In this document: positions 1-64,000 of the stretch, piece after piece | How positions within the stretch are numbered: position 1 is the first letter of the stretch | Layout of the letters: each line of letters starts with the position of its first letter | Program-made: the position numbers and the translations under genes | Notes under the pieces: model-generated | Databases searched by the model: none | The model's input: the letters and a program-made list of their open reading frames with translations, nothing else | Told to the model about the DNA's origin: nothing | Assembly: GCA_034521465.1 (NCBI GenBank) | Contig: JAXHMN010000012.1 | Span: 24,359 to 88,358 of the forward strand | Direction of reading: 5' to 3' | DNA from: Melioribacteraceae bacterium | GTDB lineage: Bacteria > Bacteroidota > Ignavibacteria > Ignavibacteriales > Melioribacteraceae | DNA: 64,000 bases

Positions 1-2
1 CC

Positions 3-473
3 GGAAGCAGTACTCAGCATATGGGTGTTGTTCCGGATATCTCATTCCCGAGCCCCGTTGATCCGGATAATTATGGCGAAAGTTCAAAATCGAGTGCGCT
101 TCCGTGGGATCAGATTCCGTCAACAACTTATCAGCGGTATGCTAACTTAGATAAATTTATTCCGCGTTTACAGAAAAAGCATGAAGAAAGAATTCAGAAC
201 AATTTAGAATTTCAATATATGCTTGAAGACATTGAAAAGTATAACGAGCGTAAAGAGAAAAAAGAATTCTCGTTGAATGAAGAAGTTAGAAAACAAGAAA
301 GAGAACTTGCAAAGAAAAAAGAAGATAAGCGGGACGAAGAGCGTGCTTCAAATTCAGAAATAACCATAATCGAAAAAGGTGAAGTTAAACAGAAAGATCT
401 TAGAGTTGATGATCCTGAACTTGAAGAGGCCAGTTATATACTTGCTGATTTAATTGCAATGAATATCGGGTAA
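3..473 (+). CDS. prc: C-terminal fragment of a tail-specific / C-terminal processing protease (S41, Prc-like); 5' end outside the window
   Basis: Frame is open from the window edge. 'SSALPWDQIP...KKHEERIQNNLEFQYMLEDIEKYNERKEKKEFSLNEEVRKQE' follows the pattern of the E. coli Prc C-terminal region (ALPWDSI...EHNARIAKDPEFQNIMKDIARFNAMKDK..SLNYAVREKE; recalled from memory, not aligned). Confidence 0.55.
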   Translation, partial: GSSTQHMGVVPDISFPSPVDPDNYGESSKSSALPWDQIPSTTYQRYANLDKFIPRLQKKHEERIQNNLEFQYMLEDIEKYNERKEKKEFSLNEEVRKQERELAKKKEDKRDEERASNSEITIIEKGEVKQKDLRVDDPELEEASYILADLIAMNIG

Positions 474-499
474 GTTTTATTGTAAAGTTATAAGAATTT

Positions 500-532
500 A
501 GATGACCACGCCAGAGTCTGGTCTGGTCATCT
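500..532. terminator. Hairpin between convergent genes (possible bidirectional terminator)
   Basis: AGATGACCA (500-508) pairs with TGGTCATCT (524-532). It lies between the stop at 473 (+) and the stop at 550 (-). No strong U-tract. Confidence 0.4.
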
Positions 533-549
533 GGATTCCATTGACCCAA

Positions 550-2634
550 CTAACCATTCAATTTTTCCATCATTTCATCCGGTGAATCTACCGGCAGCTC
601 ACATGCAAAATTCTTACAAACAAACGCTTGTGCTTTTGTAAAATCAAACTCATAGTTAGAAATAAACGGAGCAATTTTTTTCATCTCTTCAATATTATCT
701 TCGGTAACTGCTAATACAACTTTGTTTGGAATATAATTTTCATTTAATTTTTGCATGAATGGATCAAATTCTTTTAATGATTTACCTGCAAGAATAATTT
801 CATAAGTTTTTCCTTTTGCAAAATCGAGTCCGCATAAAAAGTAAGTAAATGCCATTGGAGATTTTTTAACATTTTCAGAAAAGGATTTACTCAGTAATTC
901 GGCTGATTTTTCATACTCTTGATTTGATGTTAATCTTGAAAACCGAATCAAATTATTCATCATTGCAGAAGCCCCCGATGGTATTGCGCTATCGAAAAGA
1001 TCTTTTGAACGGACGAGTAAGTTTTCACCGAAATCAGGTGTAAAAAAGTATCCGCCATCAGCATCATCCCAATAATGCTTGTTCAATATTTCGTTCAACG
1101 ATATTGCTTGCTCCAAATATTTTGTCTCAAAGGTTGATTCATAAAGTTCAAGTAAGCCCCAAATCATAAACGCATAATCATCAAGTACAGCAGTTAACTT
1201 TGCTTCGCCGTCCCGGTACCGATGAATTAACTTTCCATCTTTGTCGGTTAAGTGTTCATTTATAAATTCAACTCCTTTACTGGCTGTCTCTGTATATTCT
1301 TCATTGTCAAAAACTCTTCCGGCTTTAGCAAACGAGGAGATCATTAATCCGTTCCAATCGGTTAATATCTTATCATCTTTTAGAGGATGAACTCTCTGTT
1401 CGCGATTTGCAAAAAGTGTTAAGCGGGCTTTGTTTAATTTGTTGATCAATTCTGTGGGATCTGTATTGCTTTCTTTTACGATATCTTCAATTGAACTAGT
1501 TAGGTGAGGTATATTTGTACCATTTCTTGCCTTAGTAGATTCTTCCTCGTAATTGCCGTCTTCTTCGATATTAAAAACTTTGCAAAACAATGTTCCGTCT
1601 TCTTCACCGAGTATTTTTAGAATTTCTTCTTTTGTCCAAACATAAAATTTACCTTCTACTCCTTCACTATCGGCATCTTCGGCGGAATAGAAACCGCCTT
1701 CGGGTGAAGTCATATCTCGCGTAACATATTCTAAAATTTGTTCCGCTGTCTTTTTGAAACTTTCTATCTTAGTTGTTTGATACGTTTCGACGTAAGCGTG
1801 AGTGAGCATCGCTTGATCGTATAACATTTTCTCAAAATGCGGCAGCAGCCAACGTTGATCGGTTGAGTAGCGGTGAAAGCCGAATCCGATGTGATCAAAA
1901 ATTCCTCCTTTCCTCATTTCGAGTAAGGTTTTTTTAACCATTTCTAATGCATTCTCTTCACCGGTGTTTTTATAATAGCGGAGGAGAAACAATAGATTGT
2001 GGGGACTTGGGAATTTAGGCGCAGTTGTAAGTCCGCCGTAAGTTTTATCAAATCGTTCAAAAAAATATTCGTATGTTTTAGTCAAGACATCGGTTGGGAT
2101 ATCAGTTCCTTCATCGCTCATTGAAGTTTGTTTTAAGTGACTTGTAATTTGATCGGCGCTTTGTTCGACTTCGTCTCGTTTCTCTTTCCAAGCTTTATTT
2201 ATGTTTTGAACTAACTCAACAAAACCGATTCTGCCGAAGCGCGTTTGTTTGGGGAAGTACGTTCCTGAAAAGAACGGTCTTTTGTCGGGCATCATGACAA
2301 TAGTCAAAGGCCAGCCACCGCCGCCTGTCATCATTTGGCAGACCGTCATGTAAATGTTGTCGATATCCGGCCGTTCTTCTCTATCGACTTTAATAGATAC
2401 AAAGTATTCATTCATTAATTTAGCAACTTCGGGATCTTCAAAAGATTCATGTTCCATAACATGACACCAATGGCAAGTTGAATAACCGATTGATAAGAAA
2501 ATCGGTTTGTTTTCTTTTTCCGCTTTTTCAAATGCTTCATCACTCCATGGATACCAATCAACCGGGTTGTATGCATGCTGTAATAAGTAAGGACTTTTTT
2601 CGTTAATTAATCTGTTGGTTTTTCTTTCGTTCAT
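550..2634 (-). CDS. Thioredoxin-domain protein of the DUF255/YyaL (spermatogenesis-associated protein 20-like) family, with an N-acylglucosamine 2-epimerase-like alpha/alpha toroid
   Basis: 694-aa intact ORF. The N-terminus '[61 protein letters not shown]' is the hallmark of this family. Confidence 0.9.
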
Positions 2635-2686
2635 AAATATTTCCTTTCCGCAAATTTCATTACGCTAATATTATTTGCAAAAAAAT

Positions 2687-2794
2687 GGGGCTGTCCTAAA
2701 AGTAATCTTCAAATAAAAAATCTGCGCAAATCAGTTTAAATCTGTGAAATCTGCGTACCAATTATTGTGAAATTATTACTTTCAGGACAGCCCC
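2687..2794. repeat. Nested-palindrome intergenic repeat, copy E1
   Basis: 20-nt arms GGGGCTGTCCTAAAAGTAAT (2687-2706) and ATTACTTTCAGGACAGCCCC (2775-2794) have 1 mismatch. The interior carries ATCTGCG/ATCTGTG heptads. Related arms occur at 33387-33482 and 56786-56929. Confidence 0.75.
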
Positions 2795-2821
2795 AAATTA
2801 AAATTCATTTGGTTAGCAAAA

Positions 2822-3115
2822 TTAATCATCCTGCATTGCTCTTCCAACAAATCCAATTATTAAAGAAAACAGAGTTGCACCTATGACAGACCAGACGATA
2901 GGAAAAGATTTACCGCCGATGTAAACTGTCCAGAATAAGGGTAGTCTAAATTCTTCAGCAATCCATAATCCTAACCAAGCGCCAATAAATCCTACAACCA
3001 TTGATATAATACAACCGCCAAGATTGTAACCGGCAATACTTTGTCCGATAGCACCGCATATTGCGGCAATTAAGAGTAGAAGTAAGAAACCAATAAGTGT
3101 CATTTTCCCTCCCAT
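2822..3115 (-). CDS. GlsB/YeaQ/YmgE family stress-response membrane protein (transglycosylase-associated)
   Basis: 97 aa, glycine-rich TM helices: 'LIAAICGAIGQSIAG...GGCIISMVVGFIGAWLG...VIGATLFSLIIGFVGR'. Confidence 0.8.
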   Translation of the reverse strand: MGGKMTLIGFLLLLLIAAICGAIGQSIAGYNLGGCIISMVVGFIGAWLGLWIAEEFRLPLFWTVYIGGKSFPIVWSVIGATLFSLIIGFVGRAMQDD

Positions 3116-3167
3116 TTAATAGTTAGTATGAAATATAAAGATTTAAAAAGTAATTCGAAACCAAGTA

Positions 3168-4010
3168 TCAAAGAGTGAGGAGCACAATTGTAACGACCCC
3201 GGTAAAAAGTGAAAATAATCCGAGCCGGTCAATTTTTTCACGCCAAATAATGAATGCGAGCAAAGCGGTTAGTAAAATGACACCAATGTTAACAAGGGGA
3301 TAAACTAAAATGCCGGGAATAGTCTCAAGTGCGGCAATTAAAAAGACGCTGCTTAAAACATTCGGAACACCTAAAACCGAACCACTTAAAATAGTATGTC
3401 TTTTTAGTGGAATCTTTTTAACAAAAATGATAATGAAACAATAAATAAATGCGAAAAAGAAAATTGAGAAAATAAAGAATTGTTTTTCAACAATCGGATG
3501 AGTCTGTTGAAAAACCTTCATGGAAAAATCACCGATGCCGATTCCGATCATCAATCCGGCTAGGTATAAAATATCCTTTAATGTAATTGTTCGAGTTTTA
3601 TTGTGACGAAGAGACAGATAGAATAAATAAATTGTAATACCCGCAAAAGCGAATCCGAGTAAATTAAAGAACGTTGGTATTTCTGAATACAATAAAATTG
3701 ATAAAGCAACCGGAATAAAAAGTGAAATTCTGGAACTCAAAGTAGAAAGCGCTGTACCGGCAACATCAATCGATTTGGAAAATGCAAAAAAACTTGAAAC
3801 AAACACGGTCCCGATAACGGCACCGAATATTAAGGAAGAGAATGAGAATTTAGCTTCAGGTTCAATCATGAACATAACGAACCCGATAATTGAAGCAACC
3901 AAATAATTACTGGCGATCAGTAATATTGAATTGCCCTTATTAACACTGCTGTATTTTAAAATAAGTGCAATGCTTGTTGAGCAGGCGATTGTGAGAAGTA
4001 GTGAAATCAA
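3168..4010 (-). CDS. Polytopic membrane protein, DMT/EamA-like transporter candidate
   Basis: 280 aa with about 10 hydrophobic segments in two halves. No specific motif recognised. Confidence 0.45.
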   Translation of the reverse strand: MISLLLTIACSTSIALILKYSSVNKGNSILLIASNYLVASIIGFVMFMIEPEAKFSFSSLIFGAVIGTVFVSSFFAFSKSIDVAGTALSTLSSRISLFIPVALSILLYSEIPTFFNLLGFAFAGITIYLFYLSLRHNKTRTITLKDILYLAGLMIGIGIGDFSMKVFQQTHPIVEKQFFIFSIFFFAFIYCFIIIFVKKIPLKRHTILSGSVLGVPNVLSSVFLIAALETIPGILVYPLVNIGVILLTALLAFIIWREKIDRLGLFSLFTGVVTIVLLTL

Positions 4011-4034
4011 GTTAGATAATTTTTTAGGACTAAG

Positions 4035-4850
4035 TTAAAACATTTCCATCGGATTTGGATACTTAAATTTATAATTCAACATTGCTTTCAATTTTTGCGA
4101 TGAGACTATTTTATAATTTCCATTATCATCGGTAAAAGAGGGAGTTTCTAAGTCAAGTTTTTCTGCGGCTTTTGTGTAAAGTTCTTTTCTCGTCGGATGT
4201 TCATCCGCACAAGCGTTAAAAATATCTCCCCATAGATTATTATCAATTATTCCAACAATAATTTCTATACAGTCATCTAAGTGAATCAGGTTAACTTTTG
4301 CATTGCCGCCACTAACGTTCTTTCGGCCGGCTAAAAATCTTCCCGGCTGTCTATTGGGTCCAACCAATCCGCCAAATCTTAGGATCGTTGTTCTAAAAGT
4401 AATTTCCGCGCGGAGTAATCCTTCGGCAATAACTAACGCCTTGCCTGAATCACGTTCCGGGTTCAACTCCGATTCTTCGGTAACAGTTTTATTCGTATCT
4501 CCGTAAACAGAAGTAGAGCTTACAAAAAGCACTTTCTCGATAGGTGATTTTTCAATTTCGTTTATTAAAAATTTTATCTGTGCAGGAAACAATTCAAGAA
4601 CATGTTCATTTCTACTTGGCGGGATGTTCACTATCAGAATTTTTGACGAGAGAAAATTTTGAATGTCATCGGTTCTTACATCCGGATTTAAGATTACTAA
4701 GTGCGGTTCTATTCCAGGTTCTTCAATTTTCTTAAGTTTATCGACACTTGTTGTTGAACCTTTTAGACTGTAACCGTCATTGTATAATCTTTGTGCAAGC
4801 GGCAGACCAAGCCAACCGCATCCAAGCACACTAATTGTTTTTCTATTCAT
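4035..4850 (-). CDS. NAD(P)-binding SDR-type epimerase/dehydratase-like oxidoreductase
   Basis: N-terminal Rossmann motif 'ISVLGCGWLGLPLAQRL'. 271 aa, with 'SSTSVYG' typical of extended SDRs. Confidence 0.7.
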   Translation of the reverse strand: MNRKTISVLGCGWLGLPLAQRLYNDGYSLKGSTTSVDKLKKIEEPGIEPHLVILNPDVRTDDIQNFLSSKILIVNIPPSRNEHVLELFPAQIKFLINEIEKSPIEKVLFVSSTSVYGDTNKTVTEESELNPERDSGKALVIAEGLLRAEITFRTTILRFGGLVGPNRQPGRFLAGRKNVSGGNAKVNLIHLDDCIEIIVGIIDNNLWGDIFNACADEHPTRKELYTKAAEKLDLETPSFTDDNGNYKIVSSQKLKAMLNYKFKYPNPMEMF

Positions 4851-4857
4851 CGGATTA

Positions 4858-5682
4858 TTACCAGGAGGTGGTTTTTATAATGTTCAAAAAGAAATCGTTA
4901 TTAACCTGATCACCTTTTTGTTTATAAGCATTGGCAAGATTATTCAAAACTCTTTTTATAATAACAGATGCAGGAGTGCCTGCGGTTACAATTTTCATCA
5001 CCGCGGCATATGATTCTCTAACTAATTTTTTTAACTCAGTTTGATAGATCATTTTACCTTGATTGAAACAGTCAACTAAAATGATTTCTTCGTCGTGAGT
5101 AATTTTTGAAAGAAAATGACCGGGGAAGTTGCAACCTTCAATAAATAATCCTGCACGATAGCCGACCAGCATATAAAGAATGCTCAGCGTAATCGGCAAA
5201 CCCTGCTTTTGCTCTAGAGTATATTTAAGGTTACTGTTCCACGGGTTATAATAATCGAGCTTACTGCCGGAAATATTTTTTTCCCTGAACAAATAATTAG
5301 CGAGATCAAATTCATCGCCGTAAGGAAATTTGTTCATAAAATCTTCGGCTGTTTCGTCCAGTAAAACAGAAAGATTTCCGTGTTCCTTTAACCCTTCTTG
5401 GAAACCAACAATCAAGTTCATTGCTTCTTCTAGCGCTTCGTAGAAATCACTCTTTAGCTGCCATGAATACCAATTCTCGTACATCCACTGTCTTCTGTTT
5501 TCCTCAAGAACCGGCTCTATTAATCTTCTTTTATCTTCATTGACAATATTTGAAAATTCTTGAAGGTCCTCTTCCAGTGTTAATCCGTAGTTAATTAGTT
5601 CTTTGATGATTTCGCTGCGTACTTCATCGCTCTCATCGTCAACTAAGTCTAATAAATATTGTAATGTTTTTATATCGCTCAT
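4858..5682 (-). CDS. Transglutaminase-like (SirB1/UPF0162-type) protein with an N-terminal helical repeat
   Basis: 'GLPITLSILYMLVGYRAGLFIEGCNFPGHFL' resembles the transglutaminase-core-2 family. 4-nt spacing from the downstream gene suggests an operon. Confidence 0.55.
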   Translation of the reverse strand: MSDIKTLQYLLDLVDDESDEVRSEIIKELINYGLTLEEDLQEFSNIVNEDKRRLIEPVLEENRRQWMYENWYSWQLKSDFYEALEEAMNLIVGFQEGLKEHGNLSVLLDETAEDFMNKFPYGDEFDLANYLFREKNISGSKLDYYNPWNSNLKYTLEQKQGLPITLSILYMLVGYRAGLFIEGCNFPGHFLSKITHDEEIILVDCFNQGKMIYQTELKKLVRESYAAVMKIVTAGTPASVIIKRVLNNLANAYKQKGDQVNNDFFLNIIKTTSW

Positions 5683-5815
5683 ACGTATTTGATTTTCTCT
5701 TTAGCCGATAGATAATAATAATCCGTGAGAATTCACAATAAGTGATGTGAATTTACATTTGTATTCAACAAATGAATTTTTAGGAGGGATAAAAAAATAC
5801 TACAGCACTTTAAAA

Positions 5816-6016
5816 TTACTTGGCTCTTCCGAGAACTCTCGAAGGAAAAAGAAATAACGCTTTTATAAAATTCAATAAACCGTCAACCGCAAAACCTAAA
5901 ACTCTGAAAGGAATTGAAAGTAACCATAAAAACGGATAGATAATTAGAGCCAATAATGCCAGTGGCCAGCATAAAACTAGAAGTAATATCCACATCAAAA
6001 ATGTTAACATAACCAA
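5816..6016 (-). CDS. Small two-TM membrane protein (hypothetical)
   Basis: 66 aa, strongly hydrophobic. No family recognised. Confidence 0.3.
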   Translation of the reverse strand: MVMLTFLMWILLLVLCWPLALLALIIYPFLWLLSIPFRVLGFAVDGLLNFIKALFLFPSRVLGRAK

Positions 6017-6623
6017 AACCTTTTATTCTTTGGACGTAATTTAGCAATAAAAAGTTCTCGTCTAACCAAAGAAGTCAAATCATTTTGAGAAAAACGAATC
6101 TCAAGAATAAATACAAATCAATTCTGTTGGATGGGAATCATATTATAAAAGTGACGTGGATCAAAATTGTATCGATGAAAATGAGCATTTTTAAAAATTC
6201 GCTATGCTATCCTTTTAAAATTACGTATTTATACGTATTGAAAGATGTTCAATATATTATTATTATCAAATGACAATATAAAACTTAAATAGAAAAGATA
6301 TTAGTATAATAATATATTTTTATAACAGGGTGCCAAACTAGAAGGGTTTAGTATTATGATATTCCAAAAAGAATATAATAACAAGCAGCAAATTAAAAGA
6401 GATCTGGTTATAAGTCTGGTTTTGTTTTTTCTAACATTAACACTTGTAGTAATTCTTATCTAAAATTATATCAAAAGTTACCTGTCGTACTTTTATCTGC
6501 TCTAAATTAATTTTGTTTATAAGGAGATAACATACGCGGCAAAATCACACACCTTATCTTTTTAATTGCGATTCATTCAATTTAGTGTAAATTGATAAGT
6601 GAAATTTAGATAGGAAGGATCAG

Positions 6624-8345
6624 ATGTATCGAACTTCCCCCGCCATAAAATTAGCATTGATTTACTTTCTTGCCGGCAGTATCTGGATCTTACTCTCCGA
6701 TCAGTTAGTAAATCTATTAATTCCACCCGAAGCTGATTTGCTATTTAAAATTAACATTACAAAGGGGCTCGTCTTTGTATTGTTAACTACACTGGTAATT
6801 TACATTAGGCAGTCGCACATACCTAAAGAAAATTCAAGAAGAAACCTCAGAAAAAGAAAAGACGGCAGAAAAGCTTATCAAGAGCGAGAAGAAATATAAG
6901 TTGCTCTTTGAAGATAATCCCCGCCCAATGTGGGTTTATGATTTAACGACTTTGAAATTTATTGATGTGAATAAAGAAGCGACTATCAAATATGGTTACA
7001 CGCGTGATGAGTTTCTTTCAATGACCATTAAAGATATTAGACCACAAGAAGAAATTAAAAAATTAGAAAATTATCTTGATCAAAGAAATAAAGATGTTAC
7101 TCATTATGACTCGCAAATTTGGCTGCACAAGCTAAAAGACGGTGCCGAAATATTTGTTAAAATTTTATCTCACAAAATTGATCTTGAAGAAAGACCTTGC
7201 AGATTAGTTATTTCCGAAGATGTAAGCGAGTTAGTCAAAAAAGAAAAAGCTCTAAAAGAGAGTGAAGAAAGATATAAGCGAATTTTTGAAAATATACTGG
7301 ATGTTTATTACGAAACAACGATTGAAGGAACGATTCTAGAAATCAGCCCTTCTATTGAAATACTATCTTCCGGACAATATACGCGGGATGAATTGATCGG
7401 AAAATCGATCGTTGGACTTTATTATGACACAATGGAAAGAGAGAATTTATGTTAAAAAGTTATTAAAGAATACAAACAAGTTGATGACTACGATAGTAAA
7501 ATTAGTTAATAAAGACGGTAGAATTATTTACTGCTCAATTACGGCAAGACTTCATTGAAGAAAACGACAGCATTAAAATTGCCGGAACCATCCGCGATAT
7601 TACGGTAAGAAAAGGGTATGAAGAAGACTTAGTCAAAGCAAAGGAAGAAGCAGAAAGAGCAGACAAATTGAAGTCCGAGTTCCTTGCGCAAATGTCTCAT
7701 GAAATAAGAACTCCGTTAAATACACTGATTAATTCATCTCAGTTTGTAAGAGAAGAATTAACTGAGGAACGGTATGAAGATCAAGAAGAAATTTTTAAGA
7801 TAATTCAATTGTCCGGTGGAAGAATAATTAGAACAGTTGAATCTCTGCTCAGTATGTCGGAATTACAAACCGGAACTTATGAACCGACCGTTAACCAACT
7901 GAATCTTGTAGAGGATATATTAGAAGATCTGGTTAAAGAATATAAGCTGCCTGCCGAAGAAAAAAATCTTGAACTTTCACTAAATGTAAAAACATCAGCT
8001 CCAACTGTTGATGTAGATAGTTACAGCGTTACAGAAATTTTTTCCCACTTGATCGATAATGCCATTAAGTATACAAATAAAGGACGAGTTGATGTTAATG
8101 TTTATGATGAAAATAACTCTATAAAAGTTGAAGTAAAAGATACAGGCAAAGGAATAAGAGAAGAATTCTTACCACATTTGTTCGAATCCTTTAGGCAAGA
8201 GCAGCAGGGTTATACTCGAAAATATGAGGGCAACGGACTGGGATTGGCGCTTGTGAATAAATTTTGTGAAATCAATAAACTAAAAATAGATGTTGAGTCA
8301 ACCGTTGGAAAGGGTACGGTCTTTACTGTTACGTTCCCTGTTTGA
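6624..8345 (+). pseudogene. Membrane-anchored PAS/PAS sensor histidine kinase interrupted by at least 3 frameshifts
   Basis: ORF pieces 6624-6899, 6901-7455 and 7668-8345 are contiguous parts of one protein. These are TM helices, then 'KKYKLLFEDNPRPMWVYD' (PAS, readable across the 6899 stop in another frame), a second PAS, then 'ADKLKSEFLAQMSHEIRTPLN' (HisKA) and an HATPase region ('DNAIKYT', 'DTGKGI', 'GNGLGLALV'). Further shifts lie near 7455 and 7550. Confidence 0.75.
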
Positions 8346-8391
8346 TTTTAAGAAAAGGATCATTCCTGTTCAACATGTGGTAAAACAGGTC

Positions 8392-9531
8392 TTAATTTAT
8401 AACTTCTTTTAACTTATCGAACAAATCATCTGCAATAAAACCTTTGTCGCCGGTAGTTTCATATCCATTGCCGAAAGCAATAAATGTTGTATTGTTATAC
8501 TTAAAGAGTATTGTTGTGTAACCCGCCACCGCACCGTTGTGTCCGACTGAACCGAAAATATCTGCGATGGCTAGTCCGTAATTAACTCCTTCCGGAGCGC
8601 CGAATATAGGTGTATCTATCACCATTCGTTTGTTTTGGAGTTCGGCATTGAGCAAGTTTCCTTCAAAAATCTCATCGCTCCAAATCAGCAGGTCGTCAAC
8701 CGTTGAAACTATCCCGCCCGCAGCCCAAATTGCATATGGACTTTGAACTGTGTAATCCTCATCCTCAGTAAAATTACCATCATAATTTACATCGAGATAT
8801 CCATGAGCATAGCTGCCATGTATTTCATTTCCGGTTGGTAGATACGTATCATTCATCCCAAGCGGAACAAAAATTTCTTCATTCAAAAATTGATCTAATG
8901 ATTTACCTGAATATTTTTCAATGATCAATCCAAGAGTATAATAATTTGAATTGCTGTAGTAACTTATTATTCCGGGTGTATCAACTAAATCCTCATCACA
9001 GTATAATGACAAAATTTCTTCATGTGTCCAACTGTAGGTAGGATTGTAAAAATATGTATCACTAAACTCATCAGTTGCTGTATATTCGGGAATGGCTGAA
9101 CTTTGGTTTAGCAACATCTCAAGTGTAATTTCATTTCCATGTTTTATTAGACCCGGCATCAATTTTTCTACTGTGTGGGAGAGTTGAAGTTTGTTTTGCT
9201 TTACAAGTATTAAAATTGAAGTGCCGATAAAGGTTTTTGTTACACTTCCTATTCGGAAAGCGTGAGAAGCATGCATTTCAATTTTATTTTCTTCCGAGAT
9301 ATCCGCAAAACCATAAGCGCTTTTATGAATTGAACCGTCGTCGAATCTAATTAACGCAATAGAGCCGGGAACGTTGTGCTCTTTTGTCGTTTCTTCAATA
9401 ATACTCTGAATAGTTGATTGGTATATTTCTGCTTTCTGTTCAACCGGTGGATTGGTTGATGAATCGCAACTTATTAAAAAGATGATAAATGCAGTAATAA
9501 TTACTCGCAGAGCGCAATTTTTATTTCCCAT
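8392..9531 (-). CDS. Secreted serine hydrolase of the beta-lactamase / D-Ala-D-Ala carboxypeptidase (class C-like) family
   Basis: Signal/lipoprotein-like N-terminus ('FLISCDSS') and an S-x-x-K motif in 'FRIGSVTKTF'. Confidence 0.85.
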   Translation of the reverse strand: MGNKNCALRVIITAFIIFLISCDSSTNPPVEQKAEIYQSTIQSIIEETTKEHNVPGSIALIRFDDGSIHKSAYGFADISEENKIEMHASHAFRIGSVTKTFIGTSILILVKQNKLQLSHTVEKLMPGLIKHGNEITLEMLLNQSSAIPEYTATDEFSDTYFYNPTYSWTHEEILSLYCDEDLVDTPGIISYYSNSNYYTLGLIIEKYSGKSLDQFLNEEIFVPLGMNDTYLPTGNEIHGSYAHGYLDVNYDGNFTEDEDYTVQSPYAIWAAGGIVSTVDDLLIWSDEIFEGNLLNAELQNKRMVIDTPIFGAPEGVNYGLAIADIFGSVGHNGAVAGYTTILFKYNNTTFIAFGNGYETTGDKGFIADDLFDKLKEVIN

Positions 9532-9724
9532 ACGATATTATCGTAATTTTGAATGAAAAGTTAAGAGTGCTATTCAAGTTGGTAATATATCACCGTAAAA
9601 GAAAAATGGAACTTTTAACCGCAAGATTCATTTAATAAAAATATATCTCATTAGAAAATCACCCTAAAATTTATTATTGAAAGGAGATTTTTTTATTTTA
9701 TAGCGAAAAGTACAAGAGTAGATC

Positions 9725-10486
9725 ATGGAGTTTTTTTACATACGGCAAAATTTGATTGAAAAATTTGAAAAGTTGTTTATTACGATAGTTGGCATGGGCG
9801 GCTTTAGAATTGAGAGATTAAAATTAAATGGAGAGACAAAATTCCTCCCCCTTACATTATTTTGGGCATTTTGCATCATTCTCAGTTTCGTCGGAGCAAT
9901 GTTAATAACAGAACTGTATCATCTTCAAGGAGCGCTTATTTATTTTGGTGCATCTTGGGTCTTTTATTATATCGGAAATACAATTATTCTGACAACTAAT
10001 TTCCGCTTTAAAGTGATAGATAATTTTGGAGAAGAAACAGCTTACCGTTTATATGAAGTTATTATTGGTTTAATGTTTGCGCATCAAGCACTGGCGTTCG
10101 GGGCAATTGTCGAGGAAAATTGGTTTGCTTGGCCATCATTTGCCGAGCTTGGTGTTATTGATGAAGTTGGACTTTTGTTTATTGTAATTGGGTTTGTCGT
10201 TAAAACTTGGGCAACTATGATTGTTGGGTTAGATACTTACTACTACAAAGATATGTTTTTAAGTAAGGTTACCGGATCATTTGCTGTAGTGGGTCCTTAT
10301 AAACTTTTCAACAACCCGATGTACGGAATTGGTAATTTACAATTATATGGCTTTGCGCTATTTTATTTTTCGATTTCCGGTTTAGTAATCGCTTTACTGC
10401 TTCATATAAGTATTTATGCGTTTTATTATTTTGCGGAAAAACCTGCCGTAGTTAAACTTTATGGGAAAACCGGCTACAATGATTAA
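9725..10486 (+). CDS. Polytopic membrane protein, ICMT/PEMT-like methyltransferase candidate
   Basis: Multiple TM helices. C-terminal 'VVGPYKLFNNPMYGIGN' resembles the G-x-Y-x3-R/N-x-P-x-Y motif of isoprenylcysteine/phospholipid methyltransferases. Weak call. Confidence 0.4.
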   Translation: MEFFYIRQNLIEKFEKLFITIVGMGGFRIERLKLNGETKFLPLTLFWAFCIILSFVGAMLITELYHLQGALIYFGASWVFYYIGNTIILTTNFRFKVIDNFGEETAYRLYEVIIGLMFAHQALAFGAIVEENWFAWPSFAELGVIDEVGLLFIVIGFVVKTWATMIVGLDTYYYKDMFLSKVTGSFAVVGPYKLFNNPMYGIGNLQLYGFALFYFSISGLVIALLLHISIYAFYYFAEKPAVVKLYGKTGYND

Positions 10487-10658
10487 TATCCCATTAGATT
10501 ACTTAAATACTTCATCATCAAATTATACACACAAACTCTTTACATGAAATTCGTCTGAAAGAGTGATCCTTAATTCTATTGTCCAAAGGGCTATAATTTT
10601 ATTAAATTGGATAAAGAAATACTAATATACTTAGAACACCAACTTGGGAGGCACTCTT

Positions 10659-10976
10659 ATGGATATAACTACCGATAAAAAAGAAAATTATAATCTACTC
10701 AAAGTGAGTGGAAGACTCGATTCAACAACTGCTCTTGAATTTGAAAATAATTTATTGAGTTTTATTGAATCGGGAAAAGAAAATATAGTCGACTTCAGTG
10801 ATCTGAAATATATAAGCAGTTCCGGATTGCGTGTTTTGTTAGTTGCGGCAAAAAAATTAAGTACCGCAAATGAGAAACTTACAATTGTTTCAATGCAGGA
10901 TCATATAAAAGAAGTGTTTGATATCTCCGGCTTCACCGATATATTTAATATACTGCCGGAAAACCCACATGAATAA
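10659..10976 (+). CDS. STAS-domain anti-sigma-factor antagonist (SpoIIAA/RsbV-like)
   Basis: ATG at 10659 preceded by GGGAGG. 'LKVSGRLDSTTALEFENNL...DLKYISSSGLRVLLVAAKKL...VFDISGFTDIF' includes the conserved phosphorylatable Ser context. Confidence 0.85.
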   Translation: MDITTDKKENYNLLKVSGRLDSTTALEFENNLLSFIESGKENIVDFSDLKYISSSGLRVLLVAAKKLSTANEKLTIVSMQDHIKEVFDISGFTDIFNILPENPHE

Positions 10977-12528
10977 AAAAGTTGAATATATTCTTCAAAA
11001 TAAAACTGAATTTAATAGTCCTGTCACAATATTAAAATATTTTGTAAGTGTTGTTGCAGAAGAAATAAGCAGCAATGATTTTGCATTTATCATTAACTCA
11101 GATATTATATCAAATTCGGATAAGTTAAAAGATGATCTGAAGAAACTGCAAGCGTCTTCAAATAAAGTAAATTCTCTCGCAGATTATAAAGAAATAAAAC
11201 TCGATTTATTTGATTCTGTATTTGTTGTTAATTCGGAAGTGTTTTCCCAAAATGGAAAAACCATCAGCTTGTTGATCACAATTCTGTATTTGTTGAACGA
11301 AAATATTATAACGGAAAATCGGAACAAAGAATCGAAAGAATTGCTCGATTCAAAAATTGAACAGCTCAGCCAGTTATATGATTTAAGCAAAGAGTTTAGC
11401 GGAATACTTGAACTCGATTATGTGAGCAAATTAATTATCTTTTCTATAGTTGGTCAATTTCTAGTAAGTAATTTTGCGATAATATATTTTGACGATGAGT
11501 TGAATGTACTTGAATCTCGAGCTGAGGCGAATGAAATAAAAAAGTTAATTCAAGAAATCGACTACAAAAATCTTTCCGATCCAACGTTTACAAAAGAGAG
11601 CTTTTCAAATCTTCATAAAGCCGGTTTCGAATTGATTTTGCCTATGCAAATCAAAAACGAAACGAAGGGTTTAATTTTACTTGGTGAAAAAAAGAACAAA
11701 GAACCTTATACAAAACATGATATCGAATATATTAACTCTGTTGGCAGCTTGGCAATAATATCAATTGAAAACGCTATACTGTTTAAAGAAACTTTGGAAA
11801 AACAAGCAATTGAAAGAGATTTAGAAACAGCGAGAATAATTCAAAAAAATCTCTTACCGCATCATATTGTTCAACCGGATGGATTTGAAATTGCCGCATA
11901 CAGCGAATCGGCAAAGCAGGTTGGCGGTGATTACTTCGATTTAATATCAACCTCTGAAAAGAATACAATATTTGCAATGGGTGATGTAAGCGGGAAAGGA
12001 ATAACCGCATCGCTTCTTGTTGCAAATTCACAAGCATATTTAAAATCAATCAGTAAACAAAATCTTCCAATTGCAGAAGCCACCGCCTTATTAAATGATC
12101 TCGTAGAAGAAAGTACTGTTTCGGGAACTTACATAACTTTTTTCTGGGGAATCTTAAACTCTAAAAAAGAATTGACTTATGTGAATGCCGGCCATAATCC
12201 ACCGCTGCTTGTTAGAAACGGTGAACTCAAAAAACTTGAAAAAGGCGGCTTGATTTTAGGAATGATGAAAACCATGATGCCTTATGAATCGGAAATAATT
12301 AAACTCGAAAGCGGAGATTTTATAATCGTGTTCACCGATGGCGTAACTGAAGCTATGAATTCTTCCGAAGAAGAATACAGCGATGAAAAACTTGAAGAAC
12401 TTTGTAGATCGTTAAACACACAAAGTGCCGAAGAAGCAAAAGAACTTATTTTAAACGATGTGAAAAAATTTACTGCCGGATTCGAGCAATCGGATGATCT
12501 TACTTTAATGGTGATTAAAGCAGTTTAA
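10969..12528 (+). CDS. GAF-domain PP2C-type (SpoIIE/RsbU-like) serine phosphatase
   Basis: ATG at 10969 overlaps the STAS stop. 'RIIQKNLLP...GGDYFD...GDVSGKGITASLLVA...NAGHNPPLL...TDGVTEA...SDDLTLMVIK' are PP2C/SpoIIE motifs. Confidence 0.85.
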   Translation: MNKKVEYILQNKTEFNSPVTILKYFVSVVAEEISSNDFAFIINSDIISNSDKLKDDLKKLQASSNKVNSLADYKEIKLDLFDSVFVVNSEVFSQNGKTISLLITILYLLNENIITENRNKESKELLDSKIEQLSQLYDLSKEFSGILELDYVSKLIIFSIVGQFLVSNFAIIYFDDELNVLESRAEANEIKKLIQEIDYKNLSDPTFTKESFSNLHKAGFELILPMQIKNETKGLILLGEKKNKEPYTKHDIEYINSVGSLAIISIENAILFKETLEKQAIERDLETARIIQKNLLPHHIVQPDGFEIAAYSESAKQVGGDYFDLISTSEKNTIFAMGDVSGKGITASLLVANSQAYLKSISKQNLPIAEATALLNDLVEESTVSGTYITFFWGILNSKKELTYVNAGHNPPLLVRNGELKKLEKGGLILGMMKTMMPYESEIIKLESGDFIIVFTDGVTEAMNSSEEEYSDEKLEELCRSLNTQSAEEAKELILNDVKKFTAGFEQSDDLTLMVIKAV

Positions 12529-12688
12529 TCGTTTTCCATTAATATCTGGTAAAGCACTAAACATCGGGTGCTTAATTAACGATAGTAGATAGTAAATAAT
12601 AGCAATTCAGCATTAAAAAAGATTGATGGGCGAAAGGGGTGTATTTAGTAAATGGATTGGGGAATCCGTAAAATTATAGGTGAGAATT

Positions 12689-13999
12689 ATGCACATAAGA
12701 AATTTCATGATTATTTCTCTTGTTTTTATTTTGACAGCAGCAACAACAAGTATCGCTCAACAATCCGCTCGCATTTCGGTTAATTGCAATCTTAAACCTT
12801 CTTCGGAAACGCATACATATTTTATCCCTCCGCCGAACCAGTATTTAAATGGTGAAAAAACTTCTGAGTTTGATTTAACATTTGTCAATGCAACTCCGAA
12901 ACAAGAAGCAGCAGTTCGTTATGCCGCTGATATTTGGAGTTCAATTGTTGTATCCGAAGTTCCGATAAAAGTTTTAGTTACATTTTATCCAATGCAAAGT
13001 TTATTGGGCCAATGTATTTCTAACATGACAAAAAATTTTCCCGGGTCACCACAACAAGATACTTGGTTTGTATCATCTCTTGCCGATGCAATGACCGGAG
13101 TAGATCAACAACCGGGTGAATATGATATGGACATTTTTATAACCACTTCAGTCAATTGGTATGAAGAAATTGACGGTAATTGTCCGTCAAACAAATATGA
13201 CTTAGCGAGCACAGTACTTCATGAAATGGGACATGGACTTGGCTATTTTGGGCTTGGATTTGTTCAAAACGGAGTCGGTTCTTATGGACATGTTCCGGAG
13301 TCTGTACTAATTCGTCCAATCGTTTTTGATTTTCCTGATCTAGAAGGACTCACAACAAATTATGATAGACATGTTGTAAACAGTGCTTACGAAAACTCTA
13401 CAGATACATCACTTTTCCCAAATCCGTCTGAAGAGCTTGGCGATCTTTTTGTTAGCCAAGATTTATATTTTGACGGCGAATCAGCAGTAGCCGCAAATGA
13501 TAATGAACTTGTTAAATTGTTCGCACCAAGGACATTCTATTTTGGCAGCAGTTTATTGCATCTTGATGAATCCACATTTCCGCCCGGTAATATAAATACA
13601 TTGATGACTCCCTATTCTGGTTTTGGTGAAGCAGATCATCATCCCGGTCCAATAACAATTGGCATTTTTCAAGATCTTGGCTGGGAAATAAATGATTCGG
13701 TAACAGTAGATGTGAAAGACGAAGAGACTCTTGTAAATGAATTTGAACTATTCCAAAATTATCCAAATCCATTTAACCCAACTACAAGTATAGAATATCA
13801 AGTAGCAAGACACGAGATGGTAACACTTAGGGTTTATAACTCGTTAGGACAACTGGTTGAAACATTAGTCAATGACAATAAAGCACCAGGCGTATATAAT
13901 GTGAATTTTGATGGGAGTAATCTTTCAAGCGGAGTTTATTTTTATAAGCTGAGTGCCGGTTCTTTTATTCAGCATCGTAAAATGTTAATGATCAAATAA
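12689..13999 (+). CDS. Secreted zinc metalloprotease-like protein with a T9SS C-terminal sorting domain
   Basis: Signal peptide, HExxH in 'STVLHEMGHGLGYFG', and C-terminal 'FELFQNYPNPFNPTTSIEY...GVYFYKL' (Por secretion tail). The ATG at 12689 is preferred over the GTG at 12680. Confidence 0.7.
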   Translation: MHIRNFMIISLVFILTAATTSIAQQSARISVNCNLKPSSETHTYFIPPPNQYLNGEKTSEFDLTFVNATPKQEAAVRYAADIWSSIVVSEVPIKVLVTFYPMQSLLGQCISNMTKNFPGSPQQDTWFVSSLADAMTGVDQQPGEYDMDIFITTSVNWYEEIDGNCPSNKYDLASTVLHEMGHGLGYFGLGFVQNGVGSYGHVPESVLIRPIVFDFPDLEGLTTNYDRHVVNSAYENSTDTSLFPNPSEELGDLFVSQDLYFDGESAVAANDNELVKLFAPRTFYFGSSLLHLDESTFPPGNINTLMTPYSGFGEADHHPGPITIGIFQDLGWEINDSVTVDVKDEETLVNEFELFQNYPNPFNPTTSIEYQVARHEMVTLRVYNSLGQLVETLVNDNKAPGVYNVNFDGSNLSSGVYFYKLSAGSFIQHRKMLMIK

Positions 14000-14027
14000 G
14001 TAATGAAAAATATATAACGGAGAATAC

Positions 14028-14867
14028 ATGAAAAATTTATTTAAGAAGATTGTGATAATGATATTTACTGTAAGTCTATTGGCAGTGCTTAATAGTTGTG
14101 GTGAACGTCAGAAAATTTCCAAGCTCTCTGAATTAAGCGGTAAAGAATTTGCAGTTCCCACCGGCACAGTAGCGGATGACTTAGTCCGCTCAAAATTTCC
14201 TAATGCACAATTCAAATATTTCAATAGCGTTTTAGATGCTTGCATGGCAGTGCAAGGCAGCAAAGCTGACGCTGCAGCTTACGATGAACCGATTCTAAAA
14301 AATATTGCAGCTAAAAATCCCGGCTTAAGAGTACTGCCTGAAATGATTACAACCGATAATTACGGATTTGCTGTCCGACTTGAAGATAAAGAATTGAAAA
14401 ATGTTATCGATAATGTAGTTAGAGAGTTGAAATCATCCGGCAAATACGATGAAATGATGAACCGCTGGCTGCCCGAACAAGGTGAACCTGCGCCAATGCC
14501 GGAAATTGAAACGGGTGAAGACGGAGTTTTAAAATTCGGAACAGCGGCAATCACTGAACCGTTCAGCTTTGTTGACGGATCTCGCGATGTTGTCGGATTG
14601 GATATTGAGATTGCATTACTTGTCGCAAAACAACTCAATAAAAAATTAGAAATTGTTAATATGGATTTCGGTGCGATGATACCGGCGCTAGCTGCGGAAA
14701 AGGTTGATATGATAGGGGCGTGTATAACAATTACAAAAGAACGAGCAGAAAAAGTGCTCTTCTCGGAGCCATATTATGTTGGCGGTATAGCAGCACGTTG
14801 TCAAAGGAATAAACTGTTAAAAAATAGAACACAGATGACGCTGAAAAAGCAGATTTTCACTGATTAA
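14028..14867 (+). CDS. Lipoprotein, family-3 (polar amino acid) ABC substrate-binding protein with permuted lobe order
   Basis: Lipobox 'LNSC'. 'GKEFAVPTGTV...' (lobe 2) precedes 'LKFGTAAITEPFSFVD...GLDIEIA...ITITKERAEKVLFSEPYY' (lobe 1). The last ~15 codons run into a repeat element (14830-14915), so the true C-terminus is probably frameshifted near 14795-14820. Confidence 0.7.
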   Translation: MKNLFKKIVIMIFTVSLLAVLNSCGERQKISKLSELSGKEFAVPTGTVADDLVRSKFPNAQFKYFNSVLDACMAVQGSKADAAAYDEPILKNIAAKNPGLRVLPEMITTDNYGFAVRLEDKELKNVIDNVVRELKSSGKYDEMMNRWLPEQGEPAPMPEIETGEDGVLKFGTAAITEPFSFVDGSRDVVGLDIEIALLVAKQLNKKLEIVNMDFGAMIPALAAEKVDMIGACITITKERAEKVLFSEPYYVGGIAARCQRNKLLKNRTQMTLKKQIFTD

Positions 14868-14949
14868 ACTGCGCTAATCAGTTTCTTCTGTGTCATCTGC
14901 GTTCCATTAAAATCTAAACAAACTACAATAAGGTACGAGCAGAAACAGA

Positions 14950-17237
14950 ATGAAAAAAACTACTACTTTCTTTCTCATTCCATTTTTTTCTTTATCAGCT
15001 GCAGTGAAGAAGAAAAATCATACACCAAACTTGAAGATTTGCACGATGCAAAAATTGGTGCAATGACCGGTTCAACCGGAGAAGCCTTATCGTTATCAAG
15101 ATTTCCCGGATGCTGAGACAAAAAGCTTTCGATGATATTATGGATGGAATGGCTGCTCTAATATCAGGTCAAATTGACGCAGTAATTACAGCATATCCAA
15201 CCGCATTAAATGTCGTTAAACATAATGAAAATCTAACTTTAATTCCCGAACCGGTTGATTATGAAAACACATCTGTTGCTGTTAAAAAAGGTAATGATGA
15301 TTTGCTTCAAGCAGTAAATGAAATAATTGAGAAGTATAAAGCTGACGGCACATTTGAAGATATGAAACGGAGATGGTTGAAGAAGGATTTGTCACCATAC
15401 GAAACCGTTGAAATAAATTTGCCGACAGAGGGAAAAATATTAAAAGTAGGAACAAGTGCAACACGAGAACCGTTCTGCTTTGTTGATGAAAATCAAAAAG
15501 TAACCGGACATGACGGTGAGTTTGCTTTAAGAATTGCGGCCGAATTAAACAGACCAATTGAATTCTACGACATGAAATTTTCCGCTTTGATTAATGCTCT
15601 TCAAGCCGGTAAAGTTGATTTGATTGTAGCCGGGATGACAGCAACCGCAGAACGAGCTAAATCCGTAAACTTTACAACTTCATATTTCCAAAACTCTCAA
15701 GTGATGATAGTAAAAAAACCTTCCGGTGATGATAATATTGTAGATGCAGAAGAGCTGTCAGGTAAAATGAAAGTGTTAGATGATATTACGGATAGAACAG
15801 TTGGCGTTTACGCAGGTACAATTCATGACAACTTTGTTGCTGATAATTATCCAACCGCAAAAATAAGCAGATATAACTCACCGGCCGATATAATACTTGC
15901 ATTGAAGATGGGCAAGGTAGATGCGGCATTCCTTGATCTTGTTGGTGCAAAAGTAATGCTTAAGTCCAATCCCGAAATAGGAATATTAACCGAAGATGCT
16001 TTGAGTCTTCCGTTGGCAGTTGGATTTAGAAAGACAATTCGAAAGTTAAGAGAAGAGTTCAATCAATATTTAGAAAGAAATAAAATCCGATGGCACTTAC
16101 GATAAAATGTTCAACAGATGGTTTGTTGACGATCCCGAAGAAGCAGAAATGCCAAAGTTTATTTTCAACAAAAACTCACAGCTCAATTAAACTGGCTGTT
16201 GCAGTTGGTGATCTGCCAAACTCAACAATTGTAAACGGTGAACACGTTGGATTTGATATTGAGCTGATAAAAACATTTGCGCAGCGCAAAGATTACAATC
16301 TAAAAATTAACACGATGGAGTTCGGTGCCTTAATTGCAGCACTTGTCTTCCGGTAAAGCTGATATCATAGCTGACGGAATTGCAATTACCGAAGAACGAA
16401 AAAAACGTGTCGCCTTTTCTGATAGCTATAATATTTTCAAAACGGCAGTGCTTGGCTCTTGATAAAAATCCTTACGCACACTCAAATAAACAAACAGAAA
16501 GAGTATTGCAACAAGAAGACGCTAAATCATTATTGGAAGGATACATTTTTGGAAGACATTGCCGAAAGTTTTCATAGCAACATAATTCAAGAAAATCAGT
16601 TATATATTAATACTAGATGGATTAAGAACAACGGCGGTAATATCAATTCTTAGCAACTCTCTTCGGAACAATTCTCGGCGGCTTAATTTGTTTTATGAGA
16701 ATGTCCAAAAGAAAACTATCTATTAGTTCCGGCTAAAGTTTATATATCTATATTTAAGAGGTACGCCCGTACTTGTAGTGTTGATGATAATATTCTATGT
16801 GGTCTTCGCTTCGGTTGATATTGATCCAGTGTTTGTTGCTGTCATTGCATTTGGGTTAAACTTTGCGGCTTACGTTTCCGAAATGTTTAGAACCGGGATT
16901 GAAGGAGTTGACAAAGGGCAGACCGAAGCCGGAATCGCTATTGGGTTTACCAAAGTTAAAACATTCATTTACATTGTGCTTCCTCAAGCGGTCACGAAGA
17001 ATCCTTCCGGTTTATAAGGGTGAAATGATTTCTCTTGTTAAAATGACATCGATTGTTGGTTACATAGCTGTGCAGGATTTAACCAAGGCAAGCGACATTA
17101 TCCGGAGCCGTACCTTTGATGCCTTCTTCCCATTAATAATGGTTGCAGTTCTTTACTTCTCAATCTCTTGGTTACTTAATGTACTACACTCGGGTTACAT
17201 AGAACGAAAAACCAATCCAAAATTAAGCCGGGGTTAA
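14950..17237 (+). pseudogene. Tandem substrate-binding domains fused to an ABC permease (GlnP-like), broken by at least 7 frameshifts
   Basis: Fragments in all three + frames join into one protein. In order: lipobox 'FISCSEEEKSYTKLEDLHDAKIGAMTGSTGE', ORF 15110-16105, 'SDGTYDKMFNRWFVDDPEE', ORF 16090-16356 ('GFDIELIKTFAQ'), 'GKADIIADGIAITEERKKRVAFSDSY', then permease pieces ('ILDGLRTTAVISIL', 16778-17017 'AAYVSEMFRTGIEGVDKGQTEAG', 16863-17237 'ILPVYKGEMISLVKMTSIVGYIAV'). Confidence 0.7.
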
Positions 17238-17241
17238 TGTT

Positions 17242-18333
17242 ATGATAAGAGTAGAACATTTAGAGAAAAAATTTGGAGATCTTACAGTTCTAAAAGATAT
17301 AAATGTAGAAATCCACAAAGGGGAAGTGATCACTATTATTGGACCTTCGGGAACAGGTAAAAGTACTTTTCTTAGATGCCTTAATTTACTTGATGCCCCA
17401 ACCGGCGGAAATATTTTTATTGATGAAGTTGATATTTTCGATAGAGAAACTGATGTACCAAAGATGCGACAAAAAATGGGAATGGTCTTTCAATCTTTCA
17501 ACTTATTTTATCACTTAACCGTTCTTGAAAACTTAACAATCGGACCGATTAAACTTCTAGGTAAAACTAAAGAAGAAGCAGAAGTTAAGGGGATGGAACT
17601 TCTTAAAATGGTCGGACTTGCAGAGAAAGCCGAAAGTTTTGCCGATGAGCTTTCCGGTGGTCAAAAGCAAAGAGTTGCTATCGCACGATGCCTATCGATG
17701 GATCCCGAAATAATTTTGTTCGATGAACCGACTTCCGCACTTGATCCAACAATGGTTAGCGAAGTGCTTGCGGTTATTAGAAGATTGGCAAGAGAAGGAA
17801 TGACACTTGCAATAGTAACACACGAAATGGATTTTGCTCGTGATGTTTCCAACCGTGTTTTTTATATGGATGATGGGTTGATTTACGAAGACGGTCCGCC
17901 TGAACAAATTTTTGAAAATCCGCAAAGAGAAAAAACTAAAGAGTTCATTAACAGAGTTCGTAGTTTCAACTATCATATCGATACTCCGCATTTTGATCTT
18001 TATAAAATGAATGCGGAAATAGAAATGTTCTGCGAAAAACATGCATTTTCAAATAAAATGGTAAACGATATTTTATTGATTGTTGAAGAGTTGATCGTTC
18101 TTTACAAATCACAATCGAAAGAGATAAATATAGATTTAAGAGTTGCGTATTCAGAAAAACATAATAGTGTGGAAATATTTTTTGTTACTTCCGGTGATGA
18201 AAACAACATACTAGAAAATGCCGGAGAGGAGGATATCGGTGCGATGATAATCAAAAACAAAACTGATAAAAATGAATACGAAAGAATAGACAACAAAAAC
18301 AAATTGAGCTTAGTGTTGAAGAAGAATGAATAA
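17242..18333 (+). CDS. Polar amino-acid ABC transporter ATP-binding protein with a ~115-aa C-terminal extension
   Basis: Walker A 'GPSGTGKST', signature '[13 protein letters not shown]', Walker B '[11 protein letters not shown]'. Residues after about 245 have no motif I recognise. Confidence 0.9.
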
Positions 18334-18364
18334 CTGTAAACTAATAAACTGAAGACCAAAAGAA

Positions 18365-19135
18365 ATGTCACAAAAACTACTAATCATATTCTTGACTTTT
18401 ATTTTATTCTCATGTTCACACAAGAACGAAGAAAAAATCACCGAACTATCTCAATTAAAAGATAAAAGGATTGCAATATTAACCGGCTCCGCAGGAGATA
18501 TTGCGGCAAGAAAAGCTTTCCCCGATGCAAAGTTTTTAGATAACGTTGCTTCTGCAGATGCAGCATATAGTGTGAAAATCGGGAAAGCAGACGCGCTAAT
18601 TTTTAATAAAAGTATTCTTGTCAACATCGCAGAGCGAAATCCGGATTTAGTCGTATTAGAAAAGCCGCTTGCAAAAGTTGAAGTTGCAGCTGCCTTTAAT
18701 AAAGAAACAACAGAACTCCTGGAAGATATTAATGCGGCAATCAAACAATTGGAAGAAGACGGAACGCTTAAAGCGATGAGACAAAAATGGATCGAAAGTA
18801 ATTATAATACAGTTCCCGGAATGCCTCAATTTTCTAATGATTCATACAGCGAAGTTCTCAAAATGGGTACGTCAGCATTATTCGAACCATATACATTTTT
18901 ATACAATAATGAAATAACCGGCTTCGATATTGAGCTTGGTTATAGAATTGGTGAAATCTTAGAAAAGCAAATTGAAATTATGGATATGACTTTTGAAAGT
19001 TTAATACCCGCTCTACGATCCGGTAAAATTGATTTTGCTCTTTCGGATTTTAACATAACCGAAGAGAGAAAACAATTTATAAGTTTCTCAATTCCTTACG
19101 TTGTGAATGACATTTCTGTATTAGTGAGAAAATAG
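18365..19135 (+). CDS. Lipoprotein, family-3 ABC substrate-binding protein with permuted lobe order
   Basis: Lipobox 'LFSC'. 'LKDKRIAILTGSAGD' (lobe 2) precedes 'LKMGTSALFEPYTFL...GFDIELGYRIG...DFNITEERKQFISFSIPY' (lobe 1), and the protein ends there. Confidence 0.8.
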   Translation: MSQKLLIIFLTFILFSCSHKNEEKITELSQLKDKRIAILTGSAGDIAARKAFPDAKFLDNVASADAAYSVKIGKADALIFNKSILVNIAERNPDLVVLEKPLAKVEVAAAFNKETTELLEDINAAIKQLEEDGTLKAMRQKWIESNYNTVPGMPQFSNDSYSEVLKMGTSALFEPYTFLYNNEITGFDIELGYRIGEILEKQIEIMDMTFESLIPALRSGKIDFALSDFNITEERKQFISFSIPYVVNDISVLVRK

Positions 19136-19193
19136 AATTATAATTACTAAGCCGCGAATTCGCGAATGAAATTGTGCATTCAGGACAAGTTAC

Positions 19194-20180
19194 TTACTTC
19201 AACAAATTCAATTTCCAAATGTCTTTCCCGCTTAATTTTATAATCGGCGCTAAAGTTCGCACGCCGGTTTTCCCTATACTTTTTGAAAGAAACTTTAATT
19301 CGCTTAACATACTTTCCAGTTCAGTTTCTTTTTTTGGATCAAAACCGGTTTCTTTCATTAGCAGCATAGCTTTTGCTTTAATTGATAACTCGAGATGAAG
19401 CTGAATGTATGCAAGCATATCGAGTATCACTTCTGCTGTGAATTTACTTTTAATTGATAAAATATATTTACCTGCTCGTGTAGATTTGAAGTCGCCTTTT
19501 TTGATCATCCGTAAAAGTTCAAATTCTGATTGAGATTGATCTTCCATCCAATTGCGCAATGACTTTTCGCTGCTTGTAAATATTTGAATTACTATCAACG
19601 GGAGTAAACTGATTTGTAAGACCGTCTGAAGAAGCGGTGATAAAAGGAAACTATTAAATACCGCGTGAATAAAAAATCCCGATGCTAAACCGATTAGCAA
19701 GTAATAATATTTAACTTTCTCTTTTCTGCTGATCAAATTTTGTGCAACAACCGCAGCAATCGCAGTTGCGGTTCCGTGCATTATAGCTGTTCCTAATCCA
19801 CGGATAACCCAGAGCATCAGATTTTGTGAATCTATTTGATTTAGATAAAAGATGTTTTCGATGATGCTGAAACCAGCGCCCGAGGCGAAACCGATAATCA
19901 AAGCATCGGCTAAGAAGCCGAGCTTGTTTCGATAAAAAAGAAAAGCTACGACAATAAACTTTAAAGTTTCTTCAATGAAAGGAGCAGTGAGACCGGAGAC
20001 AATTTTTTCATCTAAAATTGAAAAGAAAAAATTATTAATTGGATAAGCTAATAGTGCGCTGACGAATCCCCACAACATCACCACAGCAATGAGAGTTGGT
20101 TTCAAAAGTTTAAATGTATCCAGCGAGTTTAGAACAAGTAAAAATAAAACAACCGGAAGTAAGCTTACTATTATCGGCAT
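19194..20180 (-). CDS. prsW: PrsW-family intramembrane metalloprotease with a ~110-aa C-terminal cytoplasmic extension
   Basis: 'APFIEETLKFIVV' (EExxK), 'GFASGAGFSIIENIFY' and 'RGLGTAIMHGTATAIA' match the PrsW motif set. Confidence 0.75.
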   Translation of the reverse strand: MPIIVSLLPVVLFLLVLNSLDTFKLLKPTLIAVVMLWGFVSALLAYPINNFFFSILDEKIVSGLTAPFIEETLKFIVVAFLFYRNKLGFLADALIIGFASGAGFSIIENIFYLNQIDSQNLMLWVIRGLGTAIMHGTATAIAAVVAQNLISRKEKVKYYYLLIGLASGFFIHAVFNSFLLSPLLQTVLQISLLPLIVIQIFTSSEKSLRNWMEDQSQSEFELLRMIKKGDFKSTRAGKYILSIKSKFTAEVILDMLAYIQLHLELSIKAKAMLLMKETGFDPKKETELESMLSELKFLSKSIGKTGVRTLAPIIKLSGKDIWKLNLLK

Positions 20181-20183
20181 AAG

Positions 20184-23129
20184 CTATAACAATTTTAATG
20201 ATATCATAAACTCATCCGCCGGATAAGAATATTTATTAAATGCACGTGCGTAACCGAATGAAAGAGTCGATTTCAATAGTGAAAAAAATACAATTTCAAA
20301 ATCCAACTGAGCGCCGATATTATGATGGAAACTTCTGAAAACTTCATCGGAAACATCAGTTATTAAATTTGATTGAAACAAAGACAATCTCGCAAAGCGA
20401 ACATAGGCAGATAAAAACCCGAGTTCTCTAAACATAACAGGCGGAAGGTTCCATTCCAATCCAACTTTAGCAAAATCTTTTCCTCCAAGTTCGTTTATTT
20501 CTCTGCCCGGAAAACTCTCAATATTTCTGTAACGCTGAACGCTTAGTCTATCAACATAATTGTTGCCGAAGCCGCCGAAGTAAATATTATCGAACGATGT
20601 TTTGGTATCTGCAAAAACTCTTCCGGCGGATGTTCTAAACCAAACCGAAGAATTTCTTATGCCGGGGAATAAAAATGCTTTTTCAAATTGTGCAGTTACA
20701 ACAGGCGCAAACTCTTTATTAAAATATGCGGCTTCCAAATTGGCGGAGAACTTATAACCATCTTCATACTCAACAGCACCCAATGATTTGTTGAACTTAG
20801 AGTAATGATAGTTTACTGCCGACAAACTCAGCTCGGTAAAACCTGCATCTACATTTTGATATTGGGGAAGCGTTTCTAAATCTCCGTAATGAGCTGCCGT
20901 AAATTTTATTTTTGAATCGATTGGTTTTTCAACGATAATGTTATGTGTGTAACCTAAACTTGCGTAATGACCAGCACGACTTACTTTAGTTGGTCCGAAC
21001 AAATCATAGAAGTTAGTTTTGTTTAATCCGGCATTGAATTCCCATTCCCAATAATTATAGTTTAACGAAAGATGAATCCTTTCCTTTTCCGGAATTAATT
21101 GGTTGTGTGAATATGCAGCTTTTATTTTTGCACGGCTCAGCATTAAGTCATCGGATAAATTAAGCTGAAGTCCATAAGAAATAAAGTCTTTGTATCCTTC
21201 AATAATTGGATAAACATTTTCGAAACCGGTTTCGGTGAACGTATTATATGGACCTTCTTCAACAATTAAATTTTCATTGTTAATTTCAGAAGCAGGCTGT
21301 GGAATGTAGTCAAAAAGTTCAGGATTTTTATCAAGCGCTTTCATACCTAAGAATTCAATTGGCTGTGCATCATCTAAAAATTGTCTTTTAACTTTGACCG
21401 GTTTTAATCCGGCTACTTTATATTCTAATACCAGCAATGAATCTTCGGAAATTTCAATAGGTCTGAAGAAACCGATATCGGTATTTGTCATTAACTCAGC
21501 TGTTTTTGTTTTTATATTAACTTGCCAAACATTGGAAACACCGGTGTAATAAGAAGTGCCGATCAAATTCTCACCATCTTCACAAAAGACAAAGTTTGAT
21601 GCGCTGTTGTCTTCAAATTCGTAAACTGTTGTTGTATCAATTTTACCGAGATTAAGAGAAGCGAGATTGAAGATTGTTAACTTTTGATCTCCTGCCGTAT
21701 TTGCAAATGTGCCGGAAAGCAGCGAACCGTCGGGTGAAACATCAAGATCGAAAAAGCTGTAACCGAAAGGAATAGAATAGAGCCGTTCAACGTCTGTGAA
21801 ATCACCGTTTAGTTTTACAATTGCTGTTCTTCCGTTGAAAATTTGAACTCCGTATAAAGCTTTTTCTGTTTCTGAATAAACAAGCTCTATAATTCTTATA
21901 TAATCGAAAAGAGTTTCTTCATTACCGCTTTCGAGATCAACAATTTTTATTCCCCGCCAATTTTGATTATGAGTTGTAGCAAATATTCTGTTATTCGCTT
22001 TATCGTATGCAAAGTTTGTAACGTAGTATAAACCGGGACTTTCGACATCGGCTATTTTTGTTATCTCACCGTTATCAATATTCATTTTAACCAAGCTGGC
22101 TAAATCTCCCGGACGATTTATTGCTGCAACTATTCTTCTTGTCTCTTTGTTATAATACAGACGTGAAACTGAGCCGAGAACTTCATCGGTGAATTCATAT
22201 TTTTCGGTCAGAGGAAATTTGTTCACTGCTTTCAAATTTCCATTTTGGAAAATCTTTTCTGCTTCAACCCAGTCATCCCAAACATCAACAACGCTTCGTC
22301 CAAACACCTCATCAAATTGAGTTGCGTAAAATTTTGAGCTAGAGGGAGTTCGATTGTAAAATTCTTTTACTTTATCTATTCCGTAAACCGAACTCAAGTA
22401 AGAAACAAACCGTGTACCGTACAAATAAGCATTTACACCAACTTGAAAATCAACAGTAGTACCTTCTGTTTCCAATCCTATTGGCTGATAGAAATAAGCG
22501 TTTTCTTTAGTCATAGCACGGAAAACCATTTCATCATAACCGCCGAGAACTCTGCCGAGTCCGCCCGACATCCAAGTTTCCATATAAACAGCAATACCTT
22601 CGTGGAACCATCTCGGCGAATACCATCTCGGAACCGTCAAATAACTGTAGAACATCGAAAGAGGATTTTCATTATCAGTTGCAACTTTACCGCCGAACAA
22701 ACCTCGGAAAAAATTATCCGAACCGGCAGGCTTGTCAGCCATAACAATGTGAGTTAATTCATGATTCATTAACCATTGAAATCTTTCGTTAGCGGGCATA
22801 ACGTCGAATGTATAATCGAAAGGGGAAACGCCAAGCATTATCATATTGCGGGGAATTGTCATCGCGCCGCCGTTGCCTACATCGCTAAAGTCATTTAAGA
22901 ACAGAGTAACTTTTTTATCCGAATTGTAATTCCAATAATCCTTGTGAAAGGCAAATGCGCTTTCCATTGCTGCACCTACGTGAGGAACTAAGTAGTCGTA
23001 TGATTTCCCCCAATAAATTATTCTGGAATTTTCTGTTTCAAGTTTATTAAGCTGTGCAAAATTCTGCGTTGTGCAAAGCAGTATTGAAAATAAAACAAAA
23101 TATAAAATGCGGAGACTAAAATTTTTCAT
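20184..23129 (-). CDS. Large secreted protein: N-terminal HExxH metalloprotease-like region, central beta-propeller-like region, C-terminal beta-barrel (Omp85/surface-antigen-like)
   Basis: Signal peptide from the ATG at 23129 ('MKNFSLRILYFVLFSILLCTTQNFAQ') and 'WLMNHELTHIVMADKP'. The C-terminus has alternating aromatic/glycine strands ('GGFGNNYVD...FGYARAF...MISLKLL'). The gene ends 4 nt upstream of prsW. Confidence 0.6.
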   Translation of the reverse strand: MKNFSLRILYFVLFSILLCTTQNFAQLNKLETENSRIIYWGKSYDYLVPHVGAAMESAFAFHKDYWNYNSDKKVTLFLNDFSDVGNGGAMTIPRNMIMLGVSPFDYTFDVMPANERFQWLMNHELTHIVMADKPAGSDNFFRGLFGGKVATDNENPLSMFYSYLTVPRWYSPRWFHEGIAVYMETWMSGGLGRVLGGYDEMVFRAMTKENAYFYQPIGLETEGTTVDFQVGVNAYLYGTRFVSYLSSVYGIDKVKEFYNRTPSSSKFYATQFDEVFGRSVVDVWDDWVEAEKIFQNGNLKAVNKFPLTEKYEFTDEVLGSVSRLYYNKETRRIVAAINRPGDLASLVKMNIDNGEITKIADVESPGLYYVTNFAYDKANNRIFATTHNQNWRGIKIVDLESGNEETLFDYIRIIELVYSETEKALYGVQIFNGRTAIVKLNGDFTDVERLYSIPFGYSFFDLDVSPDGSLLSGTFANTAGDQKLTIFNLASLNLGKIDTTTVYEFEDNSASNFVFCEDGENLIGTSYYTGVSNVWQVNIKTKTAELMTNTDIGFFRPIEISEDSLLVLEYKVAGLKPVKVKRQFLDDAQPIEFLGMKALDKNPELFDYIPQPASEINNENLIVEEGPYNTFTETGFENVYPIIEGYKDFISYGLQLNLSDDLMLSRAKIKAAYSHNQLIPEKERIHLSLNYNYWEWEFNAGLNKTNFYDLFGPTKVSRAGHYASLGYTHNIIVEKPIDSKIKFTAAHYGDLETLPQYQNVDAGFTELSLSAVNYHYSKFNKSLGAVEYEDGYKFSANLEAAYFNKEFAPVVTAQFEKAFLFPGIRNSSVWFRTSAGRVFADTKTSFDNIYFGGFGNNYVDRLSVQRYRNIESFPGREINELGGKDFAKVGLEWNLPPVMFRELGFLSAYVRFARLSLFQSNLITDVSDEVFRSFHHNIGAQLDFEIVFFSLLKSTLSFGYARAFNKYSYPADEFMISLKLL

Positions 23130-23188
23130 TTGATAAAATTCCAATATTTGCCGGTTAAGAAACTCCGGTGACTAAATATGATTTAAAT

Positions 23189-23229
23189 GAGATTCCTCTC
23201 TCGCCAAAACACGGCTCGCTCGGAATGAC
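23189..23229. repeat. Short intergenic hairpin repeat GAGATTCC...GGAATGAC (second copy at 56951-57002)
   Basis: GAGATTCC (23189-23196) and GGAATGAC (23222-23229) bracket ~25 nt. The same termini bracket ~36 nt at 56951-57002. Confidence 0.6.
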
Positions 23230-23267
23230 AATATCGAGTTATGCACTCGACTCTCTAATTCGGGAAA

Positions 23268-24428
23268 CTATATCCATTGAAATCTAAGCATATTCCCCAA
23301 ACCTTCACGTCCTTGATTAAACATACCCATCGTATTAGAAAAACTTCTAAAAGCTTGCAGCGTTTCTTGTGACCGAAAAGCGCCTAAATTTTGATTAGCA
23401 AGAAAGCTTGCATTGTTCAATGCTGAGGTAGTAGACTCTAAATTATCTTTTGCAAAAACAAAAACACCATCTAACGATTTGGTTATTCCCAGTGCTTCAG
23501 TATTAAAAAGGGCGCCAAGCTGTTTATTGTTTAATGCCTCATTAATTGCAAATAGACCTAGTTGTTCATTGTTCTGAAGTTGTTCAGATGCTGTGAAGCC
23601 GGTGCCTAAATTTTCTTTATTAAAAAAGTTTAATTGCTCTTGATTTTTTGCACCAAGATTTTCCCGAATATTTATAAGAACAAGTAAACCAAGTGTATTA
23701 TTAAGTTGCCGATTTAATATGACACCGTTTAATACCTCGCTGCCTAACGCCATATTTAATCTTTCTTCATTCCCCATAACAAACGCGAGCATGCAAGAAC
23801 CGCCAAGCATTTTATCTCTTACTTCTTTAAGTGATTCTGTTTCTTCTTTTGAAAGAGAAAGTTTTGCAAGTTCCTCTTCCGAAATTAATCCGTTTAGATT
23901 TTGGAACAGTTCGTCAAATACTTTTGCTTTTTGATCAAGATTGGTAACAAAATCGCTGAATTGAATCAAGTTGTTTCCAACATCAACAGACATATCGGTT
24001 GTATCTCTCGAGTAATATTTTTCCAACAACTCTTTTGTGTTTGCGACAGTTGTTAGATTGTTATCGATAAATACCGCGAGCTGGTTTAATTGATCTAATT
24101 GTTTGTTTAACTCATCTTGATCTAAGTCAATTTTGTTCAGCGTACTTTCCCATTCTTTAAAATCATTTGATAAACCGATTAAATAGTTCTCGTACATTTG
24201 AAGAGAAATAATAACTCCTCTTAATGCAGTTGTGTCTTGGATAAATTCACTTCTTAATTTTACTTCTTCTTGACCGGTTTTATCGCTTCGGTATTTATCT
24301 ACTTTACCGATTGTGCCTTTGCTTTCTGATTCGTCAGCAGGTGGATAAAAGATTGAGACAAGAACTACTATAGCAATAACTAAAATTACACCACCAATTA
24401 ATTGTTTCTTTTTCATTTTCTTCTCCAA
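23268..24428 (-). CDS. Membrane-anchored coiled-coil protein with a C-terminal 'N/Q-x-LG' repeat region (hypothetical)
   Basis: One N-terminal TM helix ('LIGGVILVIAIVVLVSIFY'). The C-terminal half repeats motifs such as NTLGL, ENLGA, ENLGT, EQLGL, KQLGA, EALGI, QNLGA, EGLGN. Lies 1 nt downstream of the anti-sigma gene. Confidence 0.5.
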   Translation of the reverse strand: MEKKMKKKQLIGGVILVIAIVVLVSIFYPPADESESKGTIGKVDKYRSDKTGQEEVKLRSEFIQDTTALRGVIISLQMYENYLIGLSNDFKEWESTLNKIDLDQDELNKQLDQLNQLAVFIDNNLTTVANTKELLEKYYSRDTTDMSVDVGNNLIQFSDFVTNLDQKAKVFDELFQNLNGLISEEELAKLSLSKEETESLKEVRDKMLGGSCMLAFVMGNEERLNMALGSEVLNGVILNRQLNNTLGLLVLINIRENLGAKNQEQLNFFNKENLGTGFTASEQLQNNEQLGLFAINEALNNKQLGALFNTEALGITKSLDGVFVFAKDNLESTTSALNNASFLANQNLGAFRSQETLQAFRSFSNTMGMFNQGREGLGNMLRFQWI

Positions 24429-24429
24429 G

Positions 24430-25176
24430 TTAATTTTTAATGTCTATCGTTATGTTTGAAATGTTCATCGAACCGCGATAAAATGATGCGCGTACTTTAC
24501 TTTCATTGTTTTGCAGATTTCTCAAAAAAACTAAGTAGTGATTTGATTTTAAGTCCGATAGACGAACCGAACTTCCGTGAGATGCAAATTGTCCACTGTT
24601 TTGTGAATCGACAGTTTTTACACCGTAAAGTGCAAACTGAGTTTTATCGTAACTTAATTCACAATCAATTTCAGCTTGAGTGCTTAGTTTTACATCAAGA
24701 ATTGTGACTTTGTCTGCGTACTTAACATTAACAGCTCCTTCAAAATCGTGTTCGTTCAAAACATATGTTTTATCAAAACTTCGATCAGCAATAGTTCCGG
24801 TTAAAAATGCATCATCGATTTCGGTGTTTGTTGGTTGCAGCATAAAAATGAATGCCACAATTAATCCACCCAAAGCAAATGAAGTAGCGTAACTTAGTTT
24901 GCTTCCGTTAAAAATTTTATCAAACCAACTTTCTGTTTTTGCCATTACACCCTCATTCTTGTGATCTTTAATTTGACCGGCAACCGGCGAAACAACATCA
25001 ATCTCTTTTTCTAAAGGTTTACTTTCTTCAATCCGGTTGACTGTATCAACCATAGAATCGAAGTATTTTTTGTTGTCCGGATTCTTTAGTAGTTCATCAA
25101 GCTCAGCTTTTTCATTTTTACCGAGCTCGTTATCTATATATCTGTTTGTTAGTTTAAATAATTTTGTGTCTTTCAT
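24430..25176 (-). CDS. Anti-sigma factor candidate (single-pass membrane protein)
   Basis: Overlaps the ECF sigma stop by 4 nt. N-terminal 'YIDNELGKNEKAELDELL' resembles the anti-sigma N-terminal helix, with a central TM segment 'FALGGLIVAFIFML'. Confidence 0.6.
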   Translation of the reverse strand: MKDTKLFKLTNRYIDNELGKNEKAELDELLKNPDNKKYFDSMVDTVNRIEESKPLEKEIDVVSPVAGQIKDHKNEGVMAKTESWFDKIFNGSKLSYATSFALGGLIVAFIFMLQPTNTEIDDAFLTGTIADRSFDKTYVLNEHDFEGAVNVKYADKVTILDVKLSTQAEIDCELSYDKTQFALYGVKTVDSQNSGQFASHGSSVRLSDLKSNHYLVFLRNLQNNESKVRASFYRGSMNISNITIDIKN

Positions 25177-25706
25177 TTATTAATGCCCTCTAAGCTTTTC
25201 CTCAAATTATCCCGTGCTATGTAAAGGCGGGATTTAATTTTGCCTATGGGAAGTTTTGTTATCTCGGTGATTTCTTCGTAACTCAGTTCTTGATAATGTT
25301 TTAAGATGACAAGTGTTCTGTATTTATCGTCCAAGGATTTAATTGTTTTTTGAACAGCTTTTGATCTTTCATTTGTCTCAATTTCTTCGGATGCGGATTT
25401 ACCTTCAAACATACTATCATTATCGAAGTTTTTTGTGAATTGTAAATGGTTTTTGTAGTTGAGAGCTGCATTTAAGGTAATTCTATAAATCCAACTAAAG
25501 AACTTTTTATTTTGATCGAAAGTGTTCAGTTTCTCATAGGCTTTTATAAAGACATCTTGTGTTATGTCATTAGAAGCATCTGAGTCGTTCGTTATTTGGA
25601 TAGCTAAATTGAACATTTTATTCTGATATTTTTCTACTAGTTTTCCGAAAGAATTAATCTTTCCGTTAAGTGATTCGATTATCAATTTGTTGTCGTTTTC
25701 TATCAT
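25173..25706 (-). CDS. ECF-type RNA polymerase sigma-70 factor
   Basis: Region 2 'DITQDVFIKAYEKLNTFDQNKKFFSWIYRITLNAALN' and region 4 'LKHYQELSYEEITEITKLPIGKIKSRLYIARDNLR'. Confidence 0.85.
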   Translation of the reverse strand: MIENDNKLIIESLNGKINSFGKLVEKYQNKMFNLAIQITNDSDASNDITQDVFIKAYEKLNTFDQNKKFFSWIYRITLNAALNYKNHLQFTKNFDNDSMFEGKSASEEIETNERSKAVQKTIKSLDDKYRTLVILKHYQELSYEEITEITKLPIGKIKSRLYIARDNLRKSLEGINK

Positions 25707-26293
25707 AAATACAGTTGAGTTGTTGAAAAGTTGGAAAGATTTCTTTTACCTAACAGAGAGTTAATACATGAGAGGTGATGTCGGGTGTAAGAAAAAGTCA
25801 GAATGTTTGTATCAATGTCAATCCAGAGTTTTTTGGTCAATTTTTCTCTCTAAAATTAATTTAATTTGGAGACTTAATGCAGATAAAAACATCTTATTAG
25901 TCACTATTCAAGATACATATATTATGCCGTAAATGGAGGATAATTGTTAAAAAAAATTTTATCTATAATGCGAAAATGAAGCAAAATGGACAATTATTCT
26001 TTGAGTTACTGCAATAATAAAAATCATAATCCAACAACTAAGAAATATTGTAAATATTACCGGTAAAAATTAAAAATACTTTAATTTAGCATATTTCTAC
26101 TAGAGCTGAATCTTGTAAAATCTCGGTAAAGAATTGTCGGATACTTTGACTTAATAATTGAGGGGAATTAATTAGGCGATTAAACTAAACCTAATGTCTA
26201 ATAATTCATTGTAACATTGTATTTCAGTATTTCAAAAATTGACTTAAGAGTTCCTTATATTTGATAAGAAATTCCTCCTATTATTTGAAAGCT

Positions 26294-27385
26294 ATGAATT
26301 ATAAAAACGAGTTCAGCTATAAGTTAATTTTTGAAGAAACAGTTGACGCTATAATTATTACTGACGGCTCATCAGAAAAAATTGTTGATGTAAACAAAGC
26401 AGGCTGCGAACTATTTGTCACCCCTAAGGAAGAGTTGGTGGGAGATTATCTTTCAAACTACCTCGACGATACAGAGTTAACGCGCCGACCAAAATCTCCT
26501 TCCGAAATAACAATGTTCGGCAGTGTACTTTCCAACAAAAGAATCAAATCAAAATCGGGTGAACTTATTCCTGTTGATATGATCATTAACACCTTTGGTG
26601 ACGAAACCGGCAATTATGTAATGACATCTTTCCGGGATGTAAGCGATCGTATTAAATATGAAAATAAGATTGTTTCAATCAACGAAGAGTTGCACAAGAC
26701 AAACGCAAGTAAAGATAAATTCTTTTCCATTTTAGCACATGACTTAAAAAACCCTATTTCATCTTTAATTATGTTCTCAGAATTAATGACCGGTGAAGAT
26801 GAAGAGATTACACCGGAAGAAATGCAAGAGTTTCTGTTAATGATGAAAAACCTTTCCAAAAGCACTTATGAATTGCTAGAAAATTTATTGAACTGGGCAA
26901 GAGTCCAAACAAAAAACATATCCTTAGAGAAAACGGAATTTCAACTTGATGATGTAATAAGTAGAGTTGTTGATTTACTTCAACCAACAGCTAACTTAAA
27001 AAAGATCAACTTAGTAAATGAAGTAAATAAAAACTTTGTTTTAACAGCAGATGAAAATATGATTAACACTGTTATCCGTAATTTTGTCTCCAACAGTATA
27101 AAATTTTCGGAAGAGAACAAAAGTATATTCGTTAATGCCTATGATAACGAAATCGAATGGATTATATCTGTTAAAGACGAAGGTATAGGAATTGATGAGA
27201 GTTTAATAGAAGATCTCTTCAAAATAGATGTTCACACTTCCAGACAAGGAACAAACCATGAAAGAGGAACCGGACTGGGACTTGTATTATGTAATGAATT
27301 TATAAAACTGCATAACGGATCAATCGAAGTAAAAAGTAAAGTTAATGAAGGTTCGGAATTTATTATTCATATCCCAAAAGAGTAA
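26294..27385 (+). CDS. PAS-domain sensor histidine kinase (cytoplasmic)
   Basis: PAS 'FEETVDAIIITDGSSEKIVDVNKAGCELF', HisKA 'KDKFFSILAHDLKNPI', HATPase 'NFVSNSIKFS...DEGIGI...GTGLGLVLC'. Confidence 0.85.
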   Translation: MNYKNEFSYKLIFEETVDAIIITDGSSEKIVDVNKAGCELFVTPKEELVGDYLSNYLDDTELTRRPKSPSEITMFGSVLSNKRIKSKSGELIPVDMIINTFGDETGNYVMTSFRDVSDRIKYENKIVSINEELHKTNASKDKFFSILAHDLKNPISSLIMFSELMTGEDEEITPEEMQEFLLMMKNLSKSTYELLENLLNWARVQTKNISLEKTEFQLDDVISRVVDLLQPTANLKKINLVNEVNKNFVLTADENMINTVIRNFVSNSIKFSEENKSIFVNAYDNEIEWIISVKDEGIGIDESLIEDLFKIDVHTSRQGTNHERGTGLGLVLCNEFIKLHNGSIEVKSKVNEGSEFIIHIPKE

Positions 27386-27386
27386 A

Positions 27387-28349
27387 ATGAAAATGAATCA
27401 CAGAAATTTGTTAGTTGTATTAATTGCAATTCTCTTGGTATCAACATTTGGTCAAAATGATTTAACAAAAATTAGATTAGCAGTGCACTGGCTGCCGCAA
27501 GCTCAGTTTGCAGGTTACTATTCCGGTATAGAAAACGGCATTTATGAAAAATATGGATTTGATGTTGAAATTATTCACTCTTCTCCCAATGTAACAGCTC
27601 AGGAATTGTTGCTAGACGAAAAGGCAGATTTTGCTTCGATGTTTTTAACGACAGCAATTTCATTAAGATCAAACAACGAACCATTGATAAACGTTTGCCA
27701 GCTTTCGCAAAGAAGCGCGCAAGTTTTAGTTACAAGAGATACAACCATAACAGAGCCGGAAGATCTTAACGGAAAAAAAATCGGTGTATGGAGATCCGGT
27801 TTCGATGAAGTGTTGAAATCTTTTGTCGATAAATATAATCTGGATGTTGAATATGTTCTTATCAGTTCGACAATCAATTTATTTCTATTTGGCGGCATTG
27901 ATGTAATGATAACGATGTGGTATAACGAATATCATTCAATTATAAATGCCGGAATCAACAAAGATGAATTAAACACATTCTTTTTTGCTGATTACGGATT
28001 CGATATTCCGGAAGATGGAATTTATACAGTCGAGAATAAGTTTGGTAAGGAAACTATAACAAAATTTGTAAACGCCACACTTGAGGCATGGGATTACGCC
28101 TTTGCACACAAAGATGAAGCAATTAAACTTGTTGAAAGAGAAATGAAAGCAAAAAATATGGCGTTCAACAAACCGCACCAAAAATGGATGCTCGATAGAT
28201 TGGATGATCTATTCAATCCATCAGATGAAGAGAATAAACCCGGAGTTCTTTCACAAAAAGATTTTGATGCTGCTTATGAGGTGCTCTCTTTTCATGAGAA
28301 AATAAATACAGAAGTTAGTTACGAAGAATTTTATTATGTATTTGAATAA
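27387..28349 (+). CDS. Periplasmic NMT1/THI5-like (nitrate/sulfonate/bicarbonate-type) substrate-binding protein
   Basis: Signal peptide. 'IRLAVHWLPQAQFAGYYSGIENGIYEKYGFDVEII' is typical of the NMT1-like SBP fold. Start is 2 nt after the kinase stop. Confidence 0.6.
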   Translation: MKMNHRNLLVVLIAILLVSTFGQNDLTKIRLAVHWLPQAQFAGYYSGIENGIYEKYGFDVEIIHSSPNVTAQELLLDEKADFASMFLTTAISLRSNNEPLINVCQLSQRSAQVLVTRDTTITEPEDLNGKKIGVWRSGFDEVLKSFVDKYNLDVEYVLISSTINLFLFGGIDVMITMWYNEYHSIINAGINKDELNTFFFADYGFDIPEDGIYTVENKFGKETITKFVNATLEAWDYAFAHKDEAIKLVEREMKAKNMAFNKPHQKWMLDRLDDLFNPSDEENKPGVLSQKDFDAAYEVLSFHEKINTEVSYEEFYYVFE

Positions 28350-28360
28350 ACGAGTTAATT

Positions 28361-30286
28361 ATGGGTCCTAAAAAAAATACATTTGCCTTTCGACTTAGTC
28401 TTTATGTTGTTTCTGCAGTTTCACTTATTGCGCTTATAATTTTTACTTCATTTTATTTAATTTCGCGCAACATACTTTTAGATATGGCTGCCGAAAATGC
28501 AAAAAACATTACAGAGAAGAATGTAAATAAAATTGATGCAATAATCGGAAAGTCTGCAAAAATTCCTTACAACCTAGCTACAATAATTGAAAACAACAGA
28601 CCTGATAAAAATGAGTTAGTTCAAATTCTTCAAGACATTGTAGCAAAAAATGATGAAATCTATGGCAGTGCTATTGCATTCGAACCTTTCAGCTATGATG
28701 AAAATAAATATTTCTACTCTCCATACGTATATAAAACCAATAATCAAATTATTGTCTCAGACTTAAACGATCCGGATTACGAATATTTCTACCAAGATTG
28801 GTATCAAATACCAGCGCACTTACAAGAACCGGTTTGGAGTGAACCTTATTACGATGAAGGCGGCGGTAATATAATAATGACAACATACAGTGTTCCTTTT
28901 TATAAACCGCAAGATGGGGAAAAGGAATTTTGGGGAATCATTACAATTGATATTGCATTAGATTGGCTCGATAGTCTCGTCTCTTCAATTGATATTTATG
29001 AAACAGGTTTTGCATTCGTTACAAGTTATGCAGGAACATTTGTAACTCATCCGAACAATGAATTTATAATGAACCATACAATTTTTTCATTAGCAGAAGA
29101 GTATAAACTTCCAAAGCTGCGCGAGTTTGGCAGAAAGATGTTGGAAGGAAAAAGTGGATTCGAAAGTTTATATGGCGTAACAATTGAAGAAACCTCAAGA
29201 ATATATTACACACCGTTTAGTTCAAATAATTGGTCACTCGGTGTAGTGTTCCCCGAGAGCGAACTTTATGCCGATCTAAACAATCTCGCTTTAATATTGA
29301 TTGTTTTAGGAATTTTCGGAAATGTTTTTCTAATCTTTACGGTTACCGGTGTATCAAGCAAATTAGTAAAACCCCTTAAATCGTTTGCATTGGCTGCACG
29401 CGAAATTGGTTCAGGTAAGTTTGATGCGAAACTACCTAAAATTGAATCGAAGGACGAAGTTGGTGAATTGAATCGCTCCTTTCACAAAATGCAGTTTGAG
29501 CTTAATAACTACATTGAAAATCTAAAACAAACCACCGCAGAAAAAGAGAAGATGCAGAGTGAATTAAGAATAGCACATCAAATTCAGATGGACATGGTTC
29601 CTAAAATATTCCCACCGTTTCCTGAAAGAGAGGATGTTGATTTATATGCCTTTCTGGAACCGGCAACTGAAGTCGGCGGTGATCTATATGACTTCTTCTT
29701 TATTGACGATCAAAAACTCGTTGTGCTTGTCGGTGACGTTGCCGGCAAAGGCGTTCCGGCTTCTCTCTTTATGGCGGTAACAAGAACATTGATCCGTTCA
29801 AAAATGAGTAAAGGAATATCTACCGCAAAAGTAGTTGATCAAATTAACAGCGATTTAATGCAGAATAACGACAGTCAGCTTTTTGTTACGTTATTGTTAT
29901 GTATAATTGATCTTAAAGAAAAGACTTTGGAATATACGAGCGGCGGACATAATCCGGCTTACATAGTTTCAAAGGATGGTGAAATTACAACACTGAAAGA
30001 TCGGCATGGAATGGCACTTGGTCTTTTTGATTTGAAACCTTACAGTTCAACAAACTACCAAATGGAACAAGGTGACAAATTTATACTTTACACTGACGGA
30101 GTGAACGAAGCAATGGATATAAACGGAAATGTTTATGATTATGAACGACTTGAAAATATGTTGGATAAAATTCCGCCGTTAAACGCAAAGGAGAGTTCAG
30201 AGCTTATATTGGATGACATTAAAAAATTTGCCGAAGGCGCGGAGCAATCAGATGATATTACACTGATGGTCGTTGCGTTAAAATAA
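28361..30286 (+). CDS. Membrane sensor phosphatase: Cache-like periplasmic domain, HAMP, PP2C (SpoIIE family)
   Basis: Two TM helices flank a ~280-aa extracytoplasmic region. HAMP 'LAAREIGSGKFDAKLP...DEVGELNRSFHKM'. PP2C 'GGDLYDFF...GDVAGKGVPASLFMA...GGHNPAY...TDGVNEA...SDDITLMVV'. Confidence 0.85.
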   Translation: MGPKKNTFAFRLSLYVVSAVSLIALIIFTSFYLISRNILLDMAAENAKNITEKNVNKIDAIIGKSAKIPYNLATIIENNRPDKNELVQILQDIVAKNDEIYGSAIAFEPFSYDENKYFYSPYVYKTNNQIIVSDLNDPDYEYFYQDWYQIPAHLQEPVWSEPYYDEGGGNIIMTTYSVPFYKPQDGEKEFWGIITIDIALDWLDSLVSSIDIYETGFAFVTSYAGTFVTHPNNEFIMNHTIFSLAEEYKLPKLREFGRKMLEGKSGFESLYGVTIEETSRIYYTPFSSNNWSLGVVFPESELYADLNNLALILIVLGIFGNVFLIFTVTGVSSKLVKPLKSFALAAREIGSGKFDAKLPKIESKDEVGELNRSFHKMQFELNNYIENLKQTTAEKEKMQSELRIAHQIQMDMVPKIFPPFPEREDVDLYAFLEPATEVGGDLYDFFFIDDQKLVVLVGDVAGKGVPASLFMAVTRTLIRSKMSKGISTAKVVDQINSDLMQNNDSQLFVTLLLCIIDLKEKTLEYTSGGHNPAYIVSKDGEITTLKDRHGMALGLFDLKPYSSTNYQMEQGDKFILYTDGVNEAMDINGNVYDYERLENMLDKIPPLNAKESSELILDDIKKFAEGAEQSDDITLMVVALK

Positions 30287-30294
30287 TTGCTAAT

Positions 30295-30624
30295 TTATTT
30301 TATAACTTCTTCTCTTGTTTTGTAGATAGCAAATATTGCAGTAAAGCCGGAGATATCGAAAACTTCTTTTATAAAATCCTTCATGCAGCAAAAATTTAGT
30401 TTTTTATTCTCTTTATCCAGCATTTTTGCAGCAACAAGAAACACTCTTAAACCCGAACTGCTGATATAATTCAGTTCTTCAAAATTTATGAGAATATTTG
30501 TTTCCCCTTGTTCGATTATTCCGGTTAATTCTTTTTCAAGTTCTAAAGATGTGTTACTGTCTAATCTTCCAATTATTTTTAATTCGGTGTAATCACCGAT
30601 TTTACCGGATTGTATCTCCATCAT
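30295..30624 (-). CDS. STAS-domain anti-sigma-factor antagonist
   Basis: 'LKIIGRLDSNTSLELEKEL...ELNYISSSGLRVFLVAAKML...VFDISGFTAIF'. Paralog of 10659-10976. Confidence 0.85.
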   Translation of the reverse strand: MMEIQSGKIGDYTELKIIGRLDSNTSLELEKELTGIIEQGETNILINFEELNYISSSGLRVFLVAAKMLDKENKKLNFCCMKDFIKEVFDISGFTAIFAIYKTREEVIK

Positions 30625-30637
30625 TATCTCCGTTCAG

Positions 30638-31042
30638 TTATAATTTTTTTATCAAGTTGAGAATGTTTCTACCCTCTTTTCGCTCGTATGATATATCGTC
30701 GGTTTTTTGTTTTACAATATGAATTCCCAATCCGCCGATTTTTCTGTCTTCGAGTGATGCTTTAACATTTACTTCATTTTTTTTTAATGGATTAAATTCT
30801 TCTCCATCATCAATTGTTTGGATATTTATTGTATTGTTAGATTTTTCCAATACAATTTCAATTATATGCTTATCCTCATCGTCATATGCGTAATTGATAA
30901 TATTTGTAACAAGTTCATCAAGAATTAAATTCAATTCAAAGCTGGTCTTACTATCTAACCCATGCTCTTCACCGAACAGTTCTACAAACTCGGCAACTTT
31001 TTCCAAGTTCTCAATTCTATTTTGTATTGAAAGTTTTTTCAT
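30638..31042 (-). CDS. Anti-sigma regulatory factor, RsbW/SpoIIAB-like serine protein kinase (HATPase_c)
   Basis: 'LILDELVTNIINYAY' (N-box) and 'DDGEEFNP...GGLGIHIV' (G-boxes). Sits immediately upstream of the STAS gene. Confidence 0.8.
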   Translation of the reverse strand: MKKLSIQNRIENLEKVAEFVELFGEEHGLDSKTSFELNLILDELVTNIINYAYDDEDKHIIEIVLEKSNNTINIQTIDDGEEFNPLKKNEVNVKASLEDRKIGGLGIHIVKQKTDDISYERKEGRNILNLIKKL

Positions 31043-31289
31043 GAAAAATAAATATCGTTGTTGTAAATATATTTATTTTTATACAGATATATGTTTGTTT
31101 AGGATCAAGTTGATAACTGAATAAAAAGTAGATTAATCTATAATTGAAAAACTCAAGGAATGAAAAAAAATTATTCTCAATAATGGGGAATTTACGTATG
31201 GGTTAAGCCAGTCATTTAGAGATAACACCTAATTGAATGTTATTTATTATTATTTGTCTTTAGAAATATCTATATCTAATAGTTAGAAT

Positions 31290-31332
31290 TGTCAAAATAT
31301 TGACAGCAAACCTCTCACCTTCATCCTAAATT
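31290..31332 (+). promoter_or_regulatory. Palindromic operator TGTCAAAATATTGACA plus -10-like TAAATT (site P1)
   Basis: Palindrome 31290-31305, then 21 nt, then TAAATT 31327-31332. ATG of the downstream ORF is at 31370. Confidence 0.7.
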
Positions 31333-31369
31333 AGTTTTAGATTTTTCAATTACCCTAAAGGGAAACAGA

Positions 31370-31642
31370 ATGTCATTAAATTCAAAACAGAAAAAGGTTA
31401 TTTGGGCTGGATCATTAGTAGCCATTTTATCTTTAGTTGTTTGGTTCTTTACCGGTGGCGAAATATTTACTAAGACTCAAGTAATAGTTGAAAAGCATGA
31501 TGAACTTCTTGGTTCAACTTATAAAGAATGGCAGGATAAATTCATTCTTGGTTTAGACTATACTTTGGCATTCATTGCCGCAGTCTTTTTTATTTCGGTT
31601 ACTGCAATTATTTTATTGCGCGATAAGAAAAAAGAAAACTGA
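31370..31642 (+). CDS. Small two-TM membrane protein (hypothetical)
   Basis: 90 aa with two hydrophobic helices. AAAGGGA lies upstream of the ATG. First gene after operator P1. Confidence 0.4.
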   Translation: MSLNSKQKKVIWAGSLVAILSLVVWFFTGGEIFTKTQVIVEKHDELLGSTYKEWQDKFILGLDYTLAFIAAVFFISVTAIILLRDKKKEN

Positions 31643-31833
31643 ATAAAAGGATTTAATTATTACCTCCTTTTTTCAAATCGACCAATTGCCGACAATTTTA
31701 TAATAGAAAAATAGGCAGCCCACATATTGTCATCTTGATGGCAGTAAAAAATAAGTAGACTAAATATTTTAGTTACGGAAATGAATATGAAATTAACTTC
31801 GAAAAAAAATAAATTAATAATTGGAGGAAAGTT

Positions 31834-32391
31834 ATGTCACAATTCAAAATACACACAACAGAAACCGCACCGGAAGAATCAAAAGAATTGTTGCAAGGCG
31901 CAGAAAAGCAACTGGGATTTATCCCAAACTTATACGGAATAATGTCCGAAGCGCCTGCAGCATTAAACGCTTATAACGCCATTAGTCAAAATTTTGATTC
32001 ATCTTCGTTAAACTCAACGGAAAAGCAAGTTGTACTGCTTGCAACAAGTTTTGTTAATGAATGTCATTATTGTATGGCGGTACATTCAACGGTCGCACAA
32101 ATGCAGAAGATAGACGATGCAATTGTAAAGGCAATTAGAAACGGAGAAGCAATTGCCGATTCAAAATTAGAAGTACTGAGAAATTTTACTCAAACTGTTG
32201 TTGAAAAAAGAGGATGGATCTCGGAAGATGATGTTGAATCATTCTTATCTGCGGGATACACGAAAGCACAACTCTTGGAAGTGATTGTAGGAGTAGTTCA
32301 AAAGACTCTCAGCAATTACATTAACCATATTGTTAAAACTCCCCTCGATAAAGCATTCGAACCAAATAAGTGGGAAAAAGAAACAGTTTGA
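31834..32391 (+). CDS. Carboxymuconolactone decarboxylase / AhpD-like family protein
   Basis: GGAGG RBS. 'LLATSFVNECHYCMAVH' carries the CxxC motif of the AhpD-like fold. Confidence 0.85.
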   Translation: MSQFKIHTTETAPEESKELLQGAEKQLGFIPNLYGIMSEAPAALNAYNAISQNFDSSSLNSTEKQVVLLATSFVNECHYCMAVHSTVAQMQKIDDAIVKAIRNGEAIADSKLEVLRNFTQTVVEKRGWISEDDVESFLSAGYTKAQLLEVIVGVVQKTLSNYINHIVKTPLDKAFEPNKWEKETV

Positions 32392-32412
32392 AAAGTTTGT
32401 TTCCCAATTAAA

Positions 32413-32450
32413 CCTGCACAATTGTCAACTTATATTGTGCGGGTTTTTTT
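32413..32450 (+). terminator. Rho-independent terminator
   Basis: CCTGCACAAT (32413-32422) pairs with ATTGTGCGGG (32434-32443, one mismatch) and is followed by T7 (32444-32450). Confidence 0.8.
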
Positions 32451-32492
32451 GTTTCTTATCAGCTGTTAAGTGTTTTTCCAAAGTTTATCTAA

Positions 32493-32535
32493 TGTCAAAA
32501 TATTGACAGAAACCCCATCAACCGTCGCTTATCTT
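32493..32535 (+). promoter_or_regulatory. Palindromic operator TGTCAAAATATTGACA plus -10-like TATCTT (site P2)
   Basis: Palindrome 32493-32508, then 21 nt, then TATCTT 32530-32535. The yceI-like ATG is at 32598. Confidence 0.7.
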
Positions 32536-32597
32536 TAATTCAGAAATTAGAAAAAAAATCTATAACTCATCACAATAACAATCATAAAGGAGTAACA

Positions 32598-33227
32598 ATG
32601 AAAACATTTTCAAAACACGTAGTTTCTTTATTCTTACTATTAACCGTTGCACTCTCGGCTCAAACATTCACTGCTGATTCAGAGGACGGACGCAACCAAG
32701 CATCATTTACTTCCGATGCACCGTTTGAAAAAATTGTTGGTGTATCTAGCGGTTTAGATGCAACCGTGATGATCAACAAAGATGATATTACAAAATCGCC
32801 TAAAGGTATGGTAAAGGTTCCCATAGCAAATATAAAAACCGGTATCGATCTGAGAGATGAACACTTAAGAAGTAAAGATTGGTTGAATGCCGAAGAATAT
32901 CCGTATGCAGAGTTTCACTTAAAAGGAATTAAAAACCCCTCCTCTAAAAAATTAGTTGACGGGCAAAAAGTAAAAGCGACGCTCGTTGGTACATTTAGTG
33001 TACACGGGGTAAGCAAAGAAATTGAAGTTCCTGCTGAATTAACATATTTCGAAGAATCGGAAAGAACAAAAGCAAAAATGCCCGGTAATTTATTAGTTGC
33101 CAATGCAGATTTTAGTATCAAACTTTCTGACTTTGGAGTGGATGTACCTTCAATGGTAGTTGGAAAGGTAAGCGAAGAAGTTAAAATAACTACCAATTTT
33201 GTTGCAAGTGATGCAAATGGGGGATGA
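32598..33227 (+). CDS. YceI-family periplasmic (polyisoprenoid-binding-like) protein
   Basis: Signal peptide. 'SFTSDAPFEKIVGVS...IKTGIDLRDEHLRSKDWLNAEEYPYAEF...LVGTFSVHGVSKEI' is the YceI-like pattern. Confidence 0.85.
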   Translation: MKTFSKHVVSLFLLLTVALSAQTFTADSEDGRNQASFTSDAPFEKIVGVSSGLDATVMINKDDITKSPKGMVKVPIANIKTGIDLRDEHLRSKDWLNAEEYPYAEFHLKGIKNPSSKKLVDGQKVKATLVGTFSVHGVSKEIEVPAELTYFEESERTKAKMPGNLLVANADFSIKLSDFGVDVPSMVVGKVSEEVKITTNFVASDANGG

Positions 33228-33364
33228 ATCCTTGCGGAACTTGTAATCCTTGTGCTGCCGGAAACCCTTGCGAAATGAAGATGGAAAGCAAATGTAATCC
33301 TTGCTCAATGAAGAAAAGCAATCCTTGCAATCCGTGTGCGATGAAAAAAGATGGTAATTCATAA
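33224..33364 (+). CDS. 46-aa Cys-rich micro-protein with six N-P-C repeats
   Basis: Its ATG overlaps the yceI-like TGA (ATGA). Translation: MNPCGTCNPCAAGNPCEMKMESKCNPCSMKKSNPCNPCAMKKDGNS. The AAyCCnTGy units start at 33227, 33245, 33263, 33296, 33320 and 33329, all in one frame. Below the 60-aa cutoff of the ORF track. Confidence 0.5.
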   Translation: MNPCGTCNPCAAGNPCEMKMESKCNPCSMKKSNPCNPCAMKKDGNS

Positions 33365-33386
33365 AAAATTATAAAAAGCAATAAGA

Positions 33387-33482
33387 GGGTGACTCAAAAG
33401 TAAAGATATTGATATGGTTGGAACACAGATACCGCTAATTTTTACAGATTTTTTATTTGAATTTTACTTTTGAGACATCCCC
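33387..33482. repeat. Nested-palindrome intergenic repeat, copy E2
   Basis: CTCAAAAGTAAA (33393-33404) pairs perfectly with TTTACTTTTGAG (33463-33474), and the arms extend imperfectly (GGGTGA.../...ACATCCCC). The interior 'GAACACAGATACCGCTAATTTTTACAGATTTT' resembles 14831-14862. Confidence 0.65.
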
Positions 33483-33506
33483 GTCTTATTAAAATGGATT
33501 AAGAAA

Positions 33507-34187
33507 ATGAAAAGAAGACAATTTTTTAAAACCGGTTTTGTTTTGATTGCCGCCTTTGCGGCAAGCTCTAAATTGACGCTTGTTAACGCAGCAGAACAAA
33601 CTTCAAACTTTGTAAAAGATTATAAAGCAAAAATTCTAGAGATAATTAAAAATTTGAAAGCAGAAGGAACAAATCTGGTTACAAAAATAATGAACGAAAA
33701 GGAATATGAGTTTGATCCTTATACACACTATCCATACGATGGCGGTATTAAAGACGACTTAACCGGTTGCCAGTTATTTTTCCATGCTCACCGGGAAGAC
33801 GAATACGGACACTTTCATACATTCGCAACCGATGATGATGGAAAACTTGTTCATCTTGTTTTAATTTCTATGAATGAAAAGGGAGAGCTAATTGGACTTG
33901 CTACGGTTAATAGATGGGTGACCGGCGATAAATTTGTTAAAGCCGATAAATTAAAACAGCTTGCTTCTGATTTTTATATGGACCCTTCATTATATAAAGA
34001 TCAAAGGGTCATTCAATTTGTAAACAGCGTCTTCAAAGCATACCGCAACGAAATTGAAGCAATTTTTGACGAAAGGGATAAGTGGATAAATAATTATGCA
34101 AGAAAATACTACCGCGAACCATTTGAAGACAGAGATCACGAGATTCTCTCTCATAAAAAAGTTATTTTAGCTGATAACTCAAACTGA
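33507..34187 (+). CDS. Tat-signal exported protein (hypothetical)
   Basis: 'MKRRQFFKTGFVLIAAFAASS' is a twin-arginine signal. His-rich core 'FFHAHREDEYGHFHTF'. No family recognised. Confidence 0.5.
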   Translation: MKRRQFFKTGFVLIAAFAASSKLTLVNAAEQTSNFVKDYKAKILEIIKNLKAEGTNLVTKIMNEKEYEFDPYTHYPYDGGIKDDLTGCQLFFHAHREDEYGHFHTFATDDDGKLVHLVLISMNEKGELIGLATVNRWVTGDKFVKADKLKQLASDFYMDPSLYKDQRVIQFVNSVFKAYRNEIEAIFDERDKWINNYARKYYREPFEDRDHEILSHKKVILADNSN

Positions 34188-34479
34188 TCTGAAGCTATGT
34201 ATTAAACTGTCAATTGAGCTTCCCGCGATTGTAAATCTATTGGTTTTGAGTTGTTTGGTTTTATCAAAAGAAAAATTATGTAAAATAATGATCGGTTATA
34301 GTGAGTGCTATTATAACTTTAGTTACCTTACTTACTTTATATAGTTTTTCGTAATGTAATATTCAAAAAAAATCAGTTTGGTTTGGATTAAAAAATTGCC
34401 GCTATCTCCGGTTTATTCTTTAATAATAGTTTTGTCGTATTTATGCAAAGAGGTAAAAATTTGAAAAAGGAAGATTAGC

Positions 34480-35067
34480 ATGACAACAGCATCGTCAACA
34501 AGTGTATTATTCATTCCGGATATATCAGGGTTTTCAAAATTCGTTAATGATATGGAAATTCTTCACGGGCAAGAGATAACCGCTGAATTACTTGAAGAGA
34601 TAATTAATGCCGAGGAACTGGGATTTGAAATATCCGAAATCGAGGGAGACGCCGTACTTTTCTATAAAATTGGCGATCCAATTTCGATTGAGGAGATTTA
34701 TAACCAATCACTAAAAATTCTTCAGAGATTTCATAAGAAAAAATTGGAAGTTCAGGAAAAGCGTATCTGCGAATGTAACGCCTGCCAATCTGTTAATAAT
34801 TTAACACTCAAATTCATCCTTCATTTCGATAATATTGAATTGATTAACGTAAATCGATTTAAAAAACTTTACGGCAAAGGTGTGATTCTTGCTCATCGAT
34901 TGATGAAAAATGATGTTAAAGAAAAAGAGTATATAATATTTACTAAAAATTATCCCAACTCTGAAAAAACAAATAAAGAAATTTTTGAAGTCTGCCCGAT
35001 CAAACAGAACCTTGAAGGAATTGGAGATGTTGACTGCCAATATATTAAGCTGAATCTTCCAAACTAA
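34480..35067 (+). CDS. DUF2652-like protein (nucleotide cyclase-like fold)
   Basis: 'VLFIPDISGFSKFVNDMEILHGQEITAELLEEII...EIEGDAVLFYK' matches my recollection of the DUF2652 N-terminal pattern. Confidence 0.5.
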   Translation: MTTASSTSVLFIPDISGFSKFVNDMEILHGQEITAELLEEIINAEELGFEISEIEGDAVLFYKIGDPISIEEIYNQSLKILQRFHKKKLEVQEKRICECNACQSVNNLTLKFILHFDNIELINVNRFKKLYGKGVILAHRLMKNDVKEKEYIIFTKNYPNSEKTNKEIFEVCPIKQNLEGIGDVDCQYIKLNLPN

Positions 35068-35079
35068 ATAAACATAAAT

Positions 35080-37567
35080 ATGAATCCGATTAAAAAATAT
35101 TTCAATTGGCTGCAGAAAGATAATCCTACCGGCGAAGTAGAAAAGTATCCCGAAATTGATGAACATGGTGAAACATCTCTTAAGGGTGTTTACATTAGCG
35201 GTGATCTTACCGGCATTCCCTTATTAAAATTTGCGGCGGAAAACGGCAAGGAAGTTATTGATCGTTTTATGGCTGATGATGAATACAAAAAATTATTGAA
35301 GGAAAAATCATCCGAAGATGTCTATGATCTGATTATCATTGGCGCCGGTATTTCGGGCATATCTGCCGGACTGGAAGCGAAGAAGCACGATTTGAATTTT
35401 ACGATACTTGAGTCCTCCGAGAAGTTTCAAACAATTTGCAATTTTCCAAAAGGAAAACCGATATATGCCGAACCCGATGATCTTCACCAGAAAGCGGAAT
35501 TGAAAATCGATGACGGCACAAAGGAATCATTGCTCGATGATCTTCACTCACAAATACAAGGTACAGATCTTAATATTCATGAAGGTGTTGAAGTAAAAGA
35601 ACTCTCTCGTAAAGATAATTTAATAGAAATAAAAACGAATACTGAAACTTTTAAGTCGGCTAAGAGTTCTTCTGGCGATTGGTAAATCGGGCAATCCGCG
35701 TGAACTGAACGTACCGGGAAAAGATAAAGGAAAAGTCTTTAACAGGTTATTCGATCCTGAAGACGCCAAGGGAGAAAAAGTTTTGGTAGTGGGCGGAGGA
35801 GATTCGGCTCTTGAAACAGCAATTGCAACTTCGGAACATGCTGAATCAGTTACTTTCTCATACCGCGGTGACAGTTTCACCAGACCGAAAGAAAACAACA
35901 AAGAAAAATTAGAACAGCTTGTTAATGAAGGTAAAATTGATCTTCGTCTGGAAACAAATGTTAAAGAGATCAAAGATGATTCAGTAATTCTTGTTGATAA
36001 AGAGGGTAATGAAAAAGAATTTGAAAACACTGTCGTATTTACAATGCTCGGCCGCGAGCTGCCGGTAGAATTTTTTAAGCGAAGCGGAATTAAAATGGAA
36101 GGCGAGTTGTCGCTCACGGCAAAATTACAGTTTGCTCTTCTGTTACTCTTTTCCACCGTCCTCTATTTCGGAAAAAGCAGCGCTGATTTTTACGAAAGTT
36201 TTTTCGGTAAAGTCGATTCATGGGGAACAGTTTTTACTAGCATTTTCAGCGGAGAATTCTGGTATAAATTTATTTCACTTCCCGAAGTTCTCTTTTCCGC
36301 GTTGTTCTCGGATTCGGTTAGGATTTGGAACGTAACGAAGTATATTAATGCAACAATTGCCTACTTCTCGTTTATAGCATTTTTCCTGCTCGGAGTTTAC
36401 CTCCTATATAAATTTATACGGGATTATGCTCCCAAAATTAAATTAAACTGGCAGACATTCAAGTATGCGTATTTTATATCTCTCGGTATCTTCTTTGCAG
36501 TCATCTTTTTTGGCGGAAGATATTACGGTGTAGAGTTACTCGGAAAGTCGCAAGGATTTTGGTACACCGGTTTTTATTCGCTGACAATTTTATTATTCGG
36601 TCTCAGAAGGATGCATGTAAAACCTACGCGTTATATCAAACTTCAGACATGGACGTTAATCCTTATTCAAGCCCTTCCACTCTTTATATTACCCGAATTT
36701 ATTTTTCCTTTCTTGGGAAAAATAGGCGCGCTTGGCGGAGAAAACGGTTTCGTGTTTACTCAAGTTTTTCCTAAAGAAAGTTACTGGAGATCATACGGAT
36801 TTATTTTAGCTTGGCCTCTTAATTTTTATAATCTCTATAATTCCAATATCACAACTTTCTGGCTGGTCTTTAGTATCATTCAAACATTTGTGATTATTCC
36901 CTACATAGTTTATAGATGGGGCAAAGGCGCTTATTGCGGATGGATATGTTCATGCGGTGCTTTAGCGGAAACACTCGGCGATGAATATAGAACTCTTGCA
37001 CCACACGGACCAAAGGCGAAAAAATGGGAAAACTTTGGGCAGTGGGCGTTACTCGCAGCTTTTGTAATTACCGGGCTGAAATTAATTTCGGTTCTATATA
37101 ATATTCCAATTCCAATAATTAATGAAAAAGTTTCTTACGCAGCCGACTTTCTTCATAAATTCTATTATATCGGGATTGATGTAATCTTTGCCGGAGTGCT
37201 TGGCGTAGGCGTTTACTTTTTTATGAGCGGAAGAGTTTGGTGCCGTTTCGGATGCCCGCTTGCCGCTTGGATGCATATTGTAAATCGTTTTACACGTTAT
37301 AGAATATTTGCCGATAAGAAGAAATGTATCTCATGTAACATCTGTACGAAAGTTTGTCACATGGGAATTGATGTAATGAATTATGCAAACAAAGGTATCC
37401 CGATGAATGATGTTGAATGCGTCCGTTGTTCCGCATGCGTTGTTAATTGCCCGACCGATGTTCTATCATTTGGAAGTTTACCTAAAGCCGATCCCGATAA
37501 TGAACTATATAAAAAAATAGAAATACCTGTTCTTAATCATGATGATTGGAAAAGCGGATTAAGGTAA
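35080..37567 (+). CDS. FAD/NAD(P)-dependent pyridine-nucleotide-disulfide-type oxidoreductase fused to a polytopic membrane 4Fe-4S (polyferredoxin-like) domain; one apparent frameshift near 35655-35665
   Basis: 'YDLIIIGAGISGISAG' and (next frame) 'RVLLAIGKSGNPRELNVPGK...KVLVVGGGDSALE' are the two dinucleotide-binding motifs. ~8 TM helices follow. C-terminal 'CISCNICTKVC...CVRCSACVVNCP' are two 4Fe-4S ferredoxin motifs. Confidence 0.75.
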
Positions 37568-37570
37568 TCA

Positions 37571-38924
37571 ATGAGTGTTAAATATTCAGTTATTATTCCT
37601 ACATTAAATGAAGAACTATATCTAGAAAACACTCTTCAAAGCCTAAGTGGATTCTGTGAATTATGAGATAATAATTTCAGACGGGGGAAGCAACGATGAT
37701 ACTTCTAAAATTGCGGAAAAGTTTAATGCAAAAATCGTAAACTCTGAAGCCGGAAGAGGAATACAATTAAATAAAGGAATTGATGCGGCAAATGGTGAAA
37801 TACTTTGCTTTCTTCATGCCGACACTGCTTTGCCGGATAATGCTTTTGAATTATTAGAAGAATTTTTTCAGGATATTGAAAATAAAATATGCCGATTCAA
37901 ACTAGGTTTTGATGTCGATCATAGAGTGCTAAACTGTTACGGATATTTTTCTAAATTCGATACGCTTTTTACAAGATTCGGCGACACGTTTATAGCGGCA
38001 AGAAATGATTTCGTTGAGGAAATCGGGAGTTTTCCGAACTGGAAAAATTTTGAAGATGTTAAATTTCTCCGGGAAGCATCAAAGAGAAGCAAAGTATTTG
38101 TTCTGGATCAGGAGGTTGTTTCCTCTGCAAGAACGTTTGTTAAATATGGCTTGGTTGGGCAGCAGTTAATCAGTATTAATTATTTCGTAAAGTACCTTCT
38201 TGGTCAGAGGAAATTTATTAAAGAAGGTAGTTATTACAAAAGAAAGATGAAAAAAGTAACTGCGTCAATAATATTGTTTGTTAAATATCCGGTTGAAGGA
38301 AATGTAAAAACCAGGTTGGCTAAAACAATTGGAAATGCAAAAGCCGCAAAGATTTATTCATTGCTCGCGGAAAATATAATAACAAACATTAAAAAAATGA
38401 CGAATACCTACAATTATCTATTTTACTCTAATTCTTCGGAAAAGGAGAAAATCAAAAAGTGGATAAAAGGAAATTTCTTTTACGCGCCGCAGAAAGGAAA
38501 CGGACTCGGTGAAAGAATGAGTAATGCATTCAGACTTGTATTCGGTCATGGTGCAAAAAAAGTTTTGATAATCGGAACAGATATTCCCGGACTATCAACT
38601 GAAATTATTAAGGAAGCAGTTACAAAATTAGATGAATACGATGCTGTAATCGGACCATCGCCCGACGGTGGTTATTATCTTTTGGGAATGAAAAGATTTA
38701 TTCCCGAACTCTTTGAAAATATTACTTACAGCACCGATTCAGTTTTTGAAGAGACAATCAAAAAAATAAAGAATGAAAATCTTACTTATTCTCTTCTAAA
38801 CACAAAAGAAGATATTGATACGGAAGATGAATTGAAAAATTGGTTAAATAATTCCAAAGACACACAACTTAAAAAGGAAATATCTGAAATATACTTTCAG
38901 AATTATGAAAGGAATCTGGTTTGA
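37571..38924 (+). CDS. Fusion of a GT2 glycosyltransferase (TIGR04283-like) with a DUF2064 nucleotidyl-transferase-like domain (TIGR04282-like); apparent frameshift near 37645-37655
   Basis: 'YSVIIPTLNEE' ... 'EIIISDGGSNDDT...GRGIQLNKG...ILCFLHADTALP...VVSSARTF', then with no stop 'ASIILFVKYPVEGNVKTRLA...IIGTDIPGL...VIGPSPDGGYYLLG'. Confidence 0.75.
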
Positions 38925-39685
38925 GAAAATATTTTATATCAGTTATTGTAATTATATTATTTTATACTAATTCTTATTCGCAAGATCACCAACTCTTTAC
39001 CGAAATTCTTCAAGATTATGTGAAGTACGGATTAGTCGATTATAAAAATTTGGAAGATGACAAAAGACTTGCCCAATATCTCGATCAACTTTCTGTTGTT
39101 AATCCCGGTGATTTATCAAAAAAAGAACAACTAGCATTTTGGATTAATGTTTACAATGCTTTTACACTTAAAATTATTTGCGATAATTATCCTTTGGGAA
39201 GTATTACCGATCTTCATACCGGCGGAAGAATTATTGGACATATTCTTGGGCAGACGGTTTGGGACAAAGAGTATATTAAAATTAACGGCAGCGAGTATAA
39301 TCTAAATGAAATAGAACATGAAATATTAAGAAAAATGGATGAACCACGAATTCATTTTGCAATTGTCTGTGCTTCCATAAGCTGCCCCGAACTTAGAAAT
39401 GAAGCTTTCGAAGCAGACAAACTTGAAATTCAATTAGAAGAACAGACGCAAAGATTTATAAACGATCCTTCGCGCAACTCTTTTGATTTGGGAAATCGTG
39501 AAGCTGAAATATCCGAGATTTTCAACTGGTTTGATGAAGATTTCGGTGATTCGGAAGAAGAAGTTTTAATTTTTATATCAGATTATCTTACCGATGAAAT
39601 TGCGTCAGAGATAAAAGATAATTTCAGTGAATGGGATATATCTTATATGGATTATGATTGGGGATTGAATGAATATAAAGATTGA
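38921..39685 (+). CDS. DUF547-domain protein
   Basis: 'EQLAFWINVYNAFTLKII...RIHFAIVCASISCPELRNEAF' is the DUF547 signature. Overlaps the upstream stop by 4 nt. Confidence 0.8.
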   Translation: MRKYFISVIVIILFYTNSYSQDHQLFTEILQDYVKYGLVDYKNLEDDKRLAQYLDQLSVVNPGDLSKKEQLAFWINVYNAFTLKIICDNYPLGSITDLHTGGRIIGHILGQTVWDKEYIKINGSEYNLNEIEHEILRKMDEPRIHFAIVCASISCPELRNEAFEADKLEIQLEEQTQRFINDPSRNSFDLGNREAEISEIFNWFDEDFGDSEEEVLIFISDYLTDEIASEIKDNFSEWDISYMDYDWGLNEYKD

Positions 39686-39756
39686 TTATCAAAAACTATT
39701 TCAATCTGTCTATAAATTGACACAATAATCTTTCAAAGAATCATAAGTTTCAAATT

Positions 39757-40485
39757 ATGTTAACAGCAACTTACAGAACAAATCGTGCAATAGTATTATT
39801 TATTAAGAACGAAAAGATAAGAAACCCAAAAATCTTTAGTTCACGGGTAGCTTATGATCTGTTCAATACGAAAATTGAAAAATTGGTTGCTCAAGTAAAA
39901 GATAAAATAGATGTCGATATAATTCTCTGTTCCGATGATCCTTCTTTAATTAAATCAAATAAGTTTATTAGACAAACCGGTAAATCATTTGACGAAAAAT
40001 TTAATAATGCAATTGACAAAACGTTTCAATTAGGTTACGATGAAATAATAATCACCGGTAATGATTCTCCGGATCTTACCTCTCAACATATAATTGAATC
40101 CTTCGTCAATATTTCCAATGAAAAAATTGTTGTCGGTCCCTCGTACGACGGCGGTATCTATCTTCTTGGATTGGCAAAAAAATCATTTGAATCAAAGATA
40201 AAAGCGAGATGGAATACTTCTCATGTTAAAAATGATATTTTAAATGTATTCCGTGATAAAGAAGTATTATTACTGGATCATCTTTACGATATAGATAATG
40301 AAAAAGATCTTATCAGTTGGTTTTCAACAAAATCAAAGTCCGCAATATTATTTCAAAAGTTAGTTAAAGCGGAGACTGCAGTAAAACAAAAAGACCGTTT
40401 AACACACCACACAAATTCAACCGAACAAAACATTTTCAGAATCCACACACAAAAAGCTCCGCCCCATATAATTTCTTTCGTGTAA
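39757..40485 (+). CDS. Second DUF2064-like protein
   Basis: 'AIVLFIKNEK...IIITGNDSPDLTSQHI...VVGPSYDGGIYLLGL' parallels the second half of 37571-38924. Confidence 0.55.
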   Translation: MLTATYRTNRAIVLFIKNEKIRNPKIFSSRVAYDLFNTKIEKLVAQVKDKIDVDIILCSDDPSLIKSNKFIRQTGKSFDEKFNNAIDKTFQLGYDEIIITGNDSPDLTSQHIIESFVNISNEKIVVGPSYDGGIYLLGLAKKSFESKIKARWNTSHVKNDILNVFRDKEVLLLDHLYDIDNEKDLISWFSTKSKSAILFQKLVKAETAVKQKDRLTHHTNSTEQNIFRIHTQKAPPHIISFV

Positions 40486-40524
40486 GCAGTCATTCCATTT
40501 TTACATATTGATTGGGGAAATTAG

Positions 40525-41649
40525 ATGAAAAAACTAATTACAGTTTTATTGGGGCACATTTTTGTTTTAAGCGCTGTGTTTGGTCAATCGCTGACATACA
40601 AACCGGGCGGCGGTGTTAAGCTAAGCAGCGAAGAGGAGAAGTGGAGTTTCCGGACTCTCGGTTATGTTCAAAGCACTTTCACGTATCATAATCAAAAAGA
40701 GAACGGTTCTGTTGATAACTCTTTCTTTGTAAGAAGAGCGAGACTCGATTTTATTTTCGATTACCTCGATAAATATCAACTCTTTATTGAAATTGACGGA
40801 CGTGGCGGAAGAACTGAATTAGTTCTTGCTCAGGTTGATATAGAGTATATAGACAACCATAAAATTGAAGTTGGTAAATTCATTACTCCATTTTCACCGG
40901 AAAATTTAAGATCATCTCGCGCGCTTTCAACCGTAGAACGATACTCCGGGTTAAACTCAATATTTTTACTTCCGGGTTTGGACACTCAATACGGCATAAT
41001 GTTTTTAGGCAGCTTTGATAAACTTAATTACTATCTGAGCATAACAAACGGAAACGGGAAAGCATCCGATAATCTCAAAGAAAATAATAATGCAAAAGAT
41101 CTCCAAGTAAGATTGGAATATAATTTAACGGAAGATTTTAAGTTCGGCGGCAGTTTCAATTTAGCCGATGAACTTACACAAGAAATTAAATTAGTCGATC
41201 ATACATTCGAAAGTTTTAACACTGCCAAGATCAACGGGCGTAGGAACGGTTACTTAGGGTATGCCGAATTTGAAAACAATAGTATTCTATTAAGAGGAGA
41301 AGTATTTCTATTCCGGTTTAATAATGATTTGTCAACAGATCAGCAAATCGAAAGTTTTATCGGTGGTTACGGTGAGATCGGATATTTTATTTCAGGCAAC
41401 TATTCACATGGTTTGCAATTAATCGGCAGATATGAAACAGCGCGTTATGATAATGTACATCAATCACTTAACGGGCCGACAGTTGTGAATTCATTTATCT
41501 TCGGTCCCAATATTTATCTCGATGGAATATTCCGTCTCCAAATAAATTTGATTTACGAAAAAGCCGATTCACCTTCATTAATTCCTGGCAGATTTGAAGG
41601 TAAGGATGATGATCTCCAATTATTAACAATGTTGCAGATAAAATTTTAA
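40525..41649 (+). CDS. Outer-membrane porin (phosphate-selective porin O/P-like)
   Basis: Signal peptide, 'FFVRRARLDF' motif, alternating beta-strand pattern, C-terminal 'LLTMLQIKF'. Confidence 0.6.
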   Translation: MKKLITVLLGHIFVLSAVFGQSLTYKPGGGVKLSSEEEKWSFRTLGYVQSTFTYHNQKENGSVDNSFFVRRARLDFIFDYLDKYQLFIEIDGRGGRTELVLAQVDIEYIDNHKIEVGKFITPFSPENLRSSRALSTVERYSGLNSIFLLPGLDTQYGIMFLGSFDKLNYYLSITNGNGKASDNLKENNNAKDLQVRLEYNLTEDFKFGGSFNLADELTQEIKLVDHTFESFNTAKINGRRNGYLGYAEFENNSILLRGEVFLFRFNNDLSTDQQIESFIGGYGEIGYFISGNYSHGLQLIGRYETARYDNVHQSLNGPTVVNSFIFGPNIYLDGIFRLQINLIYEKADSPSLIPGRFEGKDDDLQLLTMLQIKF

Positions 41650-41658
41650 GAGGGGAAT

Positions 41659-43001
41659 ATGGAAAGCGTACTTTACTGGCAGTGGGGAATTTTGATTGTT
41701 GCTACCTTGTTCCTCTATTATATTTCTCCGAAAGCCGTAACCAACGAAGGTTTCTTTGCCGGTGTTGGTGTTGGAGATACTAAACCCAATTATTTTACAC
41801 TGACTTTTAGTTTAATCATTTCTTGGATTTTTGCTAAGTCGATAACCAATGCAGCAAACTTGGGTTTAAGTTTCGGGATTGTCGGCGGAACTGCATATGC
41901 CGTTTATTATCTATCTTTTATTGTTGCCGGGATAATAATTTACAAACTAAGAACTCAAGGAAAGTTTGAAAGCATTCATCATTTTTTAAATACAAAATTC
42001 GGGAAATCGGCGCTTGTAATTTTTTCTCTTTTAATCGGTATTAGACTGCTCAACGAGATCTGGTCAAATTCGATGGTCATAGGAACTTACTTCGGTGAAC
42101 AAGGATCGGCAGGATATATACTTTCTATTATAGTTTTTACGGGACTGACTTTAGCATATACTTTGAAAGGCGGTTTGAGCAGTTCTTTATTTTCGGATAT
42201 TATTCAAATGGGATTGTTTGCAATTCTTTTAATTGTTGTGTTAACGCTTGTCTTCGGCAAAGAAGGTTCGATCACTCCTTTTGTGCAGTCGGGTGAATGG
42301 AGCTTTGCCGGTGGACTTGATTTGTTCTTTGTAGCTTTGATTCAAATATTTAGTTATCCTTTTCACGATCCGGTTATGACAGACCGTGGATTTATATCTG
42401 GTGAAAAGACAACTTTAAAAAGTTTTCTAACTGCAGGAGTATTCGGATTTGTCTTTATACTTCTCTTCAGTCTAATAGGAATTTACGGAAAACTTATCGG
42501 CGTTGAAGGGCAAGCAGCAGTTGAAGTTGCAAAAACCCTCGGCGTTGTAAGTATGATTATTATGAATTTTATAATGATTACTTCTGCATCATCAACTATT
42601 GATTCAACTTTTTCATCAATTTCAAAATTGATAGTAGTTGATCTCGGGAATAAGCAGACCGTATCTGTTAGAAAAGGTAGAATTGCGATGATACTCACGG
42701 CAATTGGCGGCACTATCCCGATTTTCTTCTCGCCAACGATTTTATCCGCTACAACAATCAGCGGAACAATGGTACTGGGTTTAGCGCCCGTATTTGTTTT
42801 TTGGAAAGTTCCCGCACCTAAGTTATCTTTTTATCTTGCTGTGGCAGTAGGATTAATTGCCGGCTTAGCAGTTGTGTTTGGCTGGATGCCAGAATCTTTT
42901 TATCTAACGGCAGGAAATATGCCGGGTTGTTGACGGTTAACTTTTATGCATCAATTTTAATTCTTGTTGCATATTTTCTTCCCATTGTATTTAAAAAATA
43001 A
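41659..43001 (+). CDS. Sodium:solute symporter (SSS) family transporter; apparent frameshift near 42905-42930
   Basis: ~12 TM helices. The last helix 'YAGLLTVNFYASILILVAYFLPIVFKK' is readable only in the adjacent frame after the ORF's stop at 42933. Confidence 0.65.
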
Positions 43002-43016
43002 AAACTAAAAATTGAT

Positions 43017-43910
43017 ATGAACATAACTCATCCCAAACTAAAAATAGATTCACTCGACAATTTGTGGTTTCAAGTAAGCGGTACAATATGCAATATCGCT
43101 TGCAAACACTGCTTTAATAATTCGAGTCCGACTAACAGAAATTTCGGATTTCTCACACTTGCAGAATGCGAAAGCTATTTAGAAGAATCAGTTGAATTGG
43201 GAGTAAAAGAATATTACTTCACCGGTGGCGAGCCATTTGCGAACAAAGAAATGATTCAAATTATTGAGAAAACTTTGGAATACGGACCCGTAACCGTATT
43301 GACAAACGGAATGCTAATCAACGAAGAGAAAGCAAAACGTTTGGCGAAGATAGAAAGTAAAACGATCTTCTCATTAGAAATGCGCGTAAGTCTCGACGGT
43401 TTCACAGAAGAAATGAACGATGAAATTCGAGGAAAAGGTGTTTTCAAAAAGACGATGATCGGTGTGGAAAATCTTTATCGTCACGGATTTTTACCGATTA
43501 TAACAGTAACTAAAACTTGGAATGATTCCGAAGACGAAAAAGTAATGAACGGCTTTCGCGATCTGCTTATTTCCCACGGTTATCTTCGTCCACGAATTAA
43601 AATTCTGCCATCATTAAAAATCGGAAAAGAAGCAGTTCGGACAAAAGGTTATGATAAGTATGAATACATAACCGAGGAAATGATGAATGGTTTCGATGAA
43701 GATCAGTTGCTCTGCTCAAACAGCCGTTTGGTCACGAGCAAAGGTGTTTATGTCTGCCCAATATTAATTGAATCGGACGATGCAAAAGTTGGTGATGATC
43801 TTCCGGGTTCGATGAAACCTTACGAGCTAAAACATCAAGCATGTTACACTTGCTATCTTTACGGCGCTATCTGTTCTAACTTTTCAACAAGCGCAAGGGA
43901 GGAATTATGA
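43017..43910 (+). CDS. Radical SAM enzyme with a C-terminal Cys-rich (SPASM/twitch-like) region
   Basis: CxxxCxxC in 'GTICNIACKHCFN', 'YFTGGEPF', 'RGKGVFKKT'. C-terminal 'CSNSRLVTSKGVYVCP...HQACYTCYLYGAICSN'. Confidence 0.8.
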   Translation: MNITHPKLKIDSLDNLWFQVSGTICNIACKHCFNNSSPTNRNFGFLTLAECESYLEESVELGVKEYYFTGGEPFANKEMIQIIEKTLEYGPVTVLTNGMLINEEKAKRLAKIESKTIFSLEMRVSLDGFTEEMNDEIRGKGVFKKTMIGVENLYRHGFLPIITVTKTWNDSEDEKVMNGFRDLLISHGYLRPRIKILPSLKIGKEAVRTKGYDKYEYITEEMMNGFDEDQLLCSNSRLVTSKGVYVCPILIESDDAKVGDDLPGSMKPYELKHQACYTCYLYGAICSNFSTSAREEL

Positions 43911-44694
43911 GTGTAAAACTTGCATTGATCGGTGGAGTTTATAATAATTATATCGCACTTGATGAAGCAGTAAAAGATGCGAAGAAAAAAGGAGTCGATG
44001 AAATATTTTGTCTCGGCGATCTCGGCGCATTCGGTCCGCATCCCGATAGAGTTTTTCCGATTCTTCATGAAAATAATGTTAAAGTTATTCAAGGTAATTA
44101 TGATCATTCGGTCGGCAACGGATTTGGATGATTGCCAATGCGGTTATACCGATCCGCGCGATAACTACTATGCTAAACTCAGCTATGATTATACGTTTCA
44201 GAAATACTTCCGATGAACAAAATAAAATGTGGTTAAAAGAACTTCCGAAGGAAATTAGATTTGAAATTGATGATAAAAAAATTCTTCTGTGTCACGGTTC
44301 TCCGAGAAGAACAAACGAATTTTTATGGGAATCAACAACTTCAAATCACTTTCTTAATAAAATGTTTAATGAATATGATGCGGATATAATTATCGGCACT
44401 CACACCGGCATTCATTGGGACAGACAGATTGAAGATAAACTTTTTGCAAATGTCGGAGTAATCGGCAGACCAGAAAATAACGGCGAAACTTATGTCGGTT
44501 ATTCAATTCTCGAGCTAGAAAAAAATAATGCCAAGATAGAATATATCCCATTTGAATATGATCATACCCGGCTTGGAAAGGAAATGAAAAAAGAAAAAAT
44601 TCCCGAACCTTTTATCGAAACAATACTAACCGGTTGGTGGACGACGTGCTTGGAAGTACTTCCCGCAAAGGAAAGAATTCGTGGAAAGTTTTAG
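43907..44694 (+). CDS. Metallophosphoesterase (YfcE/Metallophos_2-like); two apparent frameshifts (about 44115-44130 and about 44195-44205)
   Basis: 'LALIGGVYNNY...IFCLGDLGAFGP...VIQGNYDH', then 'LDDCQCGYTDPRDNYYAKLSYDYTF' in a second frame, then 'LLCHGSPRR...IIGTHTGIHW' in a third. Overlaps the radical SAM stop by 4 nt. Confidence 0.8.
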
Positions 44695-44734
44695 TATTAT
44701 AGATTTCTGTTTTCCCAAATATAGAGCGTAAAAG

Positions 44735-45430
44735 ATGCTTCAAGAAAAAAGAATAGTTGTAATAATTCCGGCGGTAAATGAAGAAGAATCAATCACGAAT
44801 GTGCTACAAGACATTCCCGGCTTTGTAGATGAAATTATTGTTGTTGATAACGGATCGAGTGACAACACCGCAAAAATCGCAAGTGAAAACGGAGCAACGG
44901 TTTTAACGGAAAATGAAAGGGGATACGGCGCTGCTTGTTTGAAAGGAATTGAACTTATAAAAAGTAAAAATTATGATATTGTCGTTTTTCTAGACGGCGA
45001 TTACAGCGATCATCCCGAAGAAATGAATTTGATTATGAAGCCAATTATAAACGACGATTATGATATGGTAATCGGTTCCCGGATGATCGGTCACAGACAA
45101 AAAGGTGCAATGCTTCCGCAGGCATTGTTCGGCAATTGGCTTGCTGCGTTTTTAATCAAATTATTTTGGAAGTATAAGTTCACCGATCTCGGTCCTTTTA
45201 GAGCAATTAAATATGATTCATTAATGAAATTGAATATGGCAGACCGCAATTTTGGCTGGACTGTTGAAATGCAGATAAAAGCGGCAAAACAAAAATTGAA
45301 ATGCACTGAAGTTCCGGTAAGCTATAGAAAAAGAATCGGCACCTCAAAAGTTACCGGCACGTTCTCCGGTACAATAAAAGCTTCCTACAAAATTCTTTAC
45401 CTAATTTTTGTAAGTCTTCTCAAACATTAA
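44735..45430 (+). CDS. GT2 glycosyltransferase (polyprenol-phosphate sugar synthase-like)
   Basis: 'VVIIPAVNEEESI...IIVVDNGSSDNT...VVFLDGDYSDHPEE...VIGSR'. Confidence 0.85.
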   Translation: MLQEKRIVVIIPAVNEEESITNVLQDIPGFVDEIIVVDNGSSDNTAKIASENGATVLTENERGYGAACLKGIELIKSKNYDIVVFLDGDYSDHPEEMNLIMKPIINDDYDMVIGSRMIGHRQKGAMLPQALFGNWLAAFLIKLFWKYKFTDLGPFRAIKYDSLMKLNMADRNFGWTVEMQIKAAKQKLKCTEVPVSYRKRIGTSKVTGTFSGTIKASYKILYLIFVSLLKH

Positions 45431-45466
45431 TTTATTCCTTCAAAAAAGCATCAGCCAGCCACAATT

Positions 45467-45509
45467 GTCAAAATGTTGACAGTTAGGAAACTATCTGAGC
45501 TATATCTTT
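45467..45509 (+). promoter_or_regulatory. Palindromic operator TGTCAAAATGTTGACA plus -10-like TATCTT (site P3)
   Basis: Palindrome 45467-45482, then 21 nt, then TATCTT 45504-45509. Downstream ATG at 45539. Confidence 0.7.
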
Positions 45510-45538
45510 TGTTCTAAAAGTAAAAGGGTATATCAACG

Positions 45539-46459
45539 ATGAAAAAAATAATAACTTTAACTGCATTAGTAATTATAATTTTTAGTGCCGGGTTTATGTT
45601 CTTGACCAAAAACACAGAAGTCAACAAAGAACAAATCGCAATTGAGTACAATTTTTCTAAAGAGTTCAAAAATTATTGGCTGGCGGGAAAAGCCGAACTT
45701 TCATCTTACGAATTATCAAAAGCACGGTACGGTGAAATTCATTCCGGTGAAGCAGTTTTGGTTTTTGTTGTCGAACCTTTCTTGCCAATAGAGCAAGTGA
45801 AGAGTGACGGATTCCCTTCGGATGAAAAATCTGAAAGAGTTATGAAACTTATAAACTCGCAGCATTTTTATACCGGAATTTATCCTTATTCGATAATGAC
45901 TTCATCCTTTTACCCACTTAACAAAAATAGAAACGGCGTTTTGAAAATCAGTATGTCGAGCCAAGATTGGTGCGGTCAAGTATATTCGCAGATCAATGAC
46001 CGGGATGATTACTTCGAAGTTCGGAGATATTCTTACTTCCAGAATGAGGGTGATGAAAAATTAAATTTAGAAAAAGGACTGACCGAAGAGGAACTTTTTA
46101 CCAAAGCAAGGTTGGAACCCAAAAATTTACCGGTTGGAAAATTATCGCTTTATCCCTCAGTAGAATATTTCAGATTGACGCACACTGAAATAGATATGTA
46201 TTCGGCAGAAGCTTCTTTAATCAAAAATGAAGAGGAATCTCTCTACAAAATTGAATACAAGAATATTGACCGTGAACTTATAATACGATTTGCAAATGAT
46301 TTTCCGCATTATATTCTAGGGTGGGAAGAAACCTATTCCGATTTTTCCGGCAAGCGGTTAACTTCGACCGCGCAATTAAAGAAAAGTATTCAATTAGATT
46401 ACTGGCAATTTAATTCAGCAAAGGATTCAACTTACAGGCAATTACTAGCATTAAAATAA
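45539..46459 (+). CDS. Exported/anchored hypothetical protein
   Basis: 306 aa with an N-terminal hydrophobic segment. No family recognised. Directly behind operator P3. Confidence 0.45.
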   Translation: MKKIITLTALVIIIFSAGFMFLTKNTEVNKEQIAIEYNFSKEFKNYWLAGKAELSSYELSKARYGEIHSGEAVLVFVVEPFLPIEQVKSDGFPSDEKSERVMKLINSQHFYTGIYPYSIMTSSFYPLNKNRNGVLKISMSSQDWCGQVYSQINDRDDYFEVRRYSYFQNEGDEKLNLEKGLTEEELFTKARLEPKNLPVGKLSLYPSVEYFRLTHTEIDMYSAEASLIKNEEESLYKIEYKNIDRELIIRFANDFPHYILGWEETYSDFSGKRLTSTAQLKKSIQLDYWQFNSAKDSTYRQLLALK

Positions 46460-46461
46460 TA

Positions 46462-47796
46462 TCATTTTTCATCAAAGCCCTCTGAGATTCTCGGGATTGC
46501 AATAAATGAATTCCGGGAATCTTTTTTATTTAGAATGAACCAAAATTCATAGAGCAGCAAAATTATGACAGGAATATACTCGATCAATAAAATAATAGTA
46601 TTTTCATCCCAAACATTTTCCAACTGATAAATCATTACCGTATAAAATGTAATCGAGATAAGTGAGATATAGCTTATTCCACTTAATTTAGGATTAACAA
46701 CCAATAGAACAATGAGCCATGCAGCATACCAAGGATGAACGACAGGTGAGCAAAGAAGAAAAAACATCAATGAATAGAAAAGTGACGAGAAAACATCTTT
46801 ATTGTATCGAAGCAGCACTAGGTAAATGAGTATAAACAGAATAAGCAGGATAAACCGAATAACAAATGTGTCATTCAAAAAGACTGTTAACAAATTGAAC
46901 GCAGCGCCATTAAAACTCCAATGCCGTGAATAATTTATTAATGTCTCAAATGGATTTGCGGTAAACGAAAAAGGTATAAAACTTACAGCCAGTAAAATAA
47001 TTGGAATAACAAGCCATTTTAATTTGTCTTTCATTTCCTTTTCGTAAAAAAAGAAAATTGGAATTGCGATCATAAACGTCGGCTTAACTATTAACGAAGC
47101 GCCGAGAAATAAAGCGGCAAATATTTTTTGCTCTTTAAAAAAGTAAATTGAATAGAGGAATAAAGCCATACCAAGTATATCAATGTGAGCATCAATGAAG
47201 AATTGATAAAAAACCAAAGGACTCAAAACATAAAGCAAAACATATTTATTATTGATTTGATTTTTTTTAAGAAGCAAAAAGAAACCGAAGGTCAATAAAA
47301 TATCCGATAAAATCATTATGACTTTCAAACCCCAAATACTCTCACCGCCAATTAAATAAACAAATGCAAATACAGCTTGCGAAAGTGGAAAATAAATTGT
47401 TTTTATATCAGGGTAAGTAACTTCTTTAGGAAGTAATTCGGAATGTAAGTGACTTAACGATTCGGAGTTGGGTGGAAACTGAAAGGGATTAATACCGTTG
47501 ACTAAAACTTTACCATCCCATAAATATCTGTAATAATCATCAGACCCAACCGGTAATATCTCCATCGAAAATATCTTAAAGAGAAAAAAAAATGTCGTGA
47601 TCCAAAAGATATATTTTAATTCAACTTCTACTTTGTAAAGGATTAATGCGCACACGAGATAAAGTATTGAAGCAGATGAAATAGTAAAAAAGTAACTCTC
47701 GATACTCCGGTCGATGAAAACGAACCATGCATAATTGAGAATTATTATTGCGGCAAAAATGAATAGCAGATATTTTTTATTTAACAGCAATTTCAT
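46462..47796 (-). CDS. Polytopic GT-C-type glycosyltransferase-like membrane protein (DUF2029/MptB-like)
   Basis: ~12 TM helices. The first loop 'PVGSDDYYRYLWDGKVLVNGINPFQFPP' resembles the S-x-D-x3-Y...G-x-NPY loop of polyprenol-phosphate-dependent mannosyltransferases. Confidence 0.55.
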   Translation of the reverse strand: MKLLLNKKYLLFIFAAIIILNYAWFVFIDRSIESYFFTISSASILYLVCALILYKVEVELKYIFWITTFFFLFKIFSMEILPVGSDDYYRYLWDGKVLVNGINPFQFPPNSESLSHLHSELLPKEVTYPDIKTIYFPLSQAVFAFVYLIGGESIWGLKVIMILSDILLTFGFFLLLKKNQINNKYVLLYVLSPLVFYQFFIDAHIDILGMALFLYSIYFFKEQKIFAALFLGASLIVKPTFMIAIPIFFFYEKEMKDKLKWLVIPIILLAVSFIPFSFTANPFETLINYSRHWSFNGAAFNLLTVFLNDTFVIRFILLILFILIYLVLLRYNKDVFSSLFYSLMFFLLCSPVVHPWYAAWLIVLLVVNPKLSGISYISLISITFYTVMIYQLENVWDENTIILLIEYIPVIILLLYEFWFILNKKDSRNSFIAIPRISEGFDEK

Positions 47797-47807
47797 GTCT
47801 TACAGAT

Positions 47808-47850
47808 TGTCAATATATTGACAAAAGAACTTATTTATTAAAAGTAAATT
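47808..47850 (+). promoter_or_regulatory. Palindromic operator TGTCAATATATTGACA plus -10-like TAAATT (site P4)
   Basis: Palindrome 47808-47823, then 21 nt, then TAAATT 47845-47850. It faces the + strand gene at 48044. The minus-strand ATG (47796) is only 11 nt from the palindrome, so that gene is not served by it. Confidence 0.65.
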
Positions 47851-48043
47851 GTAAAACAAAGATAGAAGAAATTATATTGAAAAATCAGGATGATAAGATG
47901 AATGGTAATTCAAATACAACTTACCCTGCTTCTTTAGTTGAACCGGAGAATGAAAAGATTGTTTGGATGATAAACAGTGATGCGGCTGCTTTGTTGAATA
48001 CGAGTGCAAAAAAGTAATCTATTTATATAAAAAGGAAAAAATA

Positions 48044-49178
48044 ATGAATAAAATATTTCTGCTAGGTTTAATATTCTCAACATTAATATGGGGTCAAATG
48101 AAAAATCCCAAAAATATTCCTTTCAATTGGAAAACCGATACGACACAAACAATAATTGATCTATCTGAATTATCGGTTGTGCTACCGCGCGGAAGTTTTC
48201 AAGTTTTGAATTACCCTAAATTTATTGGCAAAGAAAAAGGATTAGGCGAATATTTCAAAAGAGAACCCGTAATGGCTGTAGAAATTGACGGCAATGCAAA
48301 AGCTTATCCGCTGAATGTTCTTTCGATTCACGAAATTGCTAATGATACGTTAGAGGGTAATCCTATACTTGCAACATTTTGCCCGCTATGTAATTCCGGA
48401 ATTGTTTTTGACAGACAGTTGAATCACAACGGGAAAGAGTATCTTCTTGATTTTGAAGTCTCAGGAATGCTGCGCAAAAGTGATATGGTGATGGCAGATA
48501 AACAAACAGAAACTTGGTGGCAGCAATTACTGGGAAAAGGAATTGTTGGTGAACTAGCCGGTGTTGAGTTGGACATAATCCCATCACTAATAATTTCGGT
48601 AAAAGAATTCTTTGATCGTTTTCCAGACGGGCAAATATTATCGAAAGAGTCGGGCAACCTTAAAGCACAGCAAGCTTACGGCAAAAATTATTACGAGAAT
48701 TACGACAGTGAGGATGGTAAACCTTACGGAAGATTTTTTGATGAAGATGATTTAGATTCCCGTCTGCCTCCGATGGAGCGAATTGTTGACATCAGAAGTC
48801 AAGGTGAATTTAAGGTTTATCCGTTTTCGGTCATTAAGGAGAAAGGGGTCATAAACGATGAGTTTAACGGAAAAAATGTTGTGTTGTTTTATCAATCCGG
48901 AGTTGTATCCGTTTTAGATAAGAAAGATATTTCAGAGTCAAAAGATATTGGCACTGCTACTGTTTTTAATTCTATGCTGGATGGAGAAGTCTTAACAGTT
49001 ACAAAACAGGTTGATGATCAAGTTTATTGATATTAATACAAATTCAAATTGGGATATAACCGGTAGATGTATTAGTGGTAAATTAAATGGCAAGCAACTT
49101 GAAATAGAACCTCACGGAAATCACTTTGCATTTGCTTGGCTGGCATTTAATCCAAATACAAAAATATATGGACAGTGA
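48044..49178 (+). CDS. DUF3179-domain protein (paralog 1); apparent frameshift near 49015-49025
   Basis: Signal peptide and 'YPLNVLSIHEIANDTLEGNPILATFCPLCNSGIVFDR'. The C-terminus 'INTNSNWDITGRCISGKLNGKQLEIEPHGNHFAFAWLAFNPNTKIYGQ' is readable in the next frame. Confidence 0.75.
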
Positions 49179-49332
49179 TTCAGTTTGGTATTGTAGTATA
49201 AACCAATTGTAAATTGCGTTAAGATACTGCGTCATAATTACACTTGAATATTGTAAAATAAATCTTACTTTCGGATTTACGGTAATTTTACAGACAGAGT
49301 AATTTTATAATAATATTTGCAAAGGAGTTGAG

Positions 49333-49797
49333 ATGAAGAAATACATTTTATTTACCGTGTTTATAATTGTTTTGCAGTTTAGCTTAATCGCTCAAACTAA
49401 AACTGAAAGTAAAGTAATTAAAAAAGAACAAACTTCGGAGGCGCTTACTATGCAAAACGAATCGGATCAGCTTGTAATTCTTTGGACATCCGGCGATCCT
49501 GATGTCGCAATTAAAATGGTCTTTATGTATGCAAAGGGTTCTATGAAAAATGATTGGTGGAAATCAATTAATCTTATTATTTGGGGACCATCATCCAAAT
49601 TAACAAGTGAGAACGAACAGATACAAAATGAAATTAAGGAAATGCAAAAATTAGGAATTGTTGTTGAAGCTTGTAAAGCTTGTGCAGATCAATACGGTGT
49701 GGCAGATAAGTTAGAAGATCTTGGAATAGATGTAAAATATATGGGCGAACCGCTAACCGATTTTATTAAATCTGATGCGAAGGTTGTTACTTTTTAA
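49333..49797 (+). CDS. DsrE/DsrF-like family protein with signal peptide
   Basis: 'LVILWTSGDPDVAIKMVFMYA...WGPSSKL...VVEACKACADQYGV' resembles the DsrE-like fold family. GGAG RBS. Confidence 0.6.
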   Translation: MKKYILFTVFIIVLQFSLIAQTKTESKVIKKEQTSEALTMQNESDQLVILWTSGDPDVAIKMVFMYAKGSMKNDWWKSINLIIWGPSSKLTSENEQIQNEIKEMQKLGIVVEACKACADQYGVADKLEDLGIDVKYMGEPLTDFIKSDAKVVTF

Positions 49798-50068
49798 TTG
49801 CATTAATTTAATGAGCCGACAAATTAGAATTTTGCAACTATTTCAGCATAGTTGAATAATCAATAGATTATATAACTAAGAGTTTTGAATATTACGTTGC
49901 AGAATTAAAAGAAACGCTAAAATAATCCGAAGAAATAACCGTCTTTTTCAAAGAATTACATCCCAATATCAATTACTTCCCACTGATATTAAATCTCTAA
50001 TTCAATACTGAATTTTTTCCGATAGAAATATTAGTTCCCAATTTCTACCCCTGTAATTACGATGCGAT

Positions 50069-50111
50069 TGTCAAAATGTTGACAGTTTCGCTGCCCGCCT
50101 CAATTTATCTT
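50069..50111 (+). promoter_or_regulatory. Palindromic operator TGTCAAAATGTTGACA plus -10-like TATCTT (site P5)
   Basis: Palindrome 50069-50084, then 21 nt, then TATCTT 50106-50111. Downstream ATG at 50240. Confidence 0.7.
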
Positions 50112-50239
50112 TACATTAAAATTGCGGAAGCAAACCTATTAAAGCATTCAAAACTTTGAAGAATGTTTTAAGAAGAAAGATGCCCCAAAACAATAGAGAC
50201 TGGAAATAATTTTTTCAATTTGATAGAAAGAAGCGAGTG

Positions 50240-51196
50240 ATGAAAAAGATAATAATTTTTATTCTACTTTTAGTATTAGTTAACGGTGAAAAATATGCAC
50301 AAGCTTGCTGCAGCTCCGGAACACCTTTACTTGGTTCATTAGAAATGTCAAGCGGCAGCTCGGGTGTTTTACAGTTAGGATTAACTTATGATTATAATTC
50401 TCTTCAAAGTGTTTATGAAGGATCACGGTTTTTAAATGACCAAACAAGAGAACGGTTGACTCAATCTGCTTTATTTGAAATTACTTACGGCTTAAGCAAC
50501 CGATGGGCGATTACCGGGTTGTTTTCCTTTGTCAATCAAAATAGAACTATCAATTCTTTTAACAATCAAACCAATGAAGTCTCGACAAACGGCTTGGGTG
50601 ACGCAGTATTCTTATTAAAATACAAACTTGTACAGCCGAATATAATTAACCAAACAGAATTAGCCGTTGGTGGGGGGTTAAAGGTCCCAACGGGAAAAGC
50701 CGATATAAAAAACAATGGTATACTTCTGCCCGCAGATCTTCAATCCGGTTCCGGTTCATACGATGTTTTATTTTGGGCATATTATTCAAAAGGTTTTATC
50801 CCCGATTCGCCGATAAGCATTCTTGCAAACGTTTCTTACAAAATAAATTCTTCATACGATAGATTCGGAGGGAATGTTCAGGCTTATAAATTTGGTAACG
50901 AGTTAATATTATCGTCGGGATTGGGATACAGAACAGACACACTCTTTGATTTTTCGCTATTGGTCAGATTTAGAAATACCGCAATGGATGTTTTCAATGA
51001 TCAAAACATACCGAATACAGGCGGTTCATGGTTGTATGTTATACCGGGTGTTAACCTTAAATTTACCGACCATTTCACCGGAAGACTTTCTAGTCAACTT
51101 CCGGTTTATAGAGATCTGCAGGGCACTCAATTAACTACGACTTACACCATCTCGTTTTCTTTGTTCTACTCTGTCTCACTTTCAAATTCATTTTAG
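50240..51196 (+). CDS. Outer-membrane beta-barrel 'transporter' family protein
   Basis: Signal peptide, mature N-terminus 'QACCSSGTPLLGSLE', alternating strand pattern, and a C-terminal aromatic residue (...LSNSF). Confidence 0.5.
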   Translation: MKKIIIFILLLVLVNGEKYAQACCSSGTPLLGSLEMSSGSSGVLQLGLTYDYNSLQSVYEGSRFLNDQTRERLTQSALFEITYGLSNRWAITGLFSFVNQNRTINSFNNQTNEVSTNGLGDAVFLLKYKLVQPNIINQTELAVGGGLKVPTGKADIKNNGILLPADLQSGSGSYDVLFWAYYSKGFIPDSPISILANVSYKINSSYDRFGGNVQAYKFGNELILSSGLGYRTDTLFDFSLLVRFRNTAMDVFNDQNIPNTGGSWLYVIPGVNLKFTDHFTGRLSSQLPVYRDLQGTQLTTTYTISFSLFYSVSLSNSF

Positions 51197-51205
51197 GAGG
51201 ATAAA

Positions 51206-52273
51206 ATGTTTAGAAAATATTTAGCTATAACACTAATATTGTTTTTATTACCGGTTTGGTGGGGTTGTGAAGAATCCGAAAGCAGCAGTTCACCGGACTT
51301 GAGCGATAATCCACCGGAGTGGTTGATACCAACAAATGAAATATTTGACGGCGGTCCCGGTAAAGACGGGATACCCGCACTAACAACGCCCGAAATGGCA
51401 AATGCCGGTACAATAAGTTACCTGAATGATAACGACCTTGTAATTGCAACTAAACTAGATGGGGAGGTTAGAATCTACCCGCATAAAATTCTAGATTGGC
51501 ACGAAATAATTAATGATGTAATTAATGATCATAGATTTGCGATAACTTATTGTCCATTAACTGGTTCGGGAATTTCATACGATAGAGTTTTAAACGGCAG
51601 GGTAACCACATTTGGAGTCAGCGGGCTTTTATATAATACTAATTTAATTCCATACGATAGGGCAACAAACAGCAACTGGTCACAAATGAAAATGATGAGC
51701 GTTAACGGTGATTTGATAGGGCAGACTGCAGATACCTTTCCTATAATTGAAACTACATGGGGTAATCTTAAAAGCTTTTACACTGAAGCAAAAGTTGTAA
51801 CAACCAACACCGGTCATTCAAGAAATTATAATAGATTTCCCTACGGAGATTACAAAACGAATCATAATTTTCTCCTCTTCCCCGTTTCTCATAAAGATGA
51901 TAGACTTCCTAGAAAAGAACGTGTACTCGGTATTTTTCATAATGGTGTTGCAAAAGCATTTAGATTTTCGTCTAACACACTCTCTTTAATTGAATCGAAT
52001 GTTGGGGGGACTAATATTGTTGTTGTCGTGAGCAAAAATGATAATTTAATTATGGCATACCAACCGGAATTAGTAAACGGAGAAAAAGTATCACTGAGTG
52101 TTGATAATAATAGTTTACCCGTAATTATGAAAGATGAAAATAATAATGAATACGATATTTTTGGAACCGTCGTCTCCGGTCCGGCTGAAGGTGAAAGACT
52201 TAAGTCGGTAACTCAATTTATTGCTTATTGGTTTGCTTGGGCGGCGTTTTACCCGGAAACATCCCTGCAGTAA
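51206..52273 (+). CDS. DUF3179-domain protein (paralog 2)
   Basis: 'YPHKILDWHEIINDVINDHRFAITYCPLTGSGISYDR' and C-terminal 'FIAYWFAWAAFYPETSL' parallel 48044-49178. AGGAGG RBS. Confidence 0.8.
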   Translation: MFRKYLAITLILFLLPVWWGCEESESSSSPDLSDNPPEWLIPTNEIFDGGPGKDGIPALTTPEMANAGTISYLNDNDLVIATKLDGEVRIYPHKILDWHEIINDVINDHRFAITYCPLTGSGISYDRVLNGRVTTFGVSGLLYNTNLIPYDRATNSNWSQMKMMSVNGDLIGQTADTFPIIETTWGNLKSFYTEAKVVTTNTGHSRNYNRFPYGDYKTNHNFLLFPVSHKDDRLPRKERVLGIFHNGVAKAFRFSSNTLSLIESNVGGTNIVVVVSKNDNLIMAYQPELVNGEKVSLSVDNNSLPVIMKDENNNEYDIFGTVVSGPAEGERLKSVTQFIAYWFAWAAFYPETSLQ

Positions 52274-52391
52274 TTCATTGTTGATTTGATCTCTCATCGA
52301 AATGGGTCTAAATATATTTAAACTGAAATATATTTTTAATTCTGGACAGATATTATTTATCTTAATTCCGGATTAATAATATGGAGATAAA

Positions 52392-54025
52392 ATGACTGAA
52401 ACAAAAAAAAGAATTGAGGTTGCAAAATTTAGCGAACTCGAAGACCGAAAACCGACTTATGCGCTTGCCGAAAATGTTGATTTGGTTGTGATCAAATATG
52501 AAGAAGAAGTTTCTGTTTTATACGGAAGGTGTCTCCATCGCGGAGCGCTTTTATCCGACGGATTTGTTGACGGTGACAACTTAATCTGCGGTGTTCACTA
52601 TTGGGATTACAGATACGACACAGGAATAAGCGAGTACAACAATGAAGAACAATTAAAAAAATTTAAGTCGTGGATCGATAAAGAAAATGATGCTGTTTAC
52701 GTTGATGAAGATGAAATTAGACAATGGGAAAAAGATAATCCTCAACCATACGATCGTGAATCATATCATGGGCTTTATGCAGACATACACGGTGCCGAAG
52801 AAGAACCTTTTAATAATTATATCCAACAATTAGCGAATGGCGGAATTAAAGCTGTTGGTAAACACGGAGTTAATTCTGCAATGGGAGTTCCGTATAACGA
52901 ACTTCCAAAATGGAATGACATTCAAATTTTAACCGGACAACTCACAAACAAACCGCTGTTAGATGAAGACGATGTTTCCACTGAATTAGTTATAGGTCCA
53001 AGAGCAAAAAAACCGATGAAATTAAAGATCCCGATTTTTGTGAGTGATATGAGCTTTGGCGCTTTAAGTGAGGAAGCTAAAATTGCCTTGGCTAAGGGAG
53101 CAGAATTAGCCGGAACAGGGATTTGTTCGGGTGAAGGAGGAATGCTGCCGGAAGAACAGCAGAGCAATTCAAACGTATTTTTATGAATTGGCCTCCGCTA
53201 AATTCGGATGGAATATTGAAAACGTAAAGAACGTTCAAGCATTTCACTTTAAAGGGGGACAGGGAGCAAAAACCGGTACCGGCGGTCATCTCCCCGGCGA
53301 AAAAGTTAAAGGTAAAATTGCAGAAGTACGCGGACTTGAAGAAGGTAAAGATGCAATTAGTCCTTCTACATTTCCGGATTTAACCACTCCTGCCGATTTT
53401 AAAAAGCTTGCCGATGAAGTGCGAGAAATATCCGGCGGTATTCCAATCGGTTTCAAACTTTCTGCACAGCATATTGAAGCAGATATTGATTTTGCATTAG
53501 AAGCAAGTGCCGATTATATAATTCTTGATGGGCGCGGCGGTGGAACAGGTTCTGCTCCAAATATATTTAAGAACAATATTTCTGTCCCTACAATTCCCGC
53601 TTTAGCCCGTGCAAGAAAACATCTTGATAAAGTTGGCGCGGAAGATGTAACATTAATTATCACCGGCGGACTGAGAACAGAATCCGATTTTGTTAAAGCT
53701 TTAGCTCTCGGTGCAGACGGAATTGCAATTGCAAATTCTGCTATTCAGGCAATCGGTTGTTTGGGAATGCGCGCCTGCCATACTGAATAATTGCCCGGTG
53801 GGGATTGCAACTCAAAGAGAAGATTTACGCTCGCGAATAATTATCGATCAATCATCGAAACAATTACAAAATTATCTTGAAGCAACAACCGAATTAATGA
53901 AAGTGCTGTCAAGAGCCTGCGGACATGATAGTTTAAGCAAGTTTTCTATCGATGATTTAACAACGTTTAAAAAAGACATGGCTGAATTAAGCGGTATTAA
54001 ATTTGGCGGAGTTATAAATGAATAA
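52392..54025 (+). CDS. Rieske [2Fe-2S] domain fused to a glutamate synthase-related FMN domain (GltB domain 2-like); two apparent frameshifts (about 53165-53180 and about 53775-53790)
   Basis: 'CLHRGALLSDG...CGVHYWDY' (Rieske); 'VSDMSFGALSEEAK...GEGGMLPEE', 'KGGQGAKTGTGGHLPG', 'DGRGGGTGSAP', 'GGLRTESDFVKALALGADGIAIA', 'NNCPVGIATQ' are spread over three frames. Confidence 0.8.
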
Positions 54026-54103
54026 TACATTCAAAAATATTAATCAGCGGAAATCTGTTTTTCTGTATCGTTAGTGTTCTGTTTATGTTAAATAAGGTTA
54101 AAA

Positions 54104-54923
54104 ATGAAATTACCAAAAATCGATTACAATGAATTTTCCAAAACAAGAAACACGATACAACTTTACGCACAACTTCTAAGCGCGGTTAAGGGCAAATACG
54201 TTCCGCATCAAAAAAATTGGGAAGAGTTTAGTCTGAAAACTTATGCAAAAGGATTTCACAACCGGATCGATTCCGATTCAAACTGAGAACGGAACAGAGG
54301 CGCTTGATTTGAATCTGAACTTTATTGAACATAAGTTAAAATTATTTTTCGGCAGTAAACGAGATGAAATAGATTTACATCAACCTAATATTGCAGTGTT
54401 TACAAAAACATTTTTGGAGAAAATTTCGGATTACGGAATTAAAAATTTTAAGCCGGATGAAAAATTCTTTTCTGAAGATAAATCACTTTATGATCAAGAG
54501 GAAGCAAACAAACTTTGGATTTTATTTAGAGAAATATATTTTCTCTTTCTAGAATTTCGGGGAAGCACATTGCTTGAAACTAGTAATGTTAACTTCTGGG
54601 CGCATCATTTTGATATTGCACTACTTGTTTTTTCAGGAAAAATAATTGATGGTAAAGACCCGCAAGATTGGGATAATTCACGCGAGCAGATGAACTTCGG
54701 TTTTTCAACCGGCGACCAAGGAATTGGACAGCCATATTTTTACGTTACCGCTTATCCCTTTAATGAAAAATTATTTGAAACAGATTTACCCGGCTTTGCA
54801 CGTTGGCAGAAAGAGGGATGGAAAGGTGTTGCTATAGAACTGAATAAATTAAGCGGAGATCAAAATACCGGCAGTAAATTACTTGGGCTTTTTGATAGCT
54901 TAATCAAATCTAATTTTGGCTAA
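54104..54923 (+). CDS. Hypothetical protein (possibly DUF5996-like); apparent frameshift near 54250-54265
   Basis: ORFs 54104-54286 and 54243-54923 overlap and join as '...EEFSLKTYAKGF|TTGSIPIQ'. The family assignment is a weak recollection. Confidence 0.35.
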
Positions 54924-55029
54924 TCCGAAGTAAGAAACAAAAAAGCAGTGAATAAACGAATAAGTTTAAAACCATTCGCGTATTAGCGGTACCTTTGAAA
55001 TAGCGTATGAATCAAATATTTAAAAGAAA

Positions 55030-55587
55030 TTAATACTTGTATCCCTTCACTTCCTCTTCGGAAAACTCAACCCCGAGCCCGAGTGCAATTCTATTAACGA
55101 AGTTGAAATAACTCACTATCAAATTTGTAAGTAAAATATCTTCGTCTGACCACCCTTTTGATTTGATCCGGTCTATATCGGCTTGGGTAATTTTGTGTGG
55201 TGCGGTTGTCAACACGTTTGCATATTCAAGCAATATTTTAATTTCATCTTCAGCGTCAATGCTCCGGAAATTATCTATAAATTGTTGCAGCTTATTTTCA
55301 TCTTTCCAATAAAAATTGAGCGCTTCTGCATGATGGTTAATGCAGTAATCACAGTTATTTGCTTTTGAAACAACAACGGCTATCATCTCTTTAAGTTCAC
55401 GTGATAAATTGGATTTTGAAAACATCAATGATTTGTAAAGATCCATATGTTTTACCATTGCATCCGGATTCAAACTATGAATACTCATTATGTTAGAAAG
55501 TTTTCCGCGTGATGAAATTATTTCATCGTAAACTTCCTTTAATTTCCCTTCGGCATGCTCTGCACCGATTACTTTAATATAAGGCAT
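55030..55587 (-). CDS. Peroxidase-related AhpD-like (carboxymuconolactone decarboxylase family) protein
   Basis: 'IAVVVSKANNCDYCINHH' carries the CxxC motif. Overall resembles the 'uncharacterized peroxidase-related enzyme' subfamily. Confidence 0.8.
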   Translation of the reverse strand: MPYIKVIGAEHAEGKLKEVYDEIISSRGKLSNIMSIHSLNPDAMVKHMDLYKSLMFSKSNLSRELKEMIAVVVSKANNCDYCINHHAEALNFYWKDENKLQQFIDNFRSIDAEDEIKILLEYANVLTTAPHKITQADIDRIKSKGWSDEDILLTNLIVSYFNFVNRIALGLGVEFSEEEVKGYKY

Positions 55588-55593
55588 AAAACC

Positions 55594-55818
55594 TCAGTTT
55601 ATTTTTCCAATAAGTTTATCTTTATTTATATCTCCGTAAGCAAAGAGTTGTCCATCAACTATCCATGCCGGAGTGATGAATATTCTGTCGTCGTTGTATG
55701 AATTTATATGCCGAACTTCAGCGTTTATGTTCGGTTTTCTATTTTGAATTGTTTTTAGTTGTTCCTTGGCACGAGTACAAGCATCACAATGATTGGTGAT
55801 TAGTAGAACTATATCCAT
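55594..55818 (-). CDS. Small thioredoxin-fold protein (thioredoxin_3/MTH895-like)
   Basis: From the internal ATG at 55818: 'MDIVLLITNHCDACTRAKEQL...ITPAWIVDGQLFAYG', with CxxC and a cis-Pro context. Confidence 0.6.
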   Translation of the reverse strand: MDIVLLITNHCDACTRAKEQLKTIQNRKPNINAEVRHINSYNDDRIFITPAWIVDGQLFAYGDINKDKLIGKIN

Positions 55819-55880
55819 AAGTTTTTTAGATGAAATATAAAAAGGTATTCCGGTTTTCACTGTCAACTTTAAGACATAGA

Positions 55881-56571
55881 TCAAGAAATCAGTTTTTTTA
55901 ACTCATCCATTTTATTTACAATTAATTTGTTCCTGTCAAAATCGATAATACCTTTTTCCCGCAGATCGGTTAAAAGATAATTTACGGTTTGGCGGGAACA
56001 TGCCGTTAATTCTCCGATATTTTGATGCTTCAGAAACGGTTTAACAAATATTTGATCGCCTATTTTCTTTCCGTTCTTTTCGGCATATCTAATGATAAAA
56101 GAAATGATTCTTTGGTTGGCATCTTTGAATATTAAATCCTCAACACGTTCGGAAAAGTTTTTGAGCTTCAATCCAATCAATTTAGTTAAGCTTAAGTTTA
56201 ATGCGGGATTCTTTTCAACAAACTCGGCAAAATCATTTTTATTAATTGCACAGATTAATGACTGCTCTACGGTTATTGCATAATCAGTTCGTTCGCCTTC
56301 ATCGAAGTAAGACATTTCGCCAAAGATTTCACCGGGATTAATAATTGCAATTATTTTTTCACTTCCGTCGGAAAGATATTTAGATATTTTCACTCTACCT
56401 TTCTTGAGAAAATATATAGTCTCGGAAGGTTCGCTCGCAAAATAAATAGGAATGTTTTTATCCGTGGTGCTGTCTCTAACGAGTTTGTTCAATCTTCATC
56501 ATTTCATCTTTATTAAGTGTGCTGAATAAGTTGAAGTTCTCTAAATACCAAAGTTTAGTTTTCTCTGCCAT
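55881..56571 (-). CDS. Crp/Fnr-family transcriptional regulator; apparent frameshift near 56490-56497
   Basis: cNMP-binding-like 'IYFLKKGRVKISK...GEIFGE' and HTH 'NIGELTACSRQTVNYLLTDLREKGII'. The N-terminal 'MAEKTKLWYLENFNLFSTLNKDEMMKI' is readable from the ATG at 56571 in the adjacent frame. Confidence 0.8.
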
Positions 56572-56750
56572 TGCCTTTCCCGCTTGTATGATATTTCTAA
56601 AGATAGAAAAATATTCAAGTTATATAAATAAGAAAGGGTAAAGATCATAAAAATAATCATATGTCAAGCGGCACATCTATAGGTGGCGAGAGTTATGAAC
56701 CAAGTTATTTGAGCACATTATACCTTTCTGTTACTAGTAATTCAAAAAAT

Positions 56751-57019
56751 GAGTCCGCTCCAAAAGCCAAAAAATGCATACTGTCATGAGGCTGTCTCAA
56801 AACCCTTAGTTTTCTCGATACATTCCGACATACTACGTCGGAACACTCGAAAACCGTCCAAATTCAACGGTCATTGAGTAGTCCGATGCTTTTCGGACGT
56901 ATCGAAATGACCTTTTGAGACAGCCTCATCTCTAAAGTAAGTGAGGTTTTGAGATTCCCGCTCGTTTCGGAGACGAAGTCTAAGGATTTTCACTGGAATG
57001 ACCTTTCTGGAGTGGATTC
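56751..57019. repeat. Composite nested-palindrome intergenic element, copy E3
   Basis: Outer imperfect arms are GAGTCCGCTCCAAAAG (56751-56766) and CTTTCTGGAGTGGATTC (57003-57019). A perfect 17-bp stem ATGAGGCTGTCTCAAAA (56786-56802) / TTTTGAGACAGCCTCAT (56913-56929) encloses a 7-bp stem and three hairpins. A GAGATTCC...GGAATGAC unit follows at 56951-57002. Confidence 0.75.
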
Positions 57020-57116
57020 ATAAATACAATGTTGATAATCGGACGGGAGGTGTTGTATTTCTTTCCGGTCTGTATTATATTCGTGTTAACTCAATTAACA
57101 CGAAATTGGATTATAT

Positions 57117-57692
57117 ATGGCACGAAAGTATAACATGACGGAGCGCTCAAAACTGGCAGCTCAAACAACCGGCAGCATAATTTCCGCAACGGAGCGGCTA
57201 CTCACCAACAGATCGCTTAATGATATTAATTTAAAAGCAATCGCAAAAGAAGCCGGTACAACAGTCCAAACAGTACTTCGGCACATGAATTCAAGAGAAG
57301 GATGCATTGAAGCTGTTGCAAAAGTAGTAACTGAACGAGTAGCAAAGCAGCGGGAAAGTTCTGAGTATGATACTATTGAAAAAAAAATCTCCGGGCTTAT
57401 TCGGCATTACGAATCGGAGGGCAAATTAGTTCTCAATCTTTTAGCACAGGAGCAGAAAGGAGATTCATTTGCGTCTGACCTAACCCGTCAAGGCAGAACT
57501 TTTCACCGTAACTGGGTGGAGCAATCTTATAAAAAGTATTTACCCGTTAAGGAAAAAGATACTATTGATGCCCTTGTGGCTGTCACTGATATCTACACAT
57601 GGAAATTACTCCGTTTAGACCTTGGCCGAAGCCGGAATGCCACTAAAAGAATTATAACAAACAGTGTAAAGAAATTATTGGAGGCAGCATGA
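57117..57692 (+). CDS. TetR/AcrR-family transcriptional regulator
   Basis: N-terminal HTH 'LKAIAKEAGTTVQTVLRHMNSREG'. 191 aa. Overlaps the next gene by 4 nt. Confidence 0.8.
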   Translation: MARKYNMTERSKLAAQTTGSIISATERLLTNRSLNDINLKAIAKEAGTTVQTVLRHMNSREGCIEAVAKVVTERVAKQRESSEYDTIEKKISGLIRHYESEGKLVLNLLAQEQKGDSFASDLTRQGRTFHRNWVEQSYKKYLPVKEKDTIDALVAVTDIYTWKLLRLDLGRSRNATKRIITNSVKKLLEAA

Positions 57693-58916
57693 AAACCATA
57701 CTTATATACACTTCGCCCGCACGCGGGCACCTTTATCCTATGATGGATATAGCAATTGAGTTAAAAAAAAGAGGGGATAATGTAATTATTCAAACATTAG
57801 CCGGTGAAAAAGAGCGAGTAGAAAATGAAGGGATTCATCATATCTCAATATCTTCTGAAATTGAGTCTCTGCCGCTGAAGGATTACAAAGAAAGTACACC
57901 TGTGTCACAATTCCGTTCGGCATTCAATACTTGGTTAAAAAGGGCGCCGCACGAGATCAAAGATTTAACCGAAAGTTATGAACGTATTAATCCCGATTTA
58001 CTAATTGTGGATGTAAATACTTGGGGCGCGGGAGCTTTTGCGGAGGCGCAGTCAAAACCCTGGGCGATGTTCATGCCTTATTGTCTGCCGATTCCTTCAA
58101 GAGAAACACCTGCTTTCGGTCCCGGATTTCCGCCGCCTACAAATCTCTTGCACCGGCTACGCGATAAAGTTGTGAATAATTTGATACAAAGGGCTGTGCG
58201 CGGACAAGTAAAAAAACTGAATAAGCTACGAACAAGTATGGGTGTTTCTTTATTGAATAAATATCAAGATATCTTTGCACGTCCCGACTTAGTCCTATAC
58301 AGAACGGCTGAACCGTTTGACTATCCACGAAAAAACTGGCCCGAAAATATATTACAAATCGGTCCCGGACTTTGGTCGCCTTCAGCAGAAGACCCAAATT
58401 GGATTGATGATTTACCTTCCCCGCGGATTTTAATAAGTGTTTCAACAGAAGCACAGGAAGACAGCGCAATTATTAAAACCGCTCTCAACTCTTTGGCGAA
58501 TGAAAAAGTTAGCTTAATTGTAACAACAGCTGCGTTTGATCCCAAAGATTTTGAAGCGCCTCATGAGCATGTACGGATTACTAAGTTTTTATCTCATGCA
58601 GAAATAATACACAAGATGGATCTTTTGGTAACACATGGAGGTATGGGCGCTACTCAACGGGCGTTAGCTGCAGGGGTTCCTGTTTGTGTCATTCCGTTCG
58701 GGCGAGATCAAAGCGAGACAGCACGGAGAGCTAGAAGTCAGCGGTTCGGGGATAATGCTTCCCAAAAATAAACTGAATGAACAAGGATTAAAAAAAGCAG
58801 TCAAAGATGCACTAAAGCGAAAACCCGGTGCAGAAAAAATTGCTCAAGCTTTTAAAAATGCCGGCGGCGCTAAAAGAGCTGTGAAAGCATTAGATGGTTT
58901 AGTACAAAATTCTTGA
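57689..58916 (+). CDS. GT1-family (MGT/UDP-glycosyltransferase-like) glycosyltransferase; apparent frameshift near 58725-58735
   Basis: 'ILIYTSPARGHLYPMMDIAIELKKRG' and 'THGGMGATQRALAAGVPVCVIPFGRDQSETARR|LEVSGSGIML'. The C-terminus continues in ORF 58686-58916. Confidence 0.8.
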
Positions 58917-59240
58917 CAGACCTCAAAGGCACAAGCGAGCAATTGTAGCTCAAATTGATTCGTACAATTTAACCGCCTCGCAGGTCTACTGCTGTCGACT
59001 TGAGCTTTGATACGAACACTGTAATAAGCATACAGCTTCTATGGATTCGTCGCTGATACATTTTCAGCTGGCTTTCGGATTGATCGAAGGAAGGTTAATA
59101 GGTATATATCAGAATATTGGGATGAAAGACTTGGCCATAAATTATTCGATGATTCCTATTCATGGAAAACTGAAAAAGTACTAAAGCAGTTAACTTCTAT
59201 GTCTTAATAGAACTTTTCTTTTTTTAGATTGCAAGACGTG

Positions 59241-60542
59241 GGACACAAATACAGCAAGTTCGAAGTGCCCGCATATAACGGCGGCTTGTTCAAAGAAAGA
59301 CGAAATTTTAGATAACGTAAAGATTGACGATGAAATTCTATTAGATGATGCGCTTAAACTTTCCACTTACGATTACAGCACCGAAGTTGACGTAAACATT
59401 CTCGGTCACATTTTTGAACACAGCATAAGCGAGATTGAAGAGATAACCGCTGAGCTCGAAGGCGAAGAAAGAGATGCAAGTAAATCTAAACGGAAGAAAG
59501 AAGGCGTCTTTTACACACCGAAATATATTACAAAGTACATTGTCGAAAACACGATCGGCGAACTCTGCGAAACGAAAAAGAAAGAACTTCATCTCGATGA
59601 AATTGATGAAGAAATTTTAGAGAACAGCAAAACCGCAAAAGGAAAACTTACAAAGAAAGCCGAAACACTTTTTAAGAATCTTGAAACTTACCGCGAGTAT
59701 ATTTTATCGCTAAAAATTTTAGACCCGGCGTGCGGAAGCGGTGCTTTCTTGAATCGCATCGTGGTTGATCCCGGTCATCAATTTGGACAACTGGTAATGA
59801 AAGGCAACGAATGTTAATACAGAAGTTATTTTTTCTATGTACCAAGTGGCTAACGACTAGAGCTTGATTGTATTCTCTAACCACACCCCCGCTACAAAAA
59901 AGAAAGTAAATGATGCTGTTAATTTCTATAGAACAGCGGCATGACAGAAGTCTACTTAGATGGGAGCCTTCTCAGTATGTAGCTGATGCATTAAACTTTC
60001 TTAACGAAGGATACTTCCAGAAATGTTGCCAAAGGTTATCTCAAGCAAAGACTTCGAGTTGTGGCGACCAGTATGAAGCTATGAATTCCAAGCGTTGTGG
60101 AAGAAGATTGTTAATAACTCGCGATGATTAATGTTCAAGAAGACGAGATATACAATTTAATTGTGTAAGGAATACTGATCTGAGTGTAGCGTTTTCATAA
60201 AGCTCCCAAAGAATTTTACTACGATTGGAAATTGTCAGACTACTTATCTCGTAAATGGGAAACACGTATCAATATGAACTGAGGAGAAAGAGTCTGTTGC
60301 ATAAGTCACCTTATTGCCGTCCACTTAAGAGTGTTTGTATGCAGAGGTAATCATTTGCCCCGACTTTTAGAAGCTGTGTGAGAACGAATGGGAATGAATA
60401 CTTTAACGAGCACAAGAGAAAATTTTAGAACCGCAAGGCCAAATCAACCAAACTGACCGCGAGATAGACCAACTCGTTTACGAACTCTACGGCTTAACAG
60501 CAAGCGGAGATAAAGACAGTTGAGGAGAGCGTAATACGTTAG
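59241..60542 (+). pseudogene. Remnant of a type IIG restriction-modification / N6-adenine DNA methyltransferase gene (Eco57I/MmeI/PglX-like), truncated and internally deleted
   Basis: 'PAYNGGLF', then after a frameshift 'VNILGHIFEHSISEIEE...KRKKEGVFYTPKYITKYIVENTIGELC...LKILDPACGSGAFLN' (motif I, ending about 59757), where similarity stops. The typical C-terminus 'DREIDQLVYELYGLT..EIKTVEES' sits at about 60455-60542. Only ~650 nt of stop-ridden sequence lies between. Confidence 0.7.
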
Positions 60543-60556
60543 ATCCCACTCTCCTT

Positions 60557-60934
60557 AGTCAATGCTGTCAACTTAAGAATCGGATTGAGCATATCATATA
60601 AATAAAAACAATATTTGGTGATGAAACTTTTGGTTATTTAATTATACTTTTTCTCGATATAAAATCCCGGAGGGATTGAACGTGAATAGAGAATGTTTAT
60701 AAATTAATTAAACCAACCCCGGCGGGGTTGAACAAGTCCTTTCATATTCAACCACTCCGTGGTTGTTGTTCCCTTTTTTTATTATTCTCTTCTATTCACA
60801 TTGAACCCCTACCGGGGTTCAAAAATATATTCACTCCAATCAATATTATTTTGTAACAAACCGCAATTAAATATTTAACAAACGCTAAGGCCATAGTATT
60901 AATGACTTATTTCGCTAAGTTGACAGCATTGACT
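60557..60934. mobile_element. MITE-like non-coding element with 19-bp perfect terminal inverted repeats
   Basis: AGTCAATGCTGTCAACTTA (60557-60575) is the exact reverse complement of TAAGTTGACAGCATTGACT (60916-60934). The interior is itself a near-palindrome centred near 60741-60745. No ORF and no clear target-site duplication. Confidence 0.5.
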
Positions 60935-61285
60935 TTAAAAGAAGCAGCGCATTCTTTTTGAAATACGCTTTGCGAAAGTCGAGCGACAGTTTTAAGCCTC
61001 TTCTGGCTTTTCAAGTCGAAGATCCACTTTGGGACTAGTCGTAGTTTTGGTTTTCATCGGGTGAAGCCACGGGATCAGACTTATGCAACAGACCTCTGGT
61101 GGGCATCTGTGTGCTAATTTTTACTTTAAGTTCTCCATTCTTCTTAAGTTGACAATATGGCTTACCAAGGCAAGGGAATAAGAAACAGGTGATTTGGGAT
61201 AAAGATCAGTATTGGGAAATAATTATGAGAACATCAATAAAAAAGCAATAGGGAGAACATATGAGTAAGGCGGTCATAAATAGTA

Positions 61286-61313
61286 GCAGGGACAAGTCGT
61301 GACTTGTCCCTGC
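61286..61313 (-). terminator. Strong hairpin immediately downstream of the M3 peptidase gene
   Basis: GCAGGGACAAGTC (61286-61298) pairs perfectly with GACTTGTCCCTGC (61301-61313). It lies 10 nt past the stop at 61323-61325. The U-tract is weak. Confidence 0.5.
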
Positions 61314-61322
61314 CAGAAAAAA

Positions 61323-63420
61323 TTAATTCAATCCACGTTTTTCAAGAAGCGGCTCAATAACCGGCTCTTTTCCGCGGAATTTTTTGTAAAGCTCCATTGC
61401 GTCTTCAGTTCCGCCTTTCGATAAAATATAAGTTCTGTATCGATTGGCAATATCAGGATTGTAAACATCGCCGCTTTCTTCAAATGCCGCGAATGCGTCT
61501 GCGTCAAGAACTTCTGCCCAGATGTAACTGTAATAACCGGATGAATAACCACCGGCAAAAATGTGATTGAAATATGTGCTTCTGTAACGTGGTGCAATTT
61601 GTTTGATCAAACCGATTTTATTCATCGATGTATTTTCAAATTCATTTGCATCAAGTTCAACCGGTTCGGTTAACGTATGCCAATCCATATCTAAGAATGA
61701 AGCGGCAAGATATTCAACCGTTGCAAAACCCTGATTGAATTTACCCGATTTATTGATTTTCTGAATTAATTCATCGGGAATCGGTTCTCCGGTTTCATAA
61801 TGTAAAGCGTAGTTTTTTAATACGTCTTCGTGCATGCACCAGTTTTCCATTACTTGCGAAGGAAATTCAACAAAGTCGCGCGGAGTAGCTGTACCGGATA
61901 AACTCGGATAAGTTACATCGGATAACATTCCGTGAAGTGCGTGACCAAACTCATGGAATAGTGTATTCACATTATCAATTGAAAGAAGCGCCGGCTTGTT
62001 TCCGGTTGGTTTTGCAAAGTTTCCAACATTATAGATAATCGGAGTTTTGTAATTGCCGTCTTTATCAATTGATTGTTTTCTGAACGAACTCATCCAAGCC
62101 CCGCCTCGTTTACTTTCACGCGGAAAGTAATCTGTGTAAAGTACAGCAAGATGACTTCCGTCTTTATCTTTTACTTCAAATGTTTTTACATCCGGGTGAT
62201 ATTTTGCGATGTCGTCTCTTTCTTCAAAAGTGATTCCCCATAATCTTGTTGAAAGATCGAACACACCTTTGATCACGTTTGTAACTTCGAAGTAAGGTTT
62301 GAGTTCTTCCTCATCCAAATCATATTTTGCTTTTTTTACTTTTTCAGCATAGTGCCACCAGTCCCAAGCTTCAAGTTCAAAATCATGACCATCGTCGTAG
62401 ATCATTTGCTGCATATCGTCACGCTCTTTCTTGGCAACTTTTAATGCAGGTTCCCACAATTTGTTAAGTAGTTCATAAACTGCTTCGGGATTTTTAGCCA
62501 TAGTTTCTTCGAGTACAAAATCCGCATGTGTATCATAACCAAGTAAGTTTGCGCGTTCAACACGAAGAGCAGCCATCTTAGTCTAAATTTTCTTTGTTGT
62601 CTAATTCGTCGTTGTTATCACCTTTGTGGGTGTAACCTTTGTAAAGTTTTTCTCTTAAATCCCGGCGGGTTGAATAAGTTAGGAAAGGATACATGCTTGT
62701 TCTTTGAATTGTGTAAACATATTTATCGTCATAATCTTTTGCTTTAGCTTCATCAGCGCCCATTTGAATAACATCTTCGGTTAATCCTTCAAGGTCGCTT
62801 TCCTCTAAAACGAGTTCGAATTTGTTTGTCTCTTTCAAAACGTTTTCCCCAAACTGAACCGAGAGAACAGAAAGTTTTTCGTTGATCTCACGGAATCTTT
62901 CGCGAGCTTCTCCTTCTAAATTTGCACCACCGCGTACAAAACTTTTGTAGTACTCTTCTAATAATTTTTCTTGCTCGGTGTTTAAATCTAATGCTTCTTT
63001 GTTTTCATAAACTACTTTTATTCTTTTGAAAAGTTCAGGATTAAGATTTATATCATCGTTATGCTTTGAAAGCATCGGTGAAATTTTCTTTGTGAGTTTT
63101 TGCATTTCATCGTTGGTCATTGATGAATTCATTGCAAAAAATACATTTGTTACTTTGGTGAGCAATGCGCCGCTGTATTCAAGTTCTTTGATTGTGTTAT
63201 CAAATGTCGGCTCTTCGGAATTATCAACAATTGCTTCAATTTCTGCAATCTGTTCTTCAATTCCTTTTTCAATCGCAGGTAAGTAGTGATCTTGTTCAAT
63301 TTGTTCGAACGGCGGAGTGCCGAACGGTGTATTCCATTGTTCAAAGAAAGGATTTGAATTTTGTGCGAGTGTCATAAAAAATACTCCGGAAATTAGAAGA
63401 TAAAAAAGAATTTGTTTCAT
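61323..63420 (-). CDS. dcp: M3-family zinc metallopeptidase (peptidyl-dipeptidase Dcp-like), secreted; apparent frameshift near 62577-62590
   Basis: Signal peptide. 'NPFFEQWNTPFGTPPF' is a Dcp-type N-terminus. 'TLFHEFGHALHGML' carries HExxH. ORFs 62578-63420 and 61323-62576 abut as '...NKENL|KMAALRVERANLLGY'. Confidence 0.85.
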
Positions 63421-63542
63421 CGGGGAACCCCTTTGTTAGTGTAGTTAAATTAAAAGTTCAGGTTAAAGTTATGAAAATTTGGAGAAAATCCGATGGTGGT
63501 TTTGTGCAAAAATGAATATGTGGTTTTTATTTATTTTACCAA

Positions 63543-64000
63543 TTACTCTTTAATTAATGCCATCACCGTATCACCGGCGGAGGGTTCAAAATCTATATCA
63601 TTTGAAAAAACTTTCAATTTTTTCTCAGAATTAATTAAAAATAGTGGAATACAGTCTGCATATTTTTCTTTGAATTTTTCAAAAGTAAATTGTTCTGAGA
63701 GTCTTGTAGACTTAATTTTTGCTCCTTTAGAATATCGTTCATTAAGCGAACGGCAGCTTGTTTTATCTCCGAATACAAATCTGCCGCGTAGATGCTGGGA
63801 GAAAATTTATCATCTTCTTTATTCTCGGATTGTTCCGGCGTAATTTGGTATAACTCCTCTCTTCCAAAAAACTCCGAAAAATGTAAGACTGCAAGCGCAT
63901 TTGCTTCATCGTTTTGAGTAAAAGCCAATAACTTCCCAATTCCATTAAAATTAATTTTATCAAAAATATCTTTTGCGAGAGCAGTGCCATGATAAACTTG
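63543..64000 (-). CDS. C-terminal part of a TrkA-N/TrkA-C (RCK) domain protein (K+ transport or cation:proton antiporter regulatory domain); 5' end outside the window; apparent frameshift near 63690-63710
   Basis: Frame open at the window edge: 'VYHGTALAKDIFDKINFNGIGKLLAFTQNDEANALAVLHFSEFFG' (Rossmann-type RCK pattern). The C-terminus 'FEKFKEKYADCIPLFLINSEKKLKVFSNDIDFEPSAGDTVMALIKE*' is readable in the adjacent frame, ending at 63543. Confidence 0.45.

What the first reader, a model, noticed from the sequence alone, without database searches (positions are those of the whole stretch)
31290..50111. Five-promoter regulon defined by TGTCAA-N4-TTGACA at a fixed class II (about -41.5) position
The 16-bp palindrome TGTCAAAAT(A/G)TTGACA (TGTCAATATATTGACA at the fourth site) occurs at 31290-31305, 32493-32508, 45467-45482, 47808-47823 and 50069-50084. 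All five copies are intergenic and face a + strand gene. In all five I counted exactly 21 nt between the last A of TTGACA and a -10-like hexamer (TAAATT at P1 and P4; TATCTT at P2, P3 and P5). A 21-nt spacer is too long for TTGACA to act as the -35 box. Instead the dyad centre lies 29.5 nt upstream of the hexamer, about -41.5 if the hexamer is -12..-7. That is the geometry of class II Crp/Fnr-activated promoters, and the 5-6-5 form TGTCA-N6-TGACA is a one-base variant of the CRP half-site TGTGA. Downstream units are a 90-aa membrane protein (possibly with an AhpD-like gene), YceI plus the NPC micro-ORF, an unknown 306-aa exported protein, DUF3179 paralog 1, and an outer-membrane barrel plus DUF3179 paralog 2. 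A Crp/Fnr-family gene (55881-56571) is the only in-window candidate regulator. Its recognition helix reads SRQTVNY where E. coli CRP has SRETVGR. Neither the effector nor the physiological signal can be read from the sequence. The cargo (YceI, AhpD-like, Cys-rich peptide, DsrE-like neighbour) hints at redox, sulfur or metal stress.
Basis: partly seen in the sequence, partly recalled or inferred. Interest (0 to 1): 0.8.

Follow-up and report, generated by a model that had tools for sequence, protein, structure and literature searches.

The report
Conserved Crp-type redox-defence regulon promoters
A 16-base palindrome sits at one fixed distance in front of at least seven promoters in this Melioribacteraceae (Ignavibacteria) genome piece and is almost certainly the docking site of the neighbouring Crp-family regulator. 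The same regulator, site and spacing recur in other Ignavibacteria and in some Bacteroidota, in front of thiol/peroxide-defence genes, so this is a solid new regulon of a familiar kind.

Summary
TGTCAA-N4-TTGACA occurs five times exactly (0 expected by chance). Each copy is intergenic, faces a + strand gene, and is followed by 21 nt and then TAnnTT. The third site is off by one (45466-45481).

There are two more weaker copies with the same geometry: 39707 (+) and 55876-55861 (-). The second starts 4 nt after the stop codon of the Crp/Fnr gene and faces a thioredoxin-like/AhpD-like operon.

The window comes from a Melioribacteraceae MAG. In 133 kb of related contigs retrieved by protein only, 10 of 14 palindromes have TAnnTT at exactly 21 nt (P about 1e-14). 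The crp ortholog is always directly followed by a site.

The regulator's recognition helix (SRQTVNY) is invariant. Its Arg-Gln pair is the one CooA has, and CooA binds TGTC...GACA sites. Flavobacteriaceae carry a 37-40% identical ortholog next to the same motif and spacing.

Cargo is mostly CxxC/UxxC-type redox proteins (Trx-like, AhpD-like, peroxiredoxin, OsmC, YceI, DUF3179), an arsenosugar-type gene cluster and a cyclase-like DUF2652.

The most likely mechanism is class II-type activation by a Crp-family dimer. The effector is unknown. This is a new member of a known kind, of moderate interest.

The parts
31290..31332 (+). Promoter P1. Palindrome TGTCAAAATATTGACA (31290-31305), 21-nt spacer, TAAATT (31327-31332). 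Conserved A at 31341. Faces the 90-aa membrane protein ORF (31370).
32493..32535 (+). Promoter P2. Palindrome TGTCAAAATATTGACA, 21 nt, TATCTT (32530-32535). Faces YceI (32598).
   Evidence: The orthologous YceI promoters keep only the palindrome and the hexamer.
39707..39749 (+). Probable extra promoter. TGTCTATAAATTGACA (1 mismatch), 21 nt, TAAGTT. The ATG of the DUF2064/TIGR04282-like ORF (39757) lies 7 nt after the hexamer, so the leader is nearly absent.
   Evidence: Conservation could not be checked at the orthologous position.
45466..45508 (+). Promoter P3. TGTCAAAATGTTGACA, 21 nt, TATCTT. Faces the 306-aa exported protein of unknown family (45539).
47808..47850 (+). Promoter P4. Perfect palindrome TGTCAATATATTGACA, 21 nt, TAAATT. 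Faces DUF3179 paralog 1 (48044) across a leader of about 185 nt. The palindrome is also about 11 nt upstream of the ATG of the divergent 444-aa membrane protein gene (46462-47796, -).
50069..50111 (+). Promoter P5. TGTCAAAATGTTGACA, 21 nt, TATCTT. Faces the MetA-like outer-membrane barrel (50237) and DUF3179 paralog 2 (51206).
55834..55876 (-). Promoter of the Trx_3/AhpD-like operon. TGTCTTAAAGTTGACA (55876-55861, 2 mismatches in the distal half), 21 nt, TATATT (55839-55834). The palindrome starts 4 nt after the crp stop codon.
   Evidence: The equivalent site is at the same place in L001, L004, L005, L006 and L008.
55881..56571 (-). Candidate regulator: a Crp/Fnr-family gene (cNMP_binding + HTH_Crp_2). 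It is 229 aa once one extra A in the run at 56484-56486 is removed. Recognition helix: SRQTVNY.
55594..55818 (-). Cargo: Thioredoxin_3 protein of 74 aa with a CxxC motif (HCDAC).
   Evidence: Orthologs are 74-89 aa.
55030..55587 (-). Cargo: CMD/AhpD-like 'peroxidase-related enzyme' (TIGR01926).
31370..32391 (+). Cargo of P1: the 90-aa membrane protein (31370-31642) and a CMD/AhpD-like protein (31834-32391).
   Evidence: Orthologs sit in motif-headed operons.
32598..35067 (+). Cargo of P2: YceI (32598-33227), its frameshifted NPC-repeat Cys-rich tail (33224-33364) and DUF6969 (33507-34187). The cyclase-like DUF2652 (34480-35067) follows after a 292-nt gap.
   Evidence: DUF2652 is directly under a site in L052 and L128.
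45539..46459 (+). Cargo of P3: 306-aa protein with an N-terminal signal/anchor and no family match.
48044..49178 (+). Cargo of P4: DUF3179 paralog 1 (CPLC motif). Its C-terminal end (49011-49178) is in another frame.
50237..52273 (+). Cargo of P5: outer-membrane barrel (Phenol_MetA_deg) and DUF3179 paralog 2.
   Evidence: The same gene pair follows a site-headed operon in L004.

Best explanation
The palindrome TGTCAA-N4-TTGACA (read as TGTCA-N6-TGACA) is the operator of a conserved, uncharacterised subfamily of Crp/Fnr regulators. In this window the regulator is encoded at 55881-56571.

Proposed mechanism: a dimer binds with its dyad centre 29.5 bp upstream of the first base of a TAnnTT(T) -10/-7-type element. 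This is the position of a class II CRP/FNR activator. These promoters have no -35/-33 box of their own at a usable distance. The bound dimer therefore most likely recruits RNA polymerase and switches the promoters on.

At least seven promoters in the window belong to the regulon. One of them starts 4 nt after the regulator's own stop codon.

The regulon is conserved across Ignavibacteria and, with a 37-40% identical regulator, in Flavobacteriaceae. The same motif and spacing also precede homologous cargo in other Bacteroidota.

The cargo is dominated by thiol/selenol-type redox proteins, so the likely physiological role is defence against oxidative, thiol-reactive or metalloid stress.

Shown: the sites, their spacing, their conservation, the synteny with the regulator, and the invariant Arg-Gln helix. 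Inferred: binding by this protein, activation rather than repression, and the signal. The effector is unknown. The pocket keeps the Gly-Glu and Arg residues that bind an anionic ligand in CRP.
For: 1. Five exact sites against 0 expected. All have a 21-nt spacer followed by TAnnTT.

2. In 132,637 bases of loci retrieved only through proteins (L001, L004-L006, L008, L128, L132), 10 of 14 palindromes with at most 1 mismatch have TAnnTT at exactly 21 nt. Eleven hexamers fall at 21 nt and no other spacing has more than 2. Binomial P = 1.2e-14.

3. One palindrome in L005 serves two divergent promoters, each at 21 nt. This fits a symmetric dimer.

4. Flanks and spacers are unrelated between sites.

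5. The crp - Trx_3 - CMD synteny, with a site 4 nt after the crp stop, holds in 5 of 5 Ignavibacteria contigs and in the window. In Flavobacteriaceae the crp-like gene lies within about 100 nt of a site, either divergent from the regulated gene (Salegentibacter, Gramella) or, in Salinimicrobium, with the site just upstream of crp and facing the opposite-strand gene.

6. The helix LTACSRQTVNY is invariant in 113 orthologs. Arg-Gln is kept in the flavobacterial and intermediate groups. R. rubrum CooA has SSRQTTST and binds TGTCGGC-NN-GCCGACA (PMC545781).

7. The protein is a true Crp-type fold relative. Its best solved relatives are M. tuberculosis Crp, GlxR, NtcA and CAP.

8. A genome-collection scan for motif + N21 + TAnnTT, truncated at 119 loci, returned about 14 Ignavibacteria loci and several Bacteroidota loci with homologous cargo: DUF3179, DUF547, a TIGR04283-like glycosyltransferase and a T9SS protein.

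9. No sigma-70 -10 lies 16-18 nt from any of the five TTGACA boxes.

10. A conserved A lies 9 nt after the hexamer in 9 of 11 independent sites and 6 of 7 window sites.
Against: 1. No binding, transcription-start or expression data exist.

2. Activation is inferred only from position and from the lack of a -35/-33 box. The normal promoter architecture of Ignavibacteria could not be derived from the sequence held.

3. The regulator gene in this window carries a frameshift. If the frameshift is real, the regulon would have no regulator here. Several other genes in the window are also frameshifted, which points to assembly error.

4. The crp-proximal sites in L001 and L004 have CATATT/GATTTT instead of TAnnTT.

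5. No site was found upstream of crp itself.

6. In several Bacteroidota hits the regulator is not within the 8 kb held, so co-occurrence there is untested.

7. The residue after the pocket Arg differs between groups (RTD in Ignavibacteria, RKE in Flavobacteriaceae). This weakens a cyclic-nucleotide reading.
Confidence: 0.72

Rival explanations
1. Same site and same (or another) dimeric regulator, but acting as a repressor. The bound protein would occlude polymerase at promoters that are otherwise constitutive, and stress would release it.
For: Crp/Fnr proteins can repress as well as activate; PMC545781 predicts both modes for HcpR. The P4 palindrome lies about 11 nt upstream of the start codon of the divergent 444-aa gene, a position that would suit repression of that gene. 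In the FCB group the -7 element alone can drive transcription (own knowledge of Bacteroides promoters, not tested here).
Against: A repressor has no need for one exact helical phase. Operators normally scatter over the -35 to +10 region, yet here 21 nt is kept in nearly all sites across phyla. The palindrome does not overlap the TAnnTT element or the predicted start. The TTGACA half cannot serve as a -35/-33 box at this spacing. Using one palindrome for two divergent promoters at identical spacing is typical of activators.
Confidence: 0.15
2. The palindrome is bound by a regulator of another family (for example the TetR gene at 57117 or an unlinked factor), and the linkage to crp is coincidental.
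For: A TetR gene lies next to crp in the window and near cargo genes in L001. No binding data exist.
Against: TetR is absent from the other crp neighbourhoods. In the window it has its own separate palindrome at 57080-57104. The only gene always adjacent to a site is crp, in six Ignavibacteria contigs and three Flavobacteriaceae. The 5-6-5 layout, 16-bp core and class II spacing are those of Crp/Fnr sites. The Arg-Gln helix matches the TGTC half-site as in CooA.
Confidence: 0.07
3. The conserved pair TTGACA ... TAnnTT is the -35/-10 of an alternative sigma factor, and the upstream half of the palindrome is incidental.
For: The spacing between two conserved boxes is fixed. A partner-switching module (SpoIIE-type phosphatase, STAS, anti-sigma kinase) lies just upstream at 28361-31042.
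Against: Both halves of the palindrome are equally conserved; per-position information content is symmetric. The palindrome works in both orientations in L005. A 21-nt spacer is longer than that of known sigma-70-family promoters (established knowledge). The partner-switching module is not linked to the regulon in the other loci.
Confidence: 0.04
4. The palindrome is a dispersed repeat (REP/MITE-like) with no regulatory role.
For: There are several identical 16-mers within 19 kb.
Against: Nothing beyond the 12 specified bases and the hexamer is similar between copies. Every exact copy is intergenic and oriented toward a gene. Copies are conserved upstream of orthologous genes in other families and phyla.
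Confidence: 0.01

Closest known systems
E. coli CRP (CAP) at class II promoters (site centred at -41.5, e.g. galP1)
   Same: Domain architecture is the same: cNMP-binding fold plus HTH_Crp. Solved CAP structures match at E about 1e-18. The site is a 16-bp core palindrome in 5-6-5 layout. Exactly 21 nt separate the core from the -10 element, so the helical phase relative to polymerase is the same. Arg at the first helix contact and the pocket residues Gly-Glu ... Arg-Thr ... Ser are kept.
   Different: The half-site is TGTCA, not TGTGA. The helix reads RQTVNY, not RETVGR. It scores far below the NCBIfam CRP equivalog cut-off (79.9 against 266). The effector is unknown. The cargo is redox defence, not catabolism. 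The -10 element is the FCB-type TAnnTT(T).
CooA (CO-sensing Crp/Fnr activator of Rhodospirillum rubrum and Desulfovibrio)
   Same: It has the same Arg-Gln pair in the recognition helix (SSRQTTST in 1ft9). Its palindrome has the same outer bases TGTC...GACA (TGTCGGC-NN-GCCGACA; PMC545781). It acts as an activator from a site overlapping the -35 region (own knowledge).
   Different: The inner half-site bases differ (GGC against AA). CooA is a haem protein that controls coo operons. Here there is no sign of coo genes, only weak sequence similarity to CooA (E = 3e-7 to 1ft9), and a different cargo.
FNR / FixK / Dnr group (TTGAT-N4-ATCAA at -41.5)
   Same: It belongs to the same protein family and has the same class II geometry. 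The palindrome is 16 bp with a 4-bp centre.
   Different: The half-site is inverted in sense (TCAA...TTGA inside TGTCAA-N4-TTGACA). There is no N-terminal Cys cluster; the protein has only two Cys, neither N-terminal. It scores below the Fnr model cut-off (51.4 against 228).
Crp-family stress regulators SdrP (Thermus thermophilus) and DdrI (Deinococcus)
   Same: These are Crp-family proteins that control oxidative-stress and stationary-phase genes (own knowledge; a T. thermophilus Crp-family protein, TTHA1359, is the subject of PMC8465061, listed).
   Different: They recognise TGTGA-type sites and belong to other phyla. No orthology is shown: Thermus Crp-family structures match at only about E = 5e-7.
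Crp/Fnr regulators already studied in the FCB group: Bacteroides MalR/BT4338 and Porphyromonas HcpR
   Same: They belong to the same superphylum and family. An earlier metatranscriptome study placed Ignavibacteria Crp/Fnr homologs near MalR (PMC8510549).
   Different: That study searched with a Bacteroides MalR matrix and does not mention a TGTCA or TTGACA motif (0 occurrences of either). HcpR is a haem-based NO sensor (PMC12750200) and is not among the close solved relatives.

Membership tests
Crp/Fnr-family regulon (regulator plus palindromic operator) | The regulator has an N-terminal cNMP-binding-type beta-roll and a C-terminal Crp-type helix-turn-helix. | tested here: met
   PF00027 5.5e-21, PF13545 5e-11, PF00325 2.3e-6. 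The best solved relatives are Crp, GlxR, NtcA and CAP.
Crp/Fnr-family regulon (regulator plus palindromic operator) | The operator is a two-fold symmetric site with a 16-bp core (5-6-5 or 6-4-6). | tested here: met
   TGTCAA-N4-TTGACA in the window and relatives. Information content is symmetric.
Crp/Fnr-family regulon (regulator plus palindromic operator) | The protein binds the operator. | not testable with these tools
   Support is indirect only: synteny in nine or more genomes and the Arg-Gln helix shared with CooA.
Class II (overlapping -35) activator-dependent promoter | The site centre is about 41.5 bp upstream of the start, meaning 21 nt between the 16-bp core and the -10 hexamer. | tested here: met
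   A 21-nt spacer is present in 7 of 7 window sites and 10 of 14 independent sites. Start sites are not mapped. The conserved A 9 nt after the hexamer would give -43.5.
Class II (overlapping -35) activator-dependent promoter | There is no functional -35 element of its own, and transcription depends on the activator. | tested here: inconclusive
   No conserved box occurs in the spacer and no sigma-70 pairing at 16-18 nt. The lineage's normal promoter layout could not be derived. Dependence on the activator is not testable here.
cAMP receptor protein proper (CRP equivalog) | It matches the curated CRP model and recognises TGTGA half-sites. | tested here: not met
   NF008732 scores 79.9 bits against a cut-off of 266. 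The half-site is TGTCA.
cAMP receptor protein proper (CRP equivalog) | The cyclic-nucleotide phosphate-binding cassette is present (Gly-Glu ... Arg-Ser/Thr-Ala, plus Thr/Ser on the C-helix). | tested here: inconclusive
   FGEM...ERTD and FSER are conserved in Ignavibacteria. Flavobacterial orthologs have RKE. Ligand binding cannot be tested.
FNR (oxygen sensor) | An N-terminal cysteine cluster for a [4Fe-4S] centre is present. | tested here: not met
   The protein has only two Cys (in LICA and in TACSRQ), and none is N-terminal. NF008365 scores 51.4 against a cut-off of 228.
CooA (CO sensor) | Haem ligands are present and the regulator is linked to coo genes. | not tested
   No coo genes occur in any neighbourhood. 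Haem ligands were not examined. Only the helix and half-site resemblance was tested.
Dispersed intergenic repeat (REP/MITE) | Copies share sequence beyond a short core and have no fixed relation to genes. | tested here: not met
   Only the 12 core bases and TA..TT are invariant. All copies face genes at a fixed promoter spacing.

The most novel reading that the evidence does not exclude
The regulator would be a second-messenger (cyclic nucleotide) or thiol-switch sensor that acts as a master switch for a thiol/selenol redox-defence programme across the Fibrobacteres-Chlorobi-Bacteroidetes superphylum.

Its regulon would include its own signal generator, the DUF2652 protein predicted to be a class III nucleotide cyclase. 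It would also include the so-called arsenosugar (TIGR04282/TIGR04283/radical SAM) pathway. This would give a positive-feedback cNMP circuit for oxidative or metalloid stress in a group where cyclic-nucleotide signalling is barely known.

Supporting hints:
- DUF2652 sits directly under a site in L052 and L128 and follows P2 cargo in the window (PMC4886424).
- The pocket Gly-Glu/Arg is conserved, and one Cys is invariant in both ortholog groups.
Probability: 0.15. Interest if true: 0.7.

Novelty: new member of a known kind. Interest (0 to 1): 0.5.

Why it matters
This assigns a DNA motif, a promoter geometry, a regulator and a conserved set of target genes to a Crp/Fnr subfamily. That subfamily is 73-90% conserved across the best 120 Ignavibacteria homologs found, has orthologs in marine Flavobacteriaceae, and has no described function.

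It links many 'domain of unknown function' genes into one stress programme: DUF3179, DUF6969, DUF6789, DUF547, DUF2652, YceI with an NPC-repeat tail, and the TIGR04282/04283 cluster. That gives each of them a testable physiological context.

The orthologs occur in cultivable genera (Salegentibacter, Christiangramia/Gramella, Gillisia, Rosettibacter, Melioribacter), so the predictions can be tested directly.

It also gives a clean natural example of the Arg-Gln helix pairing with TGTC half-sites outside CooA.

Tried and rejected
1. Exact-protein look-ups of window proteins found nothing. The organism was identified through the homology search instead.

2. I tried to derive the normal -35/-10 spacing of the lineage from 138 non-coding upstream regions. 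No peak appeared, so the result is uninformative.

3. Rfam on the whole window gave no hit. The long leaders of P4 and P5 are therefore not known riboswitches.

4. The sigma-70 consensus scan was at chance level and found no partner for the five TTGACA boxes. I rejected the idea that TTGACA is a -35 box.

5. DUF2652 against solved structures gave nothing significant. Its cyclase-like nature rests on PMC4886424 only.

6. The metagenome search with DUF2652 gave only four loci. One close relative has a site; the distant ones have none.

7. Literature searches for the motif, for Ignavibacteria Crp and for flavobacterial Crp/oxidative stress found no description of this regulon.

8. I considered the hits of the genome scan in Desulfobacter-type and other genomes. 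They lie inside ORFs of about 450 aa or lack related cargo, so I set them aside as chance or unrelated.

9. I considered in-frame TGA (selenocysteine) as the cause of split genes. The splits examined (crp, YceI/NPC tail) are frame changes, not in-frame stops.

10. Structure prediction was not run. It would not identify the effector or prove binding.

Full report
**Observation**

An exact search for TGTCAANNNNTTGACA finds five copies, at 31290, 32493, 45466, 47808 and 50069. All are on the + strand. No shuffle of the window gave any match.

I recounted the spacers from the printed sequence. Each copy is followed by exactly 21 nt and then TAAATT or TATCTT. All five lie between ORFs and face a + strand ORF.

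Allowing two mismatches gives 11 hits against 5.3 expected. Two of the extra hits have the full geometry:
- 39707 (+): TGTCTATAAATTGACA-N21-TAAGTT, in the gap before the ORF at 39757.
- 55876-55861 (-): TGTCTTAAAGTTGACA-N21-TATATT.

The other four extra hits are intragenic and lack the hexamer.

An ungapped alignment of the seven sites has invariant columns only in TGTC, A, TTGACA and TA..TT. They are therefore not copies of a repeat element.

No sigma-70-type -10 lies 16-18 nt from any of the five TTGACA boxes. Sigma-70-like matches in the region are at chance level.

**Organism and regulator**

The Crp/Fnr ORF at 55881-56492 continues upstream to an ATG at 56571 in another frame. One extra A in the run at 56484-56486 separates the two parts. 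Removing it gives 229 aa, the length of the orthologs.

A homology search gives an exact match to a 'Melioribacteraceae bacterium' MAG protein. It also gives more than 100 orthologs at 73-90% identity from Ignavibacteria.

The protein has cNMP_binding and HTH_Crp_2 domains. Its closest solved relatives are M. tuberculosis Crp, GlxR, NtcA and E. coli CAP. It reaches no curated NCBIfam equivalog.

In 113 orthologs the stretch LTACSRQTVNY is invariant. So are FGEM and the Arg of the ligand pocket.

**Related loci**

I fetched five distinct Ignavibacteria contigs through the protein alone: L001, L004, L005, L006 and L008. All show the order crp - Thioredoxin_3 - CMD/AhpD-like.

Nearby lies a convergent string drawn from peroxiredoxin, DUF6969, a 114-aa protein, YceI, CMD, an 88/90-aa membrane protein and DUF6789. 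Some contigs add OsmC, YjeF_N or DUF3179.

In every one of them a copy of the palindrome (0-2 mismatches) starts 4 nt after the crp stop codon and faces Thioredoxin_3, exactly as at 55876 in the window. Further copies head the YceI, CMD, OsmC and DUF6789 operons.

In L005 one palindrome serves two divergent promoters, each with TAnnTT at 21 nt.

I then took only loci that were ascertained by protein (132,637 bases, adding L128 and L132). Of 14 palindromes with at most one mismatch, 10 have TAnnTT at exactly 21 nt. Eleven hexamers fall at 21 nt and no other spacing from 8 to 39 has more than two. The background frequency of TAnnTT is 0.0103, which gives P = 1.2e-14.

Orthologous YceI promoters from four genomes share only the palindrome and the hexamer.

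**Promoter type**

The hexamer is most often TAAGTT or TATnTT, usually followed by T. An A lies 9 nt after it in 9 of 11 independent sites and 6 of 7 window sites.

This resembles the TAnnTTTG '-7' element of Bacteroidetes promoters (my own knowledge, not tested here). It suggests the start is that A.

- With the hexamer numbered -12..-7, the dyad centre is -41.5.
- With the A as +1, the centre is -43.5.

Relative to the -10 element the geometry is that of an E. coli class II CRP site. There the core spans -49..-34 and the hexamer -12..-7, which leaves 21 nt between them.

The TTG of the proximal half-site is 24 nt from TA. That is too far to act as a -33/-35 box. Nothing else in the spacer is conserved except a G/A right after TTGACA.

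I could not derive the lineage's normal promoter spacing from the sequence held.

**Link between helix and half-site**

CRP reads TGTGA with R180, E181 and R185 (established knowledge). Here the helix is R-Q-T-V-N-Y and the half-site is TGTCA.

R. rubrum CooA has SSRQTTST at the same place (1ft9). It binds TGTCGGC-NN-GCCGACA (PMC545781). The Arg-Gln pair therefore goes with TGTC in a characterised relative.

The Arg-Gln pair is kept in all ortholog groups found: SRQTV, NRQEV and TRQSV.

**Wider distribution**

I scanned one genome per species for motif + N21 + TAnnTT.

Many hits are chance matches, or lie inside ORFs of about 450 aa in Desulfobacter-type genomes. About 14 loci are Ignavibacteria with regulon genes.

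Several Bacteroidota loci carry the motif upstream of homologous cargo:
- Salegentibacter: a 37% identical crp-like gene divergent from an EgtD-like histidine methyltransferase.
- Salinimicrobium: a crp-like gene next to a cluster of FMN reductase, CMD, peroxiredoxin and DUF3179.
- Saprospiraceae: DUF3179.
- Marinoscillum: a TIGR04283-like glycosyltransferase.
- Cytophagales: DUF547.
- Chitinophagales: a T9SS protein orthologous to one under a site in an Ignavibacteriales contig.

The flavobacterial subfamily also occurs in Gillisia and Gramella/Christiangramia. In Gramella the site TGTCGTAAAGTTGACA-N21-TATTTT lies between crp and the EgtD-like/FMN-reductase/DoxX operon.

**Cargo and likely role**

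Window cargo comprises:
- a 90-aa membrane protein and a CMD/AhpD-like protein;
- YceI with an NPC-repeat Cys-rich tail, DUF6969 and DUF2652;
- a TIGR04282/TIGR04283 'arsenosugar-type' cluster with DUF547 and a radical SAM enzyme;
- a 306-aa exported protein;
- two DUF3179 proteins (CPLC motif) and an outer-membrane barrel;
- Thioredoxin_3 and a peroxidase-related CMD protein.

DUF3179, AhpD-like and DsrE-like proteins are listed as selenoprotein families with UxxC/CxxU motifs, and thioredoxin-like and peroxiredoxin proteins are named among the prominent selenoproteins (PMC9312934). They are therefore redox proteins.

Together with peroxiredoxin, OsmC, an NDH-2-type oxidoreductase and an ergothioneine-type methyltransferase in relatives, this points to defence against oxidative, thiol-reactive or metalloid stress. 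This is an inference from gene content.

**Effector**

The effector is unknown. The pocket keeps Gly-Glu, Arg-Thr and a C-helix Ser as in CRP. Flavobacterial orthologs have Arg-Lys-Glu instead. One Cys (LICA) is invariant in both groups.

DUF2652 has been predicted to be a class III nucleotide cyclase-like protein (PMC4886424). It sits directly under a site in L052 and L128. This is a hint of a cyclic-nucleotide loop, nothing more.

**Comparison with what is known**

No paper in the library describes this motif or regulon. An earlier study placed Ignavibacteria Crp/Fnr homologs near MalR and searched with a MalR matrix (PMC8510549).

The system works like a class II CRP/FNR/CooA activator. [quoted passage not shown]

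**Verdict**

The regulon is larger than reported (at least seven promoters here) and much more widely conserved.

It is a new member of a known kind, well suited to experimental test, and of moderate interest.

**Caveats**
- There are no binding, start-site or expression data.
- Activation is inferred from geometry alone.
- The genome scan was truncated.
- The regulator gene is frameshifted in this assembly, as are several other genes, so this is probably assembly error.

Noticed in passing
window 56786-56929: A 144-bp element with perfect 17-nt terminal inverted repeats (ATGAGGCTGTCTCAAAA / TTTTGAGACAGCCTCAT) lies in the crp-tetR intergenic region. As RNA it folds into a closed three-hairpin structure: -68.2 kcal/mol, z = -8.1 against shuffles. 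It is a single copy in the window and absent from all fetched loci. There is no Rfam match apart from a chance-level hit. It could be a MITE or an unknown structured RNA.
   Followed up: partly
window 57080-57104: An inverted repeat TTCGTGTTAA-N5-TTAACACGAA lies 12 nt upstream of the ATG of the TetR-family gene (57117-57692). It is a likely TetR operator and is distinct from the Crp-type palindrome.
   Followed up: no
window 56484-56486, 33224, 35685-35783, 43907-44131, 49011, 53131: Several genes are split by frame changes. They are: crp, YceI and its NPC tail, the Pyr_redox/4Fe-4S protein (intact at 828 aa in L128), a metallophosphoesterase, DUF3179 paralog 1, and a Rieske/glutamate-synthase-like protein. 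The pattern suggests homopolymer errors in the assembly rather than pseudogenes.
   Followed up: partly
window 33224-33364: A 46-aa Cys-rich ORF is made of Asn-Pro-Cys repeats (NPCGTCNPCAAGNPC...). In an Ignavibacteriales contig (PFVB01000004: L099) the same repeat is the C-terminal tail of YceI. A periplasmic YceI with a thiol-rich tail hints at metal(loid) or sulfur binding.
   Followed up: partly
window 34480-45430: A long co-directional cluster runs through this stretch. It contains: DUF2652 (cyclase-like), a Pyr_redox + 4Fe-4S protein, a TIGR04283/TIGR04282 fusion, DUF547, a second TIGR04282-like protein, a phosphate-porin-like protein, a 424-aa transporter-like protein, a radical SAM enzyme, a metallophosphoesterase and a GT2. 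It is related to the 'arsenosugar biosynthesis / rSAM-selenodomain' gene set. In another genome the set starts with an ArsM-like methyltransferase under a Crp-type site.
   Followed up: partly
window 47796-47823: The P4 palindrome lies only about 11 nt upstream of the start codon of the divergent 444-aa polytopic membrane protein gene (46462-47796, -). The same bound regulator could therefore also affect that gene.
   Followed up: no
window 47851-48043 and 50112-50236: The leaders after P4 (about 185 nt, containing a 46-aa TTG-start ORF) and P5 (about 120 nt) are unusually long. The other promoters have leaders of about 7-55 nt. There are no Rfam hits.
   Followed up: no
window 28361-31042: A partner-switching module lies immediately upstream of P1. 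It comprises a Cache-HAMP-SpoIIE phosphatase, a STAS anti-anti-sigma protein and an HATPase_c_2 anti-sigma kinase. It is not linked to the regulon in the other loci.
   Followed up: no
L005 16777-16792: A single palindrome is shared by two divergent promoters: TAGTTT toward a PagL gene and TAAGTT toward the DUF6789 operon. Each hexamer is at exactly 21 nt.
   Followed up: yes
L012, L044, L049, L072, L089, L110, L117, L123: In Desulfobacter-type and Thermodesulfobacteriota genomes the scan pattern falls inside a recurring ORF of about 450-458 aa. This suggests a conserved or mobile gene that happens to encode the pattern. It is unrelated to the regulon.
   Followed up: no

Follow-up and report, generated by a model that had tools for sequence, protein, structure and literature searches.

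Background

Proteins of the YceI family are periplasmic proteins that bind lipids or polyisoprenoids. The members of solved structure, E. coli YceI (1Y0G), Thermus TT1927b (1WUB), Campylobacter Cj0420 (2FGS/5W2X) and Pseudomonas PA0423 (7BWL), combine a signal peptide with an eight-stranded lipocalin-like barrel, and none of them covers the cysteine-rich extension described below. High densities of cysteine, presumed to form thiolate-cluster ligands, are known from the SmtA/BmtA-type metallothioneins, which are cytoplasmic and stand alone, and from Csp1, a folded four-helix bundle. Csp1, a Cys-lined copper storage protein, is exported. In the periplasm, Hg(II) and Cu(I) are also bound by MerP and other HMA domains (GMTCxxC), and the SoxY protein bears a flexible C-terminal cysteine arm, the GGCGG "swinging arm", on a beta-sandwich/barrel carrier. 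Small open reading frames (ORFs), for their part, may be coupled to the gene that precedes them by an ATGA overlap of stop and start codons.

The stretch of DNA considered here, referred to as the window, comprises 64,000 nucleotides of a contig from a Melioribacteraceae bacterium. It encodes a YceI-like protein that shares the signal peptide and barrel of the solved proteins and is immediately followed by a short, cysteine-rich frame, which the original prediction, made from the sequence alone, had described as an unannotated micro-ORF translationally coupled to the yceI-like gene. Comparison with related genomes and proteins leads us to a different reading, to which we give a probability of about 0.85: the frame would be the conserved C-terminal tail of the YceI-like protein itself, split from it where one base is missing, most probably through an error of assembly. 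The features of the locus and the frameshifts found in the window are collected in Table 1.

Table 1. Position of the features discussed in the text (coordinates of the window)
Feature	Position	Strand	Remarks
AhpD/CMD-like peroxidase-related protein, upstream neighbour	31834..32391	+	TIGR01926, ahpD_dom, Pfam CMD
16-bp palindrome TGTCAAAATATTGACA	32493..32508	.	some 90 nt before the yceI-like start codon
Shine-Dalgarno AAGGAG of the yceI-like gene	32587..32592	+	5 nt before the ATG; read from sequence
yceI-like gene as read from the window sequence	32598..33227	+	209 aa and TGA; premature end ...VASDANGG*
G5 homopolymer, site of the 1-nt deficit	33219..33223	+	one more G in contigs of runs X2 and X4
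Cys-rich NPC tail	33224..33364	+	46 codons and TAA; read as C-terminus of the YceI-like protein
Imperfect long inverted repeat, between the tail and the DUF6969 gene	33380..33487	.	25-nt arms, 80% complementary
DUF6969 protein with twin-arginine (RRQFF) signal	33507..34187	+	Pfam PF22308, 137 bits
Histidine kinase, two frameshifts	near 7450 and 7550
Pyr_redox/NapH gene split	~35660		intact in X2-X4 and L010
Rieske-GltS in three pieces	splits at 53171-75 and 53784-85
DUF5996 frameshift	~54255
Crp/Fnr gene frameshift	~56494
PepF frameshift	~62584

Results and discussion

The cysteine-rich frame and its relation to the yceI-like gene

What had been reported of the frame itself was borne out by the sequence. 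Its ATG (33224-33226) overlaps the TGA stop codon of the yceI-like gene (33225-33227), and it encodes the 46-residue sequence MNPCGTCNPCAAGNPCEMKMESKCNPCSMKKSNPCNPCAMKKDGNS, with eight Cys and six Asn-Pro-Cys (NPC) units, the AAYCCNTGY nonamers of which start, as claimed, at 33227, 33245, 33263, 33296, 33320 and 33329 (spacings of 18, 18, 33, 24 and 9 nt). On the opposite strand, ORFs 33150-33362 and 33190-33381 are shadows of this stretch, of low complexity as had also been noted. Over the whole 64-kb window AAYCCNTGY occurs 12 times, for a chance expectation of 7.07 +/- 2.67 matches; six of these fall in a 111-nt part of the ORF and the others are scattered singly. As half of the matches lie so close together, on one strand and in one frame, the cluster is real, local and coding. 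A binding-site array or a dispersed repeat acting at the level of DNA, which six recurrences of a 9-nt unit in 111 nt might bring to mind, is therefore vanishingly improbable: all six units are on the plus strand in a single frame, none of the dispersion in any frame and orientation that would mark such an element was seen in the window, and related sequences spell NPC with 12 different codon combinations while keeping the amino acids. The original prediction was thus right in taking the repeat for a coding one selected at the protein level, since the frame is kept and synonymous changes are found at the Asn, Pro and Cys codons.

The place of the frame in the genome is another matter. In eight of eight related Ignavibacteria/Melioribacteraceae loci (L001-L008) the NPC stretch shares the reading frame of YceI, and the same holds for L010 and L011, that is, for ten loci of ten. 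Among the best 120 protein homologues, 118 have a Cys-rich tail (total lengths from 213 to 294 aa), the only untailed full-length entry being the window's own 209-aa product, for which an exact look-up returned no record. The proteins P0001 and P0002, respectively 94% and 90% identical, are both 255 aa long and read through as ...DANGGMNPC.... Among the hits, the tailed form of YceI is found only in Ignavibacteria/Melioribacteraceae. At the nucleotide level the junction is GCC GGG GGG ATG in L006 and GGC GGG ATG in L004, both in frame, TCC GGT/GGG ATG in L001/L002 and GGA AGT ATG in L003; the ATG at 33224 thus corresponds to an internal Met codon of the YceI-like protein in relatives, or is absent from them (GNPC, NNPC). 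Adding one G to the G5 run of the window is enough for the frame to continue the upstream yceI-like gene. From these comparisons the 46 codons are almost certainly the last ones of that gene and a true C-terminal tail of its product. The reading frame is therefore conserved in relatives, as a check of the original prediction called for, but as the tail of YceI and not as a separate ORF.

An independent, conserved gene of 46 codons coupled to yceI is accordingly very improbable. The ATGA overlap and the presence of an intact frame of striking composition speak for it; against it, no separate ORF is found in any of the ten related loci, nor is one indicated in 118 of the 120 homologues, and the peptide used alone as protein query retrieved no stand-alone homologue in the word-indexed collection. 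Those NPC peptides that do stand alone, recovered with HMMER, all have signal peptides of their own, and none adjoins yceI. Upstream of the ATG at 33224 there is no suitably spaced Shine-Dalgarno sequence, GGGGG directly abutting the start codon, whereas the yceI-like gene has its AAGGAG at -11 to -6.

The reading as a RiPP precursor matured by a radical SAM/SPASM enzyme was also considered and rejected. The radical SAM gene that had been pointed to (43017-43910) is 10 kb away, matches only Radical_SAM and Fer4_12 in Pfam, with no SPASM domain and with named maturase models far below their cut-offs, and is not linked to yceI in other genomes; moreover, the NPC stretch is a protein tail and not a leader-core peptide.

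The G run and the other frameshifts of the window

Metagenome contigs of runs X2 and X4, about 97-98% identical to the window, have six G, the additional one being behind 33218, where the window has five. The ATGA overlap, which had been taken as a signal of translational coupling, is a product of this one-nucleotide deficit and is not shared by the near-identical contigs; the four-base overlap typical of coupled small ORFs is indeed present in the window, but it was made by a frameshift. Contigs of the closest population (X1 and X10) do not extend across 33104-33231, a segment that includes the G5 run. Elsewhere, the window carries at least eight further single-base frameshifts in conserved genes, hence at least nine in 64 kb with the G5 site. 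The X1 contigs (about 99-100% identical) are without the window's extra base at 53171, 56495 and 62584, and X10 is without that at 54253, so that at four frameshift sites contigs of the same population disagree with the base count of the window. This comparison is one of assembled contigs, not of raw reads, and the X1 contigs are not error-free, as they too have indels, at 35131 and 52403. The extra G in near-identical contigs, together with the eight or more other frameshifts, four of them contradicted within the population, makes it most likely that the split between yceI and its tail is an error of sequencing or assembly and not a biological operon arrangement.

The principal competing explanation is a recent frameshift in the strain itself, leaving a YceI without tail and tail codons that are either weakly reinitiated at the ATGA, in which case the product may be a cytoplasmic Cys-rich peptide, or a decaying remnant. 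The window does read G5, which is not contradicted by contigs of the population itself, none of them spanning the run, and the neighbouring Pyr_redox/NapH gene is broken as well, as if the cluster were decaying. We nevertheless regard a real mutation as improbable: the other frameshifts affect unrelated genes across the window, which fits sequence error and not selection on a single operon, and the tail is without decay, differing from that of L010 by four synonymous changes and a single non-synonymous one. The lack of a spaced Shine-Dalgarno sequence, noted above, also speaks against it, and a detached peptide would be without the signal peptide that brings the tail to the periplasm. Programmed frameshifting, or slipped-strand phase variation that would toggle between tailed and untailed YceI, is scarcely credible, even though the break falls in a homopolymer of which both G5 and G6 forms exist among close relatives: the G run is not conserved (absent from L001-L005 and L008), five or six G are short for phase variation, and the other frameshifts of the window lie outside homopolymers, so that a general error process explains them all.

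A YceI barrel with a disordered, conserved tail

With one G restored to the run, the segment 32598-33364 would encode a secreted protein of 255 aa, made up in order of a signal peptide, a YceI barrel, a Gly-rich linker (DANGG) and a disordered NPC tail of about 45 residues. The barrel is well supported: the YceI family PF04264 (Pfam) is matched over residues 42-203 with 90.3 bits (cut-off 23.7), while the score for the E. coli YceI equivalog NF002994 (43.2 bits) is far below its cut-off of 232. In the AF2 model of P0001, an N-terminal helix (residues 2-18) precedes the strands of a beta-barrel (21-204), mostly with pLDDT of 80-95. Relatives in the PDB were found by phmmer (2FGS/5W2X, 1WUB and 1Y0G, and also 7BWL), and their alignments all stop at query residue 203, none of the solved proteins covering the Cys-rich extension. 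AGGAG-like motifs precede the orthologues of yceI, as in the window.

By contrast with the confidently modelled barrel, residues 211-255 of P0001 have pLDDT below 50 and no secondary structure, and the Lys/Met-rich tail is thus predicted to be disordered. Conservation reaches at least 90% for six of its cysteines, C213, C216, C233, C236, C244 and C247 (three CxxC pairs), and for their Asn-Pro, and pN/pS ranges from 0.05 to 0.46 over all pairs compared; judged by these substitutions, the tail is under purifying selection. Searched alone, it gives no match in Pfam or NCBIfam at E <= 1, P0001 matching YceI only, and the curated models for metallothioneins and for HMA domains (MerP, CopZ) do not recognise it. 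As the literature search also yielded nothing relevant on NPC repeats or on Cys-rich tails of YceI proteins, the tail is an undescribed thiol-rich module.

NPC repeats on other secreted proteins

Repeats of the Asn-Pro-Cys unit, with A/S/M/K spacers and always behind a signal peptide, occur in a further set of secreted proteins (P0121-P0148), which includes SoxA/TsdA cytochromes flanked by NPC repeats, NPC-YHS (seleno)proteins and NPC peptides of 67-110 aa. These differ from the YceI tail in their carrier domains and in the position of the repeats, often N-terminal or on both sides, and common descent cannot be shown for a repeat of such low complexity. Neither a Pfam or NCBIfam model nor any literature was found for them.

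The gene contexts of the NPC proteins are of several kinds. A merR-merT(P)-merA cluster adjoins the tailed yceI in L005 and L008, merR-merA adjoins a truncated remnant of yceI in L009, and in L020 an NPC-repeat cytochrome directly follows merR-merF-merA; the window itself contains no mer genes. In L012 an NPC peptide is encoded after ArsS-like and methyltransferase genes. DUF6969 genes are found one or two genes from the NPC-repeat cytochromes of L013 and L017, and genes of the FGE-sulfatase family adjoin NPC-repeat proteins in L013, L017 and L018.

Neighbouring genes and regulatory elements

In every locus with downstream flanking sequence, a DUF6969 gene lies directly 3' of yceI. Its product was well modelled by AF2, with a pLDDT of 86.7; no PDB sequence matched it and Foldseek returned nothing better than E = 0.18. 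Upstream, the neighbour of yceI scores 71.7 bits against TIGR01926 (below the cut-off of 81.8) and 30.6 bits against ahpD_dom (cut-off 27.8), and a CMD homologue likewise precedes yceI in six loci (L001, L002, L006, L007, L010 and L011). Besides AhpD-like proteins, the neighbours include SelL-related redoxin proteins and a YpdA-like/NapH-like fusion. For the DUF and TIGR families of the neighbourhood, nothing relevant was found in the literature. No case for arsenic chemistry was drawn from the "arsenosugar" names (TIGR04282/04283) that the glycosyltransferases encoded downstream bear; the local radical SAM protein scores only 54.9 bits against ArsS, the cut-off of which is 300.

The palindrome upstream of yceI, which is probably the operator "P2" of the original prediction, is present in five copies in the window (31290, 32493, 45466, 47808 and 50069), each preceding genes, and is kept upstream of yceI in L010, L005 and L008. 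A gene of the Crp/Fnr family is located at 55881-56571, and members of this family adjoin yceI in L001, L008 and L009. The palindrome is probably a Crp/Fnr-type operator, the regulator being assigned from these sequence comparisons, and TGTCAA-N4-TTGACA seems to mark a thiol-redox/metal(loid) regulon of which yceI would be a member.

The inverted repeat between the tail and the DUF6969 gene folds as RNA with -26.5 kcal/mol (z = -2.74). The right arm (33444-33477) recurs in dispersed form in related metagenomes, where contigs of X3, X4 and X10 match this arm alone and have unrelated flanks; the window has no second copy. Rfam gave only chance-level matches over 31000-35500 and none across the whole window, no tRNA was detected in the window, and the scan for promoter and terminator consensus sequences around yceI was not informative.

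Possible functions of the tail

We propose, tentatively and at somewhat less than even odds, that the NPC tail of YceI is a ligand of soft metals or metalloids, a role to which the mer and ArsS/ArsM-like neighbourhoods of proteins with the NPC module lend contextual support. The flexible tail would present an array of thiolates in the periplasm and capture thiophilic species such as Hg(II), As(III) or Cu(I), or, alternatively, carry sulphur or selenium adducts, acting beside the YceI barrel and the Tat-exported DUF6969 protein that constantly accompanies it. The start of the tail, G-M-N-P-C-x-x-C, is reminiscent of the GMTCxxC of MerP/HMA binders, a likeness that serves as a lead only; both are periplasmic and have CxxC thiol pairs, but the ferredoxin-like domain of MerP is folded and has one CxxC, whereas the tail is disordered, has three and does not match HMA. 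With the metallothioneins and Csp1 it shares its cysteine density and presumed mode of binding, differing from both as an appendage of a lipid-binding barrel. Against a metal role speak the lack of a match between the tail and any metal-binding family model, the lack of mer genes in the window, and the yceI promoter, which has the Crp/Fnr-like palindrome and no evident MerR operator.

Alternatively, oxidation in the periplasm might turn the CxxC pairs into disulfides, or the pairs might serve in redox or sulphur-carrier roles. C-N-P-C resembles the C-G-P-C of thioredoxin and also, over its first four residues, the FGE motif CxPxR. The tail would then be a substrate or carrier: a SoxY-like swinging arm with persulfide, selenide or thioarsenic adducts, a C-x-P-x substrate modified at several sites by a Cys-modifying enzyme of the FGE-sulfatase type, or a redox-active CxPC array held in the reduced state by the disulfide-reductase/NapH-like membrane protein of the neighbourhood. 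We hold such chemistry to be rather unlikely, although SoxA/TsdA-type cytochrome domains are found in fusion with NPC repeats, FGE-sulfatase genes adjoin NPC-repeat proteins in the three loci named above, and AhpD-like, SelL-related and YpdA-like/NapH-like proteins are encoded nearby. No FGE-sulfatase gene is found beside yceI in the Ignavibacteria loci examined, and the C-N-P-C-[AS] of the tail fits the CxPx of C-x-P-x-R but is without its Arg. As for SoxY, its arm bears one Cys only, within a fixed motif, and its partners are SoxZ and SoxAX; none of these is present here.

Conclusions

The gene should be annotated as one YceI-family protein of 255 aa. The case also calls for caution, since a single-base indel, in an assembly rich in errors, gave rise to a striking "micro-ORF", and it was the comparison with relatives that resolved it. 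The tail is a genuine and strongly conserved feature, and its NPC unit recurs on unrelated secreted proteins, encoded beside genes for mercury resistance, of the arsenic-methylation type, for sulphur cytochromes and for DUF6969/FGE-like proteins. A broader and more speculative reading of these sequences, which we hold to be less likely than not, is that the NPC repeat is a widespread, undescribed periplasmic "thiolate array" module carried by YceI barrels, SoxA/TsdA-type cytochromes, YHS (seleno)proteins and bare lipopeptides, which would act together with DUF6969, joined in some lineages by FGE-sulfatase-like enzymes, on Hg, As, Se and other soft species, trapping, handing over or transforming these metals and metalloids outside the cytoplasm. 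If so, the mer-linked loci would have in it a functional substitute for MerP. Should the tail prove to be a periplasmic ligand of soft metals or metalloids, it would constitute a new component of the bacterial handling of Hg, As and Se and would give a testable role to DUF6969 and to a clade of YceI proteins.

The NPC-rich reading frame as the C-terminus of yceI

The ORF of the original prediction is present as given, its ATG at 33224 overlapping the TGA (33225-33227) of the YceI-like ORF and its end being a TAA at 33362-33364, and it translates as MNPCGTCNPCAAGNPCEMKMESKCNPCSMKKSNPCNPCAMKKDGNS. Using a pattern search of the 64-kb window, we found 12 matches to AAYCCNTGY, for a chance expectation of 7.07 +/- 2.67 over the whole window; six of them, starting at 33227, 33245, 33263, 33296, 33320 and 33329, form the Asn-Pro-Cys (NPC) cluster and all share strand and frame, and the other six are isolated. 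The NPC cluster is real and local.

The proposal that this ORF is a separate micro-ORF translationally coupled to the YceI-like gene is contradicted by its relatives. In a search of one genome per species, with YceI as the protein query, we collected nine loci from Melioribacteraceae and other Ignavibacteria (68-89% identical), and in all eight that cover the 3' end of yceI the NPC-rich stretch lies in the YceI frame, extending a conserved ...NFVASDAN(G/S)G motif with no stop between; the same holds for L010 and L011, the loci carrying the closest relative. The read-through YceI sequence, used as a protein query, recovered 599 homologues, and the tail was checked in the best 120; 118 of them are YceI proteins that have a Cys-rich tail and a length of 213-294 aa. 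The homologues P0001 (94% identical) and P0002 (90%) are both exactly 255 aa long and read ...SDANGGMNPCGTCNPC..., and the sole untailed full-length entry among the best 120 is the window's own 209-aa product.

At the junction the window reads AAT GGG GGA TGA, and one added G gives AAT GGG GGG ATG AAT CCT TGC (N G G M N P C); the junction is GCC GGG GGG ATG in L006 and GGC GGG ATG in L004, two related yceI loci. Because one extra G fuses the frames and these two junctions are in frame, the supposed micro-ORF is, on sequence comparison, the last 46 codons of yceI, cut off by a one-nucleotide deficit in a G run, and its ATG is an internal Met codon, in place of which many relatives have G-N-P-C or N-N-P-C.

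Coordinates of features in the window and, where a locus is named, in related loci
Feature	Position	Observation
YceI-like ORF as read in the window	32598-33227	209 aa, TGA end
NPC-rich ORF	33224-33364	46 codons
yceI frameshift	33219-33223	G run, 1-nt deficit
828-aa Pyr_redox/NapH-like gene	~35660	split; intact in L010 and X2-X4
Rieske/glutamate-synthase-like gene (Rieske-GltS)	53171-53175, 53784-53785	three pieces; X1 without the extra base at 53171
DUF5996 gene	~54255	frameshift; X10 without the extra base at 54253
Crp/Fnr regulator gene	55881-56571	broken at ~56494; X1 without the extra base at 56495
PepF-like M3 peptidase gene	~62584	broken; X1 without the extra base at 62584
PAS histidine kinase gene	near 7450 and 7550	two breaks
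Further frameshift	58731	
TGTCAA-N4-TTGACA palindromes	31290, 32493, 45466, 47808, 50069	32493 is that of yceI
Imperfect hairpin	33380-33487	core 33444-33477
Glycosyltransferase fusion cluster	37647-40485	
Radical SAM gene	43017-43910	
merR-merT(P)-merA	L005:1840-4844, L008:1726-4747	beside tailed yceI
merR-merA	L009:3146-4708	beside truncated yceI remnant
Segment missing from L010	6547-31167	about 24.6 kb
Swapped segment	56718-57019	302 nt
High-depth segment	60540-61013	about 10x local depth
ORF-poor stretch	58771-61323	2.5 kb
Methyltransferase-like open stretch	59194-59814	207 codons

Frameshifts in the window

The split was checked by aligning assembled contigs from public metagenome runs on the window. 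The sediment metagenomes X2 and X4 (~97-98% identical) carry an extra G behind 33218, which gives a fused gene; the salt-pan runs X1 and X10 match the window at ~99-100% identity, and their low-depth contigs leave 33104-33231 uncovered. At least about nine single-base frameshifts fall in conserved genes in these 64 kb, and at four of them contigs of the same population disagree with the window; one X1 contig without the extra base is 817 nt long and shows just one mismatch. Frameshifts of this number and kind suggest that indel errors remain in the assembly, and ORF-level oddities anywhere in the window therefore call for an indel check.

The yceI split is most probably an artefact (probability of roughly 0.85), on evidence that is strong but indirect, the X1 and X10 contigs leaving the site uncovered. 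That it could be a real, recent mutation appears improbable, as the tail shows no decay, with four synonymous changes and one non-synonymous change relative to L010. Programmed frameshifting or phase variation at the G run would be a still more far-fetched explanation, since the run is not conserved among relatives.

Anatomy and conservation of the tail

The YceI family match in Pfam spans residues 42-203 (90.3 bits), and alignments to the solved relatives 2FGS/5W2X, 1WUB, 1Y0G and 7BWL stop by residue 203. An AlphaFold2 model of P0001, built with 54 homologues as input, has a hydrophobic N-terminal helix that we take, by eye, for a signal peptide, a confident beta-barrel (21-204) and a tail (211-255) with pLDDT < 50 and without secondary structure. 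In the alignment, tail positions N211 P212 C213, C216, C233 N234 P235 C236, K239 and C244 N245 P246 C247 are at least 90% conserved, and three CxxC pairs are set in a Lys/Met-rich linker. The idea of a coding repeat holds, with pN/pS of 0.05-0.46 in the tail across all locus pairs and N-P-C written in twelve codon spellings among relatives. Judged from these substitutions, selection is on the tail protein and not on the DNA. The tail is part of a secreted YceI protein, is disordered in prediction and is under purifying selection.

Gene neighbourhood of tailed yceI

In Ignavibacteria the conserved core runs from a small membrane ORF through an AhpD/CMD-like gene and tailed yceI to a DUF6969 gene with a twin-arginine signal; next there usually come a SelL-related redoxin, a histidine kinase, a second AhpD-like gene and a Crp/Fnr regulator. 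Tailed yceI is always paired with DUF6969, whose model (pLDDT 86.7) nevertheless has no PDB match and gives no structural clue. The window and L010 differ after the core, with DUF2652, a YpdA-like/NapH-like Fe-S membrane fusion and a TIGR04283+TIGR04282 glycosyltransferase fusion, and their cluster also holds DUF547, DUF2064, porin and radical SAM genes. The fusion is named 'arsenosugar biosynthesis glycosyltransferase' (TIGR04282, 210 bits against a cut-off of 134) and is clustered with DUF547 and a second DUF2064/TIGR04282-like gene. The radical SAM gene was rejected as ArsS (54.9 bits against 300), no ArsM was seen, and the 'arsenosugar' names may be wrong for the chemistry of this cluster.

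In two Ignavibacteria genomes merR-merT(P)-merA lies directly beside tailed yceI (MerA scores 521 bits, above the 454-bit cut-off of TIGR02053), and in L009, a third related locus, merR-merA adjoins a truncated yceI remnant; there are no mer genes in the window.

At a distance of ~90 nt, yceI is preceded by the 16-bp palindrome TGTCAA-N4-TTGACA, which is kept there in L010, L005 and L008. Its five copies in the window each stand in front of genes (among them orf90/CMD; yceI; a 306-aa ORF; the divergent 46462-47796/DUF3179 pair; a MetA-pathway-like outer-membrane gene followed by DUF3179), and it probably marks a Crp/Fnr-type regulon as the operator of the window's Crp/Fnr regulator.

The spacer that separates the YceI tail from DUF6969 contains a long imperfect hairpin without an Rfam match. 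Its right arm, single-copy in the window, matches many metagenome contigs with unrelated flanks and is therefore a dispersed ~34-nt repeat in related genomes.

Other features of the window

A segment that includes ABC transport genes, sensor kinases and a SpoIIE-type phosphatase accompanied by genes for an anti-sigma factor and its antagonist is absent from L010, whose flanks (98% identical to the window on the left, 90% on the right) are directly joined; either the window's genome gained the segment by insertion or L010 lost it. In contigs of X10, X3 and X4, 26 nt stand in place of the swapped segment, whose depth is 4-6x the local value; together with the high-depth segment it probably represents small multi-copy mobile elements (MITE/IS fragments). 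The ORF-poor stretch has no start-codon ORF > 83 aa and almost no coverage from related metagenomes. The 207-codon open stretch carries N6-adenine methyltransferase motifs (FYTP..., ILDPACGSGAFL), which suggests a restriction-modification gene that has decayed or is heavily frameshifted.

The NPC unit on other proteins and a possible function

A full HMMER scan with the 46-aa tail against 1.84 billion representatives returned 30 hits at E <= 1e-3; four were rejected as unrelated repeats and the others are secreted proteins in which NPC(NPC)A[AM]KK recurs in runs. The carriers are small cytochromes with a SoxA/TsdA-type haem domain between NPC repeats, NF041384 'YHS domain-containing (seleno)proteins', a membrane protein, and 67-110-aa peptides that carry a signal peptide or a lipoprotein signal and have a high content of Cys, Met, His and Lys. 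The repeat is not covered by any model in Pfam or NCBIfam, and full-text literature searches found no description of it.

Among the carrier loci, L012 has an ArsS-like radical SAM gene (with DUF3641) and a methyltransferase, then an NPC peptide, a SoxA/TsdA cytochrome and a multihaem cytochrome, and L020 has HMA, merR, merF and merA, then an NPC-cytochrome. NPC-cytochrome, FGE-sulfatase, DUF6969 and DUF302 genes occur together in L013 and L017, with a YeeE-type sulfur transporter in L013; FGE-sulfatase precedes NPC-YHS in L018, and L014-L016 pair an NPC-cytochrome with an MtrC-like multihaem cytochrome. MtrC-like multihaem cytochromes recur as NPC neighbours (L012, L014-L016, L020). The contexts of L019 and L022 were uninformative.

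Since mer, ArsS/ArsM-like and YHS contexts recur and the stand-alone NPC peptides are rich in Cys, Met and His, we tentatively suggest that the tail could be a flexible periplasmic thiolate array for soft, thiophilic species such as Hg(II), As(III) or Cu(I), its CxxC pairs being analogous in logic to the CxxC of MerP; the thiol-ligand idea of the original prediction survives to this extent. Cys-based carrier or redox chemistry, or enzymatic modification of the Cys residues, is the main functional rival, and the SoxA/TsdA fusions of NPC repeats, the FGE-sulfatase genes adjoining NPC proteins and the nearby AhpD, redoxin and disulfide-reductase genes speak for it, although we consider it rather doubtful. 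As first reported, the finding is an ordinary one, a gene end frameshifted in an error-prone assembly. The NPC tail itself is an undescribed YceI-family variant of modest interest, and it represents one case of a wider, uncharacterised secreted Cys-repeat module.

Follow-up and report, generated by a model that had tools for sequence, protein, structure and literature searches.

The locus described here lies in a 64,000-nucleotide stretch of Melioribacteraceae DNA (the window). Judged by its sequence, it is the form that the Ignavibacteriota 'arsenosugar-type' cluster takes in Melioribacteraceae, with orthologues in canonical ArsS loci such as that of Ignavibacterium album. In this form the canonical module for C-As bond formation, ArsS (TIGR04167) with the AhpD-like TIGR04169 protein, is swapped for a cassette of five genes, encoding a second DUF2064 protein, a porin, an SSS-like transporter, a radical SAM enzyme (rSAM-X) and a metallophosphoesterase-fold protein (MPE-X). 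With somewhat better than even confidence, we suggest that the rSAM-X/MPE-X cassette is an alternative ArsS-type adenosylation module for an imported trivalent arsenical or a related metalloid. All ten genes that an earlier note on this DNA had listed at 37571-47796 are present with the motifs quoted there, and the flavoprotein fusion gene upstream of them is also part of the conserved locus:

35080-37567, forward strand: NAD(P)H flavoprotein (YpdA/TrxR-like) fused to a NapH-like membrane 4Fe-4S protein, 828 aa after frameshift repair (NCBIfam YpdA 139 bits, NapH/MauN 57 bits)
37571-38924, forward strand: GT2 (TIGR04283-like) fused to DUF2064 (TIGR04282), ~450 aa
38921-39685, forward strand: DUF547 protein, signal-like segment at the N-terminus (PF04784, 107 bits)
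39757-40485, forward strand: second, divergent DUF2064 of CofC-like nucleotidyltransferase fold (PF09837 60 bits; TIGR04282 82 bits, below 134)
40525-41649, forward strand: outer-membrane porin of the phosphate-selective O/P type (PF07396 37.6 bits, above 20.9)
41659-43001, forward strand: inner-membrane transporter, ~447 aa, distantly SSS/SLC5-like
43017-43910, forward strand: rSAM-X, radical SAM enzyme of 297 aa, with CX3CX2C and five invariant C-terminal Cys
43907-44694, forward strand: MPE-X, metallophosphoesterase-fold protein of ~261 aa, motifs I and III degenerate, additional invariant Cys
44735-45430, forward strand: GT2 of the polyprenyl-phosphate hexose synthase type (AglJ/DPM-like; TIGR04182 133 bits, below 325; PF00535 76 bits)
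45539-46459, forward strand: exported or membrane-anchored protein of unknown family, with orthologues in L004, L005, L091 and L092
46462-47796, reverse strand: polytopic membrane protein of GT-C type (MptA_B/GT87-like), likely start ~47646

The swap is best seen in L004, an rSAM-X-type locus from an 88%-identical relative. Its five flanking genes are 80% (flavoprotein-NapH), 49% (GT2-DUF2064), 67% (DUF547), 78% (the second GT2, which in I. album follows ArsS) and 49% (GT-C) identical to those of I. album at the same positions, and L005 and I. album share the same 6PGD/G6PD genes downstream. The difference between L004 and I. album is confined to the middle of the locus, which in I. album consists of a bona fide ArsS (430 bits, cutoff 300) and TIGR04169 (157 bits, cutoff 120). 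The locus is related to, and distinct from, the ArsS set, as had been proposed. Its genes are co-conserved as well: the complete order was found again in L004, L005, L091 and L092, and the central genes in Calditrichia and in L087, a record named Aliifodinibius/Zixibacteria. Four of the six features by which the earlier note had set the locus apart are, however, normal for the canonical ArsS loci of this lineage. The GT2-DUF2064 fusion is common in Ignavibacteriota; I. album (L100, gene IALB_1975) and L102 both have it, together with the flavoprotein-NapH fusion, DUF547, the polyprenol-type GT2, ArsS and TIGR04169. I. album also has the GT-C gene, a second DUF2064 is found in the canonical-type L103, and none of these canonical loci has an adjacent arsM. 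As noted before, no ArsM-like gene lies within the window, and no ars resistance genes were found there.

Most of the earlier domain assignments held (TIGR04282, DUF547, the second DUF2064, Porin_O_P, Radical_SAM, Metallophos_2 and GT2), but others need revision. The repaired fusion protein matches TIGR04282 (210 bits, cutoff 134), while its GT2 part, at 174 bits, stays below the TIGR04283 cutoff of 182. MPE-X carries a Metallophos_2 domain and does not match TIGR04168, the metallophosphoesterase family of the arsenosugar set. An import system is indeed embedded in the cluster as porin and transporter genes, but 'sodium:solute symporter' is a weak call for the latter (TIGR00813 27 bits, cutoff 184; PDB SLC5A7 E = 1e-4); its orthologue is intact at 452 aa. 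The window GT-C protein has no direct Pfam match; it is called GT-C because its orthologues carry PF26314 and it is homologous to a GT87-annotated Calditrichia protein (E = 6e-18). One of the two 4-nt gene overlaps is confirmed, the ATGA at 43907-43910 between rSAM-X and MPE-X. The other depends on a TTG start of the DUF547 gene at 38921, which orthologue alignment does not support, homology beginning at 38951, so that this start codon is uncertain; the gene is kept in ArsS-type and rSAM-X-type loci alike. The exported protein at 45539-46459 occurs only in the closest relatives and gave no match in Pfam, NCBIfam or PDB.

rSAM-X lies outside TIGR04167 (55 bits, cutoff 300) and gave no Pfam DUF3641 match, and in this sense 'non-ArsS' was correct. 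Nevertheless, it is a distant homologue of ArsS. In hhalign the two align with a probability of 97.4% (E = 1.5e-11) over 224 columns that extend into the C-terminal domain, and in a joint alignment all 3+5 Cys and two Gly are invariant and collinear, the C-terminal Cys of rSAM-X being C233, C247, C276, C279 and C286. The DUF3641-type pattern, which had been reported as not visible, is present in a degenerate version, LLCSNSRLVTSKGVYVCP, aligned to VMCRSLLSVSWDGKIYDCD of ArsS. The terminal GxxC of rSAM-X is the counterpart of the GxxU selenocysteine pattern listed for TIGR04167 (PMC13188914). Peptide-maturase-type and Rv1681-type SPASM models score higher on rSAM-X than TIGR04167 does, which counts against an ArsS-like function. 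SPASM/twitch proteins in general show a CX9GX3-4C ... CXXC pattern, so part of the Cys collinearity could be at the level of the superfamily.

rSAM-X and MPE-X are a tightly linked pair, far more widespread than the transferase locus: the two genes pair at close to 1:1, and the pair occurs in at least 538 species representatives of many phyla, a pairing that had been overlooked. Near rSAM-X, an ArsM-like methyltransferase is encoded in 12 of 48 well-flanked loci, DUF2064 in 12 of the 48 (several phyla), a TIGR04169-type AhpD in four (copy tested 127.8 bits, cutoff 120) and a TIGR04283-type GT2 in three (copy tested 215.9, cutoff 182); ArsS is near rSAM-X in none of 80 loci. The ArsM-like gene even sits between rSAM-X and MPE-X in L021/L086, L024 and L039, and by eye we take the L021 protein to have the conserved Cys motifs of ArsM. 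Gene fusions join rSAM-X to ArsM (P0378, P0418) and to a flavoprotein (P0363, P0367), ArsM to an rSAM-X-like protein (P0490) and TIGR04282 to an rSAM-X-like protein (P0508; 163.6 bits, cutoff 134). In L089, L010 and L018 Pyr_redox and Fer4_5 are encoded by separate genes after rSAM-X/MPE-X. The import systems embedded in rSAM-X loci are of three kinds: porin with SSS-like transporter, a PiT/CysP-like carrier, and porin with an aminoethylphosphonate-like ABC system. The transporter adjoins rSAM-X in MAG loci labelled Ignavibacteriota, Bacteroidota and Calditrichota.

The adenosylation reading is favoured because of the orthologous context, the ArsS homology, the associations in other phyla, the fusions, the import systems and the chemistry of ArsS, which adenosylates DMAs(III) to DDMAA (PMC13598754). 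The inferred substrate, an anionic arsenical or close analogue, would enter through the O/P-type porin and the transporter, and the trivalent species may then be held by the C-terminal Cys of rSAM-X and/or by MPE-X. rSAM-X would cleave SAM, and the 5'-deoxyadenosyl radical would be added to the metalloid in the way known for ArsS and DMAs(III), while the flavoprotein/NapH-like protein might supply or remove electrons. The resulting riboside would be processed by DUF2064 and the TIGR04283-type GT2, and the polyprenyl-phosphate GT2 and the GT-C protein would place sugar on a membrane or periplasmic acceptor. If this is true, bacteria of hundreds of species would have, in the rSAM-X/MPE-X pair, another and so far unstudied way of making organo-arsenic compounds. 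Several observations were counted against it. The accessory families owe their 'arsenosugar' names to their association with a single characterised ArsS. An ArsM-like gene lies near rSAM-X in only about one locus in four, and the window has neither such a gene nor ars resistance genes. In planctomycete loci the neighbours carry no arsenic signal: several MAG loci have ThiO, and Thalassoglobus has a DHQ-synthase-like gene with GFO/IDH/MocA.

The window copy itself may be non-functional. Compared with intact, 70-88% identical orthologues, the region has at least six single-base frameshifts, five of them inside the locus:

~35658: flavoprotein gene
~37656: GT2-DUF2064 fusion gene
~42915: transporter gene
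44122 and 44195: MPE-X gene (two frameshifts)
~49018: DUF3179 gene, outside the locus

One option is that the locus is a decaying pseudogene cluster, with no pathway operating in this genome. Six such changes in ~14 kb, affecting five genes whose orthologues are intact, would fit, and in the NCBI annotation the product of the fusion gene is N-truncated, at 422 aa, so at least this frameshift is in the deposited MAG. We consider decay unlikely. The coding sequences otherwise keep their 70-88% identity, and genes outside the locus are affected too, the DUF3179 gene and a Rieske/glutamate-synthase-like gene split at 52392-53790; frameshifts that spread beyond one locus are the typical pattern of assembly indel errors.

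Another hypothesis keeps the architecture and changes the substrate: a different element that forms oxyanions and is imported (Se, Te or Sb) would end up in a different organo-metalloid riboside or glycoconjugate. This would explain a dedicated porin and transporter in place of a need for ArsM-made DMAs(III), and is in line with the lack of ArsM at most rSAM-X loci. The sole NCBIfam match of the porin is the selenite/tellurite porin ExtI (weak, 27 bits), the best-scoring model for the PiT-type carrier of L016 and L029 is the sulfate permease CysP, and DsrE/YedF-like and AhpD-like redox proteins are encoded in the window flanks. The accessory transferase families were also originally described as 'selenodomain-associated'. 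Yet every Se or Te hint is far under the family cutoffs, and the methyltransferases adjacent or fused to rSAM-X score best on arsenite methyltransferase models, which leaves this substrate rather improbable.

Similarly doubtful is a reading in which the cassette has no functional link to ArsS and came to lie at the same recombination-prone spot by chance. rSAM-X/MPE-X with its flavoprotein would then be a separate small-molecule module, which might modify nucleotides or sugars, or obtain phosphorus from phosphonates or phosphate esters that are taken up. Identity around the cassette is mosaic in L091 and L092, the structural neighbours of rSAM-X include enzymes that use nucleotides and sugars (BlsE, MoaA, viperin-like enzymes, BtrN), and the nearest characterised fold to MPE-X is the Ap4A hydrolase SapH (TM 0.76). 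Verrucomicrobial loci encode an ABC binding protein similar to those for 2-aminoethylphosphonate (116 bits), and the porin belongs to the phosphate-selective type. However, the recurrent association and fusion with ArsM, TIGR04282, TIGR04283 and TIGR04169 partners in unrelated phyla would stay unexplained, as would the full-length ArsS homology. The absence from MPE-X of Asp/His in motif I and of His in motif III also speaks against an ordinary phosphoesterase.

It is very unlikely that rSAM-X is a maturase that modifies or cross-links the invariant DCQCGY / TTC Cys of its obligate partner MPE-X into a new cofactor or active site, making MPE-X the real catalyst: the ~1:1 pairing, the overlapping genes, the five (near-)invariant Cys and degenerate metal site of MPE-X, the best NCBIfam matches of rSAM-X after the uncharacterised Rv1681 family (100 bits), which are the peptide/protein maturases WgkB, StsB and MftC, and anSME and SkfB among the fold neighbours would suit it, but the substrate of ArsS, whose Cys layout is the same, is a small molecule, no MPE partner accompanies ArsS in I. 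album, and the fusions found join rSAM-X to ArsM, DUF2064 or flavoprotein, none to MPE-X.

Palindromes accompany the locus at three places:

39707-39722: one-mismatch copy of the TGTCAA-N4-TTGACA palindrome, upstream of the swapped cassette
45466-45481: perfect palindrome TGTCAAAATGTTGACA, upstream of the exported-protein gene
47808-47823: perfect palindrome TGTCAATATATTGACA, between the divergent GT-C and DUF3179 genes

The second of these had been named operator P3 and is found as described; the same site is kept upstream of the L004 orthologue.

The locus is of the ArsS type and carries an uncurated, widespread ArsS-like radical SAM enzyme (here termed rSAM-X) together with a degenerate-phosphoesterase partner (MPE-X). 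The genome is low in GC (~35%), and its rSAM-X has a 100% identical counterpart in a Melioribacteraceae MAG (Ignavibacteriota). The region from 35.1 to 47.8 kb contains the following genes, in this order.

Genes of the locus (window coordinates where a gene is referred to by position)
plus strand, YpdA/TrxR-like flavoprotein fused to a NapH-like membrane 4Fe-4S protein
37571-38924, plus strand, GT2-DUF2064 fusion
plus strand, DUF547 protein
39757-40485, plus strand, second DUF2064 protein (DUF2064b)
plus strand, Porin_O_P porin
plus strand, transporter of the 12-TM type
43017-43910, plus strand, radical SAM protein of 297 aa (rSAM-X)
43907-44694, plus strand, metallophosphoesterase-fold protein (MPE-X)
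44735-45430, plus strand, polyprenyl-P-hexose-synthase-like GT2 (GT2b)
plus strand, exported protein, family unassigned
end of the region, minus strand, GT-C-like membrane protein

More than 100 clusters of the GT2-DUF2064 fusion occur in Ignavibacteriota, among others in the cultured Ignavibacterium album (IALB_1975); as a metagenome query the fusion protein returned two close relatives and nothing more. The I. album locus (L100) has the order flavoprotein-NapH, GT2-DUF2064, DUF547, AhpD-like, radical SAM with DUF3641, GT2, GT-C (minus strand), followed by 6PGD, G6PD and further genes. Its radical SAM protein scores 430 bits on TIGR04167 (cutoff 300) and is a bona fide ArsS, and its AhpD-like protein belongs to TIGR04169 (157 bits). 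The locus L004, which carries rSAM-X, is 80% identical to I. album in the flavoprotein-NapH protein, 49% in GT2-DUF2064, 67% in DUF547, 78% in GT2b and 49% in GT-C, and the same pentose-phosphate genes lie downstream in I. album and in L005, a second rSAM-X locus. This comparison shows that TIGR04169 and ArsS have been exchanged for DUF2064b, porin, transporter, rSAM-X and MPE-X in an otherwise orthologous locus. rSAM-X thus sits in the genomic slot of ArsS, and the accessory genes of the ArsS system (GT2-DUF2064, DUF547, flavoprotein-NapH, GT2 and GT-C) are retained; unlike in the ArsS system, the TIGR04169 protein is missing from the window and a porin and a transporter lie within the cluster.

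An earlier note, made from the sequence alone, described a variant, non-ArsS locus related to arsenosugar synthesis. Its observation was largely correct, all the motifs that it quoted being found in the window sequence, and the core of its interpretation holds, but it misjudged what is unusual. Two other ArsS loci of the lineage, L102 (arranged as in I. album, without GT-C) and L103 (with a second DUF2064 in addition), together with I. album, indicate that four of the supposed peculiarities are normal for ArsS loci here: the fused transferases, the second DUF2064, the GT2 and GT-C at the end, and the lack of arsM (the 64 kb window has neither an ArsM-like gene nor an ars resistance gene). The genuine novelties, relative to these loci, are the embedded porin and transporter and the radical SAM protein itself, both of which the note had pointed out.

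L101 (Ignavibacteriales, JADJEI010000001.1) carries GT2b together with DUF547 and the GT2-DUF2064 fusion but lacks a radical SAM gene of either type within 10 kb, which indicates that the transferase module is separable from its radical SAM partner. The metagenome contigs NPIE01003219.1 and NPID01007034.1 (L091 and L092) show a mosaic identity to L004: it reaches 98-99% across the central cassette (fusion gene through rSAM-X), whereas outside the cassette it is much lower (GT2b 84%, GT-C 70%; for L092 also the flavoprotein upstream, 88%, and DUF2652, 54%). Such a pattern hints that the cassette was recently recombined or transferred.

On the curated ArsS model, TIGR04167, rSAM-X scores 54.9 bits with only residues 9-158 aligned, far below the cutoff of 300, and its best match, the Rv1681 family, reaches 100 bits for a cutoff of 380. 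The C-terminal DUF3641 (PF12345) was not found in rSAM-X at E <= 0.01, and for 120 homologues the precomputed Pfam annotation consists of PF04055 and PF13353 only. Profile-profile comparison with three ArsS proteins (hhalign) nevertheless gave a probability of 97.4% and E = 1.5e-11 over 224 columns that extend into the C-terminal domain. Across 16 diverse members of the family, which are 58-88% identical, C25, C29 and C32 as well as C233, C247, C276, C279 and C286 are invariant, and in a joint MAFFT alignment these eight cysteines, with G243 and G283, are invariant and collinear between rSAM-X and ArsS. In this alignment CSNSRLVTSKGVYVC of rSAM-X lines up with CRSLLSVSWDGKIYDC of ArsS, and ACYTCYLYGAIC with HCFGCTAGAGSSC. 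A GxxU selenocysteine pattern is listed for TIGR04167 (PMC13188914), and its counterpart is the terminal GxxC of rSAM-X; rSAM-X contains the whole pattern CX3CX2C plus C..G..C ... CxxC..GxxC/U. As judged from these alignments, rSAM-X was shown to be a distant ArsS homologue, related along its full length and with an identical cysteine layout. It differs from ArsS in that the identity is only 20-24% and in that MPE-X nearly always accompanies it, as in most cases does the flavoprotein.

The AlphaFold model of rSAM-X (pLDDT 78.6) is closest to the SPASM/twitch enzymes BlsE, SkfB, MoaA, SuiB and anSME; it resembles this group, which also includes BtrN, with the best fold matches to BlsE (E = 2e-11) and SkfB (E = 2e-9) at a TM of ~0.58. 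The CX9GX3C and CXXC of rSAM-X are typical of an auxiliary-cluster domain of the SPASM/twitch pattern. Unlike the SPASM/twitch enzymes, rSAM-X has no Pfam SPASM match and only five C-terminal cysteines, and its genomic context is metalloid-related, not one of antibiotic or RiPP biosynthesis. Another known enzyme is ArsL, which transfers an aminocarboxypropyl group. The rSAM-X C-terminus is ACYTCYLYGAICSNFS, without the RCCLKC tail that defines the ArsL type (NF040542; 10.1101/2024.02.01.577332), and rSAM-X is therefore not ArsL-like; no arsinothricin or RCCLKC-tail radical SAM model was among its best 25 NCBIfam matches. The ArsL/ArsM arsinothricin system is similar in that a radical SAM protein is genetically linked to an ArsM-type methyltransferase, and the methyltransferase of L021 has its top score on the arsinothricin ArsM model (384 bits). 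No description of the rSAM-X/MPE-X family was found in the literature searched, nor was an NCBIfam or Pfam model for it.

MPE-X has a metallophosphoesterase fold (model pLDDT 77; TM 0.76 to the Ap4A hydrolase SapH), and its homologues carry PF12850. It shares this fold with the YfcE/SapH/PH1004 group, with PDB profile matches to 1nnw and 2gju, and differs from the group in its altered motifs I and III and extra invariant cysteines. In 16 sequences motif I is an invariant GGxYxN instead of DxH and motif III an invariant GNYD instead of GNH[DE], while motifs II, IV and V are kept. The five extra cysteines lie in the invariant segments DCQCGYTDPRDN (DCQCGY) and TGWWTTCLE (TTC) and at the near-invariant C35 and C128. 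MPE-X is probably not an ordinary phosphoesterase, and it may have a metalloid-binding or Fe-S role. No match to TIGR04168 was found for the frameshift-repaired window protein (E <= 0.001) or for the homologue in L067 (E <= 1), the presence of that model in the NCBIfam release being unconfirmed; the repaired protein matches YfcE-type models only, and weakly. The nearest solved relatives, the Pyrococcus 'hypothetical proteins' 1nnw (Pyrococcus furiosus) and 2gju (P. horikoshii PH1004), carry ANIAGN where DxH would stand and GKYD instead of GNH[DE], and they lack the MPE-X cysteine motif. Such shared degeneration indicates a wider metallophosphoesterase-fold subfamily without the canonical metal ligands.

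The other proteins of the window gave the following scores.

Accessory proteins against curated models
Fusion, C-terminal half: TIGR04282, 210 bits, above the cutoff of 134
Fusion, GT2 half: TIGR04283, 150 bits as called and 174 after frameshift repair, below the cutoff of 182
Second DUF2064 (39757-40485): TIGR04282, 82 bits, below the cutoff of 134
Transporter: TIGR00813 (SSS), 27 bits, below the cutoff of 184; PDB match to SLC5A7 weak
Porin: PF07396 (Porin O/P), 37.6 bits, above the gathering score of 20.9

The TIGR04283 value is a borderline miss, since the I. album orthologue scores 198.5 bits. No TIGR04169 protein lies between DUF547 and GT2b; tblastn of the window gave a weak 37-bit match at 55321-55500, and the CMD proteins of the window match TIGR01926 or Pfam CMD rather than TIGR04169. 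The GT-C-like protein of the window matches neither PF09594 nor PF26314; PF26314 is found on its orthologues in L004, L005 and L100, and the window protein is homologous to a GT87-annotated Calditrichia protein (E = 6e-18). No PDB relatives were found for the exported 306 aa protein or for DUF547. A hopanoid pathway of the HpnH/HpnI/HpnJ kind, prompted by a Glyco_transf_21 GT2 in Calditrichia, was rejected on its very low scores (HpnH 45 bits, HpnI 33 bits).

By scanning one genome per GTDB species at least 538 relatives of rSAM-X were found, in Planctomycetota, Verrucomicrobiota, Acidobacteriota, KSB1, Latescibacterota, Gemmatimonadota, Calditrichota, Ignavibacteriota, Bacteroidota and some Proteobacteria. 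Conservation across phyla is high (50-88% identity), and the family is compact, with 99 representatives at E < 1e-30 in an exhaustive search of 1.84 billion representatives; MPE-X is conserved on a par with it (63-85% across phyla, the cultured Thalassoglobus polymorphus included). Neighbours were counted in the 48 loci flanked on each side by 3 kb or more.

Genes near rSAM-X (48 loci)
MPE-X: 39
Flavoprotein: 31
DUF2064: 12
ArsM-like methyltransferase: 12
DUF547: 5
TIGR04169-type AhpD: 4
TIGR04283-type GT2: 3

An ArsS gene was present in none of 80 rSAM-X loci. Against the curated cutoffs, the neighbours tested scored 127.8 (AhpD, cutoff 120), 215.9 (GT2, cutoff 182) and 115-126 bits (DUF2064, below 134). 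An ArsM-like gene lies between rSAM-X and MPE-X in L021/L086, L024 and L039, and the order in L029 is rSAM-X, MPE-X, DUF2064, PiT-type carrier, ArsM and AhpD. rSAM-X is also fused to the flavoprotein (P0363, P0367) and to ArsM (P0378 and P0418, PRK11873 at 237 and 193 bits), and rSAM-X-like domains follow ArsM in P0490 and TIGR04282 in P0508 (163.6 bits, cutoff 134). The adjacency or fusion with ArsM, TIGR04282, TIGR04283 and TIGR04169 proteins is repeated and phylogenetically independent.

In the mechanism that we propose, the cassette would import an anionic arsenical or an analogue. ArsS adenosylates DMAs(III) to DDMAA (PMC13598754), and by analogy rSAM-X would add a 5'-deoxyadenosyl radical to a trivalent species. 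MPE-X and the flavoprotein may help in substrate handling or redox, the riboside would be processed by DUF2064 and GT2, and the polyprenyl-P GT2 and the GT-C protein would build a membrane or periplasmic glycoconjugate. A bolder possibility, which we put forward tentatively and consider rather doubtful as a whole, is that rSAM-X and MPE-X form a second carbon-metalloid bond-forming system and not a mere ArsS substitute, spread over hundreds of species in more than 10 phyla. Its substrate would be another one and be imported directly (inorganic arsenite or arsenate, a methylarsenical, or Sb, Se or Te), with the cysteine-rich pseudo-phosphoesterase as metalloid-binding or Fe-S partner, and in Ignavibacteriota, Calditrichota and relatives the system would supply a novel class of organo-metalloid glycolipids or glycoconjugates.

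To our knowledge ArsS and ArsL are the only radical SAM routes to C-As bonds described so far. Environmental surveys of arsenic biotransformation use arsM and arsS as marker genes; if organo-arsenicals are made by the rSAM-X family, a large part of what microbes can synthesise as arsenosugars or arsenolipids is now overlooked. The finding is also a concrete functional lead for DUF2064, DUF547 and the degenerate metallophosphoesterase subfamily. Both versions of the locus occur in cultured organisms (ArsS in I. album, rSAM-X/MPE-X in T. polymorphus) and are therefore open to testing.

A less probable rival reading is that the substrate is another metalloid, against which the linkage to ArsM speaks. 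The import systems vary by lineage, with a porin and SSS-like transporter in loci of Ignavibacteriota-, Bacteroidota- and Calditrichota-labelled MAGs, a PiT/CysP-like carrier in L016, L029 and L085, and a porin with an aminoethylphosphonate-like ABC system in Verrucomicrobiota. Also less probable is that the cassette is a small-molecule module with no relation to ArsS that landed at an insertion hotspot; against it stands the recurrence of the same partners, partly as fusions, in independent lineages. That rSAM-X and MPE-X are a maturase and its target is improbable: for it counts that the MPE-X gene mostly overlaps that of rSAM-X or lies at most 200 nt away, and against it that the cysteine layout of rSAM-X is that of ArsS. 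A further, rather unlikely reading is that the locus is dead: at least six genes of the window are broken relative to intact orthologues, but the radical SAM proteins of L004 and L005, both intact loci, are 88% identical to the window copy.

Relative to these two loci, single-base frameshifts were found in the flavoprotein (~35658), the fusion (~37656), the transporter (~42915), the MPE (44122 and 44195) and a DUF3179 gene downstream (~49018). The one in the fusion is present in the deposited assembly, since NCBI annotates the fusion as an N-truncated protein of 422 aa. A Rieske/glutamate-synthase-like gene at 52392-53790 is also divided into two overlapping ORFs, which suggests indel errors of the assembly across the whole window rather than decay specific to the locus.

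Two kinds of neighbour in Planctomycetota are of separate interest. In T. polymorphus (L090; CP036267.1, 4430979-4451758) the pair lies between a DHQ-synthase-like gene upstream and a GFO/IDH/MocA oxidoreductase gene downstream, and there is neither flavoprotein nor DUF2064 nor ArsM in the vicinity, a context beyond the reach of the arsenic model. A cyclitol pathway was considered from such neighbours and set aside, the DHQ-synthase-like gene occurring in L090 alone and GFO/IDH/MocA-like genes in few planctomycete loci. In eight loci (L032, L033, L043, L058, L061, L065, L071 and L084) the genes for flavoprotein, rSAM-X and MPE-X are directly preceded by that of a bona fide ThiO glycine oxidase (299.7 bits, cutoff 250.8); this is probably lineage-specific synteny, although it may be a functional link.

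An Rfam scan of 33-50 kb gave no RNA family matches, and a promoter and terminator scan gave no more sites than expected by chance. A 16-bp palindrome, TGTCAA-N4-TTGACA, was found at the following positions.

Copies of the palindrome
31290-31305, perfect
32493-32508, perfect
39707-39722, one mismatch
45466-45481, perfect
47808-47823, perfect
50069-50084, perfect

We estimate that chance would give far less than one perfect copy. Every copy lies in an intergenic region upstream of a gene in or around the locus, and perfect copies are conserved in L004 (605 and 12438), L005 (1123) and L091 (6443). By its form the palindrome looks like a candidate Crp/Fnr-type operator, and the window has a Crp-family regulator gene (55881-56492, minus strand). 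The copies suggest a regulon of ~22 kb (31.3-53.8 kb), larger than the interval first delimited. The locus is flanked by two DUF3179 paralogues (48044-49178 and 51206-52273), a DsrE-like protein (49333-49797) and two AhpD/CMD-family proteins (31834-32391 and 55030-55587), and the palindrome precedes several of these genes. The same neighbourhood in L004 additionally contains OsmC, DoxX, AhpC and a MerA-like reductase, and the DUF3179/DsrE/AhpD surroundings look like a thiol/redox-stress neighbourhood.
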